Of a stretch of DNA of 64,000 bases, positions 1-64,000 are shown one piece after another (within the stretch, counting starts at the first letter, position 1; each line of letters opens with the position of its first letter). The notes under the pieces were generated by a model. The model ran no database searches. It saw only the letters and a list, made by a program, of their open reading frames with translations, and had not been told where the DNA came from. A program made the position numbers and the translations under genes. This DNA is from Cenococcum geophilum (taxonomy: Eukaryota). The stretch covers positions 5,022,001 through 5,086,000 of the forward strand of contig CP158635.1 of NCBI GenBank assembly GCA_050273025.1, read 5' to 3'.

Positions 1-909
1 ATAGTGCTACTTTAGGGCCCAGGCCTATATAGAGGAGGAAGGGAGATGTATAAGAGGCTAGTAAGAATAATAGTAAGAGAGAGAAAGGAGCTAAAGTAGA
101 GCATAAAAGAACGCTGGAAAACTATCTACCGTAATATAATACTGGCTAGACTAACGCTAGAGAGGTGTATAGGAGTTAAAGGTATAGAGACTAACTAAGG
201 TAAGAGGAACCTAAGCTATAGCATAGTTAACGCTATAGGGGGTAGACACCCTAGGGCTCTAAAAAGGCCTAATAAAGGTAGAAAATATAATAGTAACGCT
301 TTTAAGAATAGGAATAATAGAACTAAAAGACTGGCTCTATTAGGTGGGTGTCCTAGTAGGTAGCCTAAGATACGAATATAGCTAGCTAAGACAGATACTA
401 AAACACGTAATACTATTATGCCCCTTACGTACTAACTAAAAAGTAATACTCTTAGTAGCTAGTATAGAGAACTATAAGACACTGCTCTTAATATAAAAAG
501 GCCTTAAGGCGGTTACCTAGTGGCTTATTAGCTAAAATATACTAAACTAGTTCTGGGTTATAAAGGAAATAATAATAGAGGGCGGGGGGGTAAGCAATGG
601 GCGCCCCCTAATAACTCTATAGTAGTAGAGTAAAGTATATAATACTAGCGCGTCCGTAGGCTAGTTACGGCAGTAGTAGTTCCTAAGGAGGTTAAAAAGT
701 AAGGTAGTAGGAGCACTACAGGTGACTTATAGGCGCCTTGTAGGCGCCTTATAGGCGAGTCCTAAGAGGCAAGGAGATGGATTATGGGGTTTTCTCAAGT
801 TAAGTCTTTCTTAAGTTGAGTTTTCTCCCTATATATAAATAAGGAGTAGTCCGCGTGGGCCCAATAGGGATCCGAATCGGACGTTAAGCAATGAATTATT
901 ATTATTATT
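1..909 (+). mobile_element. 3' end of Tad1-like LINE (end of ORF2, 3' UTR, (ATT)n tail), RIP-degraded
   Basis: Reverse complement of ~33588-34471, part of the full LINE copy. Ends ...GGACGTTAAGCAATGA(ATT)n. Confidence 0.9.
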
Positions 910-1523
910 AAAATCTATAACCTTTAGATAAGGTGGTTTTTCAAATAGACCTTCTTAAGGTGCTTTTATGGCTAGGTTAACTTAGGCCTAAATTTGCTAA
1001 TCTATAAGGGCTTATAGTTGCTAGATCTATTACTCCTAGTCTTCTAGCTTATTAAGGATAATTGTAGTAGACGAACTCAACGTTAGTGGAGTTATTTAAC
1101 TGATAGGTAGATGGGAATTAAGATGGAATTTAACATTAGGATTGTCCTTATCGTTAGGATTATCCTTTAATAATTAAGGTGGAATCTTGTGGAATCTCGT
1201 CCTGTAACAATTAAGGTAGGATTTTAATTAGGGTTATCTTGTAATAATAAGGTGTCAGAGTCTAATAATAAGGTAGAATTTCTTTAAATAATTAAGTAAT
1301 AGCTAAATAGCTTCTTATGTCGGCGGACCGGGCTTATAACTGTTAGATAACTTATATAGAGCTATTTATTAATAAAATAGGTTGATTAATTAATGATCTT
1401 AATTGTCTTGATAGATGCTTAACCTAGGGCCCCTGGGCTTAGACGAAGATATTTATAATACACGTGACCCATACACGTGGCCCGTGCACGTCCTACGCCA
1501 CCGAGAATATAGATTATCTAACA
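910..1523 (-). mobile_element. 5' end of a Ty1/copia element (LTR 1341-1523 plus leader), cut off by the LINE
   Basis: 183-bp LTR bounded by a 10-bp inverted repeat TGTTAGATAA...TTATCTAACA. On the minus strand it is followed by GTTATAAGCCC, a RIP form of the GGTTATGAGCCC-type copia primer-binding motif. Confidence 0.7.
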
Positions 1524-2084
1524 GTACCTCATCAAAAGTGTCCAGTCCGAGGCTATACCAAAAATGATATTTTTTACCCAAATGCTATATAAAAGCCATA
1601 TAATTAATTCCGGAGTTTTAAAAACAATCTAAAGTTGCTTATAGATATATAATCTAGTAATTGCGATACTTTTTTTACTGTTTAAAATCTACAGTCCCTT
1701 ATTAAAAATCCATACAAATTTAAAAGAAAAAAAATATTTAAAGGTTTATAATAAACCTTTCTGCTTTTAAATATAAATCTTTATAAGATATTGAATTTAT
1801 ATAAGGTGATAAGCTCCGCACCACTTAGCTATATAAACCTACAAAAGGTAAACAAGTGACTGGCTTAATGCTAGGCACGGCTGTGCGGAACAATATATAT
1901 AGGCGAGGTGACTTCGTCACTTGACAATTTATAAAATATATATTAAATATTATAGATTTAATAGAGAATTAGCAGGATATTTAAAAGAGTCATTGGTTTT
2001 TAACTTTAAAAAAAGGTTATAATAGTTAGGTTTTATATATAATATAAACTTTAAATATTTTTTTTAAAGCTTTAGAATTAATTA

Positions 2085-3035
2085 GTAGTAGTAGATTTAA
2101 TTTACCGTCCGACCCGGTCCCCCTAATGGGTCCACGCAGACTAATTCCTATAGGAAAAGCTTATATTACACTAAGAAAACCTATTTTTTTTGGGTGAATA
2201 AAAAACCTCCAAGGGAAACGTAAGAGGTAATACTTCTAGATAGCATCCGTACTACATTAACGGGAGGAGAAAAACACCATCAGGTTGCTGCTTTAAGACT
2301 TCCCTTACGCGAGAGTGTCTAAAATGCCTGTCTTGCCCTTGTCTGCCATTTAAACCATTTTTACTACGTTTGTGTATTGCCTGTATAAAGTTATATGCCT
2401 ATCCCTAGCTCCTTTTCTAAGTCTCCTGTAAATATCTCCTAATAATAATAACGCTTGCGCTCCGCCTGGGCTTGCATGCTAAGGTCTCTTATCTATTCCT
2501 TTATTAAAAGGTTTCTATAATAGGGTGTATATAACTTAGTATTGCTTTTGCCCTAGGTCCTAACCCTAGGCCCTTATACCTATTTATAAGGTATAGGAGG
2601 ACGCTCTAGTATTTAATAGGGGTAACTAGTCCCTATAACTAGATACCTAGGTTACTAGGTAATGTTAAAATAGGGGGCTTCTGCTACGCTTAAGGCGCGG
2701 ATTGTTTGCGTATATATGTGGTTGCTATATAGTGTATATAGTATTTATAGGAGGGAGGGGGTACGCCGGAGGGATAATTGCTTGTTAATTCGAATGACCG
2801 AACGTGTATAATAGACGTAGTAGCTATATTCAAACTTTTTGCTAGGGCTTACCCCCCAGTAAAAAAATTTCACACTACTACCACTACGTCGCTGCGCAGG
2901 CGCTGCGCAGCTGTATATATGTCTCTGCGTTTGCTCTAGTAGTCTATTGACACGATCTAAATAGAATATTAATAGTAGCTGCTAGGTTCCCGGGCTTTAC
3001 CACGTGGAGGTGCAGAGGCCGATTTCATTAAGCCC
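2085..3035 (-). mobile_element. Non-autonomous ribozyme-capped SINE-like retroposon, copy 1 (family a)
   Basis: TSD TTTAGAATTAATTA at 2071-2084 and 3036-3049. (CTA)n tail, LINE-like 3' stem-loop, collinear with 54115-55022, no recognisable ORF. Confidence 0.85.
2923..3035 (-). ncRNA. HDV-like self-cleaving ribozyme (predicted)
   Basis: P1 GGGCTT/AAGCCC, P2 CTCTGC/GCAGAG, P3 ACC/GGT, L3 TCCACGT, J1/4 GGG, long P4 hairpin, J4/2 GCAAAC. Confidence 0.8.
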
Positions 3036-3528
3036 TTTAGAATTAATTATATAGTAATCTAGTAGGGTTATATAAGGAATCTTTAGCCCTTACTCGGGCT
3101 TACAGCCCTCCTATTCTCCTTGTCAGTTCGCCTCTATATTAGGGTATTACTATACCTACTCTTTACCATATTATCCTCTTCTATTAATTCTTTTATTACT
3201 TAAACCTAGCCTACCTACTCCCTACTATATACCTGGGCAATATGCCTTATATATAGACCAATCCTATACTCTTTTAGGTAGTAGCTAACAGTAAGCTAAA
3301 GGCTTCGCCCTTAAGCAATCTTATAATCCTTTACTTTTTACCTAAGATAACCGCGTATACTATAGAGTAGGTATACTAGTAGATGTCTAGTAGATGGCAT
3401 CCGTATATAACGGTTTATTAGAATATAGATTAGGTCCTCTACTTTACCTAAAACAATCGCGTATACTATAGAGCAGCTATATTAGCAGATATCTAGTAGA
3501 TCGTATCTGTATATTATAGTTAGATAAA

Positions 3529-3869
3529 TATAACAGAATCCCCCAAGAGGTACATATCCAATAAGACGGTAGGAGGTTTTATTTATATCCCATCTATGTT
3601 CCAGAAGACATAGTCAGACAGGTTAGGGGCAAAAGGTTTTACTAGCGTCTTAGAAGAAATATATAGGAAGCTAGTTCCCCTCTAGAGAAGAACTAGCGAT
3701 TAGTCTCTAAATAGAAGTGGTTAGAAGCATTTGTCCTTTAATATATAAAACTTATTCTACCTTTAACTTACCTTTAACTTACCTTTAACTTACCTTTAAC
3801 TTATCTTCTACTTACCGGTAATACTATTAATTAGATAATTATACGTTCCGGTTAGGCTAGCCTCTTATA
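3529..3869 (+). repeat. 5' LTR of gypsy A
   Basis: Direct repeat of 13883-14212. Contains four 11-bp CTTACCTTTAA units versus three in the 3' LTR. Confidence 0.93.
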
Positions 3870-6800
3870 ATTCTAATTACTTACAATCCGTTAGGAACGT
3901 ATAGCTATTAATTAATAATAACGGACTATACTCCTATACCCTATAAAGCAACGCCCTTACCGTAAGAGGCTTAAAGAGTCTCCCTAGAGGAGCGCATTCC
4001 CTTTTCCTATAAAGAAGCTACGGCTAGTCTATCTAACCTTATAAGACCCTTAGAAACGATTACCACTAGGGAGTTATTAGAGCGGTCGCTATATAAGACC
4101 CTATAAAAAATAAAGGAGTTGGAGATATAATTAAGATAAGCATATTAAGACTACTAAGAACAATTATAAGGATAATTAGGGGAAGTATAGACACCCTAGA
4201 CACGAAGCGGACTTAAAGGGGTAACGCTATACTATACTATAATGTTAGAAAAACCTAAATTCCGCATAAAGGAACCTAATAAGTACTATAGTGATAGTCT
4301 TCGGAACTGTAATTATTTTATCTAATAATGCGAAACTAAGTTTTAGCTAAATCCGAAACACTACTCTAATAAGTATAATTAGACACTAATTGCTTCTACC
4401 TTCCTACGTAGCACTATTAAGAGTTTATAAACACGCTATGAGAAGAAACTTACTATACTTCTTAAATTTAGCGAACTTAGGACCTGGTTAGTTAATTAGA
4501 TCTAAGACCCTACTAATTAAGGGATAGACTATAACTAGCGATACCACAACACCAAATAGTGGGATGGTTAGACTGTGGTCTAGTTTATAAACTACTTAGA
4601 AGAACTAGAAGACAATATACCCTACTTAGATCTATGGGATAACGCTATATGACTTTACTAGCTACTTACTAAGCTATAACCTAAGATTTAATAGGCTATA
4701 TAAGAGAAGGGCAAAATTCCTACCTCTTAAGAAAAGCTTATCTCTAAAGCTACTTAGATTAAGAGTGCTAAAAGAGACTATTTAGGTAAGTAAAAGAAAC
4801 GAGACGCTAATAATAAAGAGCGTAGGACTAGACCTAGCTTTAATAATAAGGGCAGATTTCGACCTAACCGCTCTATAGAAGGATAATATAAGTAGGCCTT
4901 ATAGCCCTAAAGCAATACTAGTTAACCCTAAAATAACAATAGGCAGAGACCTAATTCGTAGGAGGGGAACTAGGAGATACACACCTGTTATAACTGTAGT
5001 AAGAAGGGCTATATAAGCCGCTTCTGCTGGTAAAAGAAGTAAGAGTTAGCCTAATTGGGAAAAGAGATAGCCTAGTAGATCTTTACTCCCTTACACTAGG
5101 CTAGTAAAAGAAGAAGGGAGTAAACTACCGTATAGTTATTCCTGTCTCTATTTAAGTTAATAATAAATAGGTAACGTAAGACTACCTTATAGACAGCGGC
5201 GCGAGTATAGGGTTTATTTCTTAATTACTAGTAAAAGAATTAGATTTGGACCTTAGCGGCTCGTAGGTGCGCACCGTTTAAAGCATTAGAGGCTACTAAA
5301 TTCCATACTATAGGGAATAGGCTTTTTCCGTGGCCAGCTAGGACCGCAATAGTCTATGGGACACGCAGGAGATACGCTTCTATGCCGCAGAAATTAAGGG
5401 GTATAACCTTATTTTGGGATACCTATAGCTTCGCCAAGTTAATCTAGACATTAATTAGCCTTCGGCCTTATATTAATATCGGAAGTCTTAACCGCGCATT
5501 ATAGTTAAAAATTAAGAGACTTTCTTAAACTATATATAAGAAGAAGGGTGGGTATATACTATATATGCTACTCTTAACACTAAGAACGGGGACATAGGAT
5601 ATTTATTTTTGGATATCCGGCTATACACAGTTAAGGAACTAGAGATTCTATAGGAATATATAGACTTAGAGAATATTTCTAGTAAAGAGGCTGCACAAAC
5701 CTTACCTAACCCTATATTAGTTAAGTATAAGATAGATATAAGGGACAAATAACCTCCTTTTAGACCACTATATAACCTGTTAGAAAATAAGCTAGTGGTA
5801 CTACGTTAATATATAGTAGACAATCTTTAGAGAGAATAGATTTGGCCCTTTATAAGCCTAGTAGGGGCACTAATTATATTTATACCTAAAAAGAATAGGA
5901 CCCTTTACCTCTATATCGACTATCGGGCGCTAAATAAGATTACTATAAAGAATTGCTACCCGTTACCCTTAATAGGGGAGCTTATTAATAGGCTATTGGG
6001 CGTAAAGATATTTATAAAATTAGATCTAAAAAATATATACTATTAAATCCGGATTAAAGCCGGTAATAAGTAGAAAACGGCGTTTTAAATACGGTATGGC
6101 CACTTTAAGTACCTAGTAATGCTATTTAGGCTTACCAACACACCAGTGATATTTTAGGCCTATATTAATAAGGCATTATTAGGCCTATTAGACACAATAT
6201 ATATAGTCTACCTTAATAACATTATAGTCTACTCTAATAACTATAAAGCACATATACACTATGTGTAAATGGTATTAGAAAAACTGCGGGAATATAAGCT
6301 CTATATAAACCTAAAAAAGTGCATATTCTATACTACTAGCATTAATTTTTTAGGCTTTATTATTAGCGTTAACGGAGTATTAATAGAGAAAAGTTGGGTA
6401 GACGCTATTAGGGAATAGCTCTACCCTATAATATTTAGAGAAGTATAGGTTTTCTTAGGCACGGCAAACTTCTACTAAATGTTTATTGTTTACTACTTAT
6501 AAGTAATACTCCTAATTACTAATCTACTAAAAGGATCTAAGAATGGTAAGAAGTTAGGACCCTTTATATTTAGGAAAACTGCTAAGCAGGCTATAGACCG
6601 GTTAAAGGATTTATTTATATTAGCGCCTATCCTAATATACTTCTACTAGGAGCTATGTATATACCTTAAAATAAATGCATCCGGCTTTACCCTAGAGGTA
6701 ATTATATCTTAATTAAAAGACGGAAAATAGCATCCTATAGCGTTTTGGTTAAGGAAAATAACCCCTATAGAGTAGCGTTATATAATGTATAACTAGGAGC

Positions 6801-8329
6801 TACTCGCGATAATCGTAGTAATAAAGCACTGGCAATATTATTATATAGGAAGTAATTATCCTATTAAAGTCCTTATAGACTATAATAACCTAGAATACTT
6901 TATAACTATAAAGGTATTAAGCAGTTAATAAGCAAGATAGGTAAAGGCACTATTGTAGTATAATTTTAAAATTATATACCGCCTAGGGAAAACAAATCCT
7001 GCTAATAGGTTATTAAGACGTTTAGATTATAAGACAGGGAGAATCTAGAACAGTATAGGGGAAATAATCCCCATATTATAAAATTTGCTTAAGAAGAAAG
7101 AAGATTCTTTCCCTAAAACTATAGAATTTTATAGTAGGGTAAAGGTCCTAGTAATACAGCTATAAAGTAATATAATTATAAAGCCGTAGGATATAGTTAT
7201 AGACTAGGTTATAAACTAAGTAGATATTATAAAGTTAGCGTATCCTAGAATTAGCGAGAATTCTACGAGATATGCTAGAGGTGCTGCGGCACCTTTAACT
7301 TAACGGCGCATTAGCTACAAGTTTTCGGATCTAAGGGGGATAGGCGAGATACCTATCCGCAGTATAGCATACTATATAATAGTAGAAGAATCTACTAGCA
7401 CTAATAGTTTAAAACGTCTCGTGCTATACCTTAAGTCTATAATAGCGGTAGGCAAAATAAAAGCAAGTAATCTATATAAAACCTTTTTAGATTTTCTTCT
7501 TTAAGCTTAATAAAGGGACGCCTTCGCCTTTAGGGAAAGGTGGAAAGATATAGTAGAGACTAACTTAGCCGGAGTTACTAAGAAGCTATAGTAGTAAGAC
7601 TAAAAGGGTCTATTACGCTTTAAGGGTGCTATATATATCCTAAAGGACTAAGCGATTTAAGACGAAATTCTAAAGGTCTTCTATAATAACCCTTTTAGGG
7701 GTCACTATAGTGCCAACAGAACCCTTAAGGCTGTTTAAAGGAAATACTTTTAGGATAGAATGTTTAAAGAGGTTAAGGACTATATATTAAGGTATAATAC
7801 GTGCTAAAGGATATAGATATCTAGGCATCGCCTATACGGCGAGTTATTAGTGCTTCCTATTCTATAGGGACCTATATTAGAATTAACAATAGCTTTTATT
7901 ATAGGCTTACCCCCTACTAAGATAAGAACTAGAGAGGTTACTAATACTATCTTAGTAATCGTTAATAGGTATATAAAGTTTTTAGAATACTTTACTATTA
8001 TAATAATAATTACGGTAGCAGAACTGGTAAACCTGTTTTTAGAATAGTGCATCGGCAAAATATTGTCCCTTGTAAATGACCTCAGCTGCTAGAAGTTAGC
8101 GTCGTTGGCGGGCTATTAAGGGCATTAACCAACTTGACAAACCAGCCTATGTTAAGTTCATTTAATACGCAGCCTGTGCGCAGCCTACGCGTAGCCTACG
8201 CATAGCCTGCGTAACCTGCGCAACCTATACAACCTGCGCAACCTATATAACTTATAATTTTAGATAATAAAGGCTACTTTAAAGCCGTTTATAAAGCTAT
8301 TAAGATAAATTGTATACACTTCTTTATAT

Positions 8330-8800
8330 AATCTATTATGTCTATATCTGCTACCTGTCTGCATTATCTACCTATCTATATTACCTACCTATCTACATTA
8401 CCTACCTGTCTGTATTACCTACCTGTCTATATTATCTACCTATCTATATTATTTACCTATCTATATTACCTACCTATCTATATTACCTACCTGTCTATAT
8501 TGCCTACCTATTTATATTATCTACCTATCTATATTATCTACTTATTTATATCGCCTACCTATCTATATTATCTACTAGTCTGCATTATCTACCTATCTGC
8601 ATTACCTACCTATCTATATTACCTACCTATTTACATTATCTACCTATCTACATTATCTACCTGTCTATATTACCTACCTATCTACATTACCTACTTGTCT
8701 GCATTACCTACCTATCTATATCGCCTACCTATCTGCATTATCTACCTATCTATATTGTCTACCTATCTATATCGCCTACCTATTTGTATCTGCCTATAGT
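8330..8800. repeat. Degenerate CTACCTATCTATATTA-type tandem array
   Basis: Visible periodicity. Explains the low-complexity ORFs at 8310-8816. Confidence 0.9.
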
Positions 8801-9279
8801 GTCTAATTCAATTTAGGGGAGAGGTCGGCCCGATTAAAGGCTTTGATTGATTCGAATCGTTCTCCATGGCCGTTCGCTGGCTATATATTCGAATAGTGGT
8901 CATCTAAGGTGCCTCCCTAGGAGGCCTTGATTCGATTCGATTCGGTAATAGGCTCTGGATTAATTTAATTGATTAATTGAATCGTTCGTGGTGTTCGCTG
9001 GCTGGTTATTTAAACGGTCGTCGTCTGGTTCTAGTAACGGTCATCTACTAGTTCTAGCGACGGTCGTCTGGTTCTAGCGACAGTTATCTAGTTCTGGCGA
9101 CGGTTATCTGGTTCTAGCGACGGTCGTCTGGTTCTAGCAACGGTTGTCTAGTTCTAGCGACGGTCCTCTGCTAGCTGCCGTTTCAGTGCCTCCTAAAATA
9201 GGGAGGATGTAAGGAAGGGTAAAAAATAAGGTAGCTGCAAAGGGGGTAACTTGGCAGAGGCACGTGCGGAGACCCAATA

Positions 9280-9620
9280 TAGAGCTTCGTATAGAGCCTC
9301 CGTATATAGAGCTTCGCGCAGAGCCTTGTGCAGAGCCTCTATATATAAAGCTTCGTGTAGAGCTTCGTATAGAGCTTCGTGCAGAGCCTCGTGCAGAGCC
9401 TCTGTACGTAGAGCTTCGTGCAGAGCCTTATGTAGAGCATCTATACGCAGAGCTTCGTGCAAAGCCTCTATCGCAGAGCTTTATGCAGAGCTTCGTGCAG
9501 AGCCTCTATCGCAAAGCTTTGTGCAGAGCTTTGTGCAGAGCCTCGTGCAGAGCCTCGTGCAGAGCCTCGTGCAGAGCCTCTGTCGCAGAGCTTCGTGTAG
9601 AGCTTCGTGTAAAGCCTCTT
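9280..9620. repeat. ~12-bp GCAGAGC(T/C)TCGT tandem array
   Basis: Visible periodicity. Explains the ORFs at 9193-9635. Confidence 0.9.
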
Positions 9621-9679
9621 GAGCATATAACTTAAAAATAATATATTATATTACCTTAATTGTATATTAAGGAATATAT

Positions 9680-9920
9680 AAGTTAGTTAACTGCGTGTTA
9701 TTTAACTTTTAAATATATTAAGTTGGTTAATTGCAGGTTAATTACAGGTCAATTGTGTGTTATTTGACTTTTAAATATATTAAGTTGGTTAACTGCGTGT
9801 TGTTTAACTTTTAAATGTGTTAAGTTGGTTAACTGCGTGTTATTTGACTTTTAAATATGTTAAGTTGGTCAACTGCGTGTTATTTGACTTTTAAATATGT
9901 TAAGTTGGTCAACTGTATGT
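9680..9920. repeat. ~40-bp subterminal tandem repeat
   Basis: TAAGTTGGTCAACTGCGTGTTATTTGACTTTTAAATATGT, about 5 copies. Confidence 0.88.
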
Positions 9921-11183
9921 TAATTATGCGAAACGCGCTTAACAAAGTCGACTTGAAACCCAGCCTGCGAATATTTTCCCGATATGGCTCTTATTTAGTA
10001 CACTAAGGGGAATCGTGTCTAATAGAGGTACCGTATTTAACAGTGCATTTTAGTCTTTATTCTGTCTCTTATTAAAAATATAGTAAAGAATAAGTACTGC
10101 CTTCTACCTATAAATAAACGGGCAAACAGAGCGTCTAAATACGTTATTAGAACACTACCTCCGCTACTATATCAATTATTAATAGGATAATTAGACATTA
10201 TAGTTAGCTTTAGCGCAGCACGTATATAACATAAGTATCTATAGCAGTATAAAAATGACCCCTTATAAAGCATTATTTGGGGTAAAAGTAAATAACCCCT
10301 AGAACATTAAGGACATTGTTCCTAAAAGAGAGGCACTAGCAGCGTCTAAAAGAATTAAGCAAATAAGAATTCGCAGAAAGGAACTTAAAAAGCACTTACT
10401 AGACGCCTAGGCTGTGTAAAAAAGGTACTATAACGAAAAATATATGCTAAAAGAATTTAAGATAGGAGACGAAGTCTTACTATTTATAAAAAATATCCAA
10501 ACAAAACGCATTAAGAAGAAGCTGGATTACCAGTGGCTTAGACCCTTTAAGATAGTTAAAAAAACTAAAGAAAACCAAGCCTATAAATTAGAATTACCGA
10601 AATCTTATCTAATATATTTTATATTTTATATTTCCTTACTAAAGCTATACTGGAGAAAAGATAGTGCGGAACCGCCCCTATCTAGAGAAATTAATAGGGA
10701 ACTAGAATAGAATATAGAAGACATTTTAGACTAAAGATGGCGCCAGAAAAAGCGCGAATTTTTAGTTTATTAGGAAGGATACTTTTAGGTATATAATAGT
10801 TAGGAACCTAAGGAGTACCTTTAGCTGGGATATAATACTATAATTAAAACCTTTCTAAGAACTAAAGGTAAAGACTTAGAAATAGTTCCGGATATACTAT
10901 AGGTAAAGTAATAGGGAAGACCCTATAAATTAAAACTATAAAATTAAGTATAGGTATTAAGAACGGAAACGTTTTGCTATTATAATAGGGATCCTAAAAT
11001 CCTATAAGAGGAAGCCTATAGGGATCTATAGGAAAACTACTAGGGATACTATTTAAAGAAGACGCTGTTTAAGAAGGAGTAGTAGTACTATAAGAAGTGG
11101 CCTTAGGGATTTAGAAAGATCCCCTAGGGATAAAAGGAGAGTATCTAGCCTAGTACCAGAAATACGCAGTAAAGTTAATAGTA

Positions 11184-12197
11184 GTAGTAATTCTTTAATT
11201 AACGTCTGATACGGATCCTACTAGCCCACGCAGACTACTCCGTTATAGGGGGAAAACTTATAATTTATATAAAGAAAACCCTGCAGTTGGGGGAAGGAAA
11301 AACCCTATAAGCCACCTTAGTAGGATAAAAAAACCTAAATTGCCATATTTGCACGTAGCAGCGGCCCTACGGGCCTATAGCACGTCCTCCTCCTTAGATG
11401 TTTTAAACTCCTTAGGAACTACTACTTCCTTCTCTAGCTTATTAAAGCTGGGGTTCACTATATCCCAGCTAGGCCCTGCTAATTAATTGCTGTGTCTTAT
11501 TGTCTTATTCCGTATCTTACCTATCCCCTATATACTATCTCTTATAGACTATTACCATATACGCCTTGCCTCCCCCCCCCCTAGAGCTATTAAAGGCGTA
11601 AGGGGGATTTATTTGTTCTAACTACCGTAATACTAATAAGCGAGCGGGATATATTGTGTATTTGGGTATCTTTTATGCTTAGGCCCTAGCTAGGCCCTTT
11701 CTAAGGGCACTACTCCGTTAAAAGGAGACAGGGAAAACCGTGGGTCATAATCTAGGCTGCTAGGTAGTATTCGGTAGTTAAAAACGGCGAGTAACCGCAT
11801 ACTCCGCGGGCGATTGCCCTGGGGGTTAGGAGGGGCCGTATATTTACTCATTCGTTTATTTACTCCGCGTTCACTCATTCATTAATATAAAAGGTTGTTA
11901 ATGCTTTCTATTAGGGGTTAGGGGATGCTATTAAATGCTATGCATCCATATTGGATCGTATAGGTGCCTTAGATAGGAGAATAATATAGTAGTTATTGTA
12001 TTATAGAGGGCCAACAGTAGTGGTTTTTAAGATCTCACCATCCGAAAATTTTTCACCACCGCCCTTAACGCCCACAACCACCACCAGGTCCTGTCCACAC
12101 GCTATACGACGTCTCTGCGTTGGCTTTAGATCTAAACTTTAAAGACTAGGTTCGTAGCCGTCACCGCGTATAGGTATAGAGTCCGATTTCGACGGCC
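11184..12197 (-). mobile_element. Non-autonomous ribozyme-capped SINE-like retroposon, copy 2 (family b)
   Basis: TSD GTAAAGTTAATAGTA at 11169-11183 and 12200-12214. (CTA)n tail. Last ~60 nt closely match the LINE 3' end at 843-900. Confidence 0.85.
12113..12197 (-). ncRNA. HDV-like self-cleaving ribozyme (predicted, 85 nt)
   Basis: P1 GGCCGTC/GACGGCT (7 bp, G1.U wobble), P2 CTCTAT (RIP of CTCTGC)/GCAGAG, P3 ACC/GGT, 7-nt L3, J4/2 GCCAAC. Confidence 0.8.
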
Positions 12198-12449
12198 TGG
12201 TAAAGTTAATAGTATAAAGAGGAGCAAAAGAACAGCCTATAAAGAATTAAAAATTTTAAGGAATTATAAGGCACCTATAGAAATACTACCCGTTTATTAT
12301 ATATAGGGATTATAATAGTATACTGCGTTTATATAGATTGTCACTAAAGCTTAGAATAAAGGTATCCCTAAAGTATAAAGTTAATTCCTAATAATAGGGC
12401 ATTTTAGAGGCACCTAAGAGGCACTATATAAAGCTATTCTATAAGAAGA

Positions 12450-13289
12450 AGGAAAGAGCTAGGTAATAACTTAAACACTAGCAGCAGCAATAGGAGCCTC
12501 CTCTTCTATCTTAACGTTATTATTAACGGTATTATTAGCTCCTCTATCCCCAGAAGTATTAGCACTTCTACTAATATTTTTTTTTAAAATAACGGGTACT
12601 GGAAGGACTAGCACGGGCGGGAGACTAGTAAGGAGAATATTTATCTTAACCTTTATCGCTATCCTTAGTATCCCTAGGTTCCAAATCGGCGTCTAAGTAG
12701 GGATTAAAAAGATATTAGCTAAAGGAGTTAGCATAGTTCCTAAGTAAGTTACTAGAGAAACTTACCTAGCCAGAGTAGCCCGCATAAGAGTATAAATATT
12801 ATTATTAATAAGGACAAGCTATTTGCATATACACTCCTAGATATTATATATCCAAAAATATTACGTCTCTATAGCAGTGGAAACCCTTATAGAATTAAAG
12901 AGTCTATAAGTAAGGGAAGATACCTTTTATCCCTGCCTATTACTATTAGGATATTGGCAGAAATCTTAGATAGCGCGTTAGAGCCTATAAGTCTTATACA
13001 TATAGACAGCGGGGATCTAGTATAATTAGCGAAATTTAGAATAGGATGGAATAGGAAATACTAGAACGTAGGTCTTTCTCCTACTGCGATAATAGGAGCA
13101 CTTGGATTTATTTTTGCTGGAGTAAGGCATTTTATAGACGTAGGAAGGATCCTACGTAAGAGTATAAACGCAGCAATAACAGTATTTTAGGGAAACTGCT
13201 ATAGAAGTAATAGATGCTGTCTAGGGCGTTACCGGGAGATTAATAACACTGCCGCCGGTCTAGGGACGCGCAGAAGAACTATAAGCCAT
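12450..13289 (-). pseudogene. Antisense accessory gene of gypsy A, Cys6 zinc-cluster-like, with intron (3' end approximate)
   Basis: ATG at 13289. Frame reads KYCYCCV...YVY...SKCSYYRSRRKTYVL, with Tyr codons as probable RIP products of Cys. GTATTT...GCTAAT...TAG intron at 13061-13017. Confidence 0.6.
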
Positions 13290-13882
13290 TATAAGAGAAT
13301 ACTTTAAGAAGTTAGCATCGTTATAAGAGATAAGGTGGGGATCCTATTACTTATAAACGCGTTAAGAAAAGATAATAAGGTAGTAATAGAAGTACGGCTA
13401 GAGATATAGAAGCTAAAAGGCGAGATATAATAAAAACAGCCTATTTAAGAACGAGATGAATGGTGTTATTAATAGAAAGATAAGGGAGAGATAATAACTT
13501 ATAAATAGAAAGAAATTAAAATAAAAGACGTTATTATTAAGGCCTATTTAGGTAAATAGGAATAGTAGTTAGTTAACGCGTCACACCGGATAACCTCTAG
13601 ATCTATTTATAACAAATTCCCAAAATTAAAGAGGTAAATCCCACTAAATTTTTATTACTATTATTAAAATCCTATTACAAAAACACTATAAGGAGCTAGG
13701 GTAGAAGAAGAGTAAAGGAATAAAAGATAAAGTAAAGTTCTACGCTAGTAAAGAGCTGACAATAAGTCGCATTATAGAGTACCTTTCCACTAAGGGTTTC
13801 CCTAGTGGTTTTAGCTAGAACTCTATAAAAGCTTAATAGAGGTAAAGTCTTAGAGGACTAAAACCCTAAAAGGGGAGGTAAT

Positions 13883-14212
13883 TGTAACGGAATCCCCTAA
13901 GAGGTACATATCTAATAAGACGGTAGGAGGTTTTATTTATATCCCATCTATATTCCAGAAGACACAGTTAGACAGATTAGGGGCGAAAGGTTTTACTAGC
14001 GTCTTAGAAGAAATATATAGGAAGCTAGTTCCCCTCTAGAGAAGAACTAGCAATTAGTCTCTAAATAAAAGTGGTTAGAAGCATTTATCCTTTAATATAT
14101 AAAACTTATTCTACCTTTAACTTACCTTTAACTTACCTTTAACTTACCTTCTACTTACCGGTGACACTGTCGATTAGATAATTATACGTTCCGGTTAGGC
14201 TAGCCTCTTATA
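13883..14212 (+). repeat. 3' LTR of gypsy A
   Basis: Starts TGTAACGG after the PPT and is followed by TSD ATAAA. Confidence 0.93.
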
Positions 14213-14999
14213 ATAAATATAGATTAAAAGATAAGGGATATAGTAGCTACTTAGCTAAGGGCCAGGGGCTATCTAGATCGTATACGATTACCTTTTAAGG
14301 CGATTAGTATACCGATATACAATTGGCAGTGCAGCGGTACAGCTCTACTATAACAGCAACCTAAAGGTAATTTAATCGCTATCTAAAAGCTTTTTAGTAG
14401 AAGTTAAGGGGGATTGTATATAATTAGGCTAGTAATACTCTAGGCCAACCGTAGATCGCTACGCTAAAAGTAGGTTCTACTAATAGGATATAAAAGGTTA
14501 AACGCCATTAAAGATATATAGCTACCCTAGAGGCTATCTAATTGCTATTTAATGGCTATTTAAAAAAAACTAACGGCTAGCTTTTAAAGCTATAGTTACT
14601 ACCCTTGCTTCTAAACCAAATATAATCCTAAGCTATAGCTTAAAGATTTAATATAATCCTATAGAGTTATATATAACGAAGCCTTATAGTAAATATTACG
14701 GTGGACTTATTAATAGGCTAAGTATATAGATAGAATAAGATAATAAGCTTTACTATAGAGTAAGTGCCTAATAAATCAACTCCAGTTATATTCTAAGATT
14801 TACTATAAAGAGAGAACTATCTAAGGTAGGGACTGTAGTCCTTTAAATACATAACCTAACTCCTAAGAAATGTGCTAAGTACGTTAGTACGTCGTTATAT
14901 TACGTTTCTACGTTCTTATATTTCTATATTCTAAACTTATAATATATAATTAAATATATAACTTAGCTACCCTTTATCCTATAGTTTAACTAGTTCTAG

Positions 15000-17177
15000 T
15001 GCCTTCTGCGCTTCTACTACTAGTCCGTTTATATCCTCCTTAAGTGGTTATACTACTACTATATAAGGTCGTTAATGCTATCTCCCTTCTCTCTATCTTT
15101 ATCCTTAAAGATATCCTATATCTTTAAGTCGTTAATTAGAGGTATAGCACTCCCATCTATAATTTAATAACCTTTTATTAGATCTTTATATTTTAATTAT
15201 TTTTTTTATTTAGTAAAACTATACTGTCCTATTCTCGTTATATAGAGCGAGAGTATTAGTTTATATTATAATTGCAACTCTATTTAGTTACTAGCCTTCC
15301 TCCTATACTAAGTATATATGTTTTATTATTCTTTATAGGCGTCTAATACCTTATATAATTTATTATAGGGTCTTATATTTAATCTAAGGCCTCTTACCTT
15401 AAAGGTAAACTCGCCCTAGCCCTTAAAGAGCTTAAACGTTCTTATATCGCTGGGTAGGGGGCCTTTAAGGCCTAAATAGCTGCGTCTACTTAGCTAACCT
15501 ATCTTAAAAAGGGTTATAAAAAGGACTATTTAAAGGAGTAGCGTCTAGCTAAGTAGGGTCTTTATAAACTTAAACTAGGGGAGGCTAAAAGGGTTTATTT
15601 AAATAAAGAGGGAAATAACTCTAAGTAGATTAGCAGATATTCCTCTTAGGTCCCTCTTAGCTAATTTGTTTTACAGTAATTCTTCTATAAGAGTATATAT
15701 ATTAGATCCCGCCACGCTTGCGAATAAGTTCGCAAGCACTCTGTGTCTTTTTGGCCGTATAGCGACGTAGAGGCGGGATACGTTATATCTTCCTTATTAC
15801 TATTTTCTAACCTAATTTCTTCCAATGCCCGCTAAGCCCTACTATATACGTCCACGTTACCGTAGGTAGAAACATTACCAGGAAATTATTCCTTATAATA
15901 GCTAAGTGTAGAGGCGGTAGAGGAGAGCCGTTATAGCGCGCGTAGCGCGCTAGTATTGCGACTCTGCGGTATTAAGCCTATGACGCGTATAAGTATCGCC
16001 CTTAATAATACTAGGAGTTCTACTACCCCTACTTAGGGCTCCTATTATACTATTTAGGGAGGCTATTAAGGGAAACTAGGATATAAAAACCGCCTAACGT
16101 ATAATTACCTAGCTAATAGCTAGGCCTAAAACTAGACTTATCTAGCTAGTTAATGTAAATATGCCCTAGGCGTATAATAGGATACCCTTAGGCTTATATT
16201 AGCTCTAAGTCTATAAAGACACGGCGAGGGTATAGGGAACCTCCTTTTATAAGAACTTGTTAAGGTTAAAACGTTATAAACTCTGTATATAAAACTTATT
16301 AAGGCCTCTCTAAGAGCCTATCTAGTATACCTAAGTAACTTAAAAAAGGGTCTTAATAGGCATAGTATGCGCAACCTAGACAATAGCGATGTAATAGTAA
16401 CGCGATAATAACTAAACAGCTATAAGGGTTATTTTAACCCTTACTTGGGTATATCGCATAAGGGCCGCTTAGGGGTAGCTAAGGCCTAGCCTTCGGCTAG
16501 GCTTGGCACCTCCTTATAAGCACCTCGGGCTTACAGCCATTTCCCTCCTTATCGGTTTGTCTTCGTACGAGGCTATTGCTATACTCTTTACTATATCGTC
16601 CTCTTCTATCGACTCTCCTTATAACTTATACTCGGCTTACCTGCTCTTTACTATACACCTATATAATATACCTTACAACAGCTTAGTAAGGTAGGTTACT
16701 ATAAGTAGCAATATAGGTAAAGCTCTAGGCAGTAGAATTATAGGCTAGCTTTAATAGCCCTATAGTATTATAAGGCGACTTATAGGAGGGGTTTAATAGG
16801 TATAGTATATATAACCTAACGTATATATATAGGGGAGGCTTTAAAGGAAATATAGGCCATTTAGGTAAAGACTTAATAGTTAAAAATATAGGCTAGTATA
16901 TAAAAAAAGGGGGATATAAGCTTAGTTAGTAGGAGAGAGTAAAGTAGGTCACCTAACGTAGGACTTAGTATTTATAGGCCCCTCTTATAAAACACAGTTA
17001 GCCTATTATAAGGAAACCCTTATAGGTAATATAAAATAAAAACTAGTGGTATATAGGGTATTATACCCCTATATTACTACTAGCCTCTTATAGGGTATAG
17101 TGCGTAGTAGCTATTACTAGCTTTAAGGACCTTACCCTTTAACTAAGCTTTAGTCCTTAGTATACCTAATATATAAG
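15000..17177 (-). pseudogene. RIP-degraded tyrosine-recombinase-like gene (boundaries approximate)
   Basis: De-RIPped motifs in order: RGP(Q)ILS ~16984-16964, SRY(RH)IAI(A)(W) ~16405-16375, H-x7-YA ~16200-16170. Confidence 0.4.
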
Positions 17178-19082
17178 CATTAGCATTTTATTAGGGTGCT
17201 AAGATCCTAGAGGCCTCCTGATAGGATTTTAACTTTCTTAGAGGTCCTAATCGTCCTAGTAGGCTCCTAGTAGGCTCCTAGCAGGATTTTAATTTTCCTA
17301 ATTATCCTAGTTGTCCTAACAGGATCTTTAATTTCCTAATCGTCCTCTTATAGTCCTATTAGGGTCCTAATAGGAAACTAGTATTTCCTAATCGTTCCTA
17401 ACAGGCTCCTAGCAGGATTTTAATTTTCTTAATTATCCTATTAGGTTCCTAACAGAATACCCCTAAGCGACACCCCTTTTAACCCCCCCCTAAAGCGATA
17501 CCTCCTATACACACCCCTTAAGATACCCCCCTAATGCGACACCTTCCCCACTGTAATACCCCCCTAATGGGATACCTCCCCCCTAATGCGATACGTCCCT
17601 ATATACGCGTACGCGCAATATATAGTGCTATCGGGTCCCCACTATATTCCTAATAGCCTACACATACCTCTACTAAGTTACCTCCTTTATAGTCACCCTA
17701 TTCTTTACCCTTCCTTATATCCTCCCTTAGGAGGTACTAGAATAGCAGCCAGTAGAGGACCATCGCCAAAACTAGACGACCGTCGCCAGAACTAGACGAC
17801 CGTCGCCAGAACTAGACGACCGTCGCCAGAACTAAACGACCGTCGCCAGAACCAGACGACCGTCGCCAGAACTAGACGACCGTCGCTAGAACTAGACGGC
17901 CGTCGTTAAAACCAGACGACCGTTATAAGAACTAGACGATAACCTTTTAAATAACCAGCTAGCGAAGACCACGAACGATTTAATTAATCAATTAATCGAA
18001 TTTGATATTAGCCTATTACCGAATAGTATTAAGGCCTCCTAGGGAGGCACCCTAGACGACTACTGTTTAAATATATAGCTAGCGAACGGCTATAGAGAAT
18101 GACCTGGATTAATTAGAGCCTTTAATTAGGCCGACCTCTCCCCTAAATTAAATTAGATACTAACATAGGCAGGTAAGTAGGTAGGTAGGTAGGTAAGTAG
18201 GTAGGTAGGTAGGCAGGTAGGCAGGTAAGTAGGAGAGGACTATTTTTAAAACCAGACGATAATCGTTTAAACGACCAGCCAGCGAATACCACAATTGATT
18301 TAATTGATCGATTAAATCGAACCAGAGCCTTAATATTAGCCTATTACTGAATTAAATTGAATTAAGGCCTCCTAGGGAGGTACTCTAGATAACTACCGTT
18401 TAAACGTATAGCTAACGAACGCCCATAGAAAACGATTTAAATTAATATAATTAATCGCAATTAAATTAAGCAGAGCCTTTAATTGGGCTGACCTCTCCCC
18501 CGAATTATAGATATAGACAGGTAGGTATAGATAGGTAGGCACAGATAGGTAGGACAGGCAGGTAGGTAGGTAGGTAGGCAGGCACTAGGCCTAGTTAGGA
18601 AATCAGCACACGGCCGGCGGATTATTGGGAACACCGCCAATTGACGATTTGGAGCCTCCGCGAGAGGCTCCTTAGTTAATCGCCTAACGCCCAAGCGATT
18701 GTAGAGCTCTATAATAGACACAGGCGGTAGATAAGAGAAATTAATTTAGATTATTTAGATTATATATAATTAAATTAATTATATATTTTTTAACTAGCTG
18801 TAAATACTAGAGTATTAATATACCTTATTTTTAAATCTAGAATTTTTATTATTGTCCTAATGGTCCTAATGGTCCTAATGGTCCTAATAGTCCTAAAGGT
18901 CTTAGAGGTCCTAGAGGTCCTAGAGGTCCTAAAGGTCCTAATAGTCCTAGTGATCTAGGCGACCTCCTAATAGGTTCCTAATAGGATGCTAAGTGTAAGT
19001 GTCTCCTAGAGCTCCTAATAGCCCTAATAGGAGCTATTAGGAGCTGTTAGTACTGTTAGGAGGCACATATATTTTGCTAATA
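17178..19082 (-). mobile_element. Non-autonomous TIR element (variant 2), heavily RIPped
   Basis: Inverted copy of 31151-33014. Termini CATTAGCATTTT...TTTTGCTAATA. Flanks AG/AA (2-bp TSD with one G>A change). Confidence 0.85.
17765..17940. repeat. 20-bp tandem repeat GACCGTCGCCAGAACTAGAC, about 8-9 copies
   Basis: Head-to-tail with no spacers. The same unit occurs at ~9020-9170 and ~32260-32325. Confidence 0.92.
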
Positions 19083-19588
19083 AAGTAGGATTATATCCTA
19101 GTTAAAGAGACTATTATATAGCTTAAGAGAACAGATATATATATTAGTATATTAATAGACGGAACCGTTTATTACTAGGGTAGTATGCTAGTAAGATATA
19201 CTTAAGGAGTAAATAGGAGTTATTTAAGTAGGGGAGGCTTTTAGCTAGGCCTTAACCGTAAAAGGTATTTAAGGCTTCTATATTATAGGATATAGCTATA
19301 GCGCCCTTATAGGATTACGTTAGTAAGTATATAAAATAGGAGTTGCGACCCTTATAAATAGTAGCTTATATTATAGAACACCTCTATAATACCTTATATA
19401 TATCCACCTGTTTTTACTAACTTAGTAATTAAAGACCGACTATAAAACGGCAATTTAACGGCAATCTGCGGAAATCTAACGGCAATCTGCCGTATTCTGC
19501 TATATTCCATTAAGTTCTACTAGAACTTCTACCCAAATCCTATTCTACTTTATATACGTATTAACTAAGTAACTAAGCTAATAATATA

Positions 19589-19716
19589 ACGTGGGTGACA
19601 GGGTTTTGACGGTTTTAAGGTTTCCCATACAAACTTTGTCTGTGTCCTCTCGCTTAAAGTTTTGATGTTCAAAACCGTCAAAACCCATCACACCGTCAAA
19701 ACCCTGTCACCCACGT
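19589..19716. mobile_element. 128-bp MITE, Tc1-mariner/pogo (Fot1/Pot2-like)
   Basis: Perfect 25-bp TIR ACGTGGGTGACAGGGTTTTGACGGT, TA on both sides, and a third internal GGGTTTTGACGGT copy. Confidence 0.92.
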
Positions 19717-21536
19717 TATACCCTTTCTTTCCGTTTTCTTACCTTCTTACCTTATATAATGTCTTAACTTTATTACGCAGTTTATATATATAGCTTAATA
19801 GTATTTACTTCGCTATATATTATCGCCGCTTATACTTATTCCGTAATACTATATTGCGTTAAATCTATACCTTATACCGCCCCGCTTTACCTAGTATATA
19901 AAATAACCTAGAAGCCCCTATATCTATAACTAACTTACGTAATATATTTACTAAATAAATAAAAAGCCTATAAAAGGCCTTTATAGACACCCTTGCTTAA
20001 TAAAAGGCCTAATATTAGAAGATAATTAGATCTCTAAGAAAAGAAATTAAAGAGATCCATTATAACCTACTATCTGCTATACCGTCGCCCCTACCTATTC
20101 CCACTAGTGTTAACCTATAAGTATTAAACAGAAGAAATATATTTAGGACTAGCTCCTTAGCCCTAAATTCGCTAATTAGTACCTCTATAAAAAAAGCTAA
20201 CTAAATGTCTTTCTAATTCTCCCACCTATTTAAATAAAAGGAGTAAACTACGCTCCTTTTTTAACCAACTTAAGAATAAACTAAACGGTAATATTAATCG
20301 CTACGTTACTCCTAAAAGTTAGCTACGTTATACTATAAGTCGCTTAAAAAGAGACGCCGTAGAAACTATCTACTTGTTCTGGCTAAATACTATAAAAGAA
20401 CTAGTCGCTATACTAGAAGTATCTTATAACGACCCTAACCAAACTGCTATAGTATAAAGAAAACTAAATATAATAATGTAAGGCCCTAAGAACTTCCTAT
20501 TATATTTTATTAAGTTCTACTATTATATTAAAGAGACTAAATAAAATAAATCCGCCTTAATTAACCGCTTAATAAAAATTTTAAGCCCTAAATTTTAAGC
20601 ATCCATTATAGGAGTTAGACTGCTAGATATTATTACTGCCTATATAAATATTATTAATGGCTTATATAACGACTTACTACGTCTTATCCCAAAATATACG
20701 CCTTAATACTTGGCCCCTAAGCTGCCTAAAACCCATAAGGACCTAAATGCCATAAATATTAATACTAAGATCCTAGAGTATGCTTTATTAGGGTCCTCTA
20801 AATAAAAACGGCGTATTGAGCTATGCCTTTACTTTAAGTACGGAAGTAAAAGATACATCTTAAAATACTACCTCGTTCCCCTATTTATACCCTAAAACGA
20901 TTTATGAATAGTCCGCATTAGCAACTATTTACTACGCCTAACTTTAAGCTATTACTTACGGCCCTCCTTGTCCAGTTTTAGCCCTATATTTAGTAAGTAC
21001 TATTTATAAAAATAAAATCATAACTAATGTGCTATAAGAACCCAGCCTTAATCGCCTATAAAAGGAAGGTTTTAAAGCTAAGTCGCTCTCTAAAACGACT
21101 CTGCCTTGGAATCTTATTAAATACTTTAGATATTACAAACTCTAACTTTTAGGACCATAGTATAACTATTAACTACCGCCTTTAGCAGAGTAATTAATAG
21201 GCCAATACTTATGTGCTAATTAATATAGGAGCTAGTAGTATAGGATTTATTAATAAAATCTTTATATAAGATAATAGTTTTACTCTAATCCCCCTTAACT
21301 AGTATATTAATATATTTAGATTTAATAGCAAATATATGGTCTTAGGTTAAATTACCTATATAGTATACCTAAGACTCTAATACCTAAACTATAAAGAATT
21401 AATTAGGCCTTTTATTACTACTCTAGGTTACTTAGTAATTCTTAAATAACCTTAGATAAAGCTATATAAGGTAACTATTAATTAAAACAACCTTAAGCTT
21501 CTATTTACTGCCTCCTATTATAAGCAGAAGTGCCTT

Positions 21537-23631
21537 TTTTTTTTCTATCCATTGTATTATACTACGTACAATACTGCGCATGCAGCCTTAGGCTATGGCG
21601 CTATAGTTCTATATACATAAATCCTTTCTAGGCAGCTTAATATGTACTAGTAGCTATGTCCTAGTAGTTTATAGTTTCCTAGTAAAACACTAAGATACTA
21701 CAACTACTAGGGAATAAGAAAATGGTAAGAAAAACCATAAGAAATCCTAACCCCTATCTCTGTCCTTTTGCAATTTATTTCTGTTCTTTTGCTCTCTAAT
21801 ATCTTTTTAAGAGTCTAGTAGGAGTTGCCTCCTTCTAGAATCCTATCTGTTTTATTCTTCTATAGAATCTTCTTTACGTACTAGTTTAGCAGCTTTAAGA
21901 GTCTCGCAGTCTTTACTATTAGTAAAGTGTTTTTCTTTATAATTAATGCAAAGAGGGGTGGTATGCTGGCAAGGCTTGCCTATTATTATACAGGTAGAAC
22001 AGGAATGGTCTTTAGATAAATATGCAGCCGCATAGTATCTGCAGGCCCTAGTAGAGCACCTGTCTCCTATATGGCCAAATTTTTGGCAGCTCGTGCACTG
22101 CGTAGTAGGAGAGACTTTGAGGTATTTTACTACCTTAGTAGCTGTACCTGCAATTGATATCTCTTTTTGCTTAAGGATTTCTTGTCTTTTTTCTTCGTTT
22201 TCTATAGTAAAAACTATAGAGCCAAATCTGGTCTGTAGATTGTGTCTTTTTTCGCTAGATGAGATCCATCTAGGTAGTCCTTGTATCTTTATAGGATTAA
22301 AGGTCTTAATTTCTTCTTTTAGAAGCTTAGAGCCTCCTTCTCCTAGGAAAGGTAGGGTAGGAACCCCATGGGCTATAACTTGAACCCATGGTTCCAGTTT
22401 TTGTTCTCTTTAGAAGGTAAAGCAGTTATGCCAGATCTCCTTGTATTTAACTAGGAAATCTGCATTATATTCCTTTGTAATAGTAAGGAAAATATTTTGT
22501 TTTCCTCTGGTTCTAGCTATAGACGCTAGTACTGGTTTTTCTACTTATAGTTTTAATGTAAATAGTTAATTGACTTTGTTTCGTATCGAGAAGATATTTA
22601 GAGGTTGGTCTTTTTCGTCTGTAATTAGGACTAGCTTCCTTTCTTATAACTGCTTTTTCTTACTTCTAGTAGAAGTAGGAGAACTCCTACTAGAAGGAGG
22701 TGGTAGTAAGGAGGGTAGGGAGGATGAGGAAGGGAGGTTCTTCCTTAGTCTTTCTGCGTAAGTTTCCTTAGTAGGGGCTACCTCCTTACGGAGAGCCCTT
22801 ACTTCTTCTACTAGCCCTTTTAGGACATCTTTTTCCTTTTCTTTTCCTTTTATAAAGGGATTTTCTCTTATTAGGATACTCCTTATATAGTCCTCTAGCT
22901 ATTTAATTAATTCTTTTTTTTCTTCTTCTTCTAGCCCTTTATATGCCTGGGTTAGGCTTTTTAGAGCCTTTTATAGGTATTGTTCTGGAGAAAGGGGAGG
23001 AAAAGGTATAGGTGTACTAGGTATGCCATCCGTAGTAGTTATTAGTTTCTTTTTTATAGGTTTTTGGTTTTCTTTTTCAGGAGAAGTTTAAGGATATTCT
23101 CTTTTCTCTCCCTTCTTAGACAAGCTGGGAGGAGAAAGAAAAGAAGATAAAAATAGAAATCTATTATCATTTCCTTCTATAGGGGTTTCGCCTATAGACT
23201 CGTTGTCGTCACTTATCTCTATAGGAGGTTTCTTTTTAGGCCTGGTAGGCCTTGGCATCTTATAGGGGGAGTTTTCTAGTTTTTACTATCCTTATACCCT
23301 TTTTCCTTACTAATCCTACTAGAGGATTTCTGGGGAGATTAGGTTTAAAGGCAGTAGTAATACTAGACCCCTAGTATTGGTGGTGGTGGTGGTGGTGGTT
23401 TTGGTGTTCCTGTCCGTGCCTCGCTTACAAGCTAGGACCGCCCCTAAGAAGAATTTTCTGTTGGGGGAAAGGGGGTAAAACGACAATTAAATCCACCTAT
23501 AGCTCGCTAAGCAGTAGGAATTGGGTCTTGAAAGTTGGAAAATCGATTGTTTTTGGTGGTAAGATGGGTATGCGTAAGTTTTGAAGTGCGGCGCTTCCTT
23601 TTGGTAAGGTTGCATGTGTGGTAAAAGTTTT
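21537..23631 (-). mobile_element. ORF1-only poly(A)-tailed non-LTR retroelement
   Basis: 13-bp TSD GCAGAAGTGCCTT at 21524-21536 and 23632-23644. T-run tail on the + strand. One gag-like frame and no ORF2. Confidence 0.88.
21700..23258 (-). pseudogene. LINE ORF1/gag-like protein with zinc knuckles, few stops (3' end approximate)
   Basis: MPRPTRPKKK... WVQVIAHGVP... PRWIS... FGSIVF... PTTQCTSCQKFGHIGDRC. Confidence 0.85.
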
Positions 23632-25224
23632 GCAGAAGTGCCTTATAACTTACTATTTAAACCTAAAACTAAAGTTTAGAAAGTCTACTAGATCTACTAG
23701 CCCCAAATTTCTACCCTATATATAAGGAATCTACTTAATTGCACTAATCTAGAAATTCTATTAATTCCTACTAATATAAGACTTCTATTAATATCTATTA
23801 AGAACCTAAAATTCCTACTAAACTCTATAAACCGATTTTATCCACTATACCGCCCTAAACTAAGTAGAAGCTTAAGCTTAATATATAAAAGTACTAGAAG
23901 AACTAGTATTTTACTATAAGAAGGATACTTAAAGAACCTAAACCCGAATCTAATACTAACTCTATACCTAATACTAAACCTAAAGCTAAGTAAGAAACCG
24001 TATAAGAAACTAAAAACAATTTAAGCTTACTTAATACCTTTACAATTGGAGCCACCTTACTAATACAACTTGCCAAAAAGTCTAAATATATAATATTTGC
24101 TATTATAATGGCTAATATTAAGAGGGCCTTAGTACAAAAAAAGTATACTAACTCTACTATAAAGGTACTAGTAGTACTATAAAAAACTAGACGTATTTTT
24201 ATAAAAGGAAGCTAATAAGCTACTGGAATACCGGTTACACAACTATAAAATTATACTTAAAGAAGGAAAATAGCCTAGATTTAGACCCCTATACGGGATA
24301 TCCTAAAATAAACTTTAAGTACTATAGAAGTGTTTAGACAAGAACCTAAGTAAAGGATTTATTAGAGCAAGCTTTTCGCCTATAGCCGTATTAGTAATCT
24401 TTATTAGGAAACCTAGTAGTAGTTTACGCTTCTATATAAACTACTAAGCTCTTAATACTATTACCGTTAAGAACTAATATCTAATCCCGTTAATATAAAA
24501 GACGCTAAACTAACTAAGTAAGGCTCGCTACTATATAAAGCTTAATATTATCTTTATATTTAACCGCCTCCGTATTATAAAAGGAGATAAATAGCTTATT
24601 GCATTCCGTATCTAGTATAGATTATTTAAGTACTTAGTAATACTATCTAGTCTTATAAACGCCCTAAGCTTATTTTATATTACATAAATAATACCTAATA
24701 TCCCTACCTAGATATCTTTTATATAGCTTATATTAATAATATACTAATATATAGTAATAACCTAACTAAATATTAGAAATATATTAACCTTATTTTATAA
24801 GCCTTATATAGAGCTAGTCTATAAAGCAGAAGTCTTATACTTTAGACTTTTTATTTCTATAAATAGTATATAAATAGACTTAAAGAAAGTTAAAGCAATT
24901 GTAAACTAGTAAGAGCCTTTATAGGATTTGCTAGTTTTTACTAATAGTTTATTAATAACTTCTTCGCCCTAGTTTTACCCCTTATAGCTCTAACATTAAA
25001 GAATAAAGTATTTGTTTTTAATAAAAAATATAAGAAGGCATTTACTTACCTAAAAGTTATATTTACTACCGCGCCTATATTCTAATACTTTAATCTAAAC
25101 TAAATAAGTATTATAGAAGCTAATTTATTTGACTATATTACTAGAGGTATTCTATCTTAATATAATAAGGATAGAATATAATACTCTATAGTATATTTCT
25201 TAAAATAACTAAGCCTAGCTAAAT

Positions 25225-27720
25225 TGTTACGTAAAACCTAAGTAGATAGTTATATAGCTACAAGGTACGGGCGACCCTAGAGCAACCTAAGGGTAACTCG
25301 CCCGTAAGGCGCGTGCGCTATACATACCTAGGGAAAACCCTTCCTACCTCACACACAGACTCCTCCTTTTTCCCTTAAGGATTCGTCTCTGTCTATACAA
25401 TATACCCTATTATTCTATTATTAGACTCCCTATCTATATTCTTACCTTACATTTAAATCCTTACTAATCCCCTTAGGAGGATAGAAGGTTTAATTTTTCC
25501 ACAATCCCTCCGAAAAGAAAACCGACGCCTATACCCGACGGTAATACGCTGGCGATACGACCGCAGAACGCCTTAGGATTTAGTGTAGATAAAACTACTA
25601 GAAGCATACTAGTAGAATCTAAGCTACCTCCGGAATCTTAAAACGATTAAATATCTATAAATACTGGAGACTAGTTTAACTTATATACCTAGGCTTAAGA
25701 AGAGCTTAGTAAGGTTACTAGAGTCTTACTAAATACTACTAACCTAAAGGAGCTAGATAAGCTAGCTAAGAAAATAGCCAACTTATAGAGCATTATTAAT
25801 TTAATAAAGCCCTTTCGTTAACTCTTTAGTAAGGAGTATAAGTTATATAGCGAACGCATACGCTAAGCAAATCTTAACGCCCTAGTTAAGAAGTTACTAC
25901 CCAATATTAGCGGTATAACTCAATAGTATTTTAACTGGTAGATTGCCGCAGTTAAGAACTAATTCGAGGTTAATAACGCCAACTACAACTATAAATAACG
26001 CACGCGCTAGGCTATCGAAGGTCTTATAAAAGAAAAGATAATCGCTTAACTAGTGTATTAACGGCTAGGCACTAAGGATAAAGGTCCTTTACTATAGGAT
26101 AAGTTTAAGACTATAGTCTAAGACTAGATTAGGAACTCTATAGTCAGGCGCTTTAATAATACTACTATATACTATATGGCTATTATAAAGGAGAACTAGA
26201 GGTTTAACGTCTTCCTAGCCTATATACGTAGCTTAGAGGACCGCTTCTTATATACCCCTTTTATTAATCCTAAGCAATAGGTAGACTTTTAGTTCTCGCG
26301 CCTTCTAGCCTACCTATAAGTAGAGCTCTTCTGCCAAAACTTTATTAAATGGGTAAGAACCGCTAAAGACCTCTTTACTAAAATCCACTATATAAAGTAA
26401 CTGCTTAATACTATAAAGCTTACGGAAGACCGCGTAGGGGGCAACGGTAGATCCTTGCGCTTAAAGCGTGGTTATAATATAGGCTTTATAGATTTAGGTT
26501 TAGGGAATAGAACCTAAAAAAGGCGACGCTTTTCTAAGCAAAATCTCAGGGAGACCACCTAAAAGCTAAACGGCTTAGGGGACCCCCTAAACGCTAGTGC
26601 TATGTAGGCGAGTTAAAGGACCGCAGGCGGCTACTATAAGGAATACTAAAAGCAGGCTAATAAAGAGAAGTCAGCTTAGCCTTCGGAAAACCCAAAGCCC
26701 TAGTAGTGTATCTCTCTTAACTGCAACTAGGGCCTAATATAAAGGGAGAGAAAAAAATGTATTATAGTATATATTACAATAGATACGCCCTAGGGTAAAG
26801 TCCGCCTACGTACTTTATACAATAATAGGTACTAAATTAACCTTATTAATTAGGACGTCGTCTATAGGTTTAACCTGCCTATATACTACGCGCTATATTT
26901 ATATAAACCTATTATACGTTTCCTTAATAGCAACCAGACAATAATTTAGGATACTTATAATCTAATAGTTACTACTAGCGACTCCTAGGGTACCTCTCGC
27001 ACTATTAACCCGCAAACCTTTTAGGGCGGCTTATTTAATAGTTACGATATAGTTCTTAAATAGAATTAGCTTGCGGAAGCAGATCTATTAATTAGCTTCT
27101 ATTCTAAATAGTTTATCTAAGGTACTTCAGACCCTAGACGCCTCTAAATAATTACCCTTAACACTTTCTTAGTAGATATTAAGGCTAGTAAAACAGTCTA
27201 TTCGCTATAGCTAGAAGACTTCTTTTCTACGCTAGTTATAAATATAATAGAGGACCTATTATTACTAGCAGCGAGTACCTATGCAGACCCTTTAGATATA
27301 GAGATACCAGTTATAAATATAGTAAAGGACCTACTATTACTAGCAGCGAGTACCTATAAAGACCCTCTAGTGCTAGCGTAGATTACCTATATATAAGGGG
27401 GAGGTAATTAAAACCCTAAAACTATTAAGTATACTACAGTAGAGCTATATATACTTTTAGTATAAGCATACCTATAAAACGTATATTGGCTATACCCTTC
27501 TCTTTACTAGCTCCTAGAAGCACACTACTACGCAATAGTTGCTTTAACCTTTATAGTCCCTAGCCTACCAGATATATATAAGGAGAAAATTAATATCTTC
27601 TTTAATAAGCTAGTAAGTGTACTACCATAGAACTCTAAGTACGACTATGCAATTAACTTAAAAGAAGGCAAGACGCCACTATAAATGCCCCTCTATAACC
27701 TCTTATAGAAAGAGTTATAG
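25225..27720 (+). mobile_element. Ty3/gypsy element C, 5' part (LTR 25225-25451, gag, protease, start of RT)
   Basis: TGTTAC...CCTTACA LTR. The pol frame resumes at 57451 after gypsy D. Confidence 0.88.
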
Positions 27721-30700
27721 TATAAGGGATATTATTGCGGACACCTTAGGTTACCCTTAGGACAAACCCCAGACGCCCCTTAGATAGTCGCCGGTTATAT
27801 ACTAAAGGCATATGCCCGTAGTATATAGTCTCCACAATCCCCAAGGCCTTACCTCCTTAAGGATTTGTCTTTCTTACTAATCTATCCTATTCCACAATTA
27901 TATCCTTATAGCCCCCTATCTACAAGATCCCTATATATTTAAATCCTTCTTACTTCTTTTTAGAAGGGTAGTCGGCTTTAAAGACTAGATTATTTATTTA
28001 CATTTTTTATTTATAACTACTATCCTCCCTTAAAATCTTGCGATAACTTAAATAGAAACTCCACGGATACCTTATTAAAAGCCGTCGTGTAAAGGCAGGA
28101 AGGTCCCTCTAATAGCGAGAGATTGCGATAATATAACCCTTTAGGTAAGACGGCTAAATAGGCCCTAATACCTAGATACTCTAGGAGCTTAAAGACTCTT
28201 ACATACCTATAGTTACTACTAAAAAAACGCAGATACCATTTATAATAGTTATAACGCTGCTAAAAAGTAACTAAAACCCCTCTAGCCTAACCTAGGCTAA
28301 TTAGAAGATTAAGCGCTAAAGGCAACTTTAAGATCTTCCCCTAAGCTAGAAATGCTAAAGGAATATATTAATATATCTAATTAGGGAACTAACTAGAACC
28401 CTCCTAAAAGACTACCAGCCTATAATTAGTATAGTGGTGGTATATAAACTGCTTATAAGCTAAGCGGGCCTACCTCTTTAGGTAATTTAAACTAACTATT
28501 AACTTAAGACTTAAGCCTTATAGGGAAATCTACACTAGCTACTGGTATTAATACTACCTCTATAGCCGGAGCTTCCTTAAAGCTAAGGCTAGAAAGTTAA
28601 GAGCCCTAAACCAATATTCTTTAAGATAGATATTAGAAAGCTGCTATAAGGCTTTTAGAAGCTATATGGGAAGGAGCCACTAATAAATATATTAGAAACC
28701 TTTAGGGGTAGGTTTAAATTTAGTAAAGCTTAATTTAGGCTAGATAAAATCTTTTATAACCTAGTTAAGGCTAAAGGCTTCCTAGGAGCTACCTAGTACT
28801 TACCTAAGGTATAGAAGACTTAGAGAGTTATCTATACTATAAATAGAAAAAGGATATAGACTAACTAGCTAAGGCCTTTAGTAGTTTAGAACTCCGCTAT
28901 AGACCTAACGCCTAGTAGTTAAACGATTAGGTTTATAAGGTAGATAACTTCTTTAAGATACTAATAATATAAGATAATACTAAAGAGCGTATACGCTGGA
29001 TTATTAGTAAGATTAAAGATTAATTGCTAAACTAGATCGTATTTAATCAGCTTAATAAAGAGTAAATTACTATATAGCTATAGCTGTAAACCTTCCTAAA
29101 GAAATGGACTTAAGATCTATATATTATACAATATAATAATATAGAGCTATTCTAGAATGGGATATAGCTTAACTGCCATAACTTCCGCTAGTTTATAAAC
29201 TTTATAAAAACTTATACTTAACAAATAGATTTAGAGCCCTTTAAAAATAAGGATGGTAGCATTTATAAAAAAAGAAGATTGGGTTTATCTAGGCTAGAAT
29301 TAAGCTAGTAATTTGTAATAAAATAAAGCGCGTAGGAGCCCTATTGCGGATTACTATATATACAGATTTTAAATAAGTAGTTCTAAACGCTAAAGATATA
29401 GTAAGGAACTAGACCTCTTCTGGTAGAAAGCTAGGGGGTTACTAAAAGTATAGGCACTTTAGTAATAACGTAGGGCAGACCTAACCTTTAAAGAAGCTGT
29501 TCTTAAAGAAAACTTTAAAAGGGTTAAAGTTAGGAGCCTTAAATAACAGGAAAGATTCCTAGGGTTAACCTAATACCTATTTAGCACCTTTATAGGAACA
29601 TTCTAAGAAGTTAAGAGAAAACTTTAGAGGTAGATTTTATTAGAAAAATAAGTAGGGTAATAACCGCACTAATAATAAAATAAAAAGCCTTAGTCGCGGA
29701 CCTTTTCTAGCTATAACTAGGGCAAGATATAAAAGAAAAGACTCTCCGTATTACTATTAAGCTAAAAATAATACTCCCTATAGGTAAGGTATAATAGTTC
29801 TAAGCACTATATAATAGCGGCGCCAAAATTAATCTTATACGATATAATTTGGTAAAAGAGTATAAACTTATCCTATTATAAAGGTAGCAGAAACCTATTA
29901 TAGGCTTCCTAAATAAGCATTAAATTAAACTATATAGTGCCTATAAGCTTATAGTATTAATGGCTAATATACACAACCGCACTAAGGTAGTTAGCCCGCA
30001 ACCCTTCTAGGCGGCTAACTTTATAGGTTATAACCTTATCCTTAGATACCCTTAGCTTACGGAAGTAGATCCTAAGATACACTTTAAAACTAAAGCCTTT
30101 AAATAGTAGAACAATAAAGATTTAAAAGGGCGTATATTACTAATAAGCCTAAAGAACATTTTAGAGAATGTAGCCTTAAGTGAAATAGTATACGCTCTAT
30201 ACCCAAAGGAGTATTAAATTTAACCTTTATTTAATAGTAAAATAGGTATAGAGCCTAGTATAGGTAATAACCCTTTTATAATAAAGACCCTATAGAGAAC
30301 TACTAGATAGGTCGCGGAGATATTATAGGGAGGCGGCGATCTTAAGGATCTTATAAGATACTTTAACTATTATAGGTTACTCTAGCTTAAGCAATATACG
30401 GAGAGTATACTACGGCATCTTAAGCGCTGCGTTAAGAATTTCCCTATTCTCTACTAGCTACTATATAAAATAGTATAATATATAGTAGCAACCATATATA
30501 AGCAACTACTATAGCGTATAACACTGCCTATAAGCATCCTAAGGGAGCTCTAAAACCTACCTAACGATAATATAGAGGATAAACGCGACCCTAATTTATT
30601 AAATATTCTAGTAGGCCTAAGGGACTTACTAAGGGTATTTTTAGGCAGGAGAGCTAAAGTCCTACTATAAAACTTAGAGTACGATTATATAATTAATCTA

Positions 30701-31150
30701 AAAGAAGGTAAATAACCGCTAAACCTTCCTATCTATAACCTCTTGCGTAAAGAGCTTAAGATCCTACGGAAGTACCTTAATAGGTTACTAGAAAAGGGGT
30801 AGATTTAGCTTAGTAAGTCGCCGGCAGACATACCAATCCTCTTTATCCTAAAACTAGATAGAACTATAAGGCTATATATAAACTATCGCGGTCTTAATAA
30901 GATTATAATTAAGAACCGTTACCTACTACTACTAGTTAGTAAAATGCTAGATTGACTATTTAGGGCAAAGATCTTTATAAAGCTAGATCTATAAGACGCC
31001 TACTATAGGCTTTGTATTAAAGAAGGGGATAAGTAAAAGACCGCTTTTAAGACCTAATATATCCACTTTAAGTATCTAGTAATGCCTTTCGGGCTAGCTA
31101 ATGCGCCTATAATATTCCAATTATATATTTATAGAGCCTTAGGGGGACTA

Positions 31151-33014
31151 CATCAGCAAAATGTTTATGCCTCCTAACAGTACTGACAGCTCCTGACAGC
31201 TCCTGACAGCTCCTGTCAGGGCTGTCAGGAGCTCCAGGAGACACTCACACTCGGCATCCTGTCAGGAACCTGTCAGGAGGTCGCCCGGACCACCAGGACC
31301 ACCAGGACCTCCAGGACCTCCAGGACCTCCAGGACCATCAGGACCATCAGGACCATCAGGACCATCAGGACAACAATAAAAATTCTAGATTTAAAAATAA
31401 GGTATATTAACACTCCAGTATTTGCAGCTAGTCAAAAAATACAAAATTAATTTTAATTATATATAATCTAAATAATCCAAATCAATCTCTCCTGTCTACC
31501 GCCTGTGTCTGTCATGGAGCTCTACTCGGGCGTCGGGCGATCGACTAAGGAGCCTCTCGCGGAGGCTCCAAATCGTCGATCGGCGGTGTTCCCGATGATC
31601 CGCCGGCCGTGTGCTGATTTCCTAACTAGGCCTAGTGCATGCCTGCCTGTCCTACCTGTCTGTGCCTGCCTGTGCCTGTCGTGCCCACCTGTCTATCCTA
31701 CCTGTCTGTATCTGTAATTCGGGGGAGAGGTCGGCCCGATCGAAGGCTCTGCTTGATTCGATTGCGATTGATTGTATTAATTCGAATCGTTCTCCATGGG
31801 CGTTCGTTGGCTGTACATTTGAACGGTGGTCGTCTGGGGTGCCTCCCTAGGAGGCCTTGATTCGATTTGATTCGGTAATAGGCTGATATCGAGGCTCTGG
31901 TTCGATTCGATCGATCGATCGAATCGATCGTGGTGTTCGCTGGCTGGTCGTTCAAACGATTATCGTCTGGTTCTGACGACGGTCCTCTCCTACTTGCCTG
32001 CCTACCTGCCTGCCTACCTACCTACCTGCCTGCCTGTGTCAGTATCTGATTTAATTCGGGGGAGAGGTCGGCCCGATCGAAGGCTCTAATTGATCCAGGT
32101 CGTTCTCTATGGCCGTTCGCTAGCTGTACATTCGAACGGTAGTCGTCTAGGGTGCCTCCCTAGGAGGCCTTGATACGATTCGGTAATAGGCTAATATCAA
32201 ATTCGATTAATCGATCAATTGAATCATTCGTGGTCTTCGCTAGCTGGTTATTTGAAAGGTTGTCGTCTAGTTCTTATAACGGTCGTCTGGTTCTGGCGAC
32301 GGTCGTCTGGTTTTAGCGACGGTCCTCTACTGGCTGCCGTTCTAGTGCCTCCTAAGGGAGGATGTAAGGAAGGGTAAAGAATGGGGTGACTGCAAAGGGG
32401 GTAACTTAGTAGAGGCACGTGTAGGCTATTGGGAATATAGCGGGGACCCAATAGCACTGTGTGTCGCGCGCACGCGTATATAGGGTTGTGTCGCATTAGG
32501 GGGGAGGTATCCCATTAGGGGGGGTATCACAGTGGGAAGGGTGTCGCATTGGGGGGGTGTCTTAAGGGGTGTGCATAGGAGGTGTCGCTTTGGGGGGGAG
32601 GGGGGTTAGGAGGGGTATCGCTTAGGGGTATCCTGTCAGGAACCTAACAGGACAAATAGGAAAATTAAAATCCTGCCAGGAGCCTATTAGGAATGATTAG
32701 GAAATACTAGTTTCCTATCAGGACCCTAACAGGACTGTAAGAGGATAATTAGGAAATCAAAGATCCTGCCAGGAGCCTATTAGGAACGATTAGGAAATAC
32801 TAGTTTCCTATCAGGACCCTAACAGGACCGTAAGAGGACAATTAGGAAATCAAAGATCCTGCCAGGAGCCTATTAGGACGACTAGAACGATTAGGAAAAT
32901 TAAAATCCTACCAGGAGCCTACTAGGAGCCTACTAGGACGATTAAGACCTCTAGAAAAGTCAAAATCCTATTAGGAGACCTCTAGGATCTTAGCACCCCA
33001 ACAAAATGCTAATA
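31151..33014 (+). mobile_element. Non-autonomous TIR element (variant 2), lightly RIPped, in the gypsy D RT
   Basis: Termini CATCAGCAAAATGTT...AACAAAATGCTAATA with a TA duplication. 9-10-bp subterminal repeats (CAGGACCAT, CTCCTGACAG) and a duplicated core. Confidence 0.88.
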
Positions 33015-33587
33015 TAGTTAACCGTATATACGTTATCTATTTAGATAATATCTTAATCTACTTAGAAGATAAGGATTAACATAAGTAATATATCCGCGAA
33101 GTACTGGAACATTTAGATAATTAGGGCCTCTACGCTAAGGCGTTAAATTATATCTTTAACACTAAGTAGGTTAAGTTCCTAGGTTATATTATAACGCCTA
33201 TAGGTATAGTTATAGACCTAGTACGGGTATAGATAATTTAGGAGTAGCCAGAGCTAGAGAGCTATTAGGATATTTAAATGTTCTTAGGCTTTACCAATTT
33301 CTATAAGCGCTTTATTTATAACTACTTAGACGTCACCTAATACCTATCTAACTATATTATAAAAGCTTCCTAAGACCTAATCTAAGGAGTAAAAAGCTTA
33401 AAGGCGGTAAGGGAAAAAACTAAAAAGGGACTAACTAAATAGTATAAGCTATAGTTATAGCCCAGAAAGGTTTAAAAGGCCTTTTAAAAACTTTACGCAA
33501 AGTTTATAAAAGCTCTATTACTACAGCATTTTAACCTAGATTAGCTATTAATAATAATTATTAATGCATTAAATTTTGCCTTTATTA

Positions 33588-36500
33588 ATAATAATTCATT
33601 ACTTAACGTCCGATTTAGATCCCTATTGGGCCCATACGGACTACTCCTTATTTACATATAGGGAGAAAACTCTATTTAAGAAAAATAAGAAAACCCCATA
33701 ATCTATCTCCCTGCCTTTTAGGACTCGCCTACTTAGCGCCTATAAGTTGCCTATAGTGCTCTACTACCTTACTATTTAACCTCCTTAAGAACTACTACTG
33801 CCGTAACAAGCCTATGGACGCGCTAGTATTATAAACTATTACTCTACTACTATAGAGTTACTAGGGGGCACCTACTACTCGCCCCCTTACCTTTTATTAC
33901 TATTTCCCTTGCAACCTAAAACTAATTTAGTACATTTTAACTAATAAGCCACTAGGTAACCGCCTTAAGGCCTTTTTATATTAAAAGTAGTGTATTATAG
34001 TTCTCTATGCCAGCTACTAAGAGCATTATTTCTTAATTAGTGCGTAGGGGGCATAGCAGTATTATATGTTTTGGTATCTGTCTTAGCCAGCTATATTCGC
34101 ATCTTAGGCTACTTACTAGAACACCTACCCAGTAAAGCCAATCTTTTAGTCCTATTATTCCTGTTCTTAAGAGTATTACTATTATATTTTCTACCTTTAT
34201 TAGGCCTTCTTAGAGCCCTTAGGTATTTACCCCCTATAGTATTAACCATGTTATAGCTTAGGTTCGTCTTACCTAAATCAGCCCCTATACCTTTAACTTC
34301 TATTTACCTCTCCAGCGTTAGTCTAACCAGTATTATATTATAGTAGATGGTTTCCTAGCGTTCTTATATATTCTACTTTAACTCCTTTCTCTATTTTACT
34401 GTTATCTTTACTAACCTCTTATACGTCTCCCTTCCTCCTCTATATAGGCCTAGGCCCTAAAGCGGCACTATTCTTCTTTTACTTTCTTTACCTGTTTCTC
34501 TAATATCTCTTCCCTACTTTAAGGTTATTAGTTTATTCTCCTACAGGGCACCCTAAGGTCCCTCCATAGTTTACTTAGGCGTATCTTAATATACTTTATA
34601 ATATTAGAGTTACGTTTATTTTATATCCTTTATATTACAGCGGCTTTAATATATAACTATAGGGGGGGAATATTAGATTCCTTTTTAAGCAGTGCTGTGG
34701 CCGTTCGCTTATACCCACCTATAATACTCTAAAGGCAGGCTATTTAGACCTTTTAAAGTGATTTAAGGAGTAATTTAGGGGGGCCCTTCTTAGTTTCTCT
34801 AATGGCCCAAATACTAGATCTATATATTATGGTTAGCTAAATAACTACTATATATAGTAGGCGTAACCTCTAGAAGTATGGACCCCATATAGAATTAACA
34901 ATCCTAGATAAAGCAATAAACTATACTTAGCCTTTATAGGCCGCTTGCGCTATATATACGCTCCACTAAAGCTTACTATCTACCTATACTCCTAATACCC
35001 TTAGGCCCTAAACTAGTTAACCCCTAAAGCCTTAGATGCGAATTATATGCTAAAGATCTGCAAATTAGTTGCGTTTTCTTATAAAATAGATTAGCTAGTA
35101 TTTCTCTAGTAAGAATTAGACTCTATAACATTTTACCTATTCTATATAAGTATTATAGGCTTTCTCTAGTATTCTGCAATTCTCTACGGCTATTAGCCCG
35201 TATATAATTAGGTTTATATTATTAATAAAGCCTATCCCCTAGGTCGCCCCTTCCTTAAAGAAGTTAAGTAGGTTACTTATAAAGAAAAGGAAGAGTATAG
35301 GCAAGAGGGGTAATCCTTATAGTATTTCTGTTATAACTATAATAGGGGGGCTCTGGTATCTACTAAAGACTAGTAATATTTCTTTCTAGCCTATAAACCC
35401 TTAAATAAATTATATAATCCATTCTAAAAAGCCCTTTACCCTAAGGATATATAAAAGACGCTTATAGGGTATATTATTATAGGCACCACTAATATCTAGG
35501 TTAAGCATTAATACTATAAAGTCCTTTCGCATCGCCTATATAGATTTAATAGTGGCAGCAAGTAGCGTAAGTACTAATAGTGTTAAGCGGTTCTTTCTTA
35601 CCCCCATTTAGCTTTATAGTAATAGGGCGTGTTTCTCTACTATATTTACTATATGTTCCGCTATTACCCTTTCTAAGATCTTGCTAAGGGTATTTTCTAA
35701 GGCAATAGGGCGGCAGCTTCCTAGGATTAAGTAATCTACTTTACCTTCTTTTTATAGGACAACTATTATTATAGATCTTCTAAGTCGCGGGTAATAGCCT
35801 ATAGCAAAGCATACTCTAGCTATATCTACAAGCTAAGGTACTATAAGTAGCCTATAGGTTTTTAGGGCCTTATTTAGAATCCCATCTAGTCCTAGTACTA
35901 TATTATTTAAAAGGCGGCTAATAGTTCTAGCCATTTCCTCTATTATTATATCGCTGTTAACCCATAGGCAAGTTACTAGTGTTTCGCCCGTGATATTACT
36001 AAGGTCTACTAGAGCTAGTTAGGGGAAAAACCTTTCTATAAGGATCTTTGCCTTCTTATTATTGTTATTTATAGCCTGTAATTCTCCTACTCTTCGTAGG
36101 GATAATAAGTATAGGTCTTCTGCTAGGCGCCCTACCTTTTTCTTTACCTATTTTGCTATAGCCTAAAGGCCCTTATTATAGGGGAGGCTTAGGTTAAAAG
36201 TATGCTTATTTATAAACCGTCTCTAGTTATTCCTTACTTCTTTTTTTAGGGTATTCTTTAGCTAGTTTCTTATGTCTTTATATTGTCTCTTATCTTTAGG
36301 GTTATGGCTACTTATATATTTCCTTCTTACTCGTCATTAGCTAGTAACTAGAACTGCGCATTATATAGACCATATATATCGCGTATAGGGGCCTAGTTTT
36401 AAGATTGGGCAGTACTCTTCCAGCCTATTTTTAATCGCTGCCTAGATCCTTTCTAGTCTTTAGTTAATTTCCTTAGGGGTAGCTAATAAGCCTCGCTTGT

Positions 36501-39154
36501 TTAGTATTAGGTAGATTTCTTCTAGGTCTTAGAGTTATTATTTAACTGCATTAAGGAAACTATCTGTCTTAAGCTTCCTTATTATATATCTTTTTTTATT
36601 TAATTACGCTTTGGTATCTAGGTCTAGCTATATCTAAATAGGGATATAGTCTAAGGTAAGTGCCCATTCTTCTTTAGGGTTATACCTTTTAAGTCTCTAG
36701 TATAGGCCTTCGTCTATAAATATAAGGTCAATTATACTTCTAGCGGTACCTTATTACCATATAATTGCTCCTAGGGGGGTAGCTAGCTTAAGGCCCCAGA
36801 TATCTATAGCTCTTAGTAGGCACTCTAACTATTAATCTACAGCAATATAGATGCCCCCCCACTATAGGTAGTAGAGGTTTATATCTCCTAGTAAAATAAA
36901 CTCTATACCTTCAGTTTTTAGTAAGCTTATTACTAATATAATATTCTCTATTTATAGGACCCCTTTAACCCTAGGGTTATACACATTAATAATTTATACC
37001 GGTCCCCTATATATTTAAATTATTATAACTATAATATCTAGGTTAACTGCCTACTATAACTATAAGGATAGGCTAATAGCCTTACTAATTATAAAGTACA
37101 CGCGTATAGCTGCTTTTGGTTCATATAGGAGCTAAAATCCTTAGGGGCAGTATATTAATTATATAAAGGTATTATAATACGGTTCTTATATAGTAAGGAT
37201 ATAATATTTCTCTAAGTCTAGACTGTCTAGTAGGGGCCTTATAAGGCGGTGGTTTATATTGCCGCAGTTATACTATATAATAGATAGGTGGCGGACCCCC
37301 AGCAAGGGTCCTTTAACTCTCCTTTATTCCTCGCTTCTTCTATTTCTACTTTCTCTAAAATATTCGGAGCTTCTATCTCTTATATCTATACCCTAGTTAC
37401 TACTTATTTTATATAGAGCTTTCCATTCCTATATTTTATATTCCTATTAGCGCTTCTATATCTAAATCTATTATTATTACCGGTTCTTCCCCTATTCTTA
37501 CTAGTCGGCTATATACCCTTTATAGGTCGGCTGCGAATATTATATTTACCGCATTAAGTCTAATTCTTAATTATCCTAGTCTTAAGCCTGCTATTGCTAT
37601 CCATAGGGGTCTTCCTACAGGGCGTCCTCTCCCTTATATCCCCTATAACCCTTATATCCCTAATCGGTCTAGTAATATCGCGCGGCGTCGCTTCTGGCCC
37701 GTTAAGGCTTGGGATAGCTAGCCTAGCCCTCTAGTATTAAAGGTAGGAAACGCTAGAAAGGCGCCTACGTCCCCCTAGCTTATCGCCTATTATTTCCATT
37801 TATATAACCTAGCGTATAGTTATTCCCATAGCTATTAAGCCCTTACCTTCCATCTTCTATATTTAATGCAGTCTTCTCTTTCCTACGCCTTATATATACT
37901 TCGGTAGCAGTTCGCGCATTTTATTTAATCTTAATTTAAGCAGTATCTTGTATCGTAGGGGCCTGCATAGTAGCCACAGCATACCTATACTGCGTATATA
38001 GATTAGGTGTATCCCTATTATACACAGCGATAGTATTATTTTAGGTGTAGTCTATAGTTATAAAGCCTTATATTATATATAAGGCCATTTATAATTATTC
38101 CTTTTTAAATAAGGAGTTTTTATATTCCTAATATATATATACTAATAATAAGGGAGCTATACGTTTATCTGGCGTCTCCCTAGTAAGTCTCTAGCAACCC
38201 TTGTATCCTCTTATTATTCTTATTATATACTTAGTTTACATTTTCCTATTAAAGCTATTAAATTCGGGTAATTTCGAGTCCTAGTATAAGGCGTTCCGTT
38301 TATCTTACTATCTCCTATATAATTGCTATATTATCCGCCTAGCGTCCCTTTTCTACCCTAAGGCTTATAGGAACCGCTAGGACTTTAACTAGGTAATCCT
38401 CGCGAAGTACTTTTATACTAATACGTTCTCCTAGCCTATCCCCTACCCTTATAGCTCGTTCCTTTACCTATTAGTCCTTTAAGGTAACTCTAATATCTCC
38501 GCTCTTAAGGTGTCGGACTATAATAGTATTGTAAACCTCTTTACATATCTTTATAAGGACTTCTGTTTCTAATTATCCCCTAAGCCCCTCTACTTATTCT
38601 ATATTTAGTTATATTATAATTATATACCCGTTTATTAACTTAAGGGGAGTAGGTTCCCTATGCTATAAAAGCGCAGCTATGGCGGCCTAGGTGCGGTTCG
38701 CCGGTAAGGGGGGGTTATACTTATTTTTAATTTTGCTTAGCCATTAGAGGATTTAATTAAGGGTTTACTAAAGGGGCGCCTAAGATTCGCTAAACTAGCA
38801 GAGCCATTCTGCTAGCTATATTAGTTTGTTATAGCTAACGGTTACTCCCCTACAATTCTAGATACTAGACGCGTCCAATAGGCTTTATATTTTATTAGAT
38901 ACCTTCTTAATAGAGGTATTTCCGCTTTATAGTGTGGTATTCGCCCGTCTTTATTATAGAGGGCCATTGCTAGGCATAGTTCTAGCGGTCGCGCGCGAGT
39001 GCGAGCCACCGTCATTCAATGTGTGCCTCCCCTGCGATGCATGCATCTTAGGGGGATTCTCTAGGTGTTTTTCAGGGTTCTTTTAGTTAGTTTTAGTCTT
39101 TTTAGGCCAGGTGCAGCAAGAGCTCCTTTTTTCTGTAATTAAGGAGCTCTATAT
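33588..39154 (-). mobile_element. Full-length Tad1-like LINE, RIP-inactivated
   Basis: 14-bp TSD TTTTGCCTTTATTA at 33574-33587 and 39155-39168. ORF1 from ~39015 with knuckles ~37800-38000. ORF2 endonuclease from ~37290, RT RPIAL ~35710 and GF(VDD) ~35225. (ATT)n tail. Confidence 0.93.
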
Positions 39155-42100
39155 TTTTGCCTTTATTAGTATTCTACTATAACCTAATAGGTATCCAGAT
39201 GCTACCTAGCTCTATTAAAGACCAGTAGTATTTTATAGCAGAAAATTCCAGGGACCTAAAGTTAGGTATTATACTCACGATAAGGAACTACTAGCTATAG
39301 TTAACTGCTTTAAATAGTGGTAATACTACCTTAAGCACGCGAGCTATACCACTTATATACTCTTAAATTACTATAATCTACGCTACTTTATAACTATAAA
39401 GGAGCTTATACCTTAATAAGCTAAATAGGTAAAGGAGCTTATATAATTTAATTTTAAGATTAAATATAAGTTAGGGAAAAACAACCCTACTAATAGACCG
39501 TTATAACGGCTAGACTATACTAAAGGCTTTAAAATAGGAGAAGGAAAATAGATAATAGATATCTTACTCCCTATATTATAGAATAAGCTCCGGGTATAGG
39601 ATGCTTAAGCACCTATAGCTCTATACACTAAGTCTTAGGCAGTGCAAGCCCTATTAGTTTCTACTAACGTTCCAGCTAGTACCTAGTCTGTTACTAATAA
39701 GGGTCTAAATATACCTAGATAGGACATCCCTAATATATTCTTGGAACCTAGTAATATACTATCCCTAATTACTAAGCTATCCCCTTAAACCAATAGCGAA
39801 GCTATTAAGCAATTGGAACTCAGAGCCCTATAATAACTAAAGGACTTTAACCTTATAGCGGCCTTCCTAACGTATACGCATTAAAGAGTTATAAGATTTA
39901 TAGTACTATTTAGTCTTATACTTAAAGTAGTATAGGACAAAATAGCTTTTATTTAGGAACTATCTAAAAGGTTAACGGATCTCATCTATAAGGTATAATA
40001 GAGGGACGCTTCCTATACTATCCTTAATGCGGAAGTAGACCGGAAATATAATAAAAAGGAAGCTGCTAGGCGCTACTATTAGGAACTAAACCCAATGGGC
40101 CTACTATATAAAGGTAGTAAGGTTTGGGTGCTATAAGAAGCAAATCTACAATAGAAGATTCTTATAAAGAATTATAATAATCCTCTAGGCGGCCACTATA
40201 GTTAAGTAAAAATAGTAGAATTACTTTAGCGCAAATACTATTGGCTAAGGCTTAATTAGGAAGTAAAGGAGTATATTAGCTATTATAAGAAGTGTTAAGT
40301 ATATAAGATCCGCAGGCACAAGCCATAGGGTCTACTTAAATTAGTTCCCCCCACTAGTAAGCTATAGCAATATTACACTATAGACTTTATTACAGATCTC
40401 CTGCTATCTAAAGATAGCTAAAGATAAATATATAATTCGGTCCTCATACTTATTAATAGGTTTTTAAAGTACGTTTAATATCTTCCTATTAATAAGACGA
40501 TTAATATACAAGCGCTAGCCTACCTAATTAAGGAGAAATGCTTTCTTAAAGTAGATTAGCCATACTTTATTATTACTAATAGGGGCAGCATCTTTATAAG
40601 CCAGTACTGGTTAAACCTATGCTTCTATTTAAAGATAGACTACCGTTATAGTACAGCTTTTTATTTATAAATAGATAGGTAGATAGAACGCTAGAACTAG
40701 GAACTAGAGTTTTACCTATAGATATATTTAAACTACTAGCAAGATAACTAGTATAAGCTACTTCTGTACGCGGAGTATACTTACAATCTAAAATAATATG
40801 CATTATATAAGTATGCACTAATCCAGATTACCTATGGCGTTTAATTATTTAGGTTTAATAGTATATCTAATAATTACTAGCTAAGGCTGTATAATTAGTT
40901 ATAGGATCCTACCAAGAAGTTTAAGGATATCTACTAAAGAGTATAAGGATACCTTTAGGAATAGGAGGAGTAATAGAAGTATATAAAGCAGAGCCTATAA
41001 AATGCCTAAGAGTAGTAAAGACTTTGGTATAACTATTAGCACTAAGATAAGCATTTTGGAGTAGGCGATAAGGTTCTATTATATTTAACAAATATTAAGA
41101 CCTATTAACTATTAAAGAAGCTTAATATAAGATACCTAGGTCCCTTCTAAGTTAAGAAACGAATTAGTAAGCTAGCCTATTATCTCTAACTACCCCCATC
41201 TATGGCTTATATGCATTTAGTGTTTTATATAAACCTACTAGAGCTATAGCATAGACCATTACTAGAAAAGAACTTCCGTCTAGGCCCAATTAAATACCCT
41301 AAGGTAGTAGGCGAGCGGTACGAGGTTAAAGCTATACTACGCTATAAGTCTGTTAAGAATAAGCTTTAATTTGAAGTTAAATGGCTAGGCTAGCCCGCTA
41401 AGGACTCTATATAAGAACTAGAGAATTACCTTAATTATTGCAAAGATATTCTAAAAGAGTATTAGGACCAAGGTCTATAATCTACAAGTTATAAAAAGCG
41501 CTCTAATATTATAGTGTTATTGCGACCTATAAAGAAAGCTTATAAAAAGAGTAAATAGGTTAAATTGGATATAGAATAGATAGGCTCCGGAAACTGTAGG
41601 GATAGGGCTACGGCCTAAGGCAGGGTAGGTCCTTAGCCTTTTTACGTATATAGTATAGAGTTAATAGGGCATTTTGCTAGAATTGTATTCCTATTTATTA
41701 ATCTATACTAGGAATATTGTTCTTAGGGCTTCTAAGCCCTTTCTAAAAGCCTTATAAGGCCTTTTCAAGCACCTAATTAAGGTCCTTAATTGCTACTACG
41801 TATAAGAACGAATCCTAAAAGTCTAAACCATAAATGCCCAATTTAAAAAGCCACTATGCCTTATTATTAGGAGTAGGATCAGTATCTATTGGGCTACTAA
41901 GTAATGGCTGATAAGAATGGGATCTAGATCCCTTAGTAGGGGTATAAGTAGGTATTAAAATAGGGGTAGGACGATAAGGTGTAGCTAGAGCAGAGACTCT
42001 TAAACGCTTAATATTAATATTAGGTCCAAACTAATACTAATAAAGCTCTTGCGGCGTAAGCTTATAGTTAATAAAGACATAATTAAGCCTAAAATGAATA

Positions 42101-42299
42101 GAGACGTTAGCTGGCTAATATAGTCCAGAACTACTAAGACCTTACTACAGCAACTATTAGTTACCTATCCGCTAGGTACCTAAAGGGTAACCTACCTAAT
42201 ACTATATTATATTATACTCTTTTAAAACTTAATGCGTATACGCGAACTTCTTCCTATAGTAGACAGCAACCTTCTTCTTATTACCCCTATCCTTTACCC

Positions 42300-42794
42300 T
42301 ATCCTTAGTATACTAACCTTACTCTTATATTAGGCGTTACTAGCTAGCTTACTAAGAATTATAAGCGGTATAGATGGCTATGGTATAGTCTTAAATTTAA
42401 CTAAGTTATTTAGCATTTATACTAGAATAAGAGAGAGCCCGGGTAATATAGTAGTTAAAAATATTAAAGGAACGTCGCTACTTAGGCCCAGGCTATTAAA
42501 GCTTAAAGTTAGTAATGGAAATCTATTAAGAATAGAAAAGCTTACCTTAATATAACTGCCGCTCTTAGTATACATGTATTAATTATAAGGACTAAAGGTA
42601 TTAGATCTAACGCAGTGCGTCTTATTACAAGCCTCTAGAATCCTATTATTAGATTTCTAGTCTTTTAAAGACATATAAGCAAAATTATTTAGGTAGGACT
42701 AGCACTAGTTATAAGTTAATAGAGGTTAGGGTTTTATATACAAAGGTAGGTCTAGGATACGCTATAAAATCTGCTTAAAAGAGTAGTTAGTAAG
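42300..42794 (-). pseudogene. Antisense accessory gene of gypsy D, Cys-rich, with intron; first codons displaced to 56192-56173 by gypsy E
   Basis: Removing gypsy E gives one frame from ATG 56192 through C*SY...HCVRSNTFSPYN*YMYTKSGSYIK to a GTAAGC donor at 42545 and an ACTAAC branch site at 42513-42508. Confidence 0.6.
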
Positions 42795-45501
42795 TATAAT
42801 AAGACTAGCCTAATTATAGTAGGAATGTCTTAGTAAAACACTTAACAGATAAATTCCAACGCTTTAACTAAATTCTGCCGAATTCTACTAGCTTAATCGA
42901 CTTCTACCAAATTCTGCTAGATTAATTAAATTCTACTAAAGTCCGTTAAAGACCGCGTGCGTATATACGCACGCATTAACTACCAAGCCCCTAACTATTT
43001 AATTATATAATTCTCTTATTATTCCCTTTTCTTCTTTACGTAACGTCTTGTTCTTAGCGAGAGCTATATACCCTTAGATTTAGATAGAATATATATTATT
43101 CCTTTAAATATTCCCTAAAATCTCTCCGCGCCCTTATATTACGTTACGTTAATATTAATACCCTTAAAATAGTAAACGAACTTAAATTAGCCACATTAAC
43201 TATTATAGCCCTAGTTAGGAAATAAATAACTATAATATAACAGTCCTTTATAGATACCTTAGCCTAGTAATAAACTATACTAGAAACCTAGTATTAGCAA
43301 TTAATTAAAGTAATATATAAAGAACTTTATAACGCTAAAGTACTTGTAATAGAGACCCTAATAGCAACACCTATAAATAAAATTAAAATAACTGTATGTA
43401 AACCCGACTTATTAAATATAAACCCTAAACTAGTAACGGCAGCTTAGCCCGTACCTATAACAAACCTAGTACCTACTATAAAATCTAAAAAGCTTTCTAA
43501 CCCTCTAATGTTTAATAGAAATTAAAATAACCTACGTCCTTTTATAATTAAGCTCCGTCTTAAACTTTTAATAAACTATAACTAATACCCTACTAAAGCT
43601 AGTAAGATTAGCTATAGAATGTTTTATTTAAGTAAAAACGCTATATAAACTATAGACCTATTCTTCTATAATAGTACCTTTATTAATTTTAAAAATTTTA
43701 TTTCTCTACTAGAATAAATATATAATAACGCCAGCCGCAAATATATAGCTATTACTAAACTTAAAAACCTATAATAATAGAACTAAGACTTTACTAGCTT
43801 CTTTTTAGAATTTTTAGGCCTTATTAGTAAACTAGATTAGAATAAAGCCGTTAGAGTTACTACTTTCCGTTAAACTATTTTGGATAAAATTAGAGTATAG
43901 TTAGTAAGTAGAGAACTACTAAAGGACTTACCTAAATTTGCTATAATATATTAATAAATTAATAAGGACCTTTAATATAATAAATAGACTTATTCTCTAA
44001 AGCTAACTATACCTTATATTTAAAACTCTACGAAACTAATATATACCCTAAAGTATAATCCGTCTCTAAGACCTAAAAGCCCTATATATAACCCTATAGA
44101 CCTTAATACTACTTAATCCTATATACCCTTAGGAATTAATAAATAAAGAATATAAGCTATAAATAGAGAATATTTTAAATATAGAAAAAAGGGATATATT
44201 TAAAGGGATTACTAAACTTACCCTTTTAAAAAGGTCCGCTGTAGCTCCTCTTAATCCTTAAGTTATACTTATTCTATAAATTATATTTAGTTACTATAAA
44301 GTATCTTACCTTTAATTAATTTAGAAAATAAATTGTTCTAGGGCTAAGTTACGCCTTAAGATAAGAAGTAGAAGAGTATAAGTATTTAGGCTTTTTTAGC
44401 GCTAATATATAACATAACTCCCTTAATATACTTAGCAAAATTTAAATATTTAGAAAATAGAAGGAAGTATAAATCCTTATAGATAGCGGAGCTACTAATA
44501 TAAGCTTTATTAATATAAACTACGCAAAAACTTAATACTTAAATTTAAAGAAACTTAATAAGCCCTAAGGCCTATAAGGCTTTAATAGTAAACCTTTAAT
44601 ATATGGCGAATTAACGTACTACGCTCTTATAAAGATATAAATAGGTAAATACCTTAAATATATTTCCCTATTTATAATACCATTAAAGTATTATAAGGTA
44701 ATATTTAGATACGGATAGCTAAAACAATATAACCCTTTAATTAGCTAGGTTAAAGAAATACTAAAATTCCGTATAACCTACTACTAAAGTTATTATTTAA
44801 AATACTACTTGCCCTATAAATATATATATAACTATTTAAATTTAATATAATATAAATTACCCTTACTATAAACCCTAAACTAATATAATAAAGTTATAAC
44901 TACTAATTATGGTAAAGAATGCAAAGATAATATATTAAAACCCCTTAAAATTTATATAATATAAGCCGCATCCTTTTATTTATTAGTAAGAAAATAAAAT
45001 TATAAAATCTTTACTATAATACTAGAAGATATTAAAAAGGCGTTAAAACTAAAGTAATATATTAACCCCTAACCTCTTATACCTAAAGAATATTATAATC
45101 TAATTAATATATTTAAGAAACGATTTATAAACTAGCTACTCCTATATTAAGATAAGTATAATTTTAAAATAGAACTTAAACCTAGTATAACGCTAAAGTT
45201 TGGCCCGTTATACAGTATATTATAAGAAAAACTGCTAGTAATATAATAATACCTTAAAAAGCACTTAGAAAAAGGATTTATTCGCCCTAGTTAATTACTA
45301 TTTACTTTACCTATACTATTTATTAAGAAACCTAAAGAAGGCTTAAAGTTTTATATTAATTATTAAGCCCTAAATATAATTACGATTTAAAACTAATATC
45401 TAATTTCTCTACTTTAAGAAACGCTTAACTACTTAGTAAAAGTATAATACTTTATAAAGCTTAACGTAGTTGCTGCCTTTAATTAAATCCGTGTTTATAA
45501 A

Positions 45502-48500
45502 TGTCGGTATAACTCTCTTTATTAACGTGCACGAATATCACTTATAGTGGTACGTATGCGGTGTTAAAGTTAGTAGTTAATTGTTGTCTAGAAGAAAGGG
45601 GTTGCTCTAAGGTTAGACAGTTAGTCTCGCTTTATAGTCCCGTAACTACGTCACATGATTAACGTTCCGACACTAGAGTAACTTTAAAAAGAAGGCTAAT
45701 CTACACTCTAAGGTTAAGTCTTCTAGACTACTCGTAACGTATACGCAATAGCGACTTTCTGCTAAATTCTGCCATATTACCAAATTCTGCCAAATTCTGC
45801 TATGTTACCGAATTCTGCTAAATTCTGCCGAACCTAACTTCTGCTAACTAATTAGGATTTTCTATCCCCGGGATAGAAAATTGCTATTGGCTCGCTTAGT
45901 ACTAGCGCTAATACTAAACCAAAGTTAAATCCGTTCGCTTAACCCACCCTATAGCCTATAATTTAACTCGATTCGTGTTAATAAGCTATAATAGTGCCGT
46001 ATAGGGCTTACCCTTTATTATAGCGTCCGTAGGGTTAGTATCTCCATTGATTTACTTAACTTTAGTAATCTATCTTTGTTTATAAGCTTAGCGAAGGTAT
46101 ATTATATTAATTATTAAGCGTTTCTCTTATATAGTTTCTAGTTAGATAAGACAGTTATATAAAGACTTTAAATTAGTATAGAGAATAAGTAATAAGTTAA
46201 CCTGTAAGACCTTATCTAGCGTAGATTTAATTATAGCGCCTATATTGAAACTATATGCTATGCTATATAACTCTAAGGCTAATACACTCCTAGTAACTCT
46301 TTTACACTTAATTAAGGACTAGTAAATAATATTTGCCTTATTTAAGGCGTCTGCTAGTATAAGTACGTAGCCAATTTACGAAGATAAGTCCTTATTGTTG
46401 GCGAAGGAAGCGTTTATAAATACTAGGAGTTATAAGGTATTAACGTCTAGCTTAACGAACTTTAGGCCTCTATTTGCGTTCTTAATCTACTAGCTTAATT
46501 ACTTATTAAGACTCTTTATATTGTTTTTAACTGGGTTAATTACTTAGGTAGTAAAGGATAGGTTAAATAAGGCCTCTAGCTAATAGACTGAGGCGATATA
46601 GGCTTCTCTGGCGCGTTAAGCAATATACTAGTCTTTTAGCGTAAATAGGCTACGCGTAACTCCTCTAGAGCTAGTGCTGTTTACTAGCGTAGTATTAACC
46701 ACACTAAGGTTCTTATACTAGCGCTTTTATATTAGCGTAATACTCCTATCTTATATTAATTAAATAAGTCCTCCGTTAAACTTAATTAGTATATTAGCAG
46801 TTAGTTGCTCTCGCTCCTTAGCTATAAATTTAGCCTTATATAGTTTGCTTTATTTAGCCTCTATAAAGGTGTTATCTATAAGAAATAGTATATTATTAAT
46901 CTATAGGCTAATAATTCTAAAAGGCTTATCGCTATAAAGTAAGCAAGGGTCGTATATAGACTGGTCTATTTATAGCTGATTAACGTAGTATAAATGGTAT
47001 ATCTTAAACCAGTGGTTTTTAGCTTTAGGTACTTTATAAAGTGGCTTTATAACCTTTAGAACGGAGTCCGTATTAATTCCTAATTATTTATTTAGCTTAT
47101 ATAGTGGTTGTATATAGAACTTATAGTTTAGGTTTATAGTAGACTGGACGTAGGCTTATAAGATGTCTTAGAGGTAAAGTTGTATTTATAGTAGTATAGC
47201 AGCGATATAGAGAATTAGCCGCTGGCTAACTCATTAAATTGTTAGTAACTAAGTAAGGACTAGCTCTTTCTCTAAGTTATTATAGGCCTATATAATAAGT
47301 CATAATTTCTTAAAGGCTTTATTGGTTCCCTTATTCTTAATCTTGTTAATAAACTGTAAATTAAAGAGTCTAACCCCCTTTAGTATATCGTGCAGCTTAA
47401 TAATCTTAAAGACGCCTTTCTTAAGTAGGCCTATGACCTCCTTTTATCGTGAAGCACTAAATTAGGTATTGCTATTGTTCTATAAGTAAATAGTGGTGTT
47501 AGCCGTATCTGTAGTATTATCGTCCTATAGGCAGATAGCGATATTAGCGATATCCGCAATATTACCTATAAAAGCGCCTGTATCTATTATAGCATCCGTA
47601 ACAGCTGTATTTATAACGGCCGTAAGTAATAGGTATTTATAGGGGCGACCTCTACCTCGCTTTGGCAGTGGCTGTGGTTTAGCCTTAGGTAATAATTAAG
47701 GTTTAGCTAGTAAAGGTACTAGTTTATCTAATTCGGCAGACTCTTGTAGTTTAACTGGGTCTTATAGGTTTAGTAGGTAAAATTTTATAACCGTAGAGCG
47801 GAAGGTTATAGGCCTATTTGGTAGCTTTATGGTATAGGTCTCGCCGTTAACGGCGAGTAGTATATATGGTCCGTCCTAATAACCACTTTAGCTAGTATTG
47901 CCTTCTCTCTAGACTAAGATAGGCGAACTAGGTAGGAGGCCGTGAATAGCGCTAGTTTATAGTCCATTTCGCATATTAAGAGCATTAGCGATCTATTATT
48001 TAGCTCGTAACTTCTAGATTTCCACCATTGCTTTCTTAATGGCCGCAGCTCGCTGTATAACTGAAGGTGATAGCGCGTCCAATTTAACTATTTGGGGGTA
48101 GGCTCTAAAGACTAGGAGTATAGGGACTAGGCCTTCTAGGCTAGCCGTGTTATTGATGGCTTTAAAGGCCATTTATAGGGCCATCTCCTTACTAATTTTA
48201 GGGATTTTAGTTGTAATGATTTGGTAGGCTTGTTATAGCGGACCGTAGTAGTGTTCTACTATTCTAATGGAATTGTGTAATTCGACCGGAACTGACTTTG
48301 TGGTTGCTCCTATAGTAATAGCATAGTATTTAAACTCCTTACTAATAAAGTTCTTCCTAGCATCTATGGTGATTAAGTCTGGTAGTCCTAAATAACTATT
48401 AATTTAGTATATTTGTAGAACGTCTTAAGTGTGCTTGGCGCTAATATCTCGTAGCTATCTACTGGCTTAAAATTGAGTTGCTTTATTGACTACGTGTAGT

Positions 48501-51500
48501 AGGGGGGAGCCATTAATATACATAATGTCGATGATGATATTGTAATTGAAATTGACGTTGTCTTATAAGGTAAAGCGAAATCTACCTAGAGATCTGCTAA
48601 ACTTCTAGTAATGGTGGCAGAGTCTAGTTAGCTCTTTAATAGTAGATCTATTAGTGTTATAGCCGTAGCTAGTCTTATTAAGAAGCTTTTGTAGTTTATT
48701 AACTAATAGGTGACTAAATTGACGGTATAGGCGTTGTAGTTCTATATTGGTTAAATAGTAAGGGTTCATATTAAAAGACTTGGCGAGATAGGACTATAAG
48801 GAGAAGCTCTATAAGAGAAATAGGTGGCCAAATTATCTAACTACTAGCACCTTTTTGGTGCGAGTAATGATGACATCCTTTAGGTTATTGTATTTAATAT
48901 AGAGTTTATCTATATCTGCTAAGCAAAGTAAAAAGGGAGTATCTGCTTTAATAATATAGAATTATACCTTGCCTATAGGGCTGTTAACGTCTATAGTTCC
49001 GATAGACGTAAAGGCTCCAATCTCGAATTAGACAGTTACTTAGCCCTTAGTTAATATATTAAGACTTACGGACTTATCTACGGCCTATAGAGCTTGGAAT
49101 TAACTATAGCTAGCTATAGACTTACGCAAAGCATTTATATTGATTATAATTCCTATAAAGACTGTTAAGGTATACCGTGACGCTGTAGCTATAGCCGTAC
49201 TGTAGGCAAATGGGTTAGTCTCTGTATAAGGCTCCGTAGTAAACTCTATAGTAAGTATTAAAGCTGTAAGCAGGTGCGTATAAGCCTTATTAGCTAGCTC
49301 TACGCTTATAGAGGTTGCTTCCTCTATAGTAAGCGTTTTAAAGGTAGTGATGTAGGTAAAACTATTATTAGGTTCTCCGGCATTGCTCCCAAAGTCGTTA
49401 GTGTTATATATATAGGCTTTAAAGTCTAAGTTATCCTCTTTATCTCTTTTGCAGGCGGCGACGTATTGTTTAAAGTAGTTGTTAAAGTTGCCCTTATTAC
49501 GGCCCTTAATATCAATAAAACGTCTCTTATAGTCGTCTCTGGACCGATTATACTTCTCCTCTGTGTGTTTCTATAAACGGCAGTCCTCCCTCTTGCAGAC
49601 GTAGCACTTAGCCTTTAGTCTGCCGTTAGTTCTATAGGGGCGATTGCTGCTATAGCGATTGGTGTTTCGGTCTCGATTTTGGTCATTTTGGTAGTAACAT
49701 TAATCCGTAAAAAAGGCTTAGTAAGACGATCTTATTAGGGCCTATAGGGGGTATTCTTTTTCCTACGTAATAATGGAGGATTGTAGCTTACTGATTAATT
49801 AAGAGAGGTCTTTTAAAGGGTTGGAGACAGTAATACGGCATGCTGGTACTCCCTAGTAAGTAGTAACTAGCTTATTTATAAGAATGCGGTTTATATAGAA
49901 GTCTAGGTATAGTCTATAACGTTGCTTTAGCAGCTTATTTATAAGTAGTTGGAAGTTCTAATAGATTAACTTATTAGGGTTCTCGTCTATAACTCCTTAG
50001 AGGGTTATACTATTCCACTCCGTAAGGTTCTTGCGGTAGTATTCTAGCCCTTTAAAGAATTGTTATATATAGTTACAGGCTTCCGTAAAAGGTCTTAACT
50101 TAAGGTTACTATTATAGTAGTGGTCCTAAGTAAGCCCTTTTAGTATGCTAGGGAATGCCACTATGTAGCCTTCTGGTGGTAAGCTAGATCTCTTATAGAT
50201 ATTATAGAAGATGGTTAGCTTAAAGTTAAAGCTATTATTAACTCCATCGTACTTTTGGTTATTTGTATAGATCTTTATAATTATAGCTACCTCCTTACTA
50301 TATCTAGGTCCTTACTCTATATTAGGCACGGCTGGTTTAGGTAGTGTATATATATATAGCTGCTATAGTTGCTATAGCTGCTATAGTTACTGCTTTCTTA
50401 GCTATAGCAGTTAGTTAATAAGAGCGTGGATTTGGTTGTAATTAGAGGATTAAGGACTAGGAGGGGTAGTAGGGGTAGCAGGGATAGCAATTAGAGTAGC
50501 TAGCAGTGCCGTAACTAGAGTAGCTAGTAATATAGCAGCTGAAATAGCTGGTGGAGTTAGTAAAGTAGCTGGTGGTAGTGGTGGGGCTAAAGGTGTAGCA
50601 AGCTTATCTAAGGTTAAATTGAGTCGGTCTTATAAAGTTGTTGTAATTATTGGCTTTACCTCTATAAGGGCCGCAATAAGCTCCTTATCCGTCTATTTAT
50701 AAAACTCTTCTTTATTAGCGACATCCGTCAGCACCTTGCTAAGGGAGTATCTCTTATCTTGCTTAATAATATATACTCCTCTCTTAACTAGGTATTAATG
50801 GATTCCCATTCTAGTATTAGATTATACTCGTTTAAAGGTCTTTGGCGTAAAGTTCTTAAAGTCTTCCTAAAATACTATCCATAATGTAAAGTCTATAAGG
50901 TTGGATCGTGTATATAGGTGCATCTTGGTCTCCATATACTCCATTAGGTCGTTATCCGTAGCCGTTTCCAGGTCAATTCCGTAGCTATATTTAGTAATTC
51001 TTTCCTTCTAGTTAATTTCTATACTGTCGTGTCTTGGTATATAAGGGTAGGTGTAAAGGTAGTTGTTAGGTTTAAGGTGAGGGTGTAAAGGTATATACGT
51101 GTCCTATTAACAAATCTATAGTTCTTAGACACTATAGACGATTCTTAGTAAAGATACGGTCCTCTAGGCGATCTAACGCGTCAACAGTTAAGTTGATACG
51201 TGGTTTTAAGCTTTGAGGGTCCTTTAGGCGATCTGACGCATTAGCAAGCTAATACGTGGTTTTAAGCTTTAAGGATAACGTAGCTCTCTCTGAGTAAAGA
51301 TATGGTTCTCTAGGCGATTTAATGCGTTAGCAGTTAAGCTAATACGTAGTTTCGAGCTTTAAGGGTAATATAGTTTTCTCCTTTAACTGAAATAGGGCGA
51401 TAGCTCTGCGATTTAACGCGTTAGCAGTTAAGCTAATGCGTGGTTTTGAGCTTTGCTATTGCGTATTTCCTAATCTATACGTCTACTGATTAGTGTCGGT

Positions 51501-51664
51501 ATAACTCTCTTTATCAACGTGCACGAATATCACTTGTAGTGGTACGTATGCAGTGTTGAAGTTGGTAGTTAATTATTGTTTAGAAGAAAGGGGTTACTCC
51601 AAGGTCAGACAGTTAGTCTCACTTCGTAGTCCCGTGACTACGTCACGTAATTAACGTTCCGACA
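45502..51664 (-). mobile_element. Full-length Ty1/copia element
   Basis: 171-bp LTRs 45502-45672 and 51494-51664 (TGTCGG...CCGACA), TSD ATAAA. Minus-strand order: gag knuckle CYVC ~49600, protease ~49140, integrase ~48750-48100, RT (KPLY, YDPCLL) ~47400-46850, RNase H (ASFANN) ~46410. Confidence 0.95.
51155..51460. repeat. Four imperfect ~55-90-bp repeats in the copia leader
   Basis: GGCGATCTAACGCGTCAACAGTTAAGTTGATACGTGGTTTTAAGCTTTG-like units. Confidence 0.8.
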
Positions 51665-54106
51665 ATAAAGGAGATAGAAAGTATATAGCTTTCTGTATAT
51701 AATAGAGACTTTTTAAATACCTAGTAATACTATTTAGTATAAAGAACGGTTCTAGTACGTTTTAGTAATATATTAATAATATACTTCGCGAATTCCTTAA
51801 TATATTTATTACCGCGTATATTAATAATATTTTAATCTATTTGTTTTTACCTTCTAAATATTAAAAGCACGTTTAAATAATCCTTAAACGCCTATAAGAC
51901 GCGGGCTTATAATGCGATATTAAGAAATATAAGTTCTATATATCTAAAGTTATATACTTAGGCCTAATTATATCCCATAATAGAATTAAAAGAGACCCTA
52001 AGAAAATTGCTATAATTATAAACTAGGAAAGTCCTAGTGGTATATAAGATATTTAAGAATTTCTAGAATTCGCAAACTTTTACCGTTAATTTATTAATTA
52101 CTTCTTAAAAATTATTTAGCTATTAGTAAACTTAATAAGGAAGAATATAAGATTTAAATGGACTACTAAATGCGAATAAGCTTTTAATAACCTAAAATAT
52201 TATTTTATAACTACTTTAATTCTTACCTACTTTAATCTAGACCTTAAATGCATTATTAAAACAGACTCGTCTGATTATATATTAGAAGGAGTGCTATCGT
52301 AATATAATAAGAACGGCGAGCTGCGCCTAGTAGCCTTTCTCTCCTAAAAACTTACCCCTACTAAATTAAACTATAAGATATATAATAAGGAACTACTTAT
52401 AATTATTAGATGCTTTAAATAATAGCGTCTAAAACTTAAAGGATTGTTATTCCTAATACGCATACTAATGGACTATAAAAACCTGCAGTACTTTATAACT
52501 ATAAAGCAATTAATATAGCGCCAAATTTATTAGGCCGAATACCTTTTATAATTTAACTTTAAGATTATATACTAACTTAGTAAACTTAATTAAAAGCCTA
52601 ACTTATTAATATAATAATTATAGGACTTACCTATAAACGCCTCTAATAAATGGATTATAAATTAATTAAAAATTCTACTGCCCCCTAAATACTTTAAGAG
52701 GCTACGCCTTATATTTTTAAATACGGAGCTTAATAGGAATAAATTAGAAATTAATAAGTGGGATATAAAAATTAATAAATTAATAGAGTAAAAATATAAG
52801 AATAACCCCTAGGTAGTAGATATAATTAAAGTAATTTAAATAAGGAAATAGTAATATAAGTATATTATACTCGCTAAATGCAAAATCCGTAATAATCGGT
52901 TATACTATTAATAGAAGATAGTAATCCCGAATTCTAAACCCTTATAATTTAAGATACTTAAATTTATATACGATTCCCCTATAGTAGGGCACCCTAGCTA
53001 TATAAAGACCTATAAGATTATCTAATAAGTATATTATTGGCCTATAATGCACGACTATATATAAAAATATGTTTAAGTATATAGAATGTATATATATAAG
53101 AAGACCTCTTATATAAAAAAGTAAGAAGTACTTTAACTATTACTAATTCCAATATAAAGATAGCGAGATATCTTAATTAACTTTATAGTTAACCTACTTA
53201 ACAGTAATAGGTTTACGAATATTATAGTAGTTATTAACCGTCTTATAAAAATATAATATATGATTCCTATAGACTTAATTAATGTAATATTAGTAGCTGA
53301 ATATTTTATTAAGTACGTCTTTAAGCTATATAGACTTTCTAACTTAATAATATCTAACTATGGAAGCTAGTTTATTTTAGACTTCTAGTAAGCCCTATAT
53401 AAACGATTAAGTATATAAATATAACTCTTAACTACATTTTATTTAGAGATAGATAGTTAAACTAAAATTATAAACGCAATTATAGAACAATATCTATAAA
53501 TATACTACTCCTACCTATAAAATAACCAGGAAAAGTAGCTACCTTTAGCTAAGTTTACTGCGAATAATATAAGAAATAAATTAATAGGTGTAACGCCGTT
53601 CTACGTAACTTACGGATAAGATCCTTAACTTAAATTTAAACTATAACCCAAAATTAATATAATAGGACCTATAATTAAAAGGATTTAACTAATTAACATA
53701 TATAACTTTGCTAATTAAATAAAGTAGTTAACGGAACTATTATAAAGTAAATTAGTATACGCTTAAACGGTATAGAAATAGCATATAAATAAAGGACAAG
53801 ATCCCGTATAGAACTTTAAGGAAGGTAATATAGTTTACCTAAATATATAAAACCTAAAGACTTAATAACCCTTAAAAAAAAACTAGACTAGAAGTTTACG
53901 GGCCTATACTAAATTAAGAAGAAACTAAGCCCGTACGCTTATAAGCTTAAACTGCTAACTAAAATAAAAATATATCTAACGTTTTACGTAAACTTATTAT
54001 AACCCTTAAAAAGTAAACCTATAACTTATAAAGTGCTACCGCTACCTTTTATAATTATTAATAACGGTAATAGTTCTTACTTTATTAACTTAATTAATAA
54101 TATATA

Positions 54107-55260
54107 TATATATAAGATTCAATTTACCGTCCGACCTGGTCCCCCTAATAGGTCCACACAGACTAATTCCTATAGGAAAAACCTCCTTACTAAGAAAAAC
54201 CCCATTTTTAAGTGTACAAAAAACCCCCAGGGGAGACGTGAGAGGTAATATTCCAGATAACATCCATACTACATTAACGGGAGGAAAAACACTGTTAGGT
54301 TGCTGCTTTGAGACTCCCTTTATATAGGAGTGTCTAAATACCTATCTTGCCCCATCTGCTATTTAAACCATCTTTGCTATATTTATATATTGTTTATCTA
54401 AGTTATATGCCTATTCCTAGCTCCTTTTCTAAGTCTCCTATAAATATCTCCTAATAAATAACACTTATATTCCGCCCGGGCCTATATACTAAGGTCTCTT
54501 ATCCACTTCTCTATTAAAGGGTTTCTACAACAGGGTGTATATAACTTAGTATTACTTTTGCCCTAGGGCCCAAGCCTAGGCCCTTATACCTATTTATAAG
54601 GTATAGAAGGATAATCTAGTATTTAATAGGGGGCCCAATCCCTATAACTAGATACTTAGGTTACCGGATAATATTAAAATAGGGGGCCTTTGCTACGCTT
54701 AGGGCGCGGATTGCTTATATATGTATATAGATACTATACGGTGTGTGTAGTATTTATAGGAGGGAGGGGGTACGCCGAAGGGATAATACTTGTTAATTTA
54801 ATGTCTAAATATGTATATTAGAGATATAGTAGCGGTGTTTAAACTTTTTTGCTAAGGCTTACCCCTTAGTAAAAAATCTTTGCACTACCACGACGTCGCT
54901 GCGCAGGCGCTGCGCAGCCGTATATACGTCTCTGCGTTCGCTCTAGTAGTTTATTAACACAATCTAAATAGAACATTAATAGTAGCTACCAGGTTCCTGG
55001 GCTCCACCGCATAGGGGTACAGAAGTTGCTTTTCTGGAGTCGTCTTTTTAACTGGTCTGGCGCTAAGGCCTATAAAAACTCTGCTGTTCTAACGGCGTCA
55101 AGGGTTAAGTATTCGAAGGCCCCCTCTAGCCATAACGTAACGCTGCTGCATCAGTAATAGACGAGATCCTCTCTCTTAGCTTAACCATGCGGACAAGATG
55201 AGACGGAAAGGAACCCCCATAGGACCGTATGGGTCAGATCTCGATTTTAGTGTTCCTTTC
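54107..55260 (-). mobile_element. Ribozyme-containing SINE-like retroposon, copy 3 (family a, with ~220-nt 5' extension)
   Basis: TSD TTAATAATATATA at 54094-54106 and 55261-55273, splitting the gypsy E chromodomain. Collinear with 2094-3015. Confidence 0.85.
54930..55041 (-). ncRNA. HDV-like ribozyme (predicted, RIP-damaged, internal)
   Basis: P1 GACTCC/GGAGCC, P2 TTCTGT/GCAGAG, P3 ACC/GGT, L3 CCTATGC, J4/2 GCGAAC. Confidence 0.68.
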
Positions 55261-57445
55261 TTAATAATATATAATAGAAAATATAATCTAAATAATTTAA
55301 ACTTCTTATTAAGTAGGAAGGATATAAAACACAAACTTAGGAAACCTATAACTAGATTAAGACCGACACGCCTTCCCTAGTAAAAGAATTCTATAAAGAC
55401 TATCCTCTATAGCCTACTTTAGCTAAATAGACATAATATAAAGGTAAATAACTACTACCTAATATAAATATATAAAACACAATAGCAGGAAACTTAAAAT
55501 TAAAAAGAACTTAAAATATATTATGACGTTTATAATACGATTATATAATATATAAAATATTAAGGAACTTTAACTAGCAGTTAAAGTTATCTAATTGGTT
55601 AGATTTACCTTACTAAGATCTACTATAAAGATATTAGTTTGGCTTACCGCCTTAACTAAGCTAATAGCGATTTTCTATACTGGGTATAGAAAATCCTAAT
55701 TAGCCTACTTAACGATTAGAACTGGTAAAACGCTATACCGCTACCTAACGCGAAAACATGATACGTAATAAGTTATAAGTCTTAACTAAAATTAAATTAT
55801 TTAGACCTTTGGCTAAAAGGGGGGGTACTATAACGGGACTAGCCCAGTTATAGTAGGAATATCTTAGTAAAACACTTAATAGATAAATTCCGACGCTTTA
55901 ACTAAATTCTACTAAATTTTGCTAGCTTAATTAACTTCTGCTAAATTCTGCTAGATTAATCGAATTTTACCAAAGTCTGTTAAAGACCGCGTGTGTATAT
56001 ACGCACGCATTGACCACTAAGCCCCTAACTATTTAATTATATAATTCTCTTATTATTCCCTTCTCTTCTTTACGCAACGTCTTGTTCTTAGCGAGAGCTA
56101 TATACCCTTAGATTTAGATAGAATTTATATCGTTCCTTTAAATATTCCCCAAAGTCTCTCCGCGCCCTTATAGTAGGAGAATAAAGAGGCATATTAAATT
56201 ATTGATGGAAAAGAAGAAAATCTTAATAATATATTAAAGATACGTCCAAAATTAGACGAAGGTTAATAATGGGAAAGTAAGGTGTTAAGGAAAAGGAGTG
56301 CTTAATAAGTAAAGATGTCCTTATACTTTACCATCTAATACCATTCTAGTAAATAGCCATAACCTTGCCGATATAACTCCGTTATAATAGCGTTATTTAG
56401 AAGAAAGGAAATATAAGTATACGTTATCTAACTATTACTTCTTTATAAAAAACTAAGTACGCGGCTAGGGGAAGGCAATTTAGACGTTAATTAAAGACGT
56501 ATATAGGTTAAATTATACCTAAAACAATACTATAGTATTAAAGAATAACGTTACAGACGTTTCTAATAATCGTATAATAGCTATAGGTGCTATTGCGAAG
56601 TGTCCCTCCTATTTGCTAGGTAGTAGAGCTACGCTAAATATACGGCACAGGACTATTAGAGTTAAAAGCATATATATTAAATCTTAGGAGATAAGTCTCC
56701 TTAATTAACTAATTAATACCTTAACTGTATTTAATAGCCTAAGGGCAGATATAGAAATAATGCGTTGGTAATGTAGAGGATTATATAAAACGATTCTAGA
56801 TTATATCTTAATAGTTAAAGACAATAGTAAGCCAAGGCTCTATACGTTAAATCCCATACTAAAAGGTTTTATAAAACTATACTAGAATACCAAATTGCCT
56901 ATAATACTTATAATTAATTATAGACCGGTATAAAGGCTTAGAAGTAGAGTTATATAAAAATCCCTATATTAGCCTAGGTAGTTACTAGTATACTTCTAGT
57001 AGGCTTCTAACAGATCTCCTAGTAATTCTTACGTCTTTTCTCTAGTTATATTTTTTCCTTATTAAGGTTTTTTAGGAGTTTAAAGTAGGGGTTAAATAGA
57101 TAGATAATATATAGTGGCATACTAATACCTCTCTAATATCTTTCCAAACCCCTTCTGACAAGCCCTTATAATCTCCCTACTATAAGGTAATAGCGATTAG
57201 GGGCTAACTATAAGAAGGGAGGGGGCAATATAAGGGATATTATTACGGATACTTTGGGTTGCCCTTAGGACAACCCCTAGACGCCCCTCGGATAGTCGCT
57301 AGTTACGTGCTAGAGGTATATACCCGTAGTATATAGTCTCTACAATCCCTAAGGCCTTACCTCCTTAAGGATTCGTCTCTCTTACTAATCTATCCTATTC
57401 CATAATCGTGTCCTTATAGCCCCCTATTTATAAGATCCCCTTATA

Positions 57446-59175
57446 TATAGATCTTATAAGAGTACCTAAATAGTGCTTTTAAAAAGGGCTAGATTAGGCC
57501 TAGCAAGTTACCTACTAAAGCGCCCATCTTCTTTATACTAAAAGTAGACGGTATAATATAGCTATACGTTAACTATAGACGCCTAAATAAGATTACGATT
57601 AAGAACTAGTACCCCCTACTACTAGTTAGCGAACTCTTTAATAGGCTTAGCTATGCGAAGATATTTATAAAGCTAGATCTTTATAATACGTACTATAGGA
57701 TTTATATTAAAAAGGGAGATAAATAAAAGACCGTATTTAAGACACGTTATAGTTACTTTAAGTACCTAGTAATACCCTTTAGTCTTATTAACGCCCCTAT
57801 AATATTTTAAAGCTCTAGGAACCCTAGTAGATACTATCTATATAGTTTACCTAGATAATATTCTTATCTACTTAAACAATAAGAATAAGTATGTTAAGTA
57901 TATTAAGTAGGTACTATAATAGCTTTGTGCTTAGGGCCTATACGCTAAACTATTAAAATATATTTTTTATACTAAGAACGTTAAGTTGCTAGGCTTTATT
58001 ATTACCCCTAGGGGTATTATAATAGACCTTAACTGCGTAAAAGCTATTAAGGAATAGCCTAAGCCTAAGTCCTATAGGGATATTTAGGTCTTCCTTAGCT
58101 TTGCTAACTTTTATAGGCGATTTATCTAGAACTACTTAGATACTATATACCCCTACACGTATATCTTATATAGGCACATTATAACCCAACGTTAGATAGG
58201 GAGAAGAAGTAAAAGCGTAAGTTAAAAGGGCCTACTAAATGGTATTAACCTTGGTCCTGGCCTAATAATATATAGTAGGCGTTTTATAAGCTACGCGCTG
58301 CGTTTATATAGGCTTCTCCACTTTACTACTTTAACCTTAATCTACCCTTAATAGTAATTACTAACGCATCCGACTATGCCTATAGCGGTATACTTTTATA
58401 GCCTCTAGGGTAAGGAGATTAACTCTACTAGCACCTAATCGCTTATTATAGTTAGAAGCTTACTAGCCTAAAAGTATAGTATAATACGTATAATAAAGAA
58501 CTACTCGCTATAGTGTAATGCTTTAAGATATAGCGCTATTACCTTAAATATACCGCGTATATAACGCGCGTGCTCTATAATTATAATAATCTTAGGTACT
58601 TTATAACCACTAAGAGCTTATCTACTCGCTAAGCCTAGTACGCTAAGGAACTAGCTAAGTTTAATTTTAAGATTAAATATAAGCTAGGTAAAGTAAATCC
58701 CGCTAATATACTATTTTAGCGCCTGGATTATACTAAAGGCTTTAAAGATAGTAGTAAGAGAATAGTCCTTAATGCTATACTACCTATATTATAGCAAAAG
58801 TTGCGGGTTATAGGCCTTGTGGGCGGCCCTAGTGCAACTATACTAAACTAGTAAGTAGCATATATGCAGTATATAAGCGACCCTCGCGAACTTAGCGCTG
58901 GCGAACTAGAGCGTTCTATTATTCTCTTTAAGACCACTTTAACTAACCTAATAGCGCTAAACCCTAGGGAAGACCCCTTAGCCTAGGCTATAGTCCCCTA
59001 TAACGACCTAGTAAGTTACCTATATATTATAAGTTACTTTACTAGTACTGACTTTATATAGAGTTTCGTACTATAGTAAAAGGTAGTAGTAGCTGCTTTA
59101 GCCAAAACGGCGTTTATAGAATACCCCTCTAAGTTATTAGTTAATTTTATTTATAGAGTATAAAAAAGTAACGCC
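57446..59175 (+). mobile_element. Gypsy C continued (RT, RNase H), interrupted by an E-type LTR
   Basis: YLD(D)IL ~57848, T(D)ASDYA ~58360, (D)KELLAIV ~58492. Confidence 0.88.
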
Positions 59176-59367
59176 TATAACGGGACTAGCCTAGTTATAG
59201 TAGGAATGTCTTAGTAAAACACTCGATAGATAAATTCCAACGCTTTAACCAAATTCTGCTAGATTAATTAAATTCTACTAAAGTCTATCGAAGACCGCGT
59301 GTATATATGCGTACGCATCGACTACCAAGCCCCTAACTATTTAATTATATGATTTTCTTATTATTCC
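59176..59367 (+). repeat. Partial LTR of the gypsy E family, interrupted by gypsy F
   Basis: Matches 55829 onward but lacks one internal repeat unit. Confidence 0.9.
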
Positions 59368-62300
59368 TATCACGGGACGTGGGCAATGGCTACAAAGCGT
59401 ATGTATTCGAGGAGTTTACAAGACGTTGCGCGATCGATCGTAAGGGTCAAGGGCGTAAGGAGGTGATATACCTACGCGTAGCTAACGTAAGCTGTACGTG
59501 AGGTGTACGCGAGAGCACGGGGCTCTCCTATGGAGGCCCCTGCGGTGGGGTTCCGTAACACTACCCCCCCTCTTATAGAGGCGGAGCTCCGGCGACGCTG
59601 TAGTTGCTATATACATATAAAAGGGACGCTTAAGGTATAGAGAAGAAAAAAGGGGGTATCGCTAAAGGCTTGAAACAACGTTATGTAATAAGGCTTGGCA
59701 CCTAAGAATCCGACTAATTAGATAACTTTGACCGTCGGTTAAAGTTCCTAGATATCTTAACGATATTCTAGTTACGTGATCGTACTTTACTATCACGTAA
59801 TGGCAACTTGCGGCAATCTGACGGCAATTTGCCCTTACGTGGCAACGTGCAACGGTTTAACTCTATAAGGGCTCCTATAGAGGATTAGGTATAAAATCTC
59901 TGCTTAGGCCTAGTTTCTATGGGTTTACGTAGTGGAAATCGCTAATTAGATCTTTTGCGTTTTTAAAATCTTCCTATAGTTGCCATTCCGGCTAATCTAT
60001 GTCGAATTCTGTGTAGGTAGCTTTATAGTAGAGCCGCCGTCCTCTGCCTTTACTAAAGTATTTAGAGTCTATAATTCGTTTAACGGTCTACTCCTTATGG
60101 TTCTTGTCTTCGTTCTTATCTCAGATTAGTACTAGTAGGGGTTTAGGCTGTATTTGTCCTAGTAGAGGGTTAGGCTAGTAAAGGTGTAGTAACTATGGGT
60201 GAAACACGGGCTATACCCCGCGGGTGGCTAAGGTAGGTAGAAGCTCTAATTTATATATAGCTCCCCTATTAATGACTTGTTTAATCTAGTAGGGGCTAAG
60301 GTTTTTGTAATTAAGTGACTTTATAGGCCTCTATATAGAGATATTGCGTGTATCTAACTATACCTAGTCGCCAACACGCATCTTAGGTGGTGGTGTTCTA
60401 TAATAGTCGGCGAAGTAAGCCTACTTTGCTTGGGCCCAGGCCATCTCCCCTTTATAGTAGTTAAGTAGATCTTTTATACGGTCTATATGCTGATTAGCAA
60501 GTAGCATCTTAAGGCGTTTTCTATATGGCAGTTTCTTATTAATAGGCTCTGGTGGCTCTATACCAGATTATAGGTAATAACCTTTATTTACGAAGAATAG
60601 GGTAAGTCCTATTATAGCTAAGACGTGGTTATTTGCTACAAACTTAGCTAGTAGAAAGTAGTCTACCTAGTTATCCTAACTATAGGCGACTACCTATTGT
60701 AAGTACGCCTTTATACTAGCGTTAGCGTTTTCTAGTTATCTAGCAGTTTTATAATAAAAGGATATAGACATCTTAATAGAGATACTAAGGTGTTAGCAGA
60801 TCCGCCTCTATATATCAGAGTTAAATTACATACCTTAGTTAGACGTGATAGAGTTAGGTATCCCGTGTAGTCGGTAGACTTCATAAAGGAAGGCGTTAGC
60901 GACGTTGTTAACAGCTACGCCTTCAGTTAGGATGTAGTGGCGTTCTTTTATAAGTCGGTATATTATCATAAGGATGTTCTTATAGGTTTAGCTATATTGT
61001 TTATAAGGTGGTAGGTTAACAACGAAATCTATAGCGATATCTGCCTATCGGCGTATAGGTACTAGTAGAGGGTGTAGTAGTCCTTAGTACTTTATATAAA
61101 ATGCTTTAGCACGCTTATAACCGTAGTAGGCGCCTATAAAGCGTTTAACTAAGTCTATTATTTTGGGCTAGAAGTAGTATCGGCTAAAGAGCTTATAGGT
61201 TCCTCTTTTACCTAGGTGGCTGCTTAACTAGAGGTCATAGGCCATTTAGATTAATTGCCGTTATAGGTCTTCTAAGTTAGGGATAAATAGACGGCCTCTA
61301 TAATAGAGCCTATTCTCTTTTACTTCTAAGGCTGCTATATTAATCTAGCCTAAGCTTTAAAGGTTAATAGGCAGTATATAGGTGCTAGCGGTCTTTGCGG
61401 CAATTAGTTAATATAGTAATAGGTTAATAGAGGTGTTATATGCTGCGGTAATAAGCTTATTAATTTTAGGGGGTAACTCTAGTTCTATAGTATAAAGCTA
61501 AGGTACGGTTAGCTCTGTCTTGGGTAGTATACCTAGGGCCAAGTTTTGCGCTTTTAGGATCGTCTATTATTGAAATTAATTATAGGGGTTATTTTCTAAC
61601 TAAGGAAGGTCTTATAAGCGGCGTGTTAGGCTATTAGGCTTAGTACCTTATACTCCTGGCCTATATATAATTTTAAAGTTAAAACCAAAGAGGAACTCGT
61701 TCTAGCGTGCTTAGTATTAGTTTAGCTATTTTATAGTTATAAAGTACTTAAGGTTGCGATAATCTATAAAAACTTTAGTTAGCTAGTTAGGTTCTGCTAA
61801 GGAAAGTTCTAGTTAGAATTCCTTAAACGCTTATATAATCGCGAGAAGTTCCTTATTATAGATCTTATAGTTATATTCTTATAGTGTAAGCTTAGACGAG
61901 TAGAATGTAACTAGGTAGAGAAGGCCGTCGTCACCCATTTAGGAAAGGACGCCTACATTAACGTAGTCTGAGGAGTTAGTCTTAAGATAGAGTTATTATC
62001 CTAGTATAAAGTAAGCTAGGATAGGTACTTTAGTAAAAGCATCTTTAAGGTCTTAAAACGCCTTCTTATATTTAGGCGTCCAGATAAAACGTAAATATAT
62101 TTTTCTTCCTTTCGCGAAAAGGCCCTTTATTCGCATTATTGCTATAAGTAGTACTATAATACCCGAGAAGTTATATATAAATTTTTAATAGAAGTTAGTA
62201 AAACTAAGGAAAGCTTATACGTCCTTAATGCAGTTAGGGATTTGCTATTTAGTAATTGTGCGTACCTTCTTAGAGTCCATACGGATACCCTTAGTAGTAA

Positions 62301-64000
62301 TAATTAGTCTAAGGTATTTTACTTCTATGACTAAGAATTCGTACTTCTTTAAATTAATATAAAGTCCTGCGTCCCTAAGGCGCTATAGGACCTTTTAAAC
62401 GTGCTCAGTATGCTTAGAAGGGTCGTCGCTATAAATAAGTATATCGTCTAGGTACGCAGAGCAGAAGTTATTAAGGTAGTCCTATAAGGCGTTATTAATA
62501 TAGCTTTAGAAGCTGCCTAGGCCGTTATATACGCTAAAGGGCATAACGGTATATTTAAATTAGCTAAAGCGTAATACAAATACGGTTTTCTATTCGTCAC
62601 CTTCCCGTATTTAGAGGCGGTTAAAGGCGGCGATAATATTAAGCTTGGTATAGATTTTAGCTTGGCTAAGCCGCTTAAGAGTCTTATATATAAGCGGTAT
62701 AGGGTATTAGTTCTTAATTATAATAGCGTTAAGTCCTCTATAGTTAACGCAGAATTAAATACTTCCTCCTAGCTTCTTAGCAAGGAGGATAGGGGCGGCT
62801 GCTAGGGATATACTAGGACAAATAAACCCTTTATTAAGGTGCTCGTTAATATATTTTTTAACAACTAGAAGTTCGTCTTTTAATATTAGGTAAGGTCTCT
62901 TATAGGGTAGCGTTTTTCCTTATTTAATATTAATAGTATAGTCGTTAGGTTAATATAGGGGGAGTATATCTACGCTCTTTTATAAGCATATATTAATAAA
63001 GTTATAATACCTCTTAGGGAGGAGCTTACGGAGTTCCTTATTAGTAAGTCCTTTTTTAAGCTTTATAAACTTCTTAAAGTCTAAAGGTAAAAGTCTATAG
63101 AGTTCTACGGGGGCATCGTTTTCTAAAAGGTTAACTATATCTATCCTATTACTGTAAAGGACGTAGTCCTATTCTTTATTAAGCTTATATAGTCATAATT
63201 AGGAGGCTACGGTAATGGTCTAGCCTTTCCTATATACTATGCAGTAGAAGGCCGCGGCACTTACATAGTAGTAATTAGTCGTAGGTAGAGTAATAAGGGG
63301 TTCCTTAGGTTAGTATCCTAGGGAGTAGATAAAGGCGGCTAGGCTATATCCTAGGCAAGTCTCTCTACAGTATTTAGAGTTAAAGGTTACTTCTCTCTTT
63401 TTCCAGTTAATGGCGGGGTTGTATTATTTAAGCTAGTTTATTCTAAGGATAATAGGGTAGTTAGTAAGTAGTATAATATAGGCCTAGAGCTCTTCCTGGT
63501 ACCTGTTTATATCTAGGTAGAGTTATACCATATAGGTAATCTTCTATGCGGTATAACTACCGTTAGCGAGTTATAGGGCGCGGGCTTTAGTAAGGGGTAA
63601 GGTAGGTAGGTTATAAGTACGTATAAATTAAGTATCTACAAATTTATTAGTAGCTCCGCAATTAATTATAGAACGGCTTTTATATTATTTTTTAGCAGTA
63701 ATTCCTATTATAGGTAAAACTATCTATTTCCGTCTATTTATCTTTACTAAGTTATCTATTAAGCAGGCCGATATATAGATCCCCTTATTATTAGGGCGTC
63801 CTAACCTACGACTTAGGGCTAGGACTTAGCGTTTTCCGTTTCCATATCCAACTCTACCGCTATTACTACGTCTTCGTCTTATACGGTAGTGGTATATAGT
63901 AATATATTTAGTGTCCGGGGCATAGGGTTAGGTATTAGACGGCGGTTACCAAACCTAGCTATTGGGCAGTTTGGGTTCTCGTAATAACAGCCTTCTTAAC
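59368..64000 (-). mobile_element. Ty3/gypsy chromovirus F (3' LTR 59368-59560 and pol), runs off the window
   Basis: TATCACGG...CCGTAACA LTR, PPT AGAGGGGGGGTAG. Chromodomain ~59950-60100, integrase, RNase H ~61975, YLDDIL ~62454, protease ~63660. Confidence 0.92.

Follow-up and report, generated by a model that had tools for sequence, protein, structure and literature searches.

Three non-coding insertions and a LINE

The window, meaning the whole 64,000-nt stretch of Cenococcum geophilum DNA that was analysed, carries three insertions, E1, E2 and E3, all on the minus strand, and two copies of a LINE named F (Table 1). RIP, the fungal repeat-induced C-to-T mutation process, has left its marks on them. 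As the preliminary description had proposed, each insertion is flanked by a target-site duplication (TSD) of 13-15 bp, ends in a simple-repeat tail, which is (TA)n in E3, and has no recognisable open-reading frame. No stop-to-stop frame of at least 120 aa overlapped E1, E2 or E3, and in little-mutated relatives no frame was conserved in place or phase, as the frames found differed in place, frame and strand. No ORF2 homology was present in the ribozyme-headed elements described below. TSDs of variable sequence, 3′ simple-repeat tails and many dispersed copies mark these as non-autonomous non-LTR retroposons, and like SINE-, SIDE- or NARTc-like retroposons they have no coding capacity of their own.

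Table 1 Features of the window
Feature	Position	Strand	Remarks
E1, non-coding retroposon	2085..3035	-	GGGCTYC subfamily, RIP-decayed; TSD and tail
E1 TSD TTTAGAATTAATTA	2071-2084 (left), 3036-3049 (right)	.	
E1 tail	2085-2094	-	(TAC)n
E1 HDV-like ribozyme fold (predicted)	2923..3035	-	Rfam drz-agam-1 and own model R1
E1 3′ stem-loop domain	2101..2144	-	Consensus fold common with LINE F
E2, non-coding retroposon	11184..12199	-	GGCCGTC subfamily, RIP-decayed
E2 TSD GTAAAGTTAATAGTA	11169-11183, 12200-12214		
E2 tail	11184-11189	-	
E2 HDV-like ribozyme fold (predicted), short P4	12113..12197	-	Model R1
E2 3′ stem-loop domain	11198..11238	-	Consensus fold common with LINE F
E3, composite insertion	54107..55260	-	13-bp TSD TTAATAATATATA at 54094-54106, 55261-55273
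X, unrelated repeat forming the E3 5′ end	55042..55260	-	219 nt
E3 degraded internal E1-type ribozyme (predicted)	54930..55041	-	Model R1, 22.1 bits, E 0.003
LINE F, full-length	33588..39154	-	5567 nt, RIP-decayed; (ATT)n tail
LINE F TSD TAATAAAGGCAAAA	33574-33587, 39155-39168		14-bp
Second LINE F copy, 3′ part	1..912	+	Cut by window start; 85% identical to 34471-33583; 3′ stem-loop at 846-888

End-to-end alignment of E1 with the relatives L030 and L057 gave 88-89% identity (bases 1-936/941 corresponding to 3035-2088/2092), and L001, L031 and L056 aligned to E2 at 82-84% (1-1012 to 12197-11184). The first base of the E2 element, G1, is 12197, and two extra untemplated bases (CA) lie 5′ of it. 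The E1 TSD can be read with a fifteenth base, the C at 2070/3035, which is alternatively G1. E1 and E3 share 82% identity across E1 19-942 (E3 238-1146), while E2 has only the 5′ and 3′ modules in common with both. Within E3, bases 55259-55130 of X (bases 17-146 of the minus-strand query 55275->55000) matched L057:1-130 at 97% identity, there in another context and with an identical terminus. X gave no ribozyme match with our own model, R1, at E up to 10, and no HDV-class match with Rfam.

The 5′ fold and its relatives

A canonical nested double pseudoknot of HDV type occupies the first ~85-113 nt of the element, its parts running P1-P2-P3-L3-P3′-P1′-P1.1-P4-J4/2-P2′. The strict core pattern ACC-N7-GGT-N9-GAACC had exactly three matches in the 128 kb of both strands, one each in E1, E2 and E3, and none of 100 shuffles of the window had even one; a longer pattern with at most two mismatches likewise gave three matches in the window and none in 100 shuffles. 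GCNAAC-GCAGAG follows the core in all three copies (2934-2923, 12124-12113 and 54941-54930), so that the claim of an HDV-order fold in each insertion was borne out.

In E1 the fold comprises P1 (GGGCTTA/AAAGCCC, 6/7 paired), J1/2 AAATCG, P2 CTCTGC, P3 ACC/GGT, L3 TCCACGT, P1.1 GG, a long P4, J4/2 GCAAAC and P2′ GCAGAG; it scored 17.5 bits (E 0.4) with Rfam drz-agam-1, with model position 1 at base 3034, and 40.2 bits (E 2e-7) with R1. E2 scored 100 bits (E 6e-21) with R1, a model built from relatives of its own subfamily, and its P1 (GGCCGTC/GACGGCT) is fully paired (7/7), with a G1.U wobble; P2 reads CTCTAT, with two RIP-type changes. In E3, P1 (CGACTCC/GGAGCCC) is paired at 5/7 positions, J1/2 is AAAGCA and P2 is RIP-changed. 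P1 sequence thus varies with pairing kept, as had been noted from the three copies. The proposal that a ribozyme caps every copy holds for E1 and E2 and fails for E3, where the degraded fold begins near 55041, 219 nt inside the element and behind the unrelated repeat X; the alignment of L030 to E3 starts there too, from L030 base 4 at 55039. Disabling RIP changes are present in the window copies themselves, which probably no longer cleave.

Several features place the fold in the HDV class. P1 is closed by G1.U or G1-C, P3 has 3 bp, L3 has 7 nt (UCCACGC), the presumptive catalytic cytosine of J4/2 (the C75 equivalent) is followed by N-A-A, and compensatory changes occur in P1, P1.1 and P4. In small-window Rfam scans, only families of this class appeared (drz-agam-1, HDV_ribozyme and HDV-F-prausnitzii), each match starting at G1 and each below its gathering score: the best scores for RF00094, RF01787 and RF02682 were 27.4 (HDV_ribozyme on L070, E 0.015), 18.6 and 16.1 bits against gathering scores of 50, 37 and 44. 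The whole-window scan gave no match at gathering level, and a scan of 13 kb of pooled sequence was empty at E up to 1. Because the models of these three families are narrow, we assign the predicted fold to the HDV class and to none of them.

Relatives were collected in one metagenome scan with a pattern lacking P1, P1′, P4 and J4/2-P2′, which returned at least 120 loci; among the matches listed, 115 of 120 were relatives. Since the search pattern came from the ribozyme core, conservation of P2, P3 and J1/2 is partly a product of selection, and the invariance of P2 and P3 is partly due to P3 being fixed in the pattern. GCNAAC-GCAGAG, absent from the pattern, was kept in 102 of the 115 relatives among the matches listed; of the other 13, five run off the end of their locus and eight show 1-2 changes or a deletion.

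All five helices of the HDV order were found in all subfamilies. Among the matches listed, 97.1% of cells were paired in the short-P4 class (65 sequences) compared to 31-45% with slid partners, and 92.8% in the long-P4 class (41 sequences) compared to 34-44%. Seven pairs of the short-P4 class changed on both sides, equalled by none of 500 shuffles, although shuffle controls overstate significance because most sequences are closely related. In the long-P4 class 12 pairs changed on both sides, and pair 74-93 is A-U in 28 sequences and G-C in 13, with zero intermediates. P1/P1′ occurs by subfamily as four haplotype pairs (GGCCGTC/GACGGCT, GGTCCTC/GAGGCCT, GGGCTCC/GGAGCCC and GGGCGGC/GCCGCCT) and P1.1 as GT:AC or CC:GG; in the GGTCCTC subfamily, P1 position 3 is a mismatch or bulge in all copies compared. 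The covariation sought in collected copies is therefore present between subfamilies in P1, P1.1 and P4. Many of these substitutions are transversions, a type of change outside the reach of RIP.

Element starts were examined at 48 loci with enough flank among the matches listed, 28 of which had a 3′ module and a TSD. Among these matches the TSD adjoined G1 exactly in 22 of the 28 copies and lay within 2 nt of it in 26, so that 5′ ends do cluster at G1; upstream flanks were unrelated. Two of the 28 had two extra bases before G1 and one had a single base. Element lengths in this set were uniform (894-1023 nt), and the non-coding family, made up of many mosaic subfamilies, ranges over ~0.83-1.02 kb.

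The shared 3′ domain, LINE F and transcription

The last ~45 nt of the elements are predicted to form a stem-loop domain that is also carried by LINE F, the 5.6-kb LINE of the same genome; the shared fold has 11 pairs, two of them compensated, and is present in all element types. The earlier claim of LINE-type 3′ ends is borne out at the level of sequence identity for the E2 type (71-74% over the last ~100 nt of E2, and 74-83% over the last 50-100 nt of E2-type elements); the E1/E3-type tail has only the stem-loop motif in common with LINE F, with no detectable sequence identity. Beyond the last ~100 nt, element bodies resemble LINE F only in one 29-41-nt patch ~220 nt from the 3′ end. Chance resemblance, or an origin as ordinary 5′-truncated LINE copies, might be suspected in an AT-rich, repeat-rich window where short motifs are plentiful and a RIP-tolerant pattern gave seven extra chance matches. 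This is ruled out, to a negligible residual probability, by the shuffles of the strict pattern, the covarying relatives, the body comparison and the element starts, with lengths that are not graded like those of LINE copies.

Full-length and 5′-truncated copies of LINE F both exist, and its 5′ end is defined by five copies (window F and four relatives). With a 1026-aa intact relative (P0001) as tblastn query, residues 1-1026 were matched across both window copies together, up to 37407, and the relative L040 has an RVT_1 match (E 2e-14). The closest intact relative shares 70% identity and has endonuclease and reverse transcriptase; no RNase H match was found in the nearest relatives. Some relatives with Exo_endo_phos and RVT_1, at ~30% identity, are in the ascomycetes Fusarium, Penicillium and Pyrenophora. 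The Tad1 affiliation that the preliminary description gave to the LINE is putative. LINE F, which encodes endonuclease and reverse transcriptase, is the likely supplier of both to the elements.

The elements could instead be internally deleted derivatives of an unsampled autonomous LINE that bears the ribozyme, as R2 SIDEs are of R2 and NARTc of L1Tc. The ribozyme would then not be private to non-autonomous elements; this concerns their origin, not the mechanism. The same pattern holds in every case described in the available text of a review (PMC6765202), and the 683 kb compared contained no LINE to match the E1-type and AAT-tailed 3′ ends. However, none of the 115 ribozyme-pattern relatives among the matches listed stands at the head of a LINE. 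ORF2-like sequence is confined to copies of LINE F, in seven loci and in the window, and nowhere adjoins a ribozyme, and the common LINE F 5′ end has no ribozyme fold by model R1. We consider this origin possible but rather unlikely.

In the stranded RNA run X23, scored with the first mate on the plus strand, depth reached 221 on E1 and 1979 on E2, compared to 3-21 on the other strand; depth was ~0 in flanking bins 3304 to 8217 and 10324 to 11025, and neighbouring DNA-abundant repeats were silent. The reads derive from other, less mutated copies. Fifty-four molecules end at 12186, 11 nt inside the E2 G1 and not at G1. The family is abundant and transcribed. Transcription by RNA polymerase III is unlikely, because runs of 5-6 T lie inside all subfamilies.

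Abundant transcripts would be simply explained by an internal promoter that, as in some LINEs, sets the start at G1 (+1), with the 5′ module a conserved, non-cleaving RNA structure serving stability, reverse transcriptase loading or nuclear export. Self-cleavage at G1 is something we only infer from the fold, the Rfam scores lie below gathering, and the extra bases before G1 in three of the 28 copies also fit a promoter. Such extra bases are, for their part, a usual outcome of target-primed reverse transcription at 5′ junctions. A non-cleaving role appears improbable given that every HDV helix is kept, even the 2-bp P1.1 (CC:GG to GT:AC), that J4/2 C-N-A-A is kept in the 102 of 115 relatives among the matches listed, and that L3 agrees with HDV-class models; we know of no other function requiring this exact double pseudoknot.

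Known ribozyme-headed elements and the proposed mode of spread

The R2 element has an HDV-like ribozyme as its exact 5′ end (Eickbush and Eickbush, via PMC6765202), and its ORF-less derivatives, the SIDEs, are mobilised in trans, as the available text of that review has it. The fungal family resembles R2 in the HDV-type fold at the exact 5′ end and SIDEs in lacking an ORF. It differs in that R2 is an animal element, site-specific in 28S rDNA and co-transcribed with rRNA, whereas the fungal elements are dispersed, have variable TSDs and reside in a RIP-affected host; R2 is also an autonomous ribozyme bearer, and for the fungal family none was found. Unlike R2 SIDEs, the fungal elements form many mosaic subfamilies. 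R2/R1 hybrid SIDEs take their ribozyme end from one LINE and their 3′ end from another.

L1Tc of Trypanosoma cruzi is a dispersed LINE whose first ~77 nt contain an HDV-like ribozyme, proposed to free the element from longer transcripts, and it has non-autonomous relatives, NARTc (PMC3185411, in the text available). There the autonomous LINE also bears the ribozyme, whereas LINE F, which shares the 3′ domain, does not. The insect ribozyme drz-Agam-1 and other HDV-like ribozymes have been linked to RTE and baggins (Webb et al. 2009 as cited in the part of PMC6765202 available). E1 has its best Rfam match in drz-Agam-1 (RF01787), whose J1/2 AAAAUC, P3 ACC/GGU and L3 UCCUCGU are nearly identical to AAAUCG, ACC/GGU and UCCACGU of E1, but the E1 type has a much longer P4. 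Schistosome Sm-alpha resembles the fungal elements as a short non-coding, SINE-like retroposon that carries a ribozyme, in its case a self-cleaving hammerhead; the ribozyme belongs to another class, and Sm-alpha is transcribed by Pol III and forms tandem arrays (PMC6765202, same text).

Variant HDV ribozymes of ascomycetes (230 copies, 26 species) cleave in vitro and have "widely variable gene associations" (Li and Breaker 2017, PMC5640933). The main text available there has zero occurrences of "transpos", "retrotransposon" or "repeat", and so gives no mobile-element context. By its description, that variant, in which one additional nucleotide separates P2 from P3 and an E-loop partly replaces P4, is not the present fold, in which CTCTGC directly abuts ACC and P4 is a regular covarying helix.

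In the mechanism we favour, an upstream promoter or the element's own would drive its transcription, probably by RNA polymerase II, and the ribozyme would cut immediately 5′ of G1, so that the RNA would begin exactly at the first base of the element whatever lies upstream. We infer that transcripts may arise by read-through and independently of a promoter. LINE endonuclease and reverse transcriptase would recognise the simple-repeat tail and the 3′ stem-loop that the elements have in common with the LINE. Target-primed reverse transcription of the RNA would then place a copy at a new site and create the 10-18 bp TSD.

The relatives (115 among the matches listed), starts at G1, covariation, LINE partner and strand-specific RNA support the core of the preliminary interpretation. 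As it had supposed, no description of HDV-ribozyme-headed, LINE-tailed non-LTR retroposons in fungi was found in the literature consulted. Fungal HDV ribozymes are already in print, as are non-LTR elements of animals and trypanosomes with a ribozyme at the head. E1, E2 and E3 are probably the mutated remains of a large non-autonomous family of non-LTR retroposons with a 5′ HDV-type ribozyme and a LINE-shared 3′ stem-loop.

Ribozyme folds in the three insertions

The 64-kb window is a mosaic of repeats with a G+C content of 35%, and holds seven stop-to-stop ORFs of at least 120 aa, the longest being 185 aa. Its mismatches to public reads are overwhelmingly transitions, from which we infer the signature of RIP, the fungal repeat-induced C-to-T mutation. 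The three ~1-kb insertions of the preliminary description, E1 to E3, are indeed separate, each with a target-site duplication (TSD) of 13-15 bp and a simple-repeat tail of (TAC)n or (TA)n. Positions 19-942 of E1 correspond to 238-1146 of E3 at 82% identity, while E2 resembles these two only in ~110 nt of 5′ sequence and in a 3′ motif. A fourth, truncated copy may be present at 15684-15785 (minus strand), where 102 nt have 87% identity to the 3′ part of L003-subfamily elements. Other repeats include two short pairs of 90-91% identity (3522-3871 with 13876-14214, and 42795-43141 with 55829-56175) and a ribozyme-free family of ~1.2 kb, whose copy at 40605-41791 (minus strand) is 80% identical to L027:1016-2197, a metagenome copy that adjoins an E1-type element.

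Insertions and LINE copies, in window coordinates
Feature	Position	Strand	TSD	Tail	Remark
E1	2085-3035	minus	14/15 bp	(TAC)n	
E2	11184-12199	minus	15 bp	(TAC)n	
E3	54107-55260	minus	13 bp	(TA)n	
LINE F	33588-39154	minus	14 bp	(ATT)n	5567 nt
LINE F, second copy	1-912				3′ part

The motif ACC-N7-GGT-N9-GAACC has exactly three matches on both strands of the window, one in each element, and the extended form AAATCG-N8-ACC-N7-GGT-N9-GAACC, with up to two mismatches allowed, has three matches compared to none in 100 shuffles. GCNAAC-GCAGAG lies downstream of all three cores and is complementary to the CTCTGC 5′ of ACC. The core assigned to these insertions in the preliminary description (ACC/GGT P3, 7-nt L3, CTCTGC/GCAGAG P2 and GCNAAC J4/2) is present once per element. 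Rfam returned no match at the gathering score over the whole window and none at E up to 1 in a pooled 13-kb sequence, and HDV-class matches appeared only in small-window scans. A 301-base scan of E1 matched drz-agam-1 with 17.5 bits (E 0.4) over 3034-2952, the first model position falling on base 3034, and its sole additional match had an E of 7.4; J1/2, P3 and L3 are nearly letter-identical between drz-agam-1 and E1. Relatives scanned in the same manner matched drz-agam-1 and HDV-F-prausnitzii, and the GC-rich locus L070 matched HDV_ribozyme itself (27.4 bits, E 0.015). Every HDV-class match is below the gathering score, and no other family ranks higher. Matches at 41164-41997 (E 0.6-3.8) to R1, our own ribozyme model built from relatives of the E2 subfamily, were rejected, as they fall in a different repeat with a fold unlike the HDV type.

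A ribozyme cap had been proposed for all three elements; the motif is present in E3, but there the fold is internal, behind 219 nt. The E3 ribozyme is of the E1 type, starts near 55041 and is degraded (22.1 bits with R1), with five of seven P1 positions paired and a J1/2 of AAAGCA that carries two non-RIP changes. The 219 nt ahead of it (55042-55260) are a repeat, X, unrelated to the element, and its initial 130 nt (55259-55130) recur at 97% identity in the metagenome locus L057:1-130, in another context and with the same sharp terminus. X has no match in Rfam. Because the TSD encloses the whole E3 unit, the RNA template comprised X together with the element. The template may have been a read-through transcript left uncleaved, the ribozyme of its source copy being dead. 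E3 may then be a natural failure, in which an element whose core was damaged was retrotransposed along with 219 nt of upstream transcript; the changes in the core may also be later than the insertion. Alternatively, the reverse transcriptase may have switched template from the ribozyme-defined 5′ end to another RNA. A second ribozyme at the extreme 5′ end of E3 (55150-55260) was also considered, as crossing complementarities were seen there by eye, GAAAGGAAC/GTTCCTTTC and CGAGATC/GATCTCG in the window and an 8-bp form, CGAGATCC/GGATCTCG, in the less mutated L057 copy of X. This candidate was rejected: its P3 and L3 are non-canonical, its would-be J4/2 is without the C, and neither R1, run unfiltered up to an E of 10, nor Rfam matched a ribozyme in the interval.

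Covariation of the fold and position of the element start

Relatives were gathered from metagenome contigs with a 17-base pattern that left P1, P1′, P4 and J4/2-P2′ unspecified. At least 120 loci were found, and among the matches listed 115 are clearly homologous to the family; five others (L017, L024, L048, L084 and L114) are chance matches in unrelated DNA. GCNAAC-GCAGAG is intact in 102 of the 115 relatives among the matches listed, and the remaining 13 of these are either truncated by the locus end (5) or carry one or two changes or a deletion (8). In all subfamilies the 7 nt before J1/2 are complementary to the 7 nt behind P3′, in four P1/P1′ types, so that P1 differs in sequence with its pairing kept, as had been noticed from the window; the GGUCCUC type has one mismatch or bulge in all of its members. 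The GGCCGTC/GACGGCT type comes to 34 unique sequences when six L3 variants are counted. Several of the differences between haplotypes are transversions on both pairing sides, and transversions are beyond the reach of RIP.

Types of P1 pairing among the relatives
P1/P1′	L3	P1.1	Unique sequences
GGCCGTC/GACGGCT	UGUACGU	GU:AC	22 (exact haplotype)
GGUCCUC/GAGGCCU	UGUACGU	GU:AC	9 exact, 12 with variants
GGGCUYC/GGAGCCC	UCCACGC	CC:GG	about 20
GGGCGGC/GCCGCCU	UCCGCGC	CC:GG	1 (L070)

As MAFFT right-aligns J1/2 and puts P1 out of joint register, the classes were counted apart and the haplotypes compared by script. Covariation, suggested beforehand as a check, was found in both alignments. In the short-P4 alignment (A2, n = 65), 97.1% of positions were paired compared to 31-45% with slid partners, and 7 pairs had changed on both sides, a number reached in 0 of 500 shuffles. 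The long-P4 alignment (A3, n = 41) was 92.8% paired, compared to 34-44% with slid partners, with 12 such doubly changed pairs; at pair 74-93, 28 sequences have AU and 13 have GC, and intermediates are absent. Since the sequences are closely related, the shuffle controls are lenient, and the case for covariation is carried by the slid controls together with the transversions between subfamilies. P2 and P3 exhibited no covariation among the aligned relatives, P3 being set by the search pattern. The divergent relative L070 (290-1307, minus strand) comes from a different metagenome and lies in GC-rich DNA with no signs of RIP; it keeps the fold, with P1 and P4 sequences peculiar to it, and has ~1 kb downstream a (GGTT)n tract followed by an apparent secreted-protein gene. 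A clean TSD sought around this element was not found.

The element start was tested on 48 loci that extended 30 nt or more upstream and 1150 nt or more downstream. In 28 of these the 3′ module could be recognised and a 10-18-bp TSD lay directly behind the tail, the 20 others being dropped as outside the 3′-module pattern (15) or without an exact TSD (5). The upstream TSD ends exactly before G1, the first base of the ribozyme fold, in 22 of the 28 copies, which is the clustering expected under a test set in advance. One further copy has one extra base, two have two extra bases, one has G1 absent or replaced by A, and two have doubtful short AT-rich TSDs farther upstream. Element length was 894-1023 nt among the TSD-bounded loci, and alignment on base 1 of full-length relatives starts E1 at 3035 and E2 at 12197.

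Element bodies and the probable LINE partner

Among little-mutated copies (46-53% G+C), no ORF is conserved in place, frame or strand, which agrees with the original reading of the elements as lacking a recognisable ORF. LINE protein sequence, traced by tblastn with an intact ORF2 relative, occurred only in copies of LINE F, the putative mobilising partner, and was never contiguous with a ribozyme. Whether the bodies are ordinary 5′-truncated LINEs was checked, and their similarity to LINE F is restricted to the last ~100 nt and one patch of 29-41 nt. The subfamilies are mosaic, combining at least two ribozyme types with several bodies and three tail types, namely TAC with GGATCCGTATCAGACGTTAAT, TAC with GGGGGACCGGGTCGGACGGTAAA and AAT with GGGACCGCATCAGACGTTAAT; in locus L028, for example, an E1-type body is combined with a GGCCGTC-type ribozyme and a tail of a third type.

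The 5′ end of LINE F is common to five copies, and other copies are 5′-truncated to 350-3670 nt. A Pfam scan of one relative in three frames, with RIP stops read through, identified RVT_1 (E 2e-14). P0001, the closest intact protein, has 70% identity in the reverse transcriptase region and contains endonuclease and reverse transcriptase families, and the named relatives, at ~30% identity, are from ascomycetes. No HDV fold was found at the LINE F 5′ end (GGAGCTCTTGC...), R1 giving no match there. LINE F and all of the retroposon subfamilies have a common three-helix 3′ domain of 11 pairs, with an outer stem of GUCCG/CGGAC or GUCUG/CAGAC, in agreement with the LINE-type 3′ end, putatively of the Tad1 clade, proposed beforehand. 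A LINE F copy in L046 is interrupted at 6431-7448 by an E2-type retroposon flanked by a TSD of 13 bp, and the two are therefore nested in one genome.

Transcripts and the ribozyme as a possible cassette

Transcription was followed in X23, a stranded RNA run with the same species label, as bin means of depth per orientation. With the first mate on the plus strand, bin means were 21-221 over E1 and 49-1979 over E2, and those of the opposite orientation were 0.2-21. RNA was about zero in bins 3304-8217 and 10324-11025 despite high DNA depth. Provided that the library was a standard one, this RNA is minus-sense, like the elements themselves. Of 22943 reads, 27 were at least 99% alike to the window and most were 85-95% alike, indicating that the RNA comes from other, less mutated copies. 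At 12186, 11 nt inside G1 (12197), 54 molecules end; loss of terminal bases is usual at RNA 5′ ends in such reads, and this pile-up is compatible with a defined 5′ end, not proof of cleavage. The top X23 coverage, with bin means of up to 1275 and the strand bias seen over E1 and E2, was on a minisatellite cluster at 8200-9650 with periods of 17, 20, 12 and 38 nt, which has kin at 17179-19081 and 31152-33013 and is also top in metatranscriptome contigs.

A review (PMC6765202) lists R2, L1Tc, baggins and RTE among the elements with HDV-like ribozymes, together with ORF-less SIDEs. For fungi, Li and Breaker (2017, PMC5640933) report 230 variant HDV ribozymes from 26 species, with in vitro cleavage and 'widely variable gene associations', 11 canonical fungal examples being already on record; words that start with 'transpos', 'retrotransposon' or 'repeat' are absent from their main text. 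In contrast to their fungal variant, the present fold belongs to the canonical HDV type. According to a 2026 bioRxiv preprint, HDV-type ends are poorly captured when libraries rely on ligation. The open-access papers searched on HDV-like ribozymes and non-LTR elements gave no prior description of such elements in fungi, in line with the preliminary description.

On sequence evidence, it is well supported that a fungal non-coding family joins the known non-LTR retroposons with an HDV-like ribozyme at the 5′ end. The family is diversified, with a predicted ribozyme that its LINE partner lacks. A tentative reading, which we hold at somewhat less than even, is that the HDV-type ribozyme is a free-standing cassette of non-autonomous elements that makes their 5′ end promoter-independent. 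Such a cassette would be absent from the mobilising LINE, would have diversified independently (four P1 types, P4 short or long) and may have been swapped among subfamilies by recombination or template switching, as L028 would exemplify.

These observations would give canonical HDV-type ribozymes in fungi a concrete role and genomic context, neither of which we found described for them in this kingdom. Elements with a ribozyme-defined 5′ end would then include a SINE-like superfamily that is dispersed, abundant and transcribed and has a LINE partner without the ribozyme. With more than 100 natural variants, covariation in the fold can be studied directly, and in annotation, ~1-kb non-coding repeats of RIP-affected fungal genomes can be recognised and delimited by the ribozyme at one end and the LINE-type stem-loop at the other. 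If the cassette reading is general, the fungal HDV ribozymes reported in their hundreds with 'widely variable gene associations' may likewise head such retroposons.

Follow-up and report, generated by a model that had tools for sequence, protein, structure and literature searches.

What defines the 5′ end of a short, high-copy retroelement that encodes no protein? The question is raised by copy 1, an element on the minus strand of the window (here, the whole 64,000-nt stretch of DNA that was analysed), for which the original prediction claimed that the element begins exactly on the first base, G1, of an HDV-like ribozyme. Copy 1 runs from 3035 to 2085 (951 nt, non-coding; minus strand, as are all its parts and flanking repeats given below) between two copies of a target-site duplication. 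This duplication, TAATTAATTCTAAAG, is exact and 15 nt long (3049-3035 and 2084-2070). The part of its 5′ copy lying outside the element reads TAATTAATTCTAAA (3036..3049), the 15th and final shared base, G3035, being at the same time the ribozyme G1; the 3′ copy (2070..2084) matches 3049-3035 exactly. It had been placed just outside GGGCTT with an ambiguity of 1 nt: the place and the ambiguity hold, and the duplication is longer than was stated then. In a chance control, random pairs of stretches taken from the window with a spacing of 940 nt shared at least 12 nt in 5 of 3000 cases.

The repeat depth points to the same boundaries. In the DNA run X1, the depth amounts to 587 in the bin 3004-3049 vs. 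9.45 in the adjacent bin 3050-3095, and in the run X2 to 11196 vs. 290; at the opposite end, the bins 2084-2129 and 2038-2083 display 1184 vs. 137 (X1) and 19931 vs. 2872 (X2). Since the depth declines in these two runs approximately 40- to 60-fold beyond 3049 and approximately 7- to 9-fold beyond 2084, the high-copy family ends at the duplication boundaries.

Between these boundaries, the 113-nt ribozyme (2923..3035) is followed, 11 nt downstream, by a perfect GC-rich hairpin of 9 bp with a 3-nt loop, GCTGCGCAG-CGC-CTGCGCAGC, found at 2911-2891 as originally described; the hairpin of copy 2, a second copy of the element in the window, is identical (54918-54898). GC-rich perfect 9-bp hairpins occur in the window solely in these two copies, and none of the 20 block shuffles yielded one. 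Relatives of the element carry a GC-rich stem at the equivalent place, with differing registers of pairing. The remainder is a non-coding body (2094..2890; no ORF with a family match), terminating in a module of about 90 nt in common with a LINE (about 2185-2094), and a (TAC)3 microsatellite tail (2085..2093), which forms the 3′ end. The target-site duplication, the simple-repeat 3′ tail and the absence of terminal repeats in copy 1 are the features of target-primed insertion.

The head of copy 1 was mapped base by base, and all elements of the HDV nested double pseudoknot were found in the canonical order and spacing. P1 (GGGCUUA, 3035-3029) is followed by the 11-nt J1/2, AUGAAAUCGGC (3028-3018), P2 (CUCUGC, 3017-3012), P3 (ACC, 3011-3009), L3 (UCCACGU, 3008-3002), P3′ (GGU, 3001-2999), and P1′ (AAAGCCC, 2998-2992). 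Next come the GG of P1.1 (2991-2990), paired to C3006/C3007, J1.1/4 (GAAC, 2989-2986), the long P4 hairpin (2985-2936), J4/2 (AGCAAAC, 2935-2929), and P2′ (GCAGAG, 2928-2923), whose last base, 2923, is the start coordinate given in the original prediction. The arms of P4, CTATTAATAT (2975-2966) and GTGTCAATAG (2953-2944), make nine pairs and one A·C mismatch. Hence, L3 (TCCACGT in the DNA, 3008-3002), the GGG accommodating P1.1 (2991-2989) and a long P4 are all located where they had been reported. The letters of the HDV core are represented by G3035, C3007 and C3006 of L3, G2991 and G2990, and the presumed catalytic cytosine C2933 of J4/2, which we take to be the equivalent of C75 of HDV. The predicted cleavage site lies between A3036 and G3035.

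General-purpose tools gave little indication of this fold. No Rfam family reaches its threshold in the window at the gathering scores, and the minimum-free-energy fold of copy 1 is no better than that of its shuffles (z -0.16). The best Rfam match, drz-Agam-1 (RF01787), a mosquito ribozyme, scores 17.5 bits on copy 1 vs. a cut-off of 37 (E 0.81); it aligns end to end from 3034, i.e., from one base inside G1, and its consensus of the P3-L3-P3′ core, ACCUCCnCGUGGU, is identical to that of copy 1. Along with the score, it differs in P4, which is more than twice as long in copy 1, and in J1/2, which is 11 nt long here. The weak Rfam score and the lack of a thermodynamic signal would suit a chance resemblance, i.e., an AT-rich end of a repeat mimicking a ribozyme next to a fortuitous flanking repeat. 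At the same time, the 23-nt core string had no matches with up to 3 mismatches in 100 shuffles.

The fold was traced further in metagenome contigs, which were scanned for ACCTCYACGTGGT-N7-GGGAAC, a pattern fixing only P3, L3, P1.1 and J1.1/4. The scan returned at least 119 loci. For each match, the 7-bp complement of the free N7 was sought 16-30 nt upstream. Among the non-redundant matches listed (at least 102, identical flanks removed), P1 was perfect over 7 bp in 74 of 102 and had 6 of its 7 pairs in another 10; when the upstream regions were confronted with an unrelated N7, 2.2% gave a perfect helix. The perfect P1 helices among the matches listed are of at least 18 distinct kinds, positions 3-6 varying on both strands. 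The other 18 of the 102 matches listed, with at most 5 of 7 P1 pairs, resemble false positives, and many of them look, by eye, like bacterial protein-coding repeats; they were retained in the P1 counts and excluded from the comparisons of P2, P4 and the core letters.

The length of P2 taken alone is weak evidence, because an unconstrained search for its partner already yields at least 5 bp in 61% of mismatched pairs; P2 is supported by its fixed position and by the helix variants (at least 24 distinct) among the matches listed. In the relatives listed, P4 is represented by hairpins of unrelated sequence and length, always closing right after GGGAAC and before (A/U)GC(U/C/A)A. The best Rfam scores of the relatives, 39.1 bits for HDV_ribozyme (cut-off 50), 36.9 for drz-agam-1 (37), and 38.2 for HDV-F-prausnitzii (44), remain below the cut-offs; as far as these scores show, the Rfam seeds seem to lack such fungal sequences.

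The family of the window element itself is represented by at least 8 metagenome loci. In the family alignment of 10 rows, standard pairs occupy 95.0% of the 339 pair cells of the full pseudoknot, compared with 31-44% after a shift of the partners by 1-3 columns. In seven pairs, both sides are changed; some of these changes may be coincidental, since RIP makes only transitions, and the comparison with shifted partners is the fairer one. The cytosine of J4/2 is kept in 9 of the 10 rows and the G1-C pair at the cleavage site in 6 of the 10. In most sister families, P2 and P3 are separated by an extra C; in the family of the window element, this C pairs with G2928. Judging by homology and covariation, the fold of copy 1 is that of a real HDV-like ribozyme.

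Do the relatives begin at G1 as well? In three sister families, conservation is lost exactly at position -1 in 32, 15 and 7 independent flanks, respectively, among the matches listed. A sister family of approximately 815 nt, which is unmutated, displays a duplication of 12-15 nt in every one of its 7 loci analysed, which represent 6 independent insertions; in each of the 7, the 5′ copy of the duplication ends on the base preceding G1. The 10 members of the window element's family have upstream flanks unrelated to each other; six start with GGG, the rest lacking one or two bases or carrying one or two extra. Copy 2 has two extra bases, as does the third ribozyme-headed element of the window, which belongs to a different family. 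In one relative (L018), the 3′ end is disrupted and no duplication can be read. Since the duplications are flush with G1 (7/7 loci) and conservation is lost at -1 in three families, the boundary is the one predicted by integration of a self-cleaved RNA, as had been proposed for copy 1. In copy 1 itself, the coincidence of the 5′ end with G1 is borne out by the adjoining 15-nt duplication, the unrelated flanks and the drop in repeat depth. The idea of a chance resemblance is rejected by the core shuffles, the covariation of P1, the duplication control, the family alignment, the flush duplications and the scores of the family model (136.9 bits for copy 1), leaving it a practically negligible probability.

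A boundary at G1 with a flush duplication is equally expected if the transcripts simply begin at G1. The 5′ end would then be set by the transcription start at an internal promoter spread over the first ~100 nt, comparable to Pr77 of L1Tc, and the fold would be secondary or vestigial for the definition of the 5′ end. There is a precedent, inasmuch as L1Tc is described as combining promoter and ribozyme within one stretch of 77 nt (PMC3383444), and J1/2 contains a conserved motif, GAAAUCGG, with no role assigned to it in the fold. Still, the pairing of P1, P2 and P4 is kept by covariation across unrelated sequences, of which a DNA promoter has no need, and the different families have in common just the letters of the catalytic core. 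We therefore regard a promoter-defined end as improbable and favor an end defined by self-cleavage.

The window contains further elements of this kind. Copy 2 (54091..55043, minus strand) is the same element, 82% identical to copy 1. Its ribozyme (55042-54927, minus strand; family model, 118.6 bits) has decayed in L3 and P1.1, and its flanking duplication is imperfect (AGTTAAAAAG vs. AGTTAATAAAG) and situated 2 nt from the start of P1. The third element, belonging to a different family, was found with a search model built from the family alignment. It is approximately 1014 nt long (11184..12197, minus strand), ends in a (TAC)n tail, and starts with a ribozyme at about 12197-12110 on the minus strand (family-model match 12199-12110, 38.8 bits, E 1.2e-8). 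Its 15-nt duplication, TACTATTAACTTTAC, is exact (12214-12200 and 11183-11169), with 2 nt (CA) before G1.

A candidate for the partner providing the enzymes is found in the same window: a RIP-degraded LINE (33583..37407, minus strand) comprising ORF2 (37407-34330; endonuclease/reverse transcriptase), followed by a 3′ UTR and, near 33590, a (TAT)n tail. The ORF2 harbors Exo_endo_phos_2 and RVT_1 domains and is 66.6% identical, over all 1026 aa, to the intact metagenomic protein P0001; no DNA for P0001 was found in viral contigs. Another copy of the LINE, cut by the start of the window, is represented by its 3′ part at 1..911 on the plus strand. The last ~90 nt of the LINE (ending at 33583 on the minus strand and at 911 on the plus strand) are the 3′ module of all three short elements, and this common tail, as is usual for SINE/LINE pairs, points to mobilization of the latter in trans. 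Being non-coding and having its 3′ end in common with the LINE, copy 1 can be classified as a putative non-autonomous, SINE-like partner of the window LINE. On the 5′ side of this LINE (37000-41500), neither the family model nor Rfam nor a RIP-tolerant pattern revealed a ribozyme; this copy of the LINE may be 5′-truncated.

Copy 1 and its relatives contain no ORF with a family match; no reverse transcriptase was found downstream of the relatives' ribozymes in the flanks examined, and no ORF of at least 250 aa lies directly downstream of a ribozyme in the 5-kb flanks of the relatives. Several relatives were considered as autonomous ribozyme-headed LINEs and rejected: Pfam found only the unrelated DUF6589 in L017, L037 and L059, the reverse-transcriptase piece of L075 belongs to flanking DNA, and in L007 and L040, the reverse-transcriptase sequence is upstream, not downstream, of the ribozyme. 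Alone among the relatives, L013 shows on the strand of its ribozyme, 1.2 kb further downstream, an RNase H domain together with the C-terminus of a LINE. It looks like an internally deleted LINE, and this single case is a hint that the ribozyme heads may derive from LINEs.

The lack of coding capacity also bears on the possibility that the fold has been conserved for a non-catalytic job, e.g., as a binding site of the LINE protein or in translation initiation, with no cleavage in the family of the window element. Protein-binding or IRES-like roles have indeed been proposed, in addition, for the ribozymes of R2 and L1Tc (PMC6765202). Since the element is non-coding, however, there is nothing to translate; the J4/2 cytosine, the CC of L3, the GG of P1.1 and G1 are kept across families, and close fungal variants are reported to cleave (PMC5640933). 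Altogether, a purely non-catalytic fold appears very improbable, and cleavage is the preferred function.

Concerning the transcription of the element, copy 1 contains a run of seven T at 2866-2860, 170 nt into the element. Runs of T terminate Pol III, and owing to this internal run, transcription of the whole element by Pol III seems unlikely. In the RNA run X23, coverage is strongly one-sided, in the sense direction (depth 751 with the first mate on the plus strand vs. 16 with the first mate on the minus strand) and represents the ribozyme and 3′ regions, covered by transcripts of diverged members of the family. The 5′ ends of the reads do not accumulate at 3035, but 1586 of the 2084 reads are less than 90% alike, and 88% run into unlike sequence; since they come from diverged copies, their end pattern says nothing on 3035. 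Sequencing runs labelled as soil, root or fungus displayed shares of 0.10-0.46, X15 being the one of them whose reads were mapped to the window.

The present state of copy 1 is that of a RIP-mutated relic. The RIP changes presumed originally are reflected by the excess of transitions between the copies and by the skewed dinucleotide indices: set side by side, copies 1 and 2 show 135 transitions vs. 31 transversions, copy 1 differs from the other copies in the run X1 by transitions at 170 places and transversions at 23, and the window has a TpA/ApT of 1.70 and a (CpA+TpG)/(ApC+GpT) of 0.45, which we take to be RIP-type by the usual thresholds. Compared with its family, copy 1 deviates at A3029 (C in the others) and at A2998 and A2997 (both G in the others). 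As a result of these changes, including two of the G>A type in P1′, its P1 is 6 bp long, pair 7 being lost (A·A); the mismatch in P4 is formed by A2970 and C2949. L3, P3, P1.1, P2 and C2933 match the consensus. Of the two copies, copy 1 has the better-preserved core, in agreement with the original assessment: its L3, P3, P1.1 and J4/2 agree with the family consensus, in contrast to copy 2, altered in L3 and P1.1. The loss of P1 pair 7 and the two G>A changes in P1′ mean that copy 1 may be slow or inactive; the chances that it may yet cleave, perhaps slowly, are about equal to the chances that it does not.

Collectively, copy 1 is very probably a dead, RIP-mutated, SINE-like non-LTR retroelement of ~0.95 kb headed by an HDV-like ribozyme, whose RNA would have been released by self-cleavage and copied in trans by a LINE. 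According to this scenario, pieced together from sequence comparisons, the master copy would be transcribed within a longer RNA, probably by Pol II, as the T7 run suggests. The ribozyme would cut this RNA 5′ of G1, dropping all upstream sequence, as expected from the fold and from the biochemistry of other fungal HDV variants. The ~90-nt 3′ module, which the short elements and the LINE have in common, and the (TAC)n tail would recruit the LINE protein in trans, and target-primed reverse transcription would proceed as far as the RNA's 5′ end. Because reverse transcription would reach this end, the insertion would start at G1 and be bracketed by a duplication of 12-15 nt; both the start at G1 and the bracketing duplication are observed. 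After the insertion, C>T and G>A changes of RIP type would have cost copy 1 its seventh P1 pair and one P4 pair, leaving L3, P3, P1.1, P2 and the J4/2 cytosine intact.

HDV-like ribozymes at the 5′ ends of retrotransposons are established for R2, RTE, Baggins and L1Tc, as well as for the non-autonomous SIDE and NARTc (PMC6765202). In R2 and R2 SIDE, a ribozyme of this type likewise occupies the exact 5′ end and processes a co-transcript, and R2 SIDE, a short non-coding derivative, keeps the ribozyme head together with a 3′ end to which the reverse transcriptase binds, and is mobilized in trans (PMC3414825, PMC3774820, PMC6765202). As described in the same sources, R2 is an animal element inserting only into 28S rDNA with a restriction-like endonuclease, whereas the window elements are dispersed, flanked by duplications of 12-15 nt and paired with an APE-type LINE. 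L1Tc and NARTc resemble the window elements, by description, in being a dispersed APE-type LINE and its non-autonomous partner, both headed by an HDV-like ribozyme (L1TcRz) and freed by it from long co-transcripts; they differ in belonging to trypanosomatids, another kingdom, and in that the 77 nt of the head also act as a promoter (PMC3185411, PMC3383444, PMC4035085). In contrast to L1Tc, no ribozyme is seen in the window's copy of the LINE. Classical SINEs are likewise short and non-coding, carry the tail of a partner LINE, and are flanked by duplications of the length typical of the LINE; their head, however, is a Pol III gene (tRNA, 7SL or 5S) in place of the self-cleaving-type ribozyme present here, and the T7 run argues against Pol III.

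The closest known ribozymes are the fungal HDV variants, 230 sequences from 26 species, two representatives of which were reported to undergo self-cleavage, the cut falling at the base of P1 (Li and Breaker 2017, PMC5640933). That paper lists among their traits a C-G pair at the cleavage site, an additional nucleotide, in most cases C, separating P2 from P3, and a P4 replaced in part by a loop E; it describes the gene associations as "widely variable", and words beginning with "transpos" or "repeat" are absent from the main text (PMC5640933). Compared by description, G1-C in the family of the window element and the extra C following P2 in most sister families may correspond to the first two of these traits, and the host group is apparently the same, given the ascomycete-type RIP signature of the window. 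What sets the present case apart from the variants as described there is that the ribozyme stands at the very start of a retrotransposed element, which has a target-site duplication and a LINE-derived tail. The literature search found no paper tying ribozymes of the HDV type to retrotransposons of fungi; Webb 2009, Webb and Luptak 2011, and Ruminski 2011 may bear on this point. A 2026 paper, in the statement concerned, gives the ribozyme-retrotransposon link just for "plant and metazoan genomes" (PMC13725137). Thus, the principle is known, and its fungal, SINE-like setting appears to be unreported.

Beyond this locus, the hundreds of "orphan" fungal HDV variants could be the heads of a widespread, undescribed SINE-like class, i.e., several families of ~0.8-1.0 kb combining a ribozyme as the 5′ module with a LINE-derived 3′ module and moved by APE-type LINEs, a generalization that we consider evenly balanced between being right and being wrong. 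If true, such a class would explain the "variable gene associations" of the fungal ribozymes, shown to cleave in 2017 with no biological role assigned to them (PMC5640933). The window and ~90 metagenomic relatives among the matches listed put ribozymes of this class at the very first base of short elements that were retrotransposed and that carry flush duplications and LINE-derived tails, and the fungal ribozymes thereby gain a concrete, testable job. Annotators of RIP-rich fungal genomes, in turn, gain a simple rule for recognizing the true 5′ ends of such repeats. The known principle of ribozyme-defined 5′ ends of retrotransposons is left unchanged and is extended to the short elements of fungi.

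In addition to the short elements headed by HDV-like ribozymes, the window harbors an APE-type LINE degraded by RIP (33583–37407 (-) and 1–911 (+)), whose ORF2 displays 66.6% identity with an intact metagenomic protein of 1026 aa. The 3′ ~90 nt of this LINE are common to all three short ribozyme-headed elements of the window; neither the 5′ end of the LINE nor any ORF1 was located there. One of these three, element 3 (11184–12197 (-)), belongs to another family than the SINE-like copy 1. The P1 helix of its ribozyme (GGCCGUC/GACGGCU) features a G1·U wobble, and its L3 and P1.1 are decayed. The element is bounded by an exact duplication of 15 nt (12214–12200 and 11183–11169), separated from G1 by two extra bases, CA.

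The window is strewn with the remains of several retroelement classes. At 10420–10707 (+) lies part of a Ty3/Gypsy-type integrase (SH3_Tf2-1, E 4e-11). An open frame of 185 aa at 21855–22409 (-) contains a CCHC-like cluster of cysteines and histidines; it has no Pfam match and may represent a remnant of a retroelement gag/ORF1. Tandem arrays were also recorded at 8256–8867, 9266–9620, 9645–9946 and 17714–17959, with periods of 17, 12/26/39, 40 and 20 nt, respectively; the long open frames in the 17-nt-period array are repeat artefacts.

In one subgroup of ribozyme families, including that of copy 1, the J1/2 linker between helices P1 and P2 (window 3028–3018 in copy 1) retains the motif GAAAUCGG, which has no evident role in the ribozyme fold. 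The linker is 9–16 nt long in this subgroup vs. only 2–3 nt in the other families. Directly before the element (position -1; window 3036 and the metagenomic loci L018, L024, L037, L049, L059, L076 and L118), A is found in eight of the ten aligned members of the window family, which could reflect either a preference at the target site or a nucleotide added without a template.

Among the metagenomic loci bearing ribozymes, L008, a contig that also contains six tRNA genes, carries a minimal HDV-like ribozyme (2886–2954 (-); 33 bits with the HDV-F-prausnitzii model), an arrangement similar to that of the phage “theta” ribozymes adjoining tRNAs (PMC10879173). In L017, a DUF6589 domain (6600–7800 (+), E 3.4e-38) lies ~1.7 kb downstream of the ribozyme and appears to be unrelated to the ribozyme-headed element. 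In L013 (1–2434 (-)), an RNase H domain and a cysteine motif typical of LINE C-termini lie 1.2 kb downstream of a ribozyme of this same class and share its strand; since the endonuclease and reverse-transcriptase domains are absent from the intervening sequence, this locus looks like an internally deleted LINE. Finally, L024 (1–1590 (-)) joins the ribozyme of the window family to a body resembling the post-ribozyme sequence of element 3 (window 12100–11184), a combination suggesting that heads and bodies have been shuffled between the ribozyme-headed families.

What the first reader, a model, noticed from the sequence alone, without database searches (positions are those of the whole stretch)
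11167..12214. Copy 2: a second family with a different body but the same ribozyme and tail architecture
The body does not visibly align to copies 1 and 3, yet it has an 85-nt HDV fold with a canonical 7-bp P1 and G1.U wobble. If the TSD is extended 2 nt (CA vs TG, reconcilable as RIP of CG), it abuts G1 at 12197 exactly. De-RIPping L3 TATACGC/J1-4 ACG suggests a GC/GC P1.1 in place of CC/GG, which would be a compensatory change (inference). Shared motifs are GAAATCGG in J1/2 (with copy 1), GAACC after P1, and GCAGAGAC.
Basis: partly seen in the sequence, partly recalled or inferred. Interest (0 to 1): 0.82.

Follow-up and report, generated by a model that had tools for sequence, protein, structure and literature searches.

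The report
Ribozyme-headed fungal retrotransposon, decayed copy
This is a mutated copy of a roughly 1-kb non-coding jumping element from a fungus whose first 87 bases fold like the hepatitis delta virus self-cutting RNA, a design known from insect and trypanosome elements that I did not find reported for fungi.

Summary
On the minus strand, 12197..11184 is a 1,014-nt element flanked by an exact 15-nt target-site duplication (TSD), ending in a TAC-repeat tail and starting with an 87-nt HDV-like fold (P1 7/7 pairs with G1.U, P3 3/3, P2 6/8, P1.1 1/2, P4 6/7).

A pattern scan of public metagenome contigs returned 120 relatives, which settle the question.
- On 68 distinct ribozymes, 96.8% of proposed pair cells are standard pairs, against 27-45% when the partners are slid.
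- Six pairs show compensatory changes: three in P1, both in P1.1 and one in P4.
- Copies stop resembling each other exactly at G1. Of 35 TSD-bounded copies, 32 have the TSD abutting G1.
- Less-mutated copies restore P2 (CTCTGC/GCAGAG), the P4 base and one P1.1 pair.

The family has GU/AC (G-C plus U-A), not GC/GC, in place of the CC/GG of copies 1 and 3.

The element has no long ORF. It shares a 3' stem-loop with a RIP-decayed LINE (RT and endonuclease) in the same window, and it is abundant and transcribed in sense.

Verdict: a decayed member of a new fungal family of HDV-like-ribozyme-headed non-autonomous non-LTR retrotransposons. Self-cleavage itself is untested.

The parts
12200..12214 (.). 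Target-site duplication, copy on the 5' side of the element (TACTATTAACTTTAC on the minus strand)
   Evidence: Exact 15/15 match to 11169-11183. A DNA contig of run X1 joins 11168 to 12200, skipping 1031 bases with 15 shared letters, which is an empty site (table 5).
12198..12199 (-). Two bases (CA) between the TSD and G1. They are either part of a 17-nt TSD altered by C-to-T/G-to-A mutation (the 3' side has TG) or untemplated bases.
   Evidence: Among relatives, 32 of 35 TSDs abut G1 and 3 of 35 have a 1-2 nt gap.
12111..12197 (-). HDV-like ribozyme, 87 nt, with predicted cleavage 5' of G12197. P1 12191-12197 with 12156-12162. J1/2 12182-12190. P2 12176-12181 with 12113-12118 (plus G12183-C12111). 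P3 12173-12175 with 12163-12165. L3 12166-12172. P1.1 12170-12171 with 12154-12155. GAAC 12150-12153. P4 12126-12149. J4/2 AGCCAAC 12119-12125, with candidate catalytic C75 = C12123.
   Evidence: pairs in the window copy. (covariation on 68 relatives). (model hit, 101.8 bits). (other copies and RNA reads carry G at 12177, C at 12176, G at 12171, G at 12126, minus-strand letters).
11236..12110 (-). Non-coding body of the element. It is unrelated to the body of copies 1 and 3.
   Evidence: Clean relatives have no ORF above 94 aa (L026) or 109 aa (L004). No tRNA is found. The window copy is 88.4% identical to the majority of 28 relatives, and 78 of 112 differences are C>T or G>A.
11204..11235 (-). 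Conserved 3' stem-loop (GTCTG...CAGAC), shared with copy-1-type elements and with the LINE 3' ends. It is the presumed recognition site for the LINE reverse transcriptase.
   Evidence: 11 predicted pairs, 2 with compensatory changes (for example GTCTG/CAGAC versus GTCCG/CGGAC in the LINE)..
11184..11190 (-). 3' tail TTACTAC. The TAC repeat continues into the first three bases of the TSD.
   Evidence: In 17 of 35 relatives the last 6 nt are TACTAC.
11169..11183 (.). Target-site duplication, copy on the 3' side of the element
33583..38400 (-). RIP-decayed LINE (endonuclease about 36694-36996, reverse transcriptase about 35200-35736) whose 3' end resembles that of copy 2. It is the candidate autonomous partner. 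No ribozyme was detected at its 5' side.
   Evidence: RVT_1 33.1 bits (cut-off 29.6, E 6e-08) and Exo_endo_phos_2 20.3 bits (below cut-off 27.4), with stops read as X; 11179-11281 versus 33583-33696, 70% identity, E 2.9e-06; no ribozyme there.
1..911 (+). 3' part of a second copy of the same LINE, cut by the window start. It has the same 3' stem-loop and a TAT-repeat tail.
   Evidence: 85.4% identity over 908 bases to 34471-33583; 76% over 93 bases to 11175-11258, E 3.1e-12..

Best explanation
Copy 2 is a fossil insertion of a roughly 1-kb non-coding, non-autonomous non-LTR retrotransposon of a fungus. It has been damaged by RIP-type C-to-T/G-to-A mutation.

Its RNA begins with an HDV-like self-cleaving ribozyme. 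Proposed cycle:
1. The element is transcribed, probably as part of a longer read-through transcript or from a promoter that is not defined here (inferred).
2. The ribozyme folds into the nested double pseudoknot P1/P1.1/P2/P3/P4 and cuts immediately 5' of G1. The RNA then starts exactly with the ribozyme. The fold and the exact 5' ends are shown; the chemistry is inferred.
3. The reverse transcriptase of a partner LINE recognises the shared 3' stem-loop and TAC-repeat tail (sharing is shown; recognition is inferred).
4. The LINE endonuclease nicks a TA-rich site. The cDNA is primed on the tail and copied to the very 5' end, giving a 14-15 bp TSD that abuts G1 (shown in relatives).

The window copy now carries lesions in P2, P1.1 and P4 and is probably inactive.
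For: FOLD. On 68 distinct relatives, 96.8% of 1428 pair cells are standard pairs, against 26.6-45.1% with partners slid by 1-3 columns. Six pairs have changes on both sides (P1 three, P1.1 two, P4 base one). The covariation score is 0.107 against 0.054 shuffled, with 0 of 500 shuffles reaching it.
- Distinct P1 pairings were seen: GGCCGTC/GACGGCT, GGGCTCC/GGAGCCC, GGGCGAC/GTCGCCT and GGGCGGC/GCCGCCT. P1.1 is GU/AC or CC/GG.
- P4 is a hairpin of different sequence in every subtype.
- C75, A77 and A78 of J4/2 are at least 90% conserved.

RFAM ON RELATIVES. Clean relatives L060 and L031 give full-length, in-register but sub-threshold matches to HDV_ribozyme (27.4 bits, E 1.6), HDV-F-prausnitzii (20.6 bits, E 4.4) and drz-agam-1 (18.6 bits, E 9.7). 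These are three of the only six hits at E<=10 among 4227 families.

FIVE-PRIME END.
- Column information among 79 copies is at most 0.19 bit at -5..-1, then 1.73 and 2.0 bit at +1 and +2.
- Of 52 loci with enough flank, 35 have an exact TSD of 11-19 nt. In 32 of those 35 the TSD abuts G1.

DE-RIP. Most other genomic copies, and nearly all RNA reads, carry the letters that restore P2, one P1.1 pair and the P4 base. For example, 1123 of 1138 and 1132 of 1138 first-mate-on-plus reads at 12176 and 12177, and 1214 of 1219 at 12171.

RETROTRANSPOSON.
- The window copy has a TSD and a TAC tail.
- Relatives are 993-1028 nt long and have no long ORF.
- The 3' stem-loop is shared with a LINE that has RT and EN domains.
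- An empty-site joint exists in DNA run X1.

ABUNDANCE AND EXPRESSION. 4996 and 3348 contig pieces at least 80% alike were laid in two DNA runs. In raw RNA run X24, 16631 reads were laid. Depth where the first mate lies on the plus strand far exceeds the opposite orientation in every covered bin (for example 7379 against 83 in 12002-12042), which in most stranded libraries means RNA of the minus strand. Depth is 0 beyond 12207.
Against: Self-cleavage was not and cannot be tested here.

No Rfam HDV model reaches its gathering score on any copy. The copy-2-type ribozyme itself gets no HDV hit even at E<=10.

My search pattern fixed J1/2, the P2 5' strand and P3. Their invariance therefore carries no weight, and P3 has no covariation at all.

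The relatives are paralogues from few lineages. The roughly five P1 types are few independent events, and the shuffle statistics overstate significance.

One abundant subtype (GGTCCTC/GAGGCCT) has a U.C mismatch in P1 (16 unpaired cells at that pair).

The RNA reads do not pile up at G1. 495 fragments end at 12185, 12 nt inside the element, against a depth of 1138 beside it (table 6). I cannot tell whether this is loss of the 5' end during library preparation or a real 5' end.

Zero RNA depth outside the element is uninformative, because the reads come from other copies with other flanks.

No ribozyme was found on the LINE copy in the window, so the relation to the partner is incomplete.
Confidence: 0.85

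Rival explanations
1. The conserved, base-paired 5' domain is a structured but non-catalytic RNA element, for example a binding site for the LINE protein, an internal promoter or initiator, or a translation or stability element. On this view the exact 5' end at G1 comes from precise transcription initiation, as in LINEs with internal promoters.
For: No cleavage assay exists. The 5' ends of genomic copies only show where the RNA starts, not how that end was made. RNA fragment ends pile up at 12185, not 12197. No Rfam HDV family reaches threshold. In L1Tc the same 77 nt is also a promoter (PMC3185411, passages read).
Against: The architecture is the specific HDV topology, not just a hairpin: a 7-bp P1 starting at the first base, a 3-bp P3 with a 7-nt L3, a covarying 2-bp P1.1 between L3 and the bases directly after P1, P4, a conserved C-N-A-A in J4/2, and P2 closing the knot. 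GC-rich relatives align end to end with three HDV-family models. The two readings are not exclusive. In L1Tc both functions coexist.
Confidence: 0.1
2. The element is not an independent non-autonomous family. It is an internally deleted LINE that kept both ends of its parent, in the manner of NARTc/L1Tc. The ribozyme would then be primarily a LINE feature.
For: The 3' roughly 100 nt resemble the LINE 3' end. In L1Tc/NARTc the non-autonomous element shares the ribozyme with its LINE (PMC3185411).
Against: The LINE copy in the window shows no ribozyme by covariance model or by RIP-tolerant motif scan, although it may be 5'-truncated. The copy-2 body matched the LINE only at the 3' end in the window BLAST. 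At least four different non-coding bodies carry the ribozyme. None of the 120 loci shows an RT-like ORF within 1.5 kb downstream of a ribozyme, but only 1.3-1.5 kb was held.
Confidence: 0.3
3. The fold is a chance fit in AT-rich, mutated DNA, and the repeat is merely an ordinary dispersed repeat.
For: Single-sequence folds of this size can be found by eye in any 64-kb window. GAAATCGG occurring twice is not significant.
Against: Covariation on 68 relatives. An exact homology boundary and TSDs at G1. Mutations away from the consensus in the window copy break pairs that the family keeps.
Confidence: 0.01

Closest known systems
L1Tc / NARTc Pr77 HDV-like ribozyme of Trypanosoma cruzi (PMC3185411: abstract and passages read)
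   Same: An HDV-like ribozyme occupies the first roughly 77-87 nt of a non-LTR retrotransposon RNA and cleaves at +1. It is also present on a non-coding, non-autonomous partner (NARTc) that relies on the LINE. Both elements are dispersed and have TSDs.
   Different: The host kingdom is different (a fungus). I found no sequence relation. Here several unrelated non-coding bodies carry the ribozyme, and it has not been shown on the LINE. The tail is a TAC repeat. Promoter activity is unknown.
R2, RTE and baggins HDV-like ribozymes of animals (review PMC6765202, section 11 passages read; original papers PMC3159031 and PMC3308841 not held)
   Same: A 5'-terminal HDV-like ribozyme frees a promoter-less non-LTR element from a co-transcript. 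The pattern is hundreds of copies with conserved downstream and differing upstream sequence.
   Different: R2 is site-specific in rDNA and autonomous. Those ribozymes sit in front of ORFs and are proposed to aid translation, whereas this element has no ORF. The review passage I read places such LINE and SINE ribozymes in metazoans.
Rfam HDV families RF00094 (HDV_ribozyme), RF02682 (HDV-F-prausnitzii) and RF01787 (drz-agam-1)
   Same: The helix order and spacing are the same. L3 of the copy-1 type (UCCACGC, or UCCGCGC in L060) aligns with the HDV L3 in the RF00094 match. The J4/2 motif is C-N-A-A. Total length is 85-87 nt.
   Different: Scores of 18.6-27.4 bits lie well below the gathering scores of 37-50 bits, and they occur only for the GC-rich relatives L060 and L031. 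The copy-2 type has a G-C/U-A P1.1 instead of two G-C pairs. The copy-1 type has G1-C instead of G1.U.
Retrozymes (hammerhead-bearing non-autonomous LTR retroelements; PMC9695139 abstract from a search listing)
   Same: They are non-coding, non-autonomous retroelements whose RNA is processed by their own small ribozyme and copied by the enzymes of another element.
   Different: The ribozyme class is different (hammerhead). They have LTR architecture and a circular RNA stage. Nothing here suggests circles.

Membership tests
HDV-like self-cleaving ribozymes | Nested double pseudoknot in the order P1-P2-P3-L3-P3'-P1'-P1.1-P4-J4/2-P2' | tested here: met
   21 pairs, 96.8% of cells paired against 26.6-45.1% when slid. 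Compensatory changes occur in P1 (3 pairs), P1.1 (2 pairs) and the P4 base (1 pair). P2 and P3 are complementary, but their 5' strands were fixed by the search pattern. P4 hairpins of different sequence.
HDV-like self-cleaving ribozymes | Cleavage site at the first base of P1 (G1, usually G.U), so that the product begins with the ribozyme | tested here: met
   This is indirect evidence. G1.U is present in 64 of 68 rows. Homology among 79 copies starts at G1. In 32 of 35 TSD-bounded copies the TSD abuts G1. It shows the RNA 5' end, not the chemistry.
HDV-like self-cleaving ribozymes | Conserved catalytic cytosine in J4/2, followed by conserved adenosines | tested here: met
   C75, A77 and A78 (numbering of the window copy; C75 = 12123) are at least 90% conserved in 68 rows. 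Rows with T at C75 are RIP-mutated copies. The catalytic role is inferred by position only.
HDV-like self-cleaving ribozymes | Self-cleavage activity | not testable with these tools
   A transcription and cleavage assay is needed. RNA reads show a 5' boundary within 12 nt of G1 but no pile-up at G1.
HDV-like self-cleaving ribozymes | Match to a curated Rfam HDV-family model at gathering score | tested here: not met
   nothing in the window; relatives L060 and L031 reach 18.6-27.4 bits against cut-offs of 37-50 bits. Clean copies of the copy-2 type (L026, L004) and copy-1 type (L073) give no HDV hit at E<=10.
Non-autonomous non-LTR (LINE-dependent) retrotransposons | Target-site duplication and a simple-repeat or A-rich 3' tail | tested here: met
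   The window copy has a 15-nt TSD and a TAC-repeat tail. Of 52 relatives with enough flank, 35 have an exact TSD of 11-19 nt, mostly 14-15.
Non-autonomous non-LTR (LINE-dependent) retrotransposons | No coding capacity of its own | tested here: met
   Longest stop-free frames in clean copies are 94 aa (L026), 109 aa (L004) and 70 aa (L073), with no conservation noted.
Non-autonomous non-LTR (LINE-dependent) retrotransposons | 3' end shared with an autonomous LINE of the same genome | tested here: met
   76% identity over 93 bases (E 3.1e-12) and 70% over 115 bases to the 3' ends of two LINE copies. A shared stem-loop shows 2 compensatory pairs. The LINE has RVT_1 above cut-off and an endonuclease hit below cut-off.
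SINEs in the strict sense | Pol III head derived from tRNA, 5S or 7SL RNA | tested here: not met
   ARAGORN finds no tRNA in 11000-12400. Rfam finds no tRNA, 5S or 7SL match. The head is the ribozyme. I therefore do not file it as a SINE.

The most novel reading that the evidence does not exclude
The ribozyme is a portable 5' module rather than a LINE feature. Unrelated non-coding RNAs repeatedly acquired it, for example when the reverse transcriptase switched templates onto a ribozyme-bearing RNA at the end of cDNA synthesis. Any RNA that combines this head with the LINE-type 3' stem-loop then becomes a promoter-independent parasite of read-through transcription. On this reading the LINE itself lacks the ribozyme, and the head evolved for, and spreads among, non-autonomous elements. 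That would explain several ~0.8-1.0-kb families with different bodies and chimeras such as L030, which has a copy-2-type P1, L3 and P1.1 followed by a copy-1-type body start.
Probability: 0.2. Interest if true: 0.7.

Novelty: new member of a known kind. Interest (0 to 1): 0.55.

Why it matters
HDV-like ribozymes at the 5' end of non-LTR retrotransposons are established for animals and trypanosomes. A 2019 review, in the section 11 passages I read, and a November 2026 paper by ribozyme specialists place ribozyme-bearing retrotransposons in metazoan, or plant and metazoan, genomes (PMC6765202; PMC13725137; passages read). Four full-text searches found no fungal case.

- This family would extend the mechanism to fungi.
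- It offers a natural covariation series for the P1.1 pseudoknot (C-G/C-G versus G-C/U-A).
- It gives hundreds of genomic 5' ends as an in vivo record of the cleavage site.
- It identifies a very abundant, transcribed repeat family that Rfam-based annotation misses entirely.
- The covariance model and the 28-base pattern can annotate these elements in fungal genomes.

It does not change the concept.

Tried and rejected
1. Whole genome: none is held for this window, so copy numbers and full-length LINEs could not be surveyed.
2. Viral contigs: the pattern scan found 0 loci.
3. Earlier findings of this scan: nothing by place, sequence or words.
4. MAFFT alignment of all 115 ribozymes (A1) put P1 of the two types out of register, because copy-1 types have 2 extra bases in J1/2. 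I therefore counted pairs only on the 68 distinct rows whose P1 directly precedes GAAATCGG (A2). The 30 copy-1-type rows with the 2-nt spacer were left out of that count. Their P1 and P1.1 pairing is tabulated instead.
5. Eight of the 120 loci were dropped because the ribozyme is cut by a contig end or its 3' part is missing.
6. A ribozyme on the LINE: none was found in the window by model R1 with filters off, or by a purine/pyrimidine-collapsed scan. Weak R1 hits at 41167-41256 and 41907-41997 (+), with E 0.37 and 1.6, were judged to be at chance level.
7. An autonomous element downstream of the ribozymes that lack a TSD: 7 of the 17 are full-length copy-2-type elements with decayed TSDs. The rest diverge after 84-334 nt. 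No RT-like ORF was seen in the 1.3-1.5 kb held.
8. Pfam on stop-free LINE fragments gave only sub-threshold RVT_1 and zf-CCHC hits. Reading the stops as X gave the usable result.
9. The original papers by Webb et al. 2009, Webb and Luptak 2011 and Ruminski et al. 2011 are not held. They or their supplements may list fungal hits that I could not see.
10. The RNA-read pile-up at 12185 was considered as evidence for or against cleavage at G1. I rejected it as undecidable from the summary tables.
Full report
THE REGION

The window is AT-rich (GC mostly 0.24-0.43 per kb) and almost free of ORFs. Only 10 stop-to-stop frames of at least 100 aa exist in 64 kb. No whole genome is held.

On the minus strand the finding reads as follows:
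- 5' flank, then the TSD TACTATTAACTTTAC (12214..12200), then CA.
- G1 at 12197, followed by an 87-nt structured head ending at 12111.
- About 880 nt of body.
- A stem-loop at 11235..11204.
- TTACTAC, then the same 15-nt TSD (11183..11169), then TG.

THE FOLD IN THE WINDOW COPY

Segments: GGCCGTC (P1) / GAAATCGGA / CTCTAT (P2) / ACC (P3) / TATACGC (L3) / GGT (P3') / GACGGCT (P1') / AC (P1.1') / GAAC / P4 / AGCCAAC (J4/2) / GCAGAG (P2') / AC.

Pairs formed: P1 7/7 including G1.U, P3 3/3, P2 6/8, P1.1 1/2, P4 6/7.

Rfam has no match at gathering score in the window. At E<=10 in 10000-13500 it gives only two unrelated hits.

They belong to elements that are 82% alike (2093-3016 versus 54115-55023). 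Their bodies do not match copy 2.

RELATIVES

Sequencing runs of two coded organisms hold the stretch. I laid four runs at 80% likeness.
- 4996 and 3348 contig pieces were laid in the two DNA runs, so the family is very abundant.
- Other copies mostly have G or C where the window has A or T (A>G 55 places and T>C 52 places, against C>T 28 and G>A 28, in X1).
- On the minus strand, most copies and nearly all RNA reads have G at 12177 and C at 12176, which restores P2 to CTCTGC. They have G at 12171 (L3 position 2) and G at 12126 (P4 base).
- A contig of X1 joins 11168 to 12200 with 15 shared letters. This is an empty site.

The same pattern found none in viral contigs. Of the 120 loci, 112 hold a complete ribozyme and 97 of those are distinct.

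STRUCTURE TEST

The pattern fixed J1/2, the P2 5' strand and P3. Everything else was free to vary.

P1 occurs in these forms:
- GGCCGTC/GACGGCT
- GGTCCTC/GAGGCCT (6 of 7 paired)
- GGGCT(C/T)C/GGAGCCC
- GGGCGAC/GTCGCCT
- GGGCGGC/GCCGCCT

P1.1 is L3-GU with AC in the copy-2 types, and L3-CC with GG in the others.

On the 68 distinct rows that are in register (A2), the count of structure pairs gave these results:
- 96.8% of cells are paired, against 26.6-45.1% for slid partners.
- Six pairs have changes on both sides.
- The covariation score is 0.107 against 0.054 shuffled, with 0 of 500 shuffles as high.

The rows are paralogues, so these numbers overstate independence. I count about five independent P1 types and two P1.1 types.

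P4 folds as a hairpin of different sequence and length in each subtype. C75, A77 and A78 are at least 90% conserved.

Two GC-rich relatives match Rfam HDV models end to end but below threshold:
- L060: RF00094 at 27.4 bits (E 1.6) and RF01787 at 18.6 bits.
- L031: RF02682 at 20.6 bits (E 4.4).

THE 5' END

Among 79 copy-2-like loci, column information is at most 0.19 bit at -5..-1 and then 1.73 and 2.0 bit at +1 and +2.

Of 52 loci with enough flank, 35 have an exact TSD of 11-19 nt, with 14 nt in 14 loci and 15 nt in 11. In 32 of the 35 the TSD abuts G1. One has a 1-nt gap and two have 2-nt gaps.

Of the 17 loci without an exact TSD, 7 are full-length elements with presumably decayed TSDs. 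The others diverge after 84-334 nt.

TSDs begin with TA in 31 of 35, and the element ends in TACTAC in 17 of 35. This suggests a TA-rich nick site with microhomology to the tail (inference).

For the window copy, the CA/TG dinucleotide can be read in two ways. It may be a CG mutated differently on the two sides, which would make a 17-nt TSD. It may instead be two extra bases. Either way the 5' end is at G1 or within 2 nt of it.

WHAT KIND OF ELEMENT

Relatives are 993-1028 nt long. A clean copy has GC 0.50 and no frame above 94 aa. There is no tRNA head.

The window copy is 88.4% identical to the majority of 28 relatives. Of 112 differences, 78 are C>T or G>A, with 42 of those in CpA/TpG context and 22 in CpG context. 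This is the RIP-like signature.

The 3' roughly 100 nt resemble the 3' ends of two copies of another element, at 1-911 (+) and 33583-34471 (-). With stops read as X, the frame of 33901-38400 (-) gives RVT_1 at 33.1 bits (cut-off 29.6) and Exo_endo_phos_2 at 20.3 bits, which is below its cut-off. This element is therefore a decayed LINE.

All of these elements share a stem-loop (GTCTG...CAGAC, or GTCCG...CGGAC in the LINE) about 20 nt before a TAC or TAT repeat tail.

At least four different bodies carry the ribozyme: the copy-2 type with its 79%-identical subtype, the copy-1 type, the L030 type, and the L029/L040 types. Some are mosaics of shared parts.

I found no ribozyme on the LINE in the window. 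That copy may be 5'-truncated.

EXPRESSION

In raw RNA reads of organism B, 16631 reads were laid. Depth with the first mate on the plus strand far exceeds the opposite orientation in every covered bin (for example 7379 against 83 in 12002-12042). In most stranded libraries this orientation means RNA of the minus strand, that is, sense to the element.

Depth is 607 in 12166-12206 and 0 beyond 12207. However, 495 fragments end at 12185, which is 12 nt inside G1. I cannot decide from the tables whether this is library end loss.

Most reads are under 90% alike, and 71% run on into unlike sequence. They therefore come from other copies and subfamilies. The window copy itself is probably silent and inactive.

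COMPARISON WITH THE LITERATURE

The closest analogue is L1Tc/NARTc. An HDV-like ribozyme occupies the first 77 nt, is shared by the LINE and its non-coding partner, and cleaves at +1 (PMC3185411, passages read).

R2, RTE and baggins use the same principle. The 2019 review notes that hundreds of copies with conserved downstream and differing upstream sequence are the typical signature (PMC6765202, section 11 passages).

That review's section 11 passage says LINE and SINE ribozymes are known in metazoans. A November 2026 paper speaks of plant and metazoan genomes (PMC13725137, passages).

Full-text searches for fungal cases found none. The primary survey papers are not held, so an earlier fungal listing cannot be excluded.

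VERDICT

[quoted passage not shown] The fold and the ribozyme-defined 5' end are well supported by comparison. Catalysis remains untested. It is a new member of a known kind.

Noticed in passing
window 2071-3049 (minus strand; copy 1): Copy 1 is a 951-nt element (3035..2085) with a TAC-repeat tail and a 14-nt TSD, TAATTAATTCTAAA (3049..3036 and 2084..2071). The TSD abuts G1, and the next base is G on both sides, so the boundary is ambiguous by 1 nt. Its family has G1-C rather than G1.U at the base of P1 (GGGCTCC/GGAGCCC in clean relatives). That is unusual for HDV-like ribozymes.
   Followed up: partly
window 54928-55042 (minus strand; copy 3): Copy 3 has C instead of G at ribozyme position 1 and an A.C mismatch at position 3. 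Its tail is degraded to TA/TAT repeats, and only a short, imperfect TSD candidate (AGTTAA[A/T]AAAG) is visible.
   Followed up: partly
window 33583-38400 (minus) and 1-911 (plus): Two copies of a RIP-decayed LINE, 85% alike over 908 bases. With 118 or more stops read as X, the frame gives RVT_1 above cut-off, an endonuclease hit below cut-off and a weak zf-CCHC hit. The tail is a TAT repeat, which could be a TAC repeat after C-to-T mutation.
   Followed up: partly
window 11152-11168 joined to 12200-12206 in runs X1 and X5 (tables 5 and 5c): Besides the exact empty site, three contigs skip the element but have 16-21 other letters at the joint. The DNA flanking copy 2 therefore seems to be an older repeat with paralogues that lack the insertion. 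DNA depth also stays high in the flanks.
   Followed up: no
window 12185 and 11914 (run X24, table 6): 495 RNA fragments end at 12185, 12 nt inside G1, and 669 begin at 11914. Large groups of reads also have loose ends at 11609, 11786, 11970, 11987, 12011 and 12015. This suggests that the expressed relatives have body segments arranged differently from the window copy.
   Followed up: no
L031:1455-1535(-) and L060:1223-1307(-): These are GC-rich, un-mutated relatives with canonical G1.U and CC/GG P1.1 but different P1, L3 and P4. Unlike the fungal repeat copies, their sequences upstream of G1 resemble each other (both contain CGGCCTCTG). There the ribozyme may not be the first base of the repeat unit, or a partial duplicate may lie upstream. 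No TSD occurs within 1.3-1.5 kb.
   Followed up: no
L030:498-1326(+): An 829-nt chimeric element. It has a copy-2-type P1, L3 and P1.1, but the sequence directly after the ribozyme and further blocks resemble the copy-1 family. This suggests module exchange between families.
   Followed up: partly
5' flanks of L001-L120, positions -15 to -10 before G1: There is a TA-rich signal (0.5-0.84 bit) at the distance of the TSD start. TSDs start with TA in 31 of 35 and often read TATAT or TAATA. This points to a target preference of the endonuclease and possible pairing with the TAC tail.
   Followed up: partly
window 41167-41256 and 41907-41997 (plus strand): Weak hits of ribozyme model R1 (12.0 and 9.3 bits, E 0.37 and 1.6). 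The second ends in GCAGAGAC. They could be very decayed ribozymes or chance.
   Followed up: no

Follow-up and report, generated by a model that had tools for sequence, protein, structure and literature searches.

The extra 5′ module of copy 3, a short non-LTR retrotransposon in the window (the whole 64-kb stretch of DNA that was analysed), is read here, with a probability of about one half, as a family-wide 5′ head of such elements, i.e. a promoter/5′-leader module with a structured RNA. The same head recurs on unrelated bodies and 3′ tails flanked by target-site duplications (TSDs), which strongly supports its being a swapped 5′ cap, and it has probably spread via template switching.

The 5′ head and the elements that carry it

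Copy 3 lies on the minus strand and is bounded by a 13-bp TSD, TATATATTATTAA, with its 5′ copy at 55273-55261 and its 3′ copy at 54106-54094. Between them are the head (55042..55260), an inner canonical HDV-like ribozyme (54930..55041), and the body and 3′ end with a (TAT/TAC)n tail (54107..54929), the last being 82% identical to copy 1 (window 2093-3016). Since G 55041 is where the inner HDV-like fold begins, the extra module spans 55260-55042, namely 219 nt here and ~215 nt as common to the family, bearing out the sequence-only reading of ~220 extra nucleotides inside the TSD upstream of the HDV fold. Contigs with an empty site of the same flanking repeat, one from run X1, three from X6 and one from X15, join 54093 to 55261 with 13 shared letters and skip 1167 nt; therefore, the head and the remainder of copy 3 entered as a single insertion.

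No second head copy was found within the 64-kb window. A search of the window plus the contigs of one metagenome scan (495,577 nt in total) yielded 44 heads of ~215 nt, by nhmmer and equally by the covariance model R1, thus providing the further copies that the sequence-only reading had proposed to look for; a pattern scan returned 41 metagenome head loci. All 44 are close copies, the next best match of R1 in the 495,577 nt having an E of 0.68, and the mean column identity of the head alignment was 87%. Of 42 copies, 28 have TSDs of 11-17 bp adjoining the head; eight gave no TSD, and the remaining six had only a non-adjacent 10-14-bp match, which was counted as spurious. The distance from the TSD to head column 9 varied from 6 to 13 nt (mode 8-9), indicating scattered 5′ ends, and 15 of the 28 TSD-resolved copies start with G. 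Such scatter fits scattered initiation, and likewise untemplated additions or microhomology at any non-LTR 5′ junction.

Downstream of the head, the 41 loci comprise 24 with the copy-3 body and 13 with a different ‘B’ body, the rest being two cut by a contig end, one diverged composite (L005) and one unrelated sequence (L002). Composite elements measure 1,143-1,165 nt, and other head-bearing elements 1,274, 1,584, 1,684, 2,027, 2,354-2,874, 3,143-3,163 and 3,349 nt. In all, at least five different bodies or element types and at least four different 3′ tails are found joined to the head. Two head-bearing elements, L028 and L038, encode a reverse transcriptase (RT) domain (RVT_1, E 3.9e-22), the closest solved structures of which are R2 proteins (9nl2, E 6.5e-10). 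L028 matches window 35668-33583 at 84.6% over its positions 1084-3159 and has no match there over 1-1082, and is therefore chimeric. Every one of the 44 copies sits at an element 5′ end, and none resembles a free-standing gene.

The inner ribozyme of copy 3 pairs GACTCC with GGAGCC in P1, leaving an A.C mismatch, and has ACC/GGT in P3, a 7-nt L3, GCGAAC in the J4/2 region and a P2 (CTGT../GCAGAG) damaged by RIP, by which fungi mutate C to T in repeated DNA. Its J1/2 does differ from that of copy 1 upon sequence comparison, as had been remarked. GACTCC stands opposite GGAGCC in all 25 aligned composite copies, the mismatch being the second pair of P1, beside the cleavage site, and the composites lack the first G as well; headless relatives have intact and covarying P1 helices, with a canonical HDV-like ribozyme at the element start. 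Judged by its sequence, the inner ribozyme of copy-3-type composites is crippled.

Predicted fold of the head RNA

The first ~100 nt of the head RNA are predicted to form a 5′-terminal hairpin interlocked with a second helix. The P1-like helix 1 starts at element nucleotide 1, its 5′ strand GAAAGGAAC (55252..55260) being met by a perfect complement, GTTCCTTTC (55206..55214), and it begins within a few nucleotides of the TSD in all 28 TSD-resolved copies. The P2-like helix 2 pairs CGAGATCT (55236..55243) with GGATCTCG (55162..55169) through seven Watson-Crick pairs and one U.G, the 5′ strand reading CGAGATCC in less RIP-affected copies. A P3-like hairpin (55216..55233) is made of CCCATA (55233-55228), the loop CGGTCC and TATGGG (55221-55216), and a P4-like one, CTTGTCC-GCAT-GGTTAAG (55180..55197), is followed by a linker CTAAGAGAGA (55170..55179) in the J4/2 position, the first seven letters of which, CTAAGAG, do not vary in any of the 42 copies. 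In head numbering the four helices are 1-9/47-55, 18-25/92-99, 28-33/40-45 and 64-70/75-81, and the head ends in an A-rich stretch. The pairings of the sequence-only reading, their interlocking, the enclosed CCCATA-N6-TATGGG and the GCTAA (55180-55176, 6 nt before helix 2 closes) are all present on the minus strand; the P4-like hairpin, present in the minimum free energy (MFE) fold, is a fourth one that it did not list.

Across 42 copies, 90.0% of 1,260 pair cells pair, compared with 31-54% for slid controls, with 88.9% in helix 1, 97.3% in helix 2, 92.1% in P3 and 81.3% in P4, where one position never pairs. When the first 105 nt were shuffled 20,000 times with dinucleotides preserved, a test made post hoc, 355 shuffles showed a helix of 8 bp or more from nt 1-2 and 65 had in addition an interleaved helix of 7 bp or more. 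Between lineage consensuses, 8 of the 94 columns in nt 6-99 are variable, versus 29 of the 116 in nt 100-215 (Fisher p 0.002). Checked for covariation, the copies gave one compensatory pair in P1, 5/51, which changed from G-C to A-U in four copies (L027, L028, L035 and L038) as a single lineage-level event; within nt 1-99, three columns set this B3 lineage apart from the other four multi-copy lineages, i.e. 5, 51 and 43, the last being a RIP-type G43A that leaves a C.A mismatch in P3. No true covariation was found in P2, P3 or P4 of the 42 aligned heads: the double changes at the P3 pair 30/43 are RIP-type transitions, and A20C breaks one P2 pair, uncompensated, in all three B1 copies. The MFE z-scores of the head (-0.55 and -0.85) are not significant, and RNAalifold favours a competing nested pairing of 45-53 with 90-98.

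Three other candidates were set aside. The RNAalifold nested structure with a long-range 35-44/195-203 helix was not adopted, its ‘double changes’ leading to wobble pairs; an alternative helix 29-36/69-76 with 7 of 8 pairs, noticed by eye, was rejected since both A-versus-B differences (G35T and T74C) break pairs; and TTCGAAT at nt 144-150, seen by eye in looking for Pol III A and B boxes, was dropped, as it lies ~15 nt from any A-box-like motif.

Canonical HDV-like ribozymes usually have an L3 of ~7 nt and a short J4/2 that begins with the catalytic C directly before P2′ (C-N-R-A), and their P1 is closed by a G.U wobble or has a G at +1. They fold as a nested double pseudoknot in which P1's first nucleotide is the cleavage site and the core is formed by L3 and J4/2 (PMC4908430), and in the L1TcRz-type ribozyme P3 has 3 bp and P1.1 has 1-2 bp (PMC3185411). 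The strand order of the head, P1-P2-P3-P3′-P1′-P4-P2′, is that of the nested double pseudoknot, whereas L3 and J4/2 are not canonical, so the description of an HDV-like topology from the element's first G with a non-canonical core was accurate. The head P3 has 6-7 bp and a 6-nt loop; the alternative canonical register, which would pair ACC (55234-55232) with GGT (55215-55213), gives an L3 of 16 nt that is largely self-paired, and hence a 3-bp P3 with a short L3 is lacking in both cases. The sole P1.1 candidate, C56-G35 plus G57-C34, loses G35 to T in all B lineages without compensation. In J4/2 the invariant CTAA is followed by six further nucleotides (GAGAGA or GAGTGA) before P2′, so that the P4-to-P2′ spacing is 10 nt versus about 4-5 in canonical HDV-like ribozymes, and part of this stretch pairs with 58-60 in the MFE folds. 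The first head pair is G-C (partner C55), with a G in column 1 of 8 among the 42 fixed-offset rows. The head and the inner ribozyme have in common the letters ACC/GGT in the place of P3 and a GC-N-AA motif following P4. Together with the helix from nt 1 and the HDV-like strand order, these two likenesses lean towards a ribozyme, and the head fold probably either derives from the HDV-like fold of the relatives or has converged on it.

At gathering score, Rfam gave no matches on the window. Against the Rfam ribozyme models, the comparison proposed by the sequence-only reading, the head had no match at E≤10, including a permissive 240-nt search, and twister was not matched either; permissive scans of the head returned chance-level rows only (miRNA, sRNA and snoRNA), and on less-RIPed heads the sole row of any family at E≤10 was a chance-level snoRNA on the opposite strand. 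Under the same conditions the inner ribozyme of copy 1, run as a control, drew a weak drz-agam-1 match at 17.5 bits (E 0.26), below the gathering score of 37. Our own canonical HDV descriptor script, which picks up the inner ribozyme of copy 1 and leaves 55260 uncalled, was far too permissive (1,881 matches in about 1 Mb, both strands) and was given no weight.

Transcription, origin and alternative readings

In DNA run X1 the head depth was 10,000-17,600 versus 6,100-36,800 for the rest of the element, and the two were similar in two DNA runs. In the X15 metatranscriptome contigs the head reached a depth of 6,584-17,691, whereas the flank just upstream, 10-fold more abundant in DNA, had only 1.3; these are contigs, which cannot reveal true starts and may include DNA carry-over. 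The junction of head and inner ribozyme is bridged, among the contigs listed, by three in X6 and by one RNA contig in X15 (54981-55101). Among the raw RNA reads of X21 (about 12% of the run), none matched 55072-55224 at ≥80% likeness, while relatives of the inner ribozyme region were covered at up to 696×; therefore, that sample gives no sign of a strong constitutive promoter.

We favour the promoter/5′-leader reading of the head, in which the short elements would derive, by internal deletion and chimerism, from an R2-like LINE of a fungus that has RIP. From the junctions, the copy-3 lineage may have arisen when the RT on a ribozyme-headed element reached or neared the 5′ end and then jumped to a head-bearing RNA, and the resulting chimera would have been able to keep the head only because its inner ribozyme was crippled, by the A.C at the second P1 pair and the missing first G. 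The head would then supply the 5′-end-forming function, making each new copy competent again. By analogy with Pr77 of L1Tc, it is most likely an internal Pol II-type promoter or 5′ leader, transcribed from its own first bases and thus inherited through RNA; the RNA contigs bear on this putative promoter activity only indirectly. There are precedents: Pr77 is a hallmark common to LINEs and SINEs that combines promoter and ribozyme (PMC4035085), and template jumps have been reported along with R2 SIDEs and SIDEs that are R2/R1 hybrids (PMC3414825).

A tentative alternative sees in the head's first ~100 nt a self-cleaving ribozyme of HDV-like topology with a remodelled core, which would cut read-through transcripts 5′ of the first G, might double as a promoter in the way Pr77 does, and would replace the crippled inner ribozyme. 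The relatives do begin with canonical HDV-like ribozymes with covarying P1, the RT is R2-like, and B-type elements, on inspection by eye only, have no other ribozyme after the head; the conserved ~215 nt, on the other hand, exceed what a ribozyme needs. In its favour, helix 1 lies at the first bases of all TSD-resolved copies, and a nested double pseudoknot of this strand order has its cleavage site at the start of P1 (PMC4908430); the frequency of pairing over slid controls, the rarity of comparable shuffles and the P1 exchange at columns 5 and 51 also speak for it, but P2, P3 and P4 are without true covariation, A20C breaks P2 in three of three B1 copies, and RNAalifold and the z-scores do not favour the fold. 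At the core, ACC/GGT at P3 exactly as in the inner ribozyme, GCTAA after P4, the invariant CTAAGAG and the stronger conservation of nt 6-99 have to be set against the long P3 or L3, the lack of a convincing P1.1, whose only candidate is broken in all B lineages, the 10-nt gap, a first G-C pair seen in only 8 of 42 rows, and a head unmatched by any Rfam ribozyme model at E≤10 where the inner ribozyme draws drz-agam-1. The full version, i.e. an active self-cleaving ribozyme that kept the HDV strand order on a rebuilt core (extended P3, 10-nt J4/2 and G-C first pair), displaced the canonical one and moves between retrotransposon families by template switching as a new structural variant or class, possibly also a promoter, we regard as unlikely. 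Of the three identities first offered, the swapped 5′ cap is strongly supported by the same head found on TSD-flanked unrelated bodies and tails, and variant and new ribozyme stay candidates in view of the single P1 covariation, the P2 break, the core and the Rfam outcome.

A captured cellular or Pol III small RNA, i.e. a classical SINE head attached by template jumping like the U12 and tRNA pieces on R2, is improbable; head and body carry runs of 4-6 T, which would stop Pol III before the element's 3′ end. Its discrete ~215-nt extent with an A-rich end, its repeated fusion to different bodies, its high depth in X15 RNA contigs and the documented jumps of R2 RT onto U12 snRNA and tRNA (PMC3414825) would agree with capture, but ARAGORN finds no tRNA in the window, the less-RIPed heads drew no Rfam family at E≤10 bar the one chance-level snoRNA row, the sampled X21 reads held no head, and none of the 44 copies looks like a gene on its own or lies away from an element 5′ end. 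The single-copy case, namely that copy 3 alone carries a transduced or read-through 5′ flank with pairings by chance, which would have undone the sequence-only reading, fits the lack of a second copy in the window and is refuted by 43 further copies elsewhere with independent TSDs, by a depth in two DNA runs like that of the remaining parts of the element, and by the bridging X6 and X15 contigs; nor is the head unique to one lineage's donor locus, being carried by at least five element types, and we give this case practically no credence.

Related systems and significance

One close likeness is to Pr77/L1TcRz of the trypanosomatid L1Tc/ingi clade, a conserved 5′-most module shared by long and short elements (NARTc, RIME and SIDER) with varied bodies (PMC3185411, PMC4035085). 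The head likewise is the same sequence at nucleotide 1 of long and short elements with varied bodies, inside TSDs, and SIDER2 with its two tandem signatures resembles copy 3 with head and inner ribozyme. In contrast to Pr77, which has 77 nt, a 3-bp P3, a 1-2-bp P1.1 and demonstrated cleavage and promotion (PMC3185411, PMC4035085), the head has ~215 nt, a non-canonical core, two putative activities and a fungal rather than kinetoplastid host. Drosophila R2 SIDEs, along with the R2/R1 hybrid ones, are also non-autonomous, with TSDs, a 5′-end-forming module and swapped 3′ ends of different non-LTR elements, and are described as chimeras made by an RT jump to a second RNA (PMC3414825); the RT here is in turn nearest to R2 among solved structures. 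Their 5′ module is a canonical R2 HDV-like ribozyme and their location rDNA (PMC3414825), whereas the present insertions are dispersed in AT-rich repeats with TSDs starting TAAT/TATT, and their 5′ module is non-canonical and lies upstream of a crippled ribozyme. With the HDV-like ribozymes at large (HDV, CPEB3, drz-Agam, R2, RTE and L1Tc; PMC4908430) the head shares the strand order, a first helix from RNA nucleotide 1, a hairpin between P2 and P1′ and another after P1′, and a C then NAA after P4, and differs in off-range P3/L3 and J4/2 lengths, an unsupported P1.1, the first G-C pair and the lack of an Rfam model match. Variants of the twister ribozyme, located 5′-terminally on non-LTR elements of Schistosoma, provide a precedent for a non-HDV or variant class in 5′ processing (PMC8501958), though theirs is a separate fold, with no twister match in the head. 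The result listings of our literature search gave no account of HDV-like ribozyme-headed retrotransposons in fungi, which does not prove their absence.

If the head is a promoter/leader, it would be a fungal counterpart of the trypanosome Pr77 hallmark, a portable 5′ cassette making dead-on-arrival, ribozyme-processed elements self-sufficient, and would put on record that template switching by the RT is frequent in a fungus with active RIP. If it self-cleaves, it would reveal the extent to which nature can remodel the HDV-like core, and a natural ribozyme-for-ribozyme replacement on one element with the displaced one caught disabled. Either way, a canonical ribozyme, a crippled ribozyme and a new head occur in one sequence set, which suits testing of how non-LTR elements define their 5′ ends.

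Copies and insertion of the 5′ head

The homology of copy 3 to copy 1, two of the short non-LTR retrotransposon copies in the window (54115-55023 (−) versus 2093-3016, 82% identity), ends at the inner ribozyme (G1 at 55041), upstream of which 219 nt more (the head, 55260-55042 (−)) lie within the target site duplication (TSD) TATATATTATTAA at 55273-55261 and 54106-54094. Empty-site contigs of the flanking repeat (one in DNA run X1, three in run X6 and one in RNA run X15) join 54093 to 55261, with 1167 nt skipped and 13 letters shared, so the head and the remainder of copy 3 are one insertion. The head/inner junction was bridged by contigs (X6 records 21-23, X15 record 16), and DNA contig depth over 55072-55275 resembled that of the rest of the element (X1, 10,256-17,600 versus 6,137-36,846). 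The host DNA around copy 3 (53950-54093 and 55274-55450) is another repeat, ∼10-fold commoner than the element in the DNA runs.

No second head was found within the 64-kb window. JGI metagenome contigs, scanned once with a degenerate 25-letter pattern (head nt 64-88), yielded 41 loci from two samples; nhmmer identified 44 heads in 495,577 nt (all E ≤4e-59), and a covariance model of nt 1-105 returned the same 44, the next match having E 0.68. The head alignment of 42 rows had a mean column identity of 87%. The further copies that the sequence-only reading proposed to seek thus exist, and a single-copy 5′ transduced flank, the alternative it had named, is refuted by the multi-copy head.

The window itself is AT-rich repeat DNA, in which no ORF >168 aa, no tRNA and no Rfam match at gathering score were found. 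Its ORFs >150 aa occur only at 8310-8816, within a 17-nt tandem array (8256-8867), and are probably artefacts of that repeat; further arrays lie at 9286-9633, 17714-17959 and 18836-18965 (periods 12, 20 and 9 nt). Sequencing runs containing the stretch were labelled fungal, root or soil, and mismatches against other copies in X1 were mostly transitions (A>G 71, T>C 57, G>A 51 and C>T 43 places), which is the signature of fungal RIP.

Element bodies behind the head

Downstream of the head, 24 of the 41 loci carry the copy-3 body and 13 a different ‘B’ body; L005 has a diverged composite, L002 has unrelated sequence, and two loci break off at the contig end. A TSD of 11-17 bp directly adjoins the head in 28 of the 42 copies; eight showed no TSD, and in six the sole match, of 10-14 bp, was non-adjacent and was discounted. 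The TSD-defined length was 1,143-1,165 nt for composites (copy-3-type elements with head and inner ribozyme), 1,274 nt for L005, 1,584 nt for L035, 1,684 nt for L015, 2,027 nt for L041, 2,354-2,874 nt for L022, L040, L029, L032 and L033, 3,143 and 3,163 nt for L038 and L028, and 3,349 nt for L010, with at least four different 3′ tails. Unrelated bodies and tails thus stand behind the same head in TSD-bounded elements, and we regard the ‘swapped 5′ cap’, one of the options raised from the sequence alone, as established (probability about 0.9).

A reverse-transcriptase domain (RVT_1, E 3.9e-22, stops read as X) was detected in L028 and L038, with R2 proteins as the nearest solved relatives (E 6.5e-10). 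The RT of L010 (oriented 8223-9281), which lies in a head-capped, TSD-flanked element, represents a second lineage with 44% identity to the L028 RT, so at least two LINE lineages have acquired the head. L028 1084-3159 matches window 35668-33583 (84.6% DNA and 72% protein identity) while L028 1-1082 has no match there; L028 is thus chimeric, with a head-bearing 5′ part fused to a 5′-truncated LINE. The simplest reading of these sequences would be repeated RT template switching onto head-bearing RNAs, a process documented for R2 (PMC3414825). The window counterpart (33583-35668 (−)) is a RIP-degraded R2-like LINE fragment with a reverse-transcriptase domain, and a partial inverted copy of it lies at the window start (1-899 (+), inverted repeat I1). 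Behind the head-bearing element of L027, a second partial copy starting from head nt 18 and then another fragment (oriented offsets 1083-2506 from the head start) form a tandem or nested layout. In nearly all of the 28 elements the TSD starts with TAAT, TATT, ATAA or ATAT. Their tails consist of (TAC)n, (TAA)n or (ATAAC)n-like repeats, and together these features suggest that microhomology between tail and AT-rich target primes insertion.

Folds of the inner ribozyme and the head

In the headless copy 1 (2075-3035 (−)) and the more distant copy 2 (∼12197-11168 (−)), both with (TAC)n tails, a canonical HDV-like fold directly follows the TSD, comprising a 7-bp P1, P3 ACC/GGT, a 7-nt L3, GG or equivalent after P1′, a P4 hairpin, a J4/2 region GC-N-AAC and P2 CTCTGC/GCAGAG. 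P1 covaries among headless copies of the window and fetched contigs (GGGCTCC/GGAGCCC, GGGCTT/AAGCCC, GGCCGTC/GACGGCT and AGCCGTT/AACGGCT). Copy 1 scored 17.5 bits (E 0.26) against Rfam drz-agam-1 in a permissive 191-nt search, under the gathering score of 37; in our view the inner fold represents a genuine HDV-like ribozyme family. In all 25 aligned composites, GACTCC stands opposite GGAGCC, so that the second P1 pair is an A·C mismatch and the first G is absent, whereas P1 of the headless relatives is intact; from this we infer a crippled inner ribozyme. Such crippling would keep the head on the RNA and so let it be inherited, and one X15 RNA contig spanning the head/inner junction agrees with head retention.

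The head pairings named from the sequence alone were all present (helix 1, nt 1-9/47-55; P2, 18-25/92-99; P3, 28-33/40-45), together with a fourth hairpin, P4, at 55197-55180. P2, P3 and P4 make the MFE backbone (−24.5 kcal/mol in L016), to which helix 1 would add about −6. In a post hoc comparison, the first 105 nt were dinucleotide-shuffled 20,000 times; a helix of ≥8 bp from nt 1-2 arose in 355 shuffles, 65 of which also contained an interleaved helix of ≥7 bp. The modelled pseudoknot is plausible.

Ribozyme or promoter

A self-cleaving head, a dual promoter-ribozyme included, is possible but doubtful, and a captured small RNA is improbable. The head has the strand order of the HDV nested double pseudoknot (PMC4908430), and helix 1 starts at the element's first bases, so the earlier description of an HDV-like topology from the first G with a non-canonical core stands. 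Pairing held in 90.0% of 1,260 pair cells versus 31-54% in slid controls, a figure mainly reflecting conservation, as the structure was derived from the same sequences. At three columns of nt 1-99 the B3 lineage (L027, L028, L035 and L038) departs from the four remaining multi-copy lineages. Two of these columns (5 and 51) are helix 1 partners; the last, G43A, is a RIP-type change that leaves P3 with an uncompensated mismatch. Within nt 6-99 the A and B masters differ at 17, 35, 74 and 89, all in loops of the fold proposed from the sequence alone, and lineage consensuses vary at 8/94 columns of nt 6-99 versus 29/116 of nt 100-215 (p 0.002). Read in a canonical register, the head has ACC and GGT flanking the P3 position just as the inner ribozyme does, with GCTAA after P4. 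However, the HDV core consists of L3 and J4/2 (PMC4908430), with a 3-bp P3 and a P1.1 of 1-2 bp in HDV-like ribozymes (PMC3185411); the head, unlike this core, has a P3 of 6-7 bp, or else an L3 of 16 nt, and no supported P1.1 candidate. Its P4 to P2′ spacing is 10 nt, its first pair is G-C, A20C disrupts a P2 pair in 3/3 B1-lineage copies, RNAalifold favours a competing pairing (45-53/90-98), and nested MFE z-scores were −0.55 and −0.85. Of the checks suggested earlier, covariation came down to one compensatory change, at helix 1 pair 5/51, with none in P2, P3 or P4 beyond RIP-type transitions, and Rfam ribozyme models gave no match to the head even in a permissive 240-nt search.

Compared with its ribozyme-headed parent, a composite has no obvious gain from a second ribozyme, but it would benefit from an internal promoter that is portable. 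A non-catalytic promoter or leader with structured 5′ RNA is an evenly balanced call, somewhat likelier than the catalytic reading. In X15 contigs, depth was 6,584-17,691 over the head and 1.3 in the adjacent flank, although the flank is 10-fold more abundant in DNA, which fits an RNA 5′ end at the head's first base, by ribozyme or promoter alike. Among raw reads covering about 12% of RNA run X21, none of ≥80% likeness fell on the head (55072-55224); relatives of the inner region were expressed, stranded as minus-strand RNA. Element 5′ ends are spread along a purine run (TSD-to-column-9 distance 6-13 nt, mode 8-9), which does not discriminate between the two readings. T4-T6 runs present in head and body speak against Pol III transcription. 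The nearest precedent for a portable 5′ module is Pr77, a trypanosomatid 5′ hallmark common to LINEs and SINEs that acts as promoter and as HDV-like ribozyme, with Pr77 signatures in tandem in SIDER2 (PMC4035085). With a portable promoter in the head, both the need to disable the inner ribozyme and the presence of the head on so many chimeras would be accounted for.
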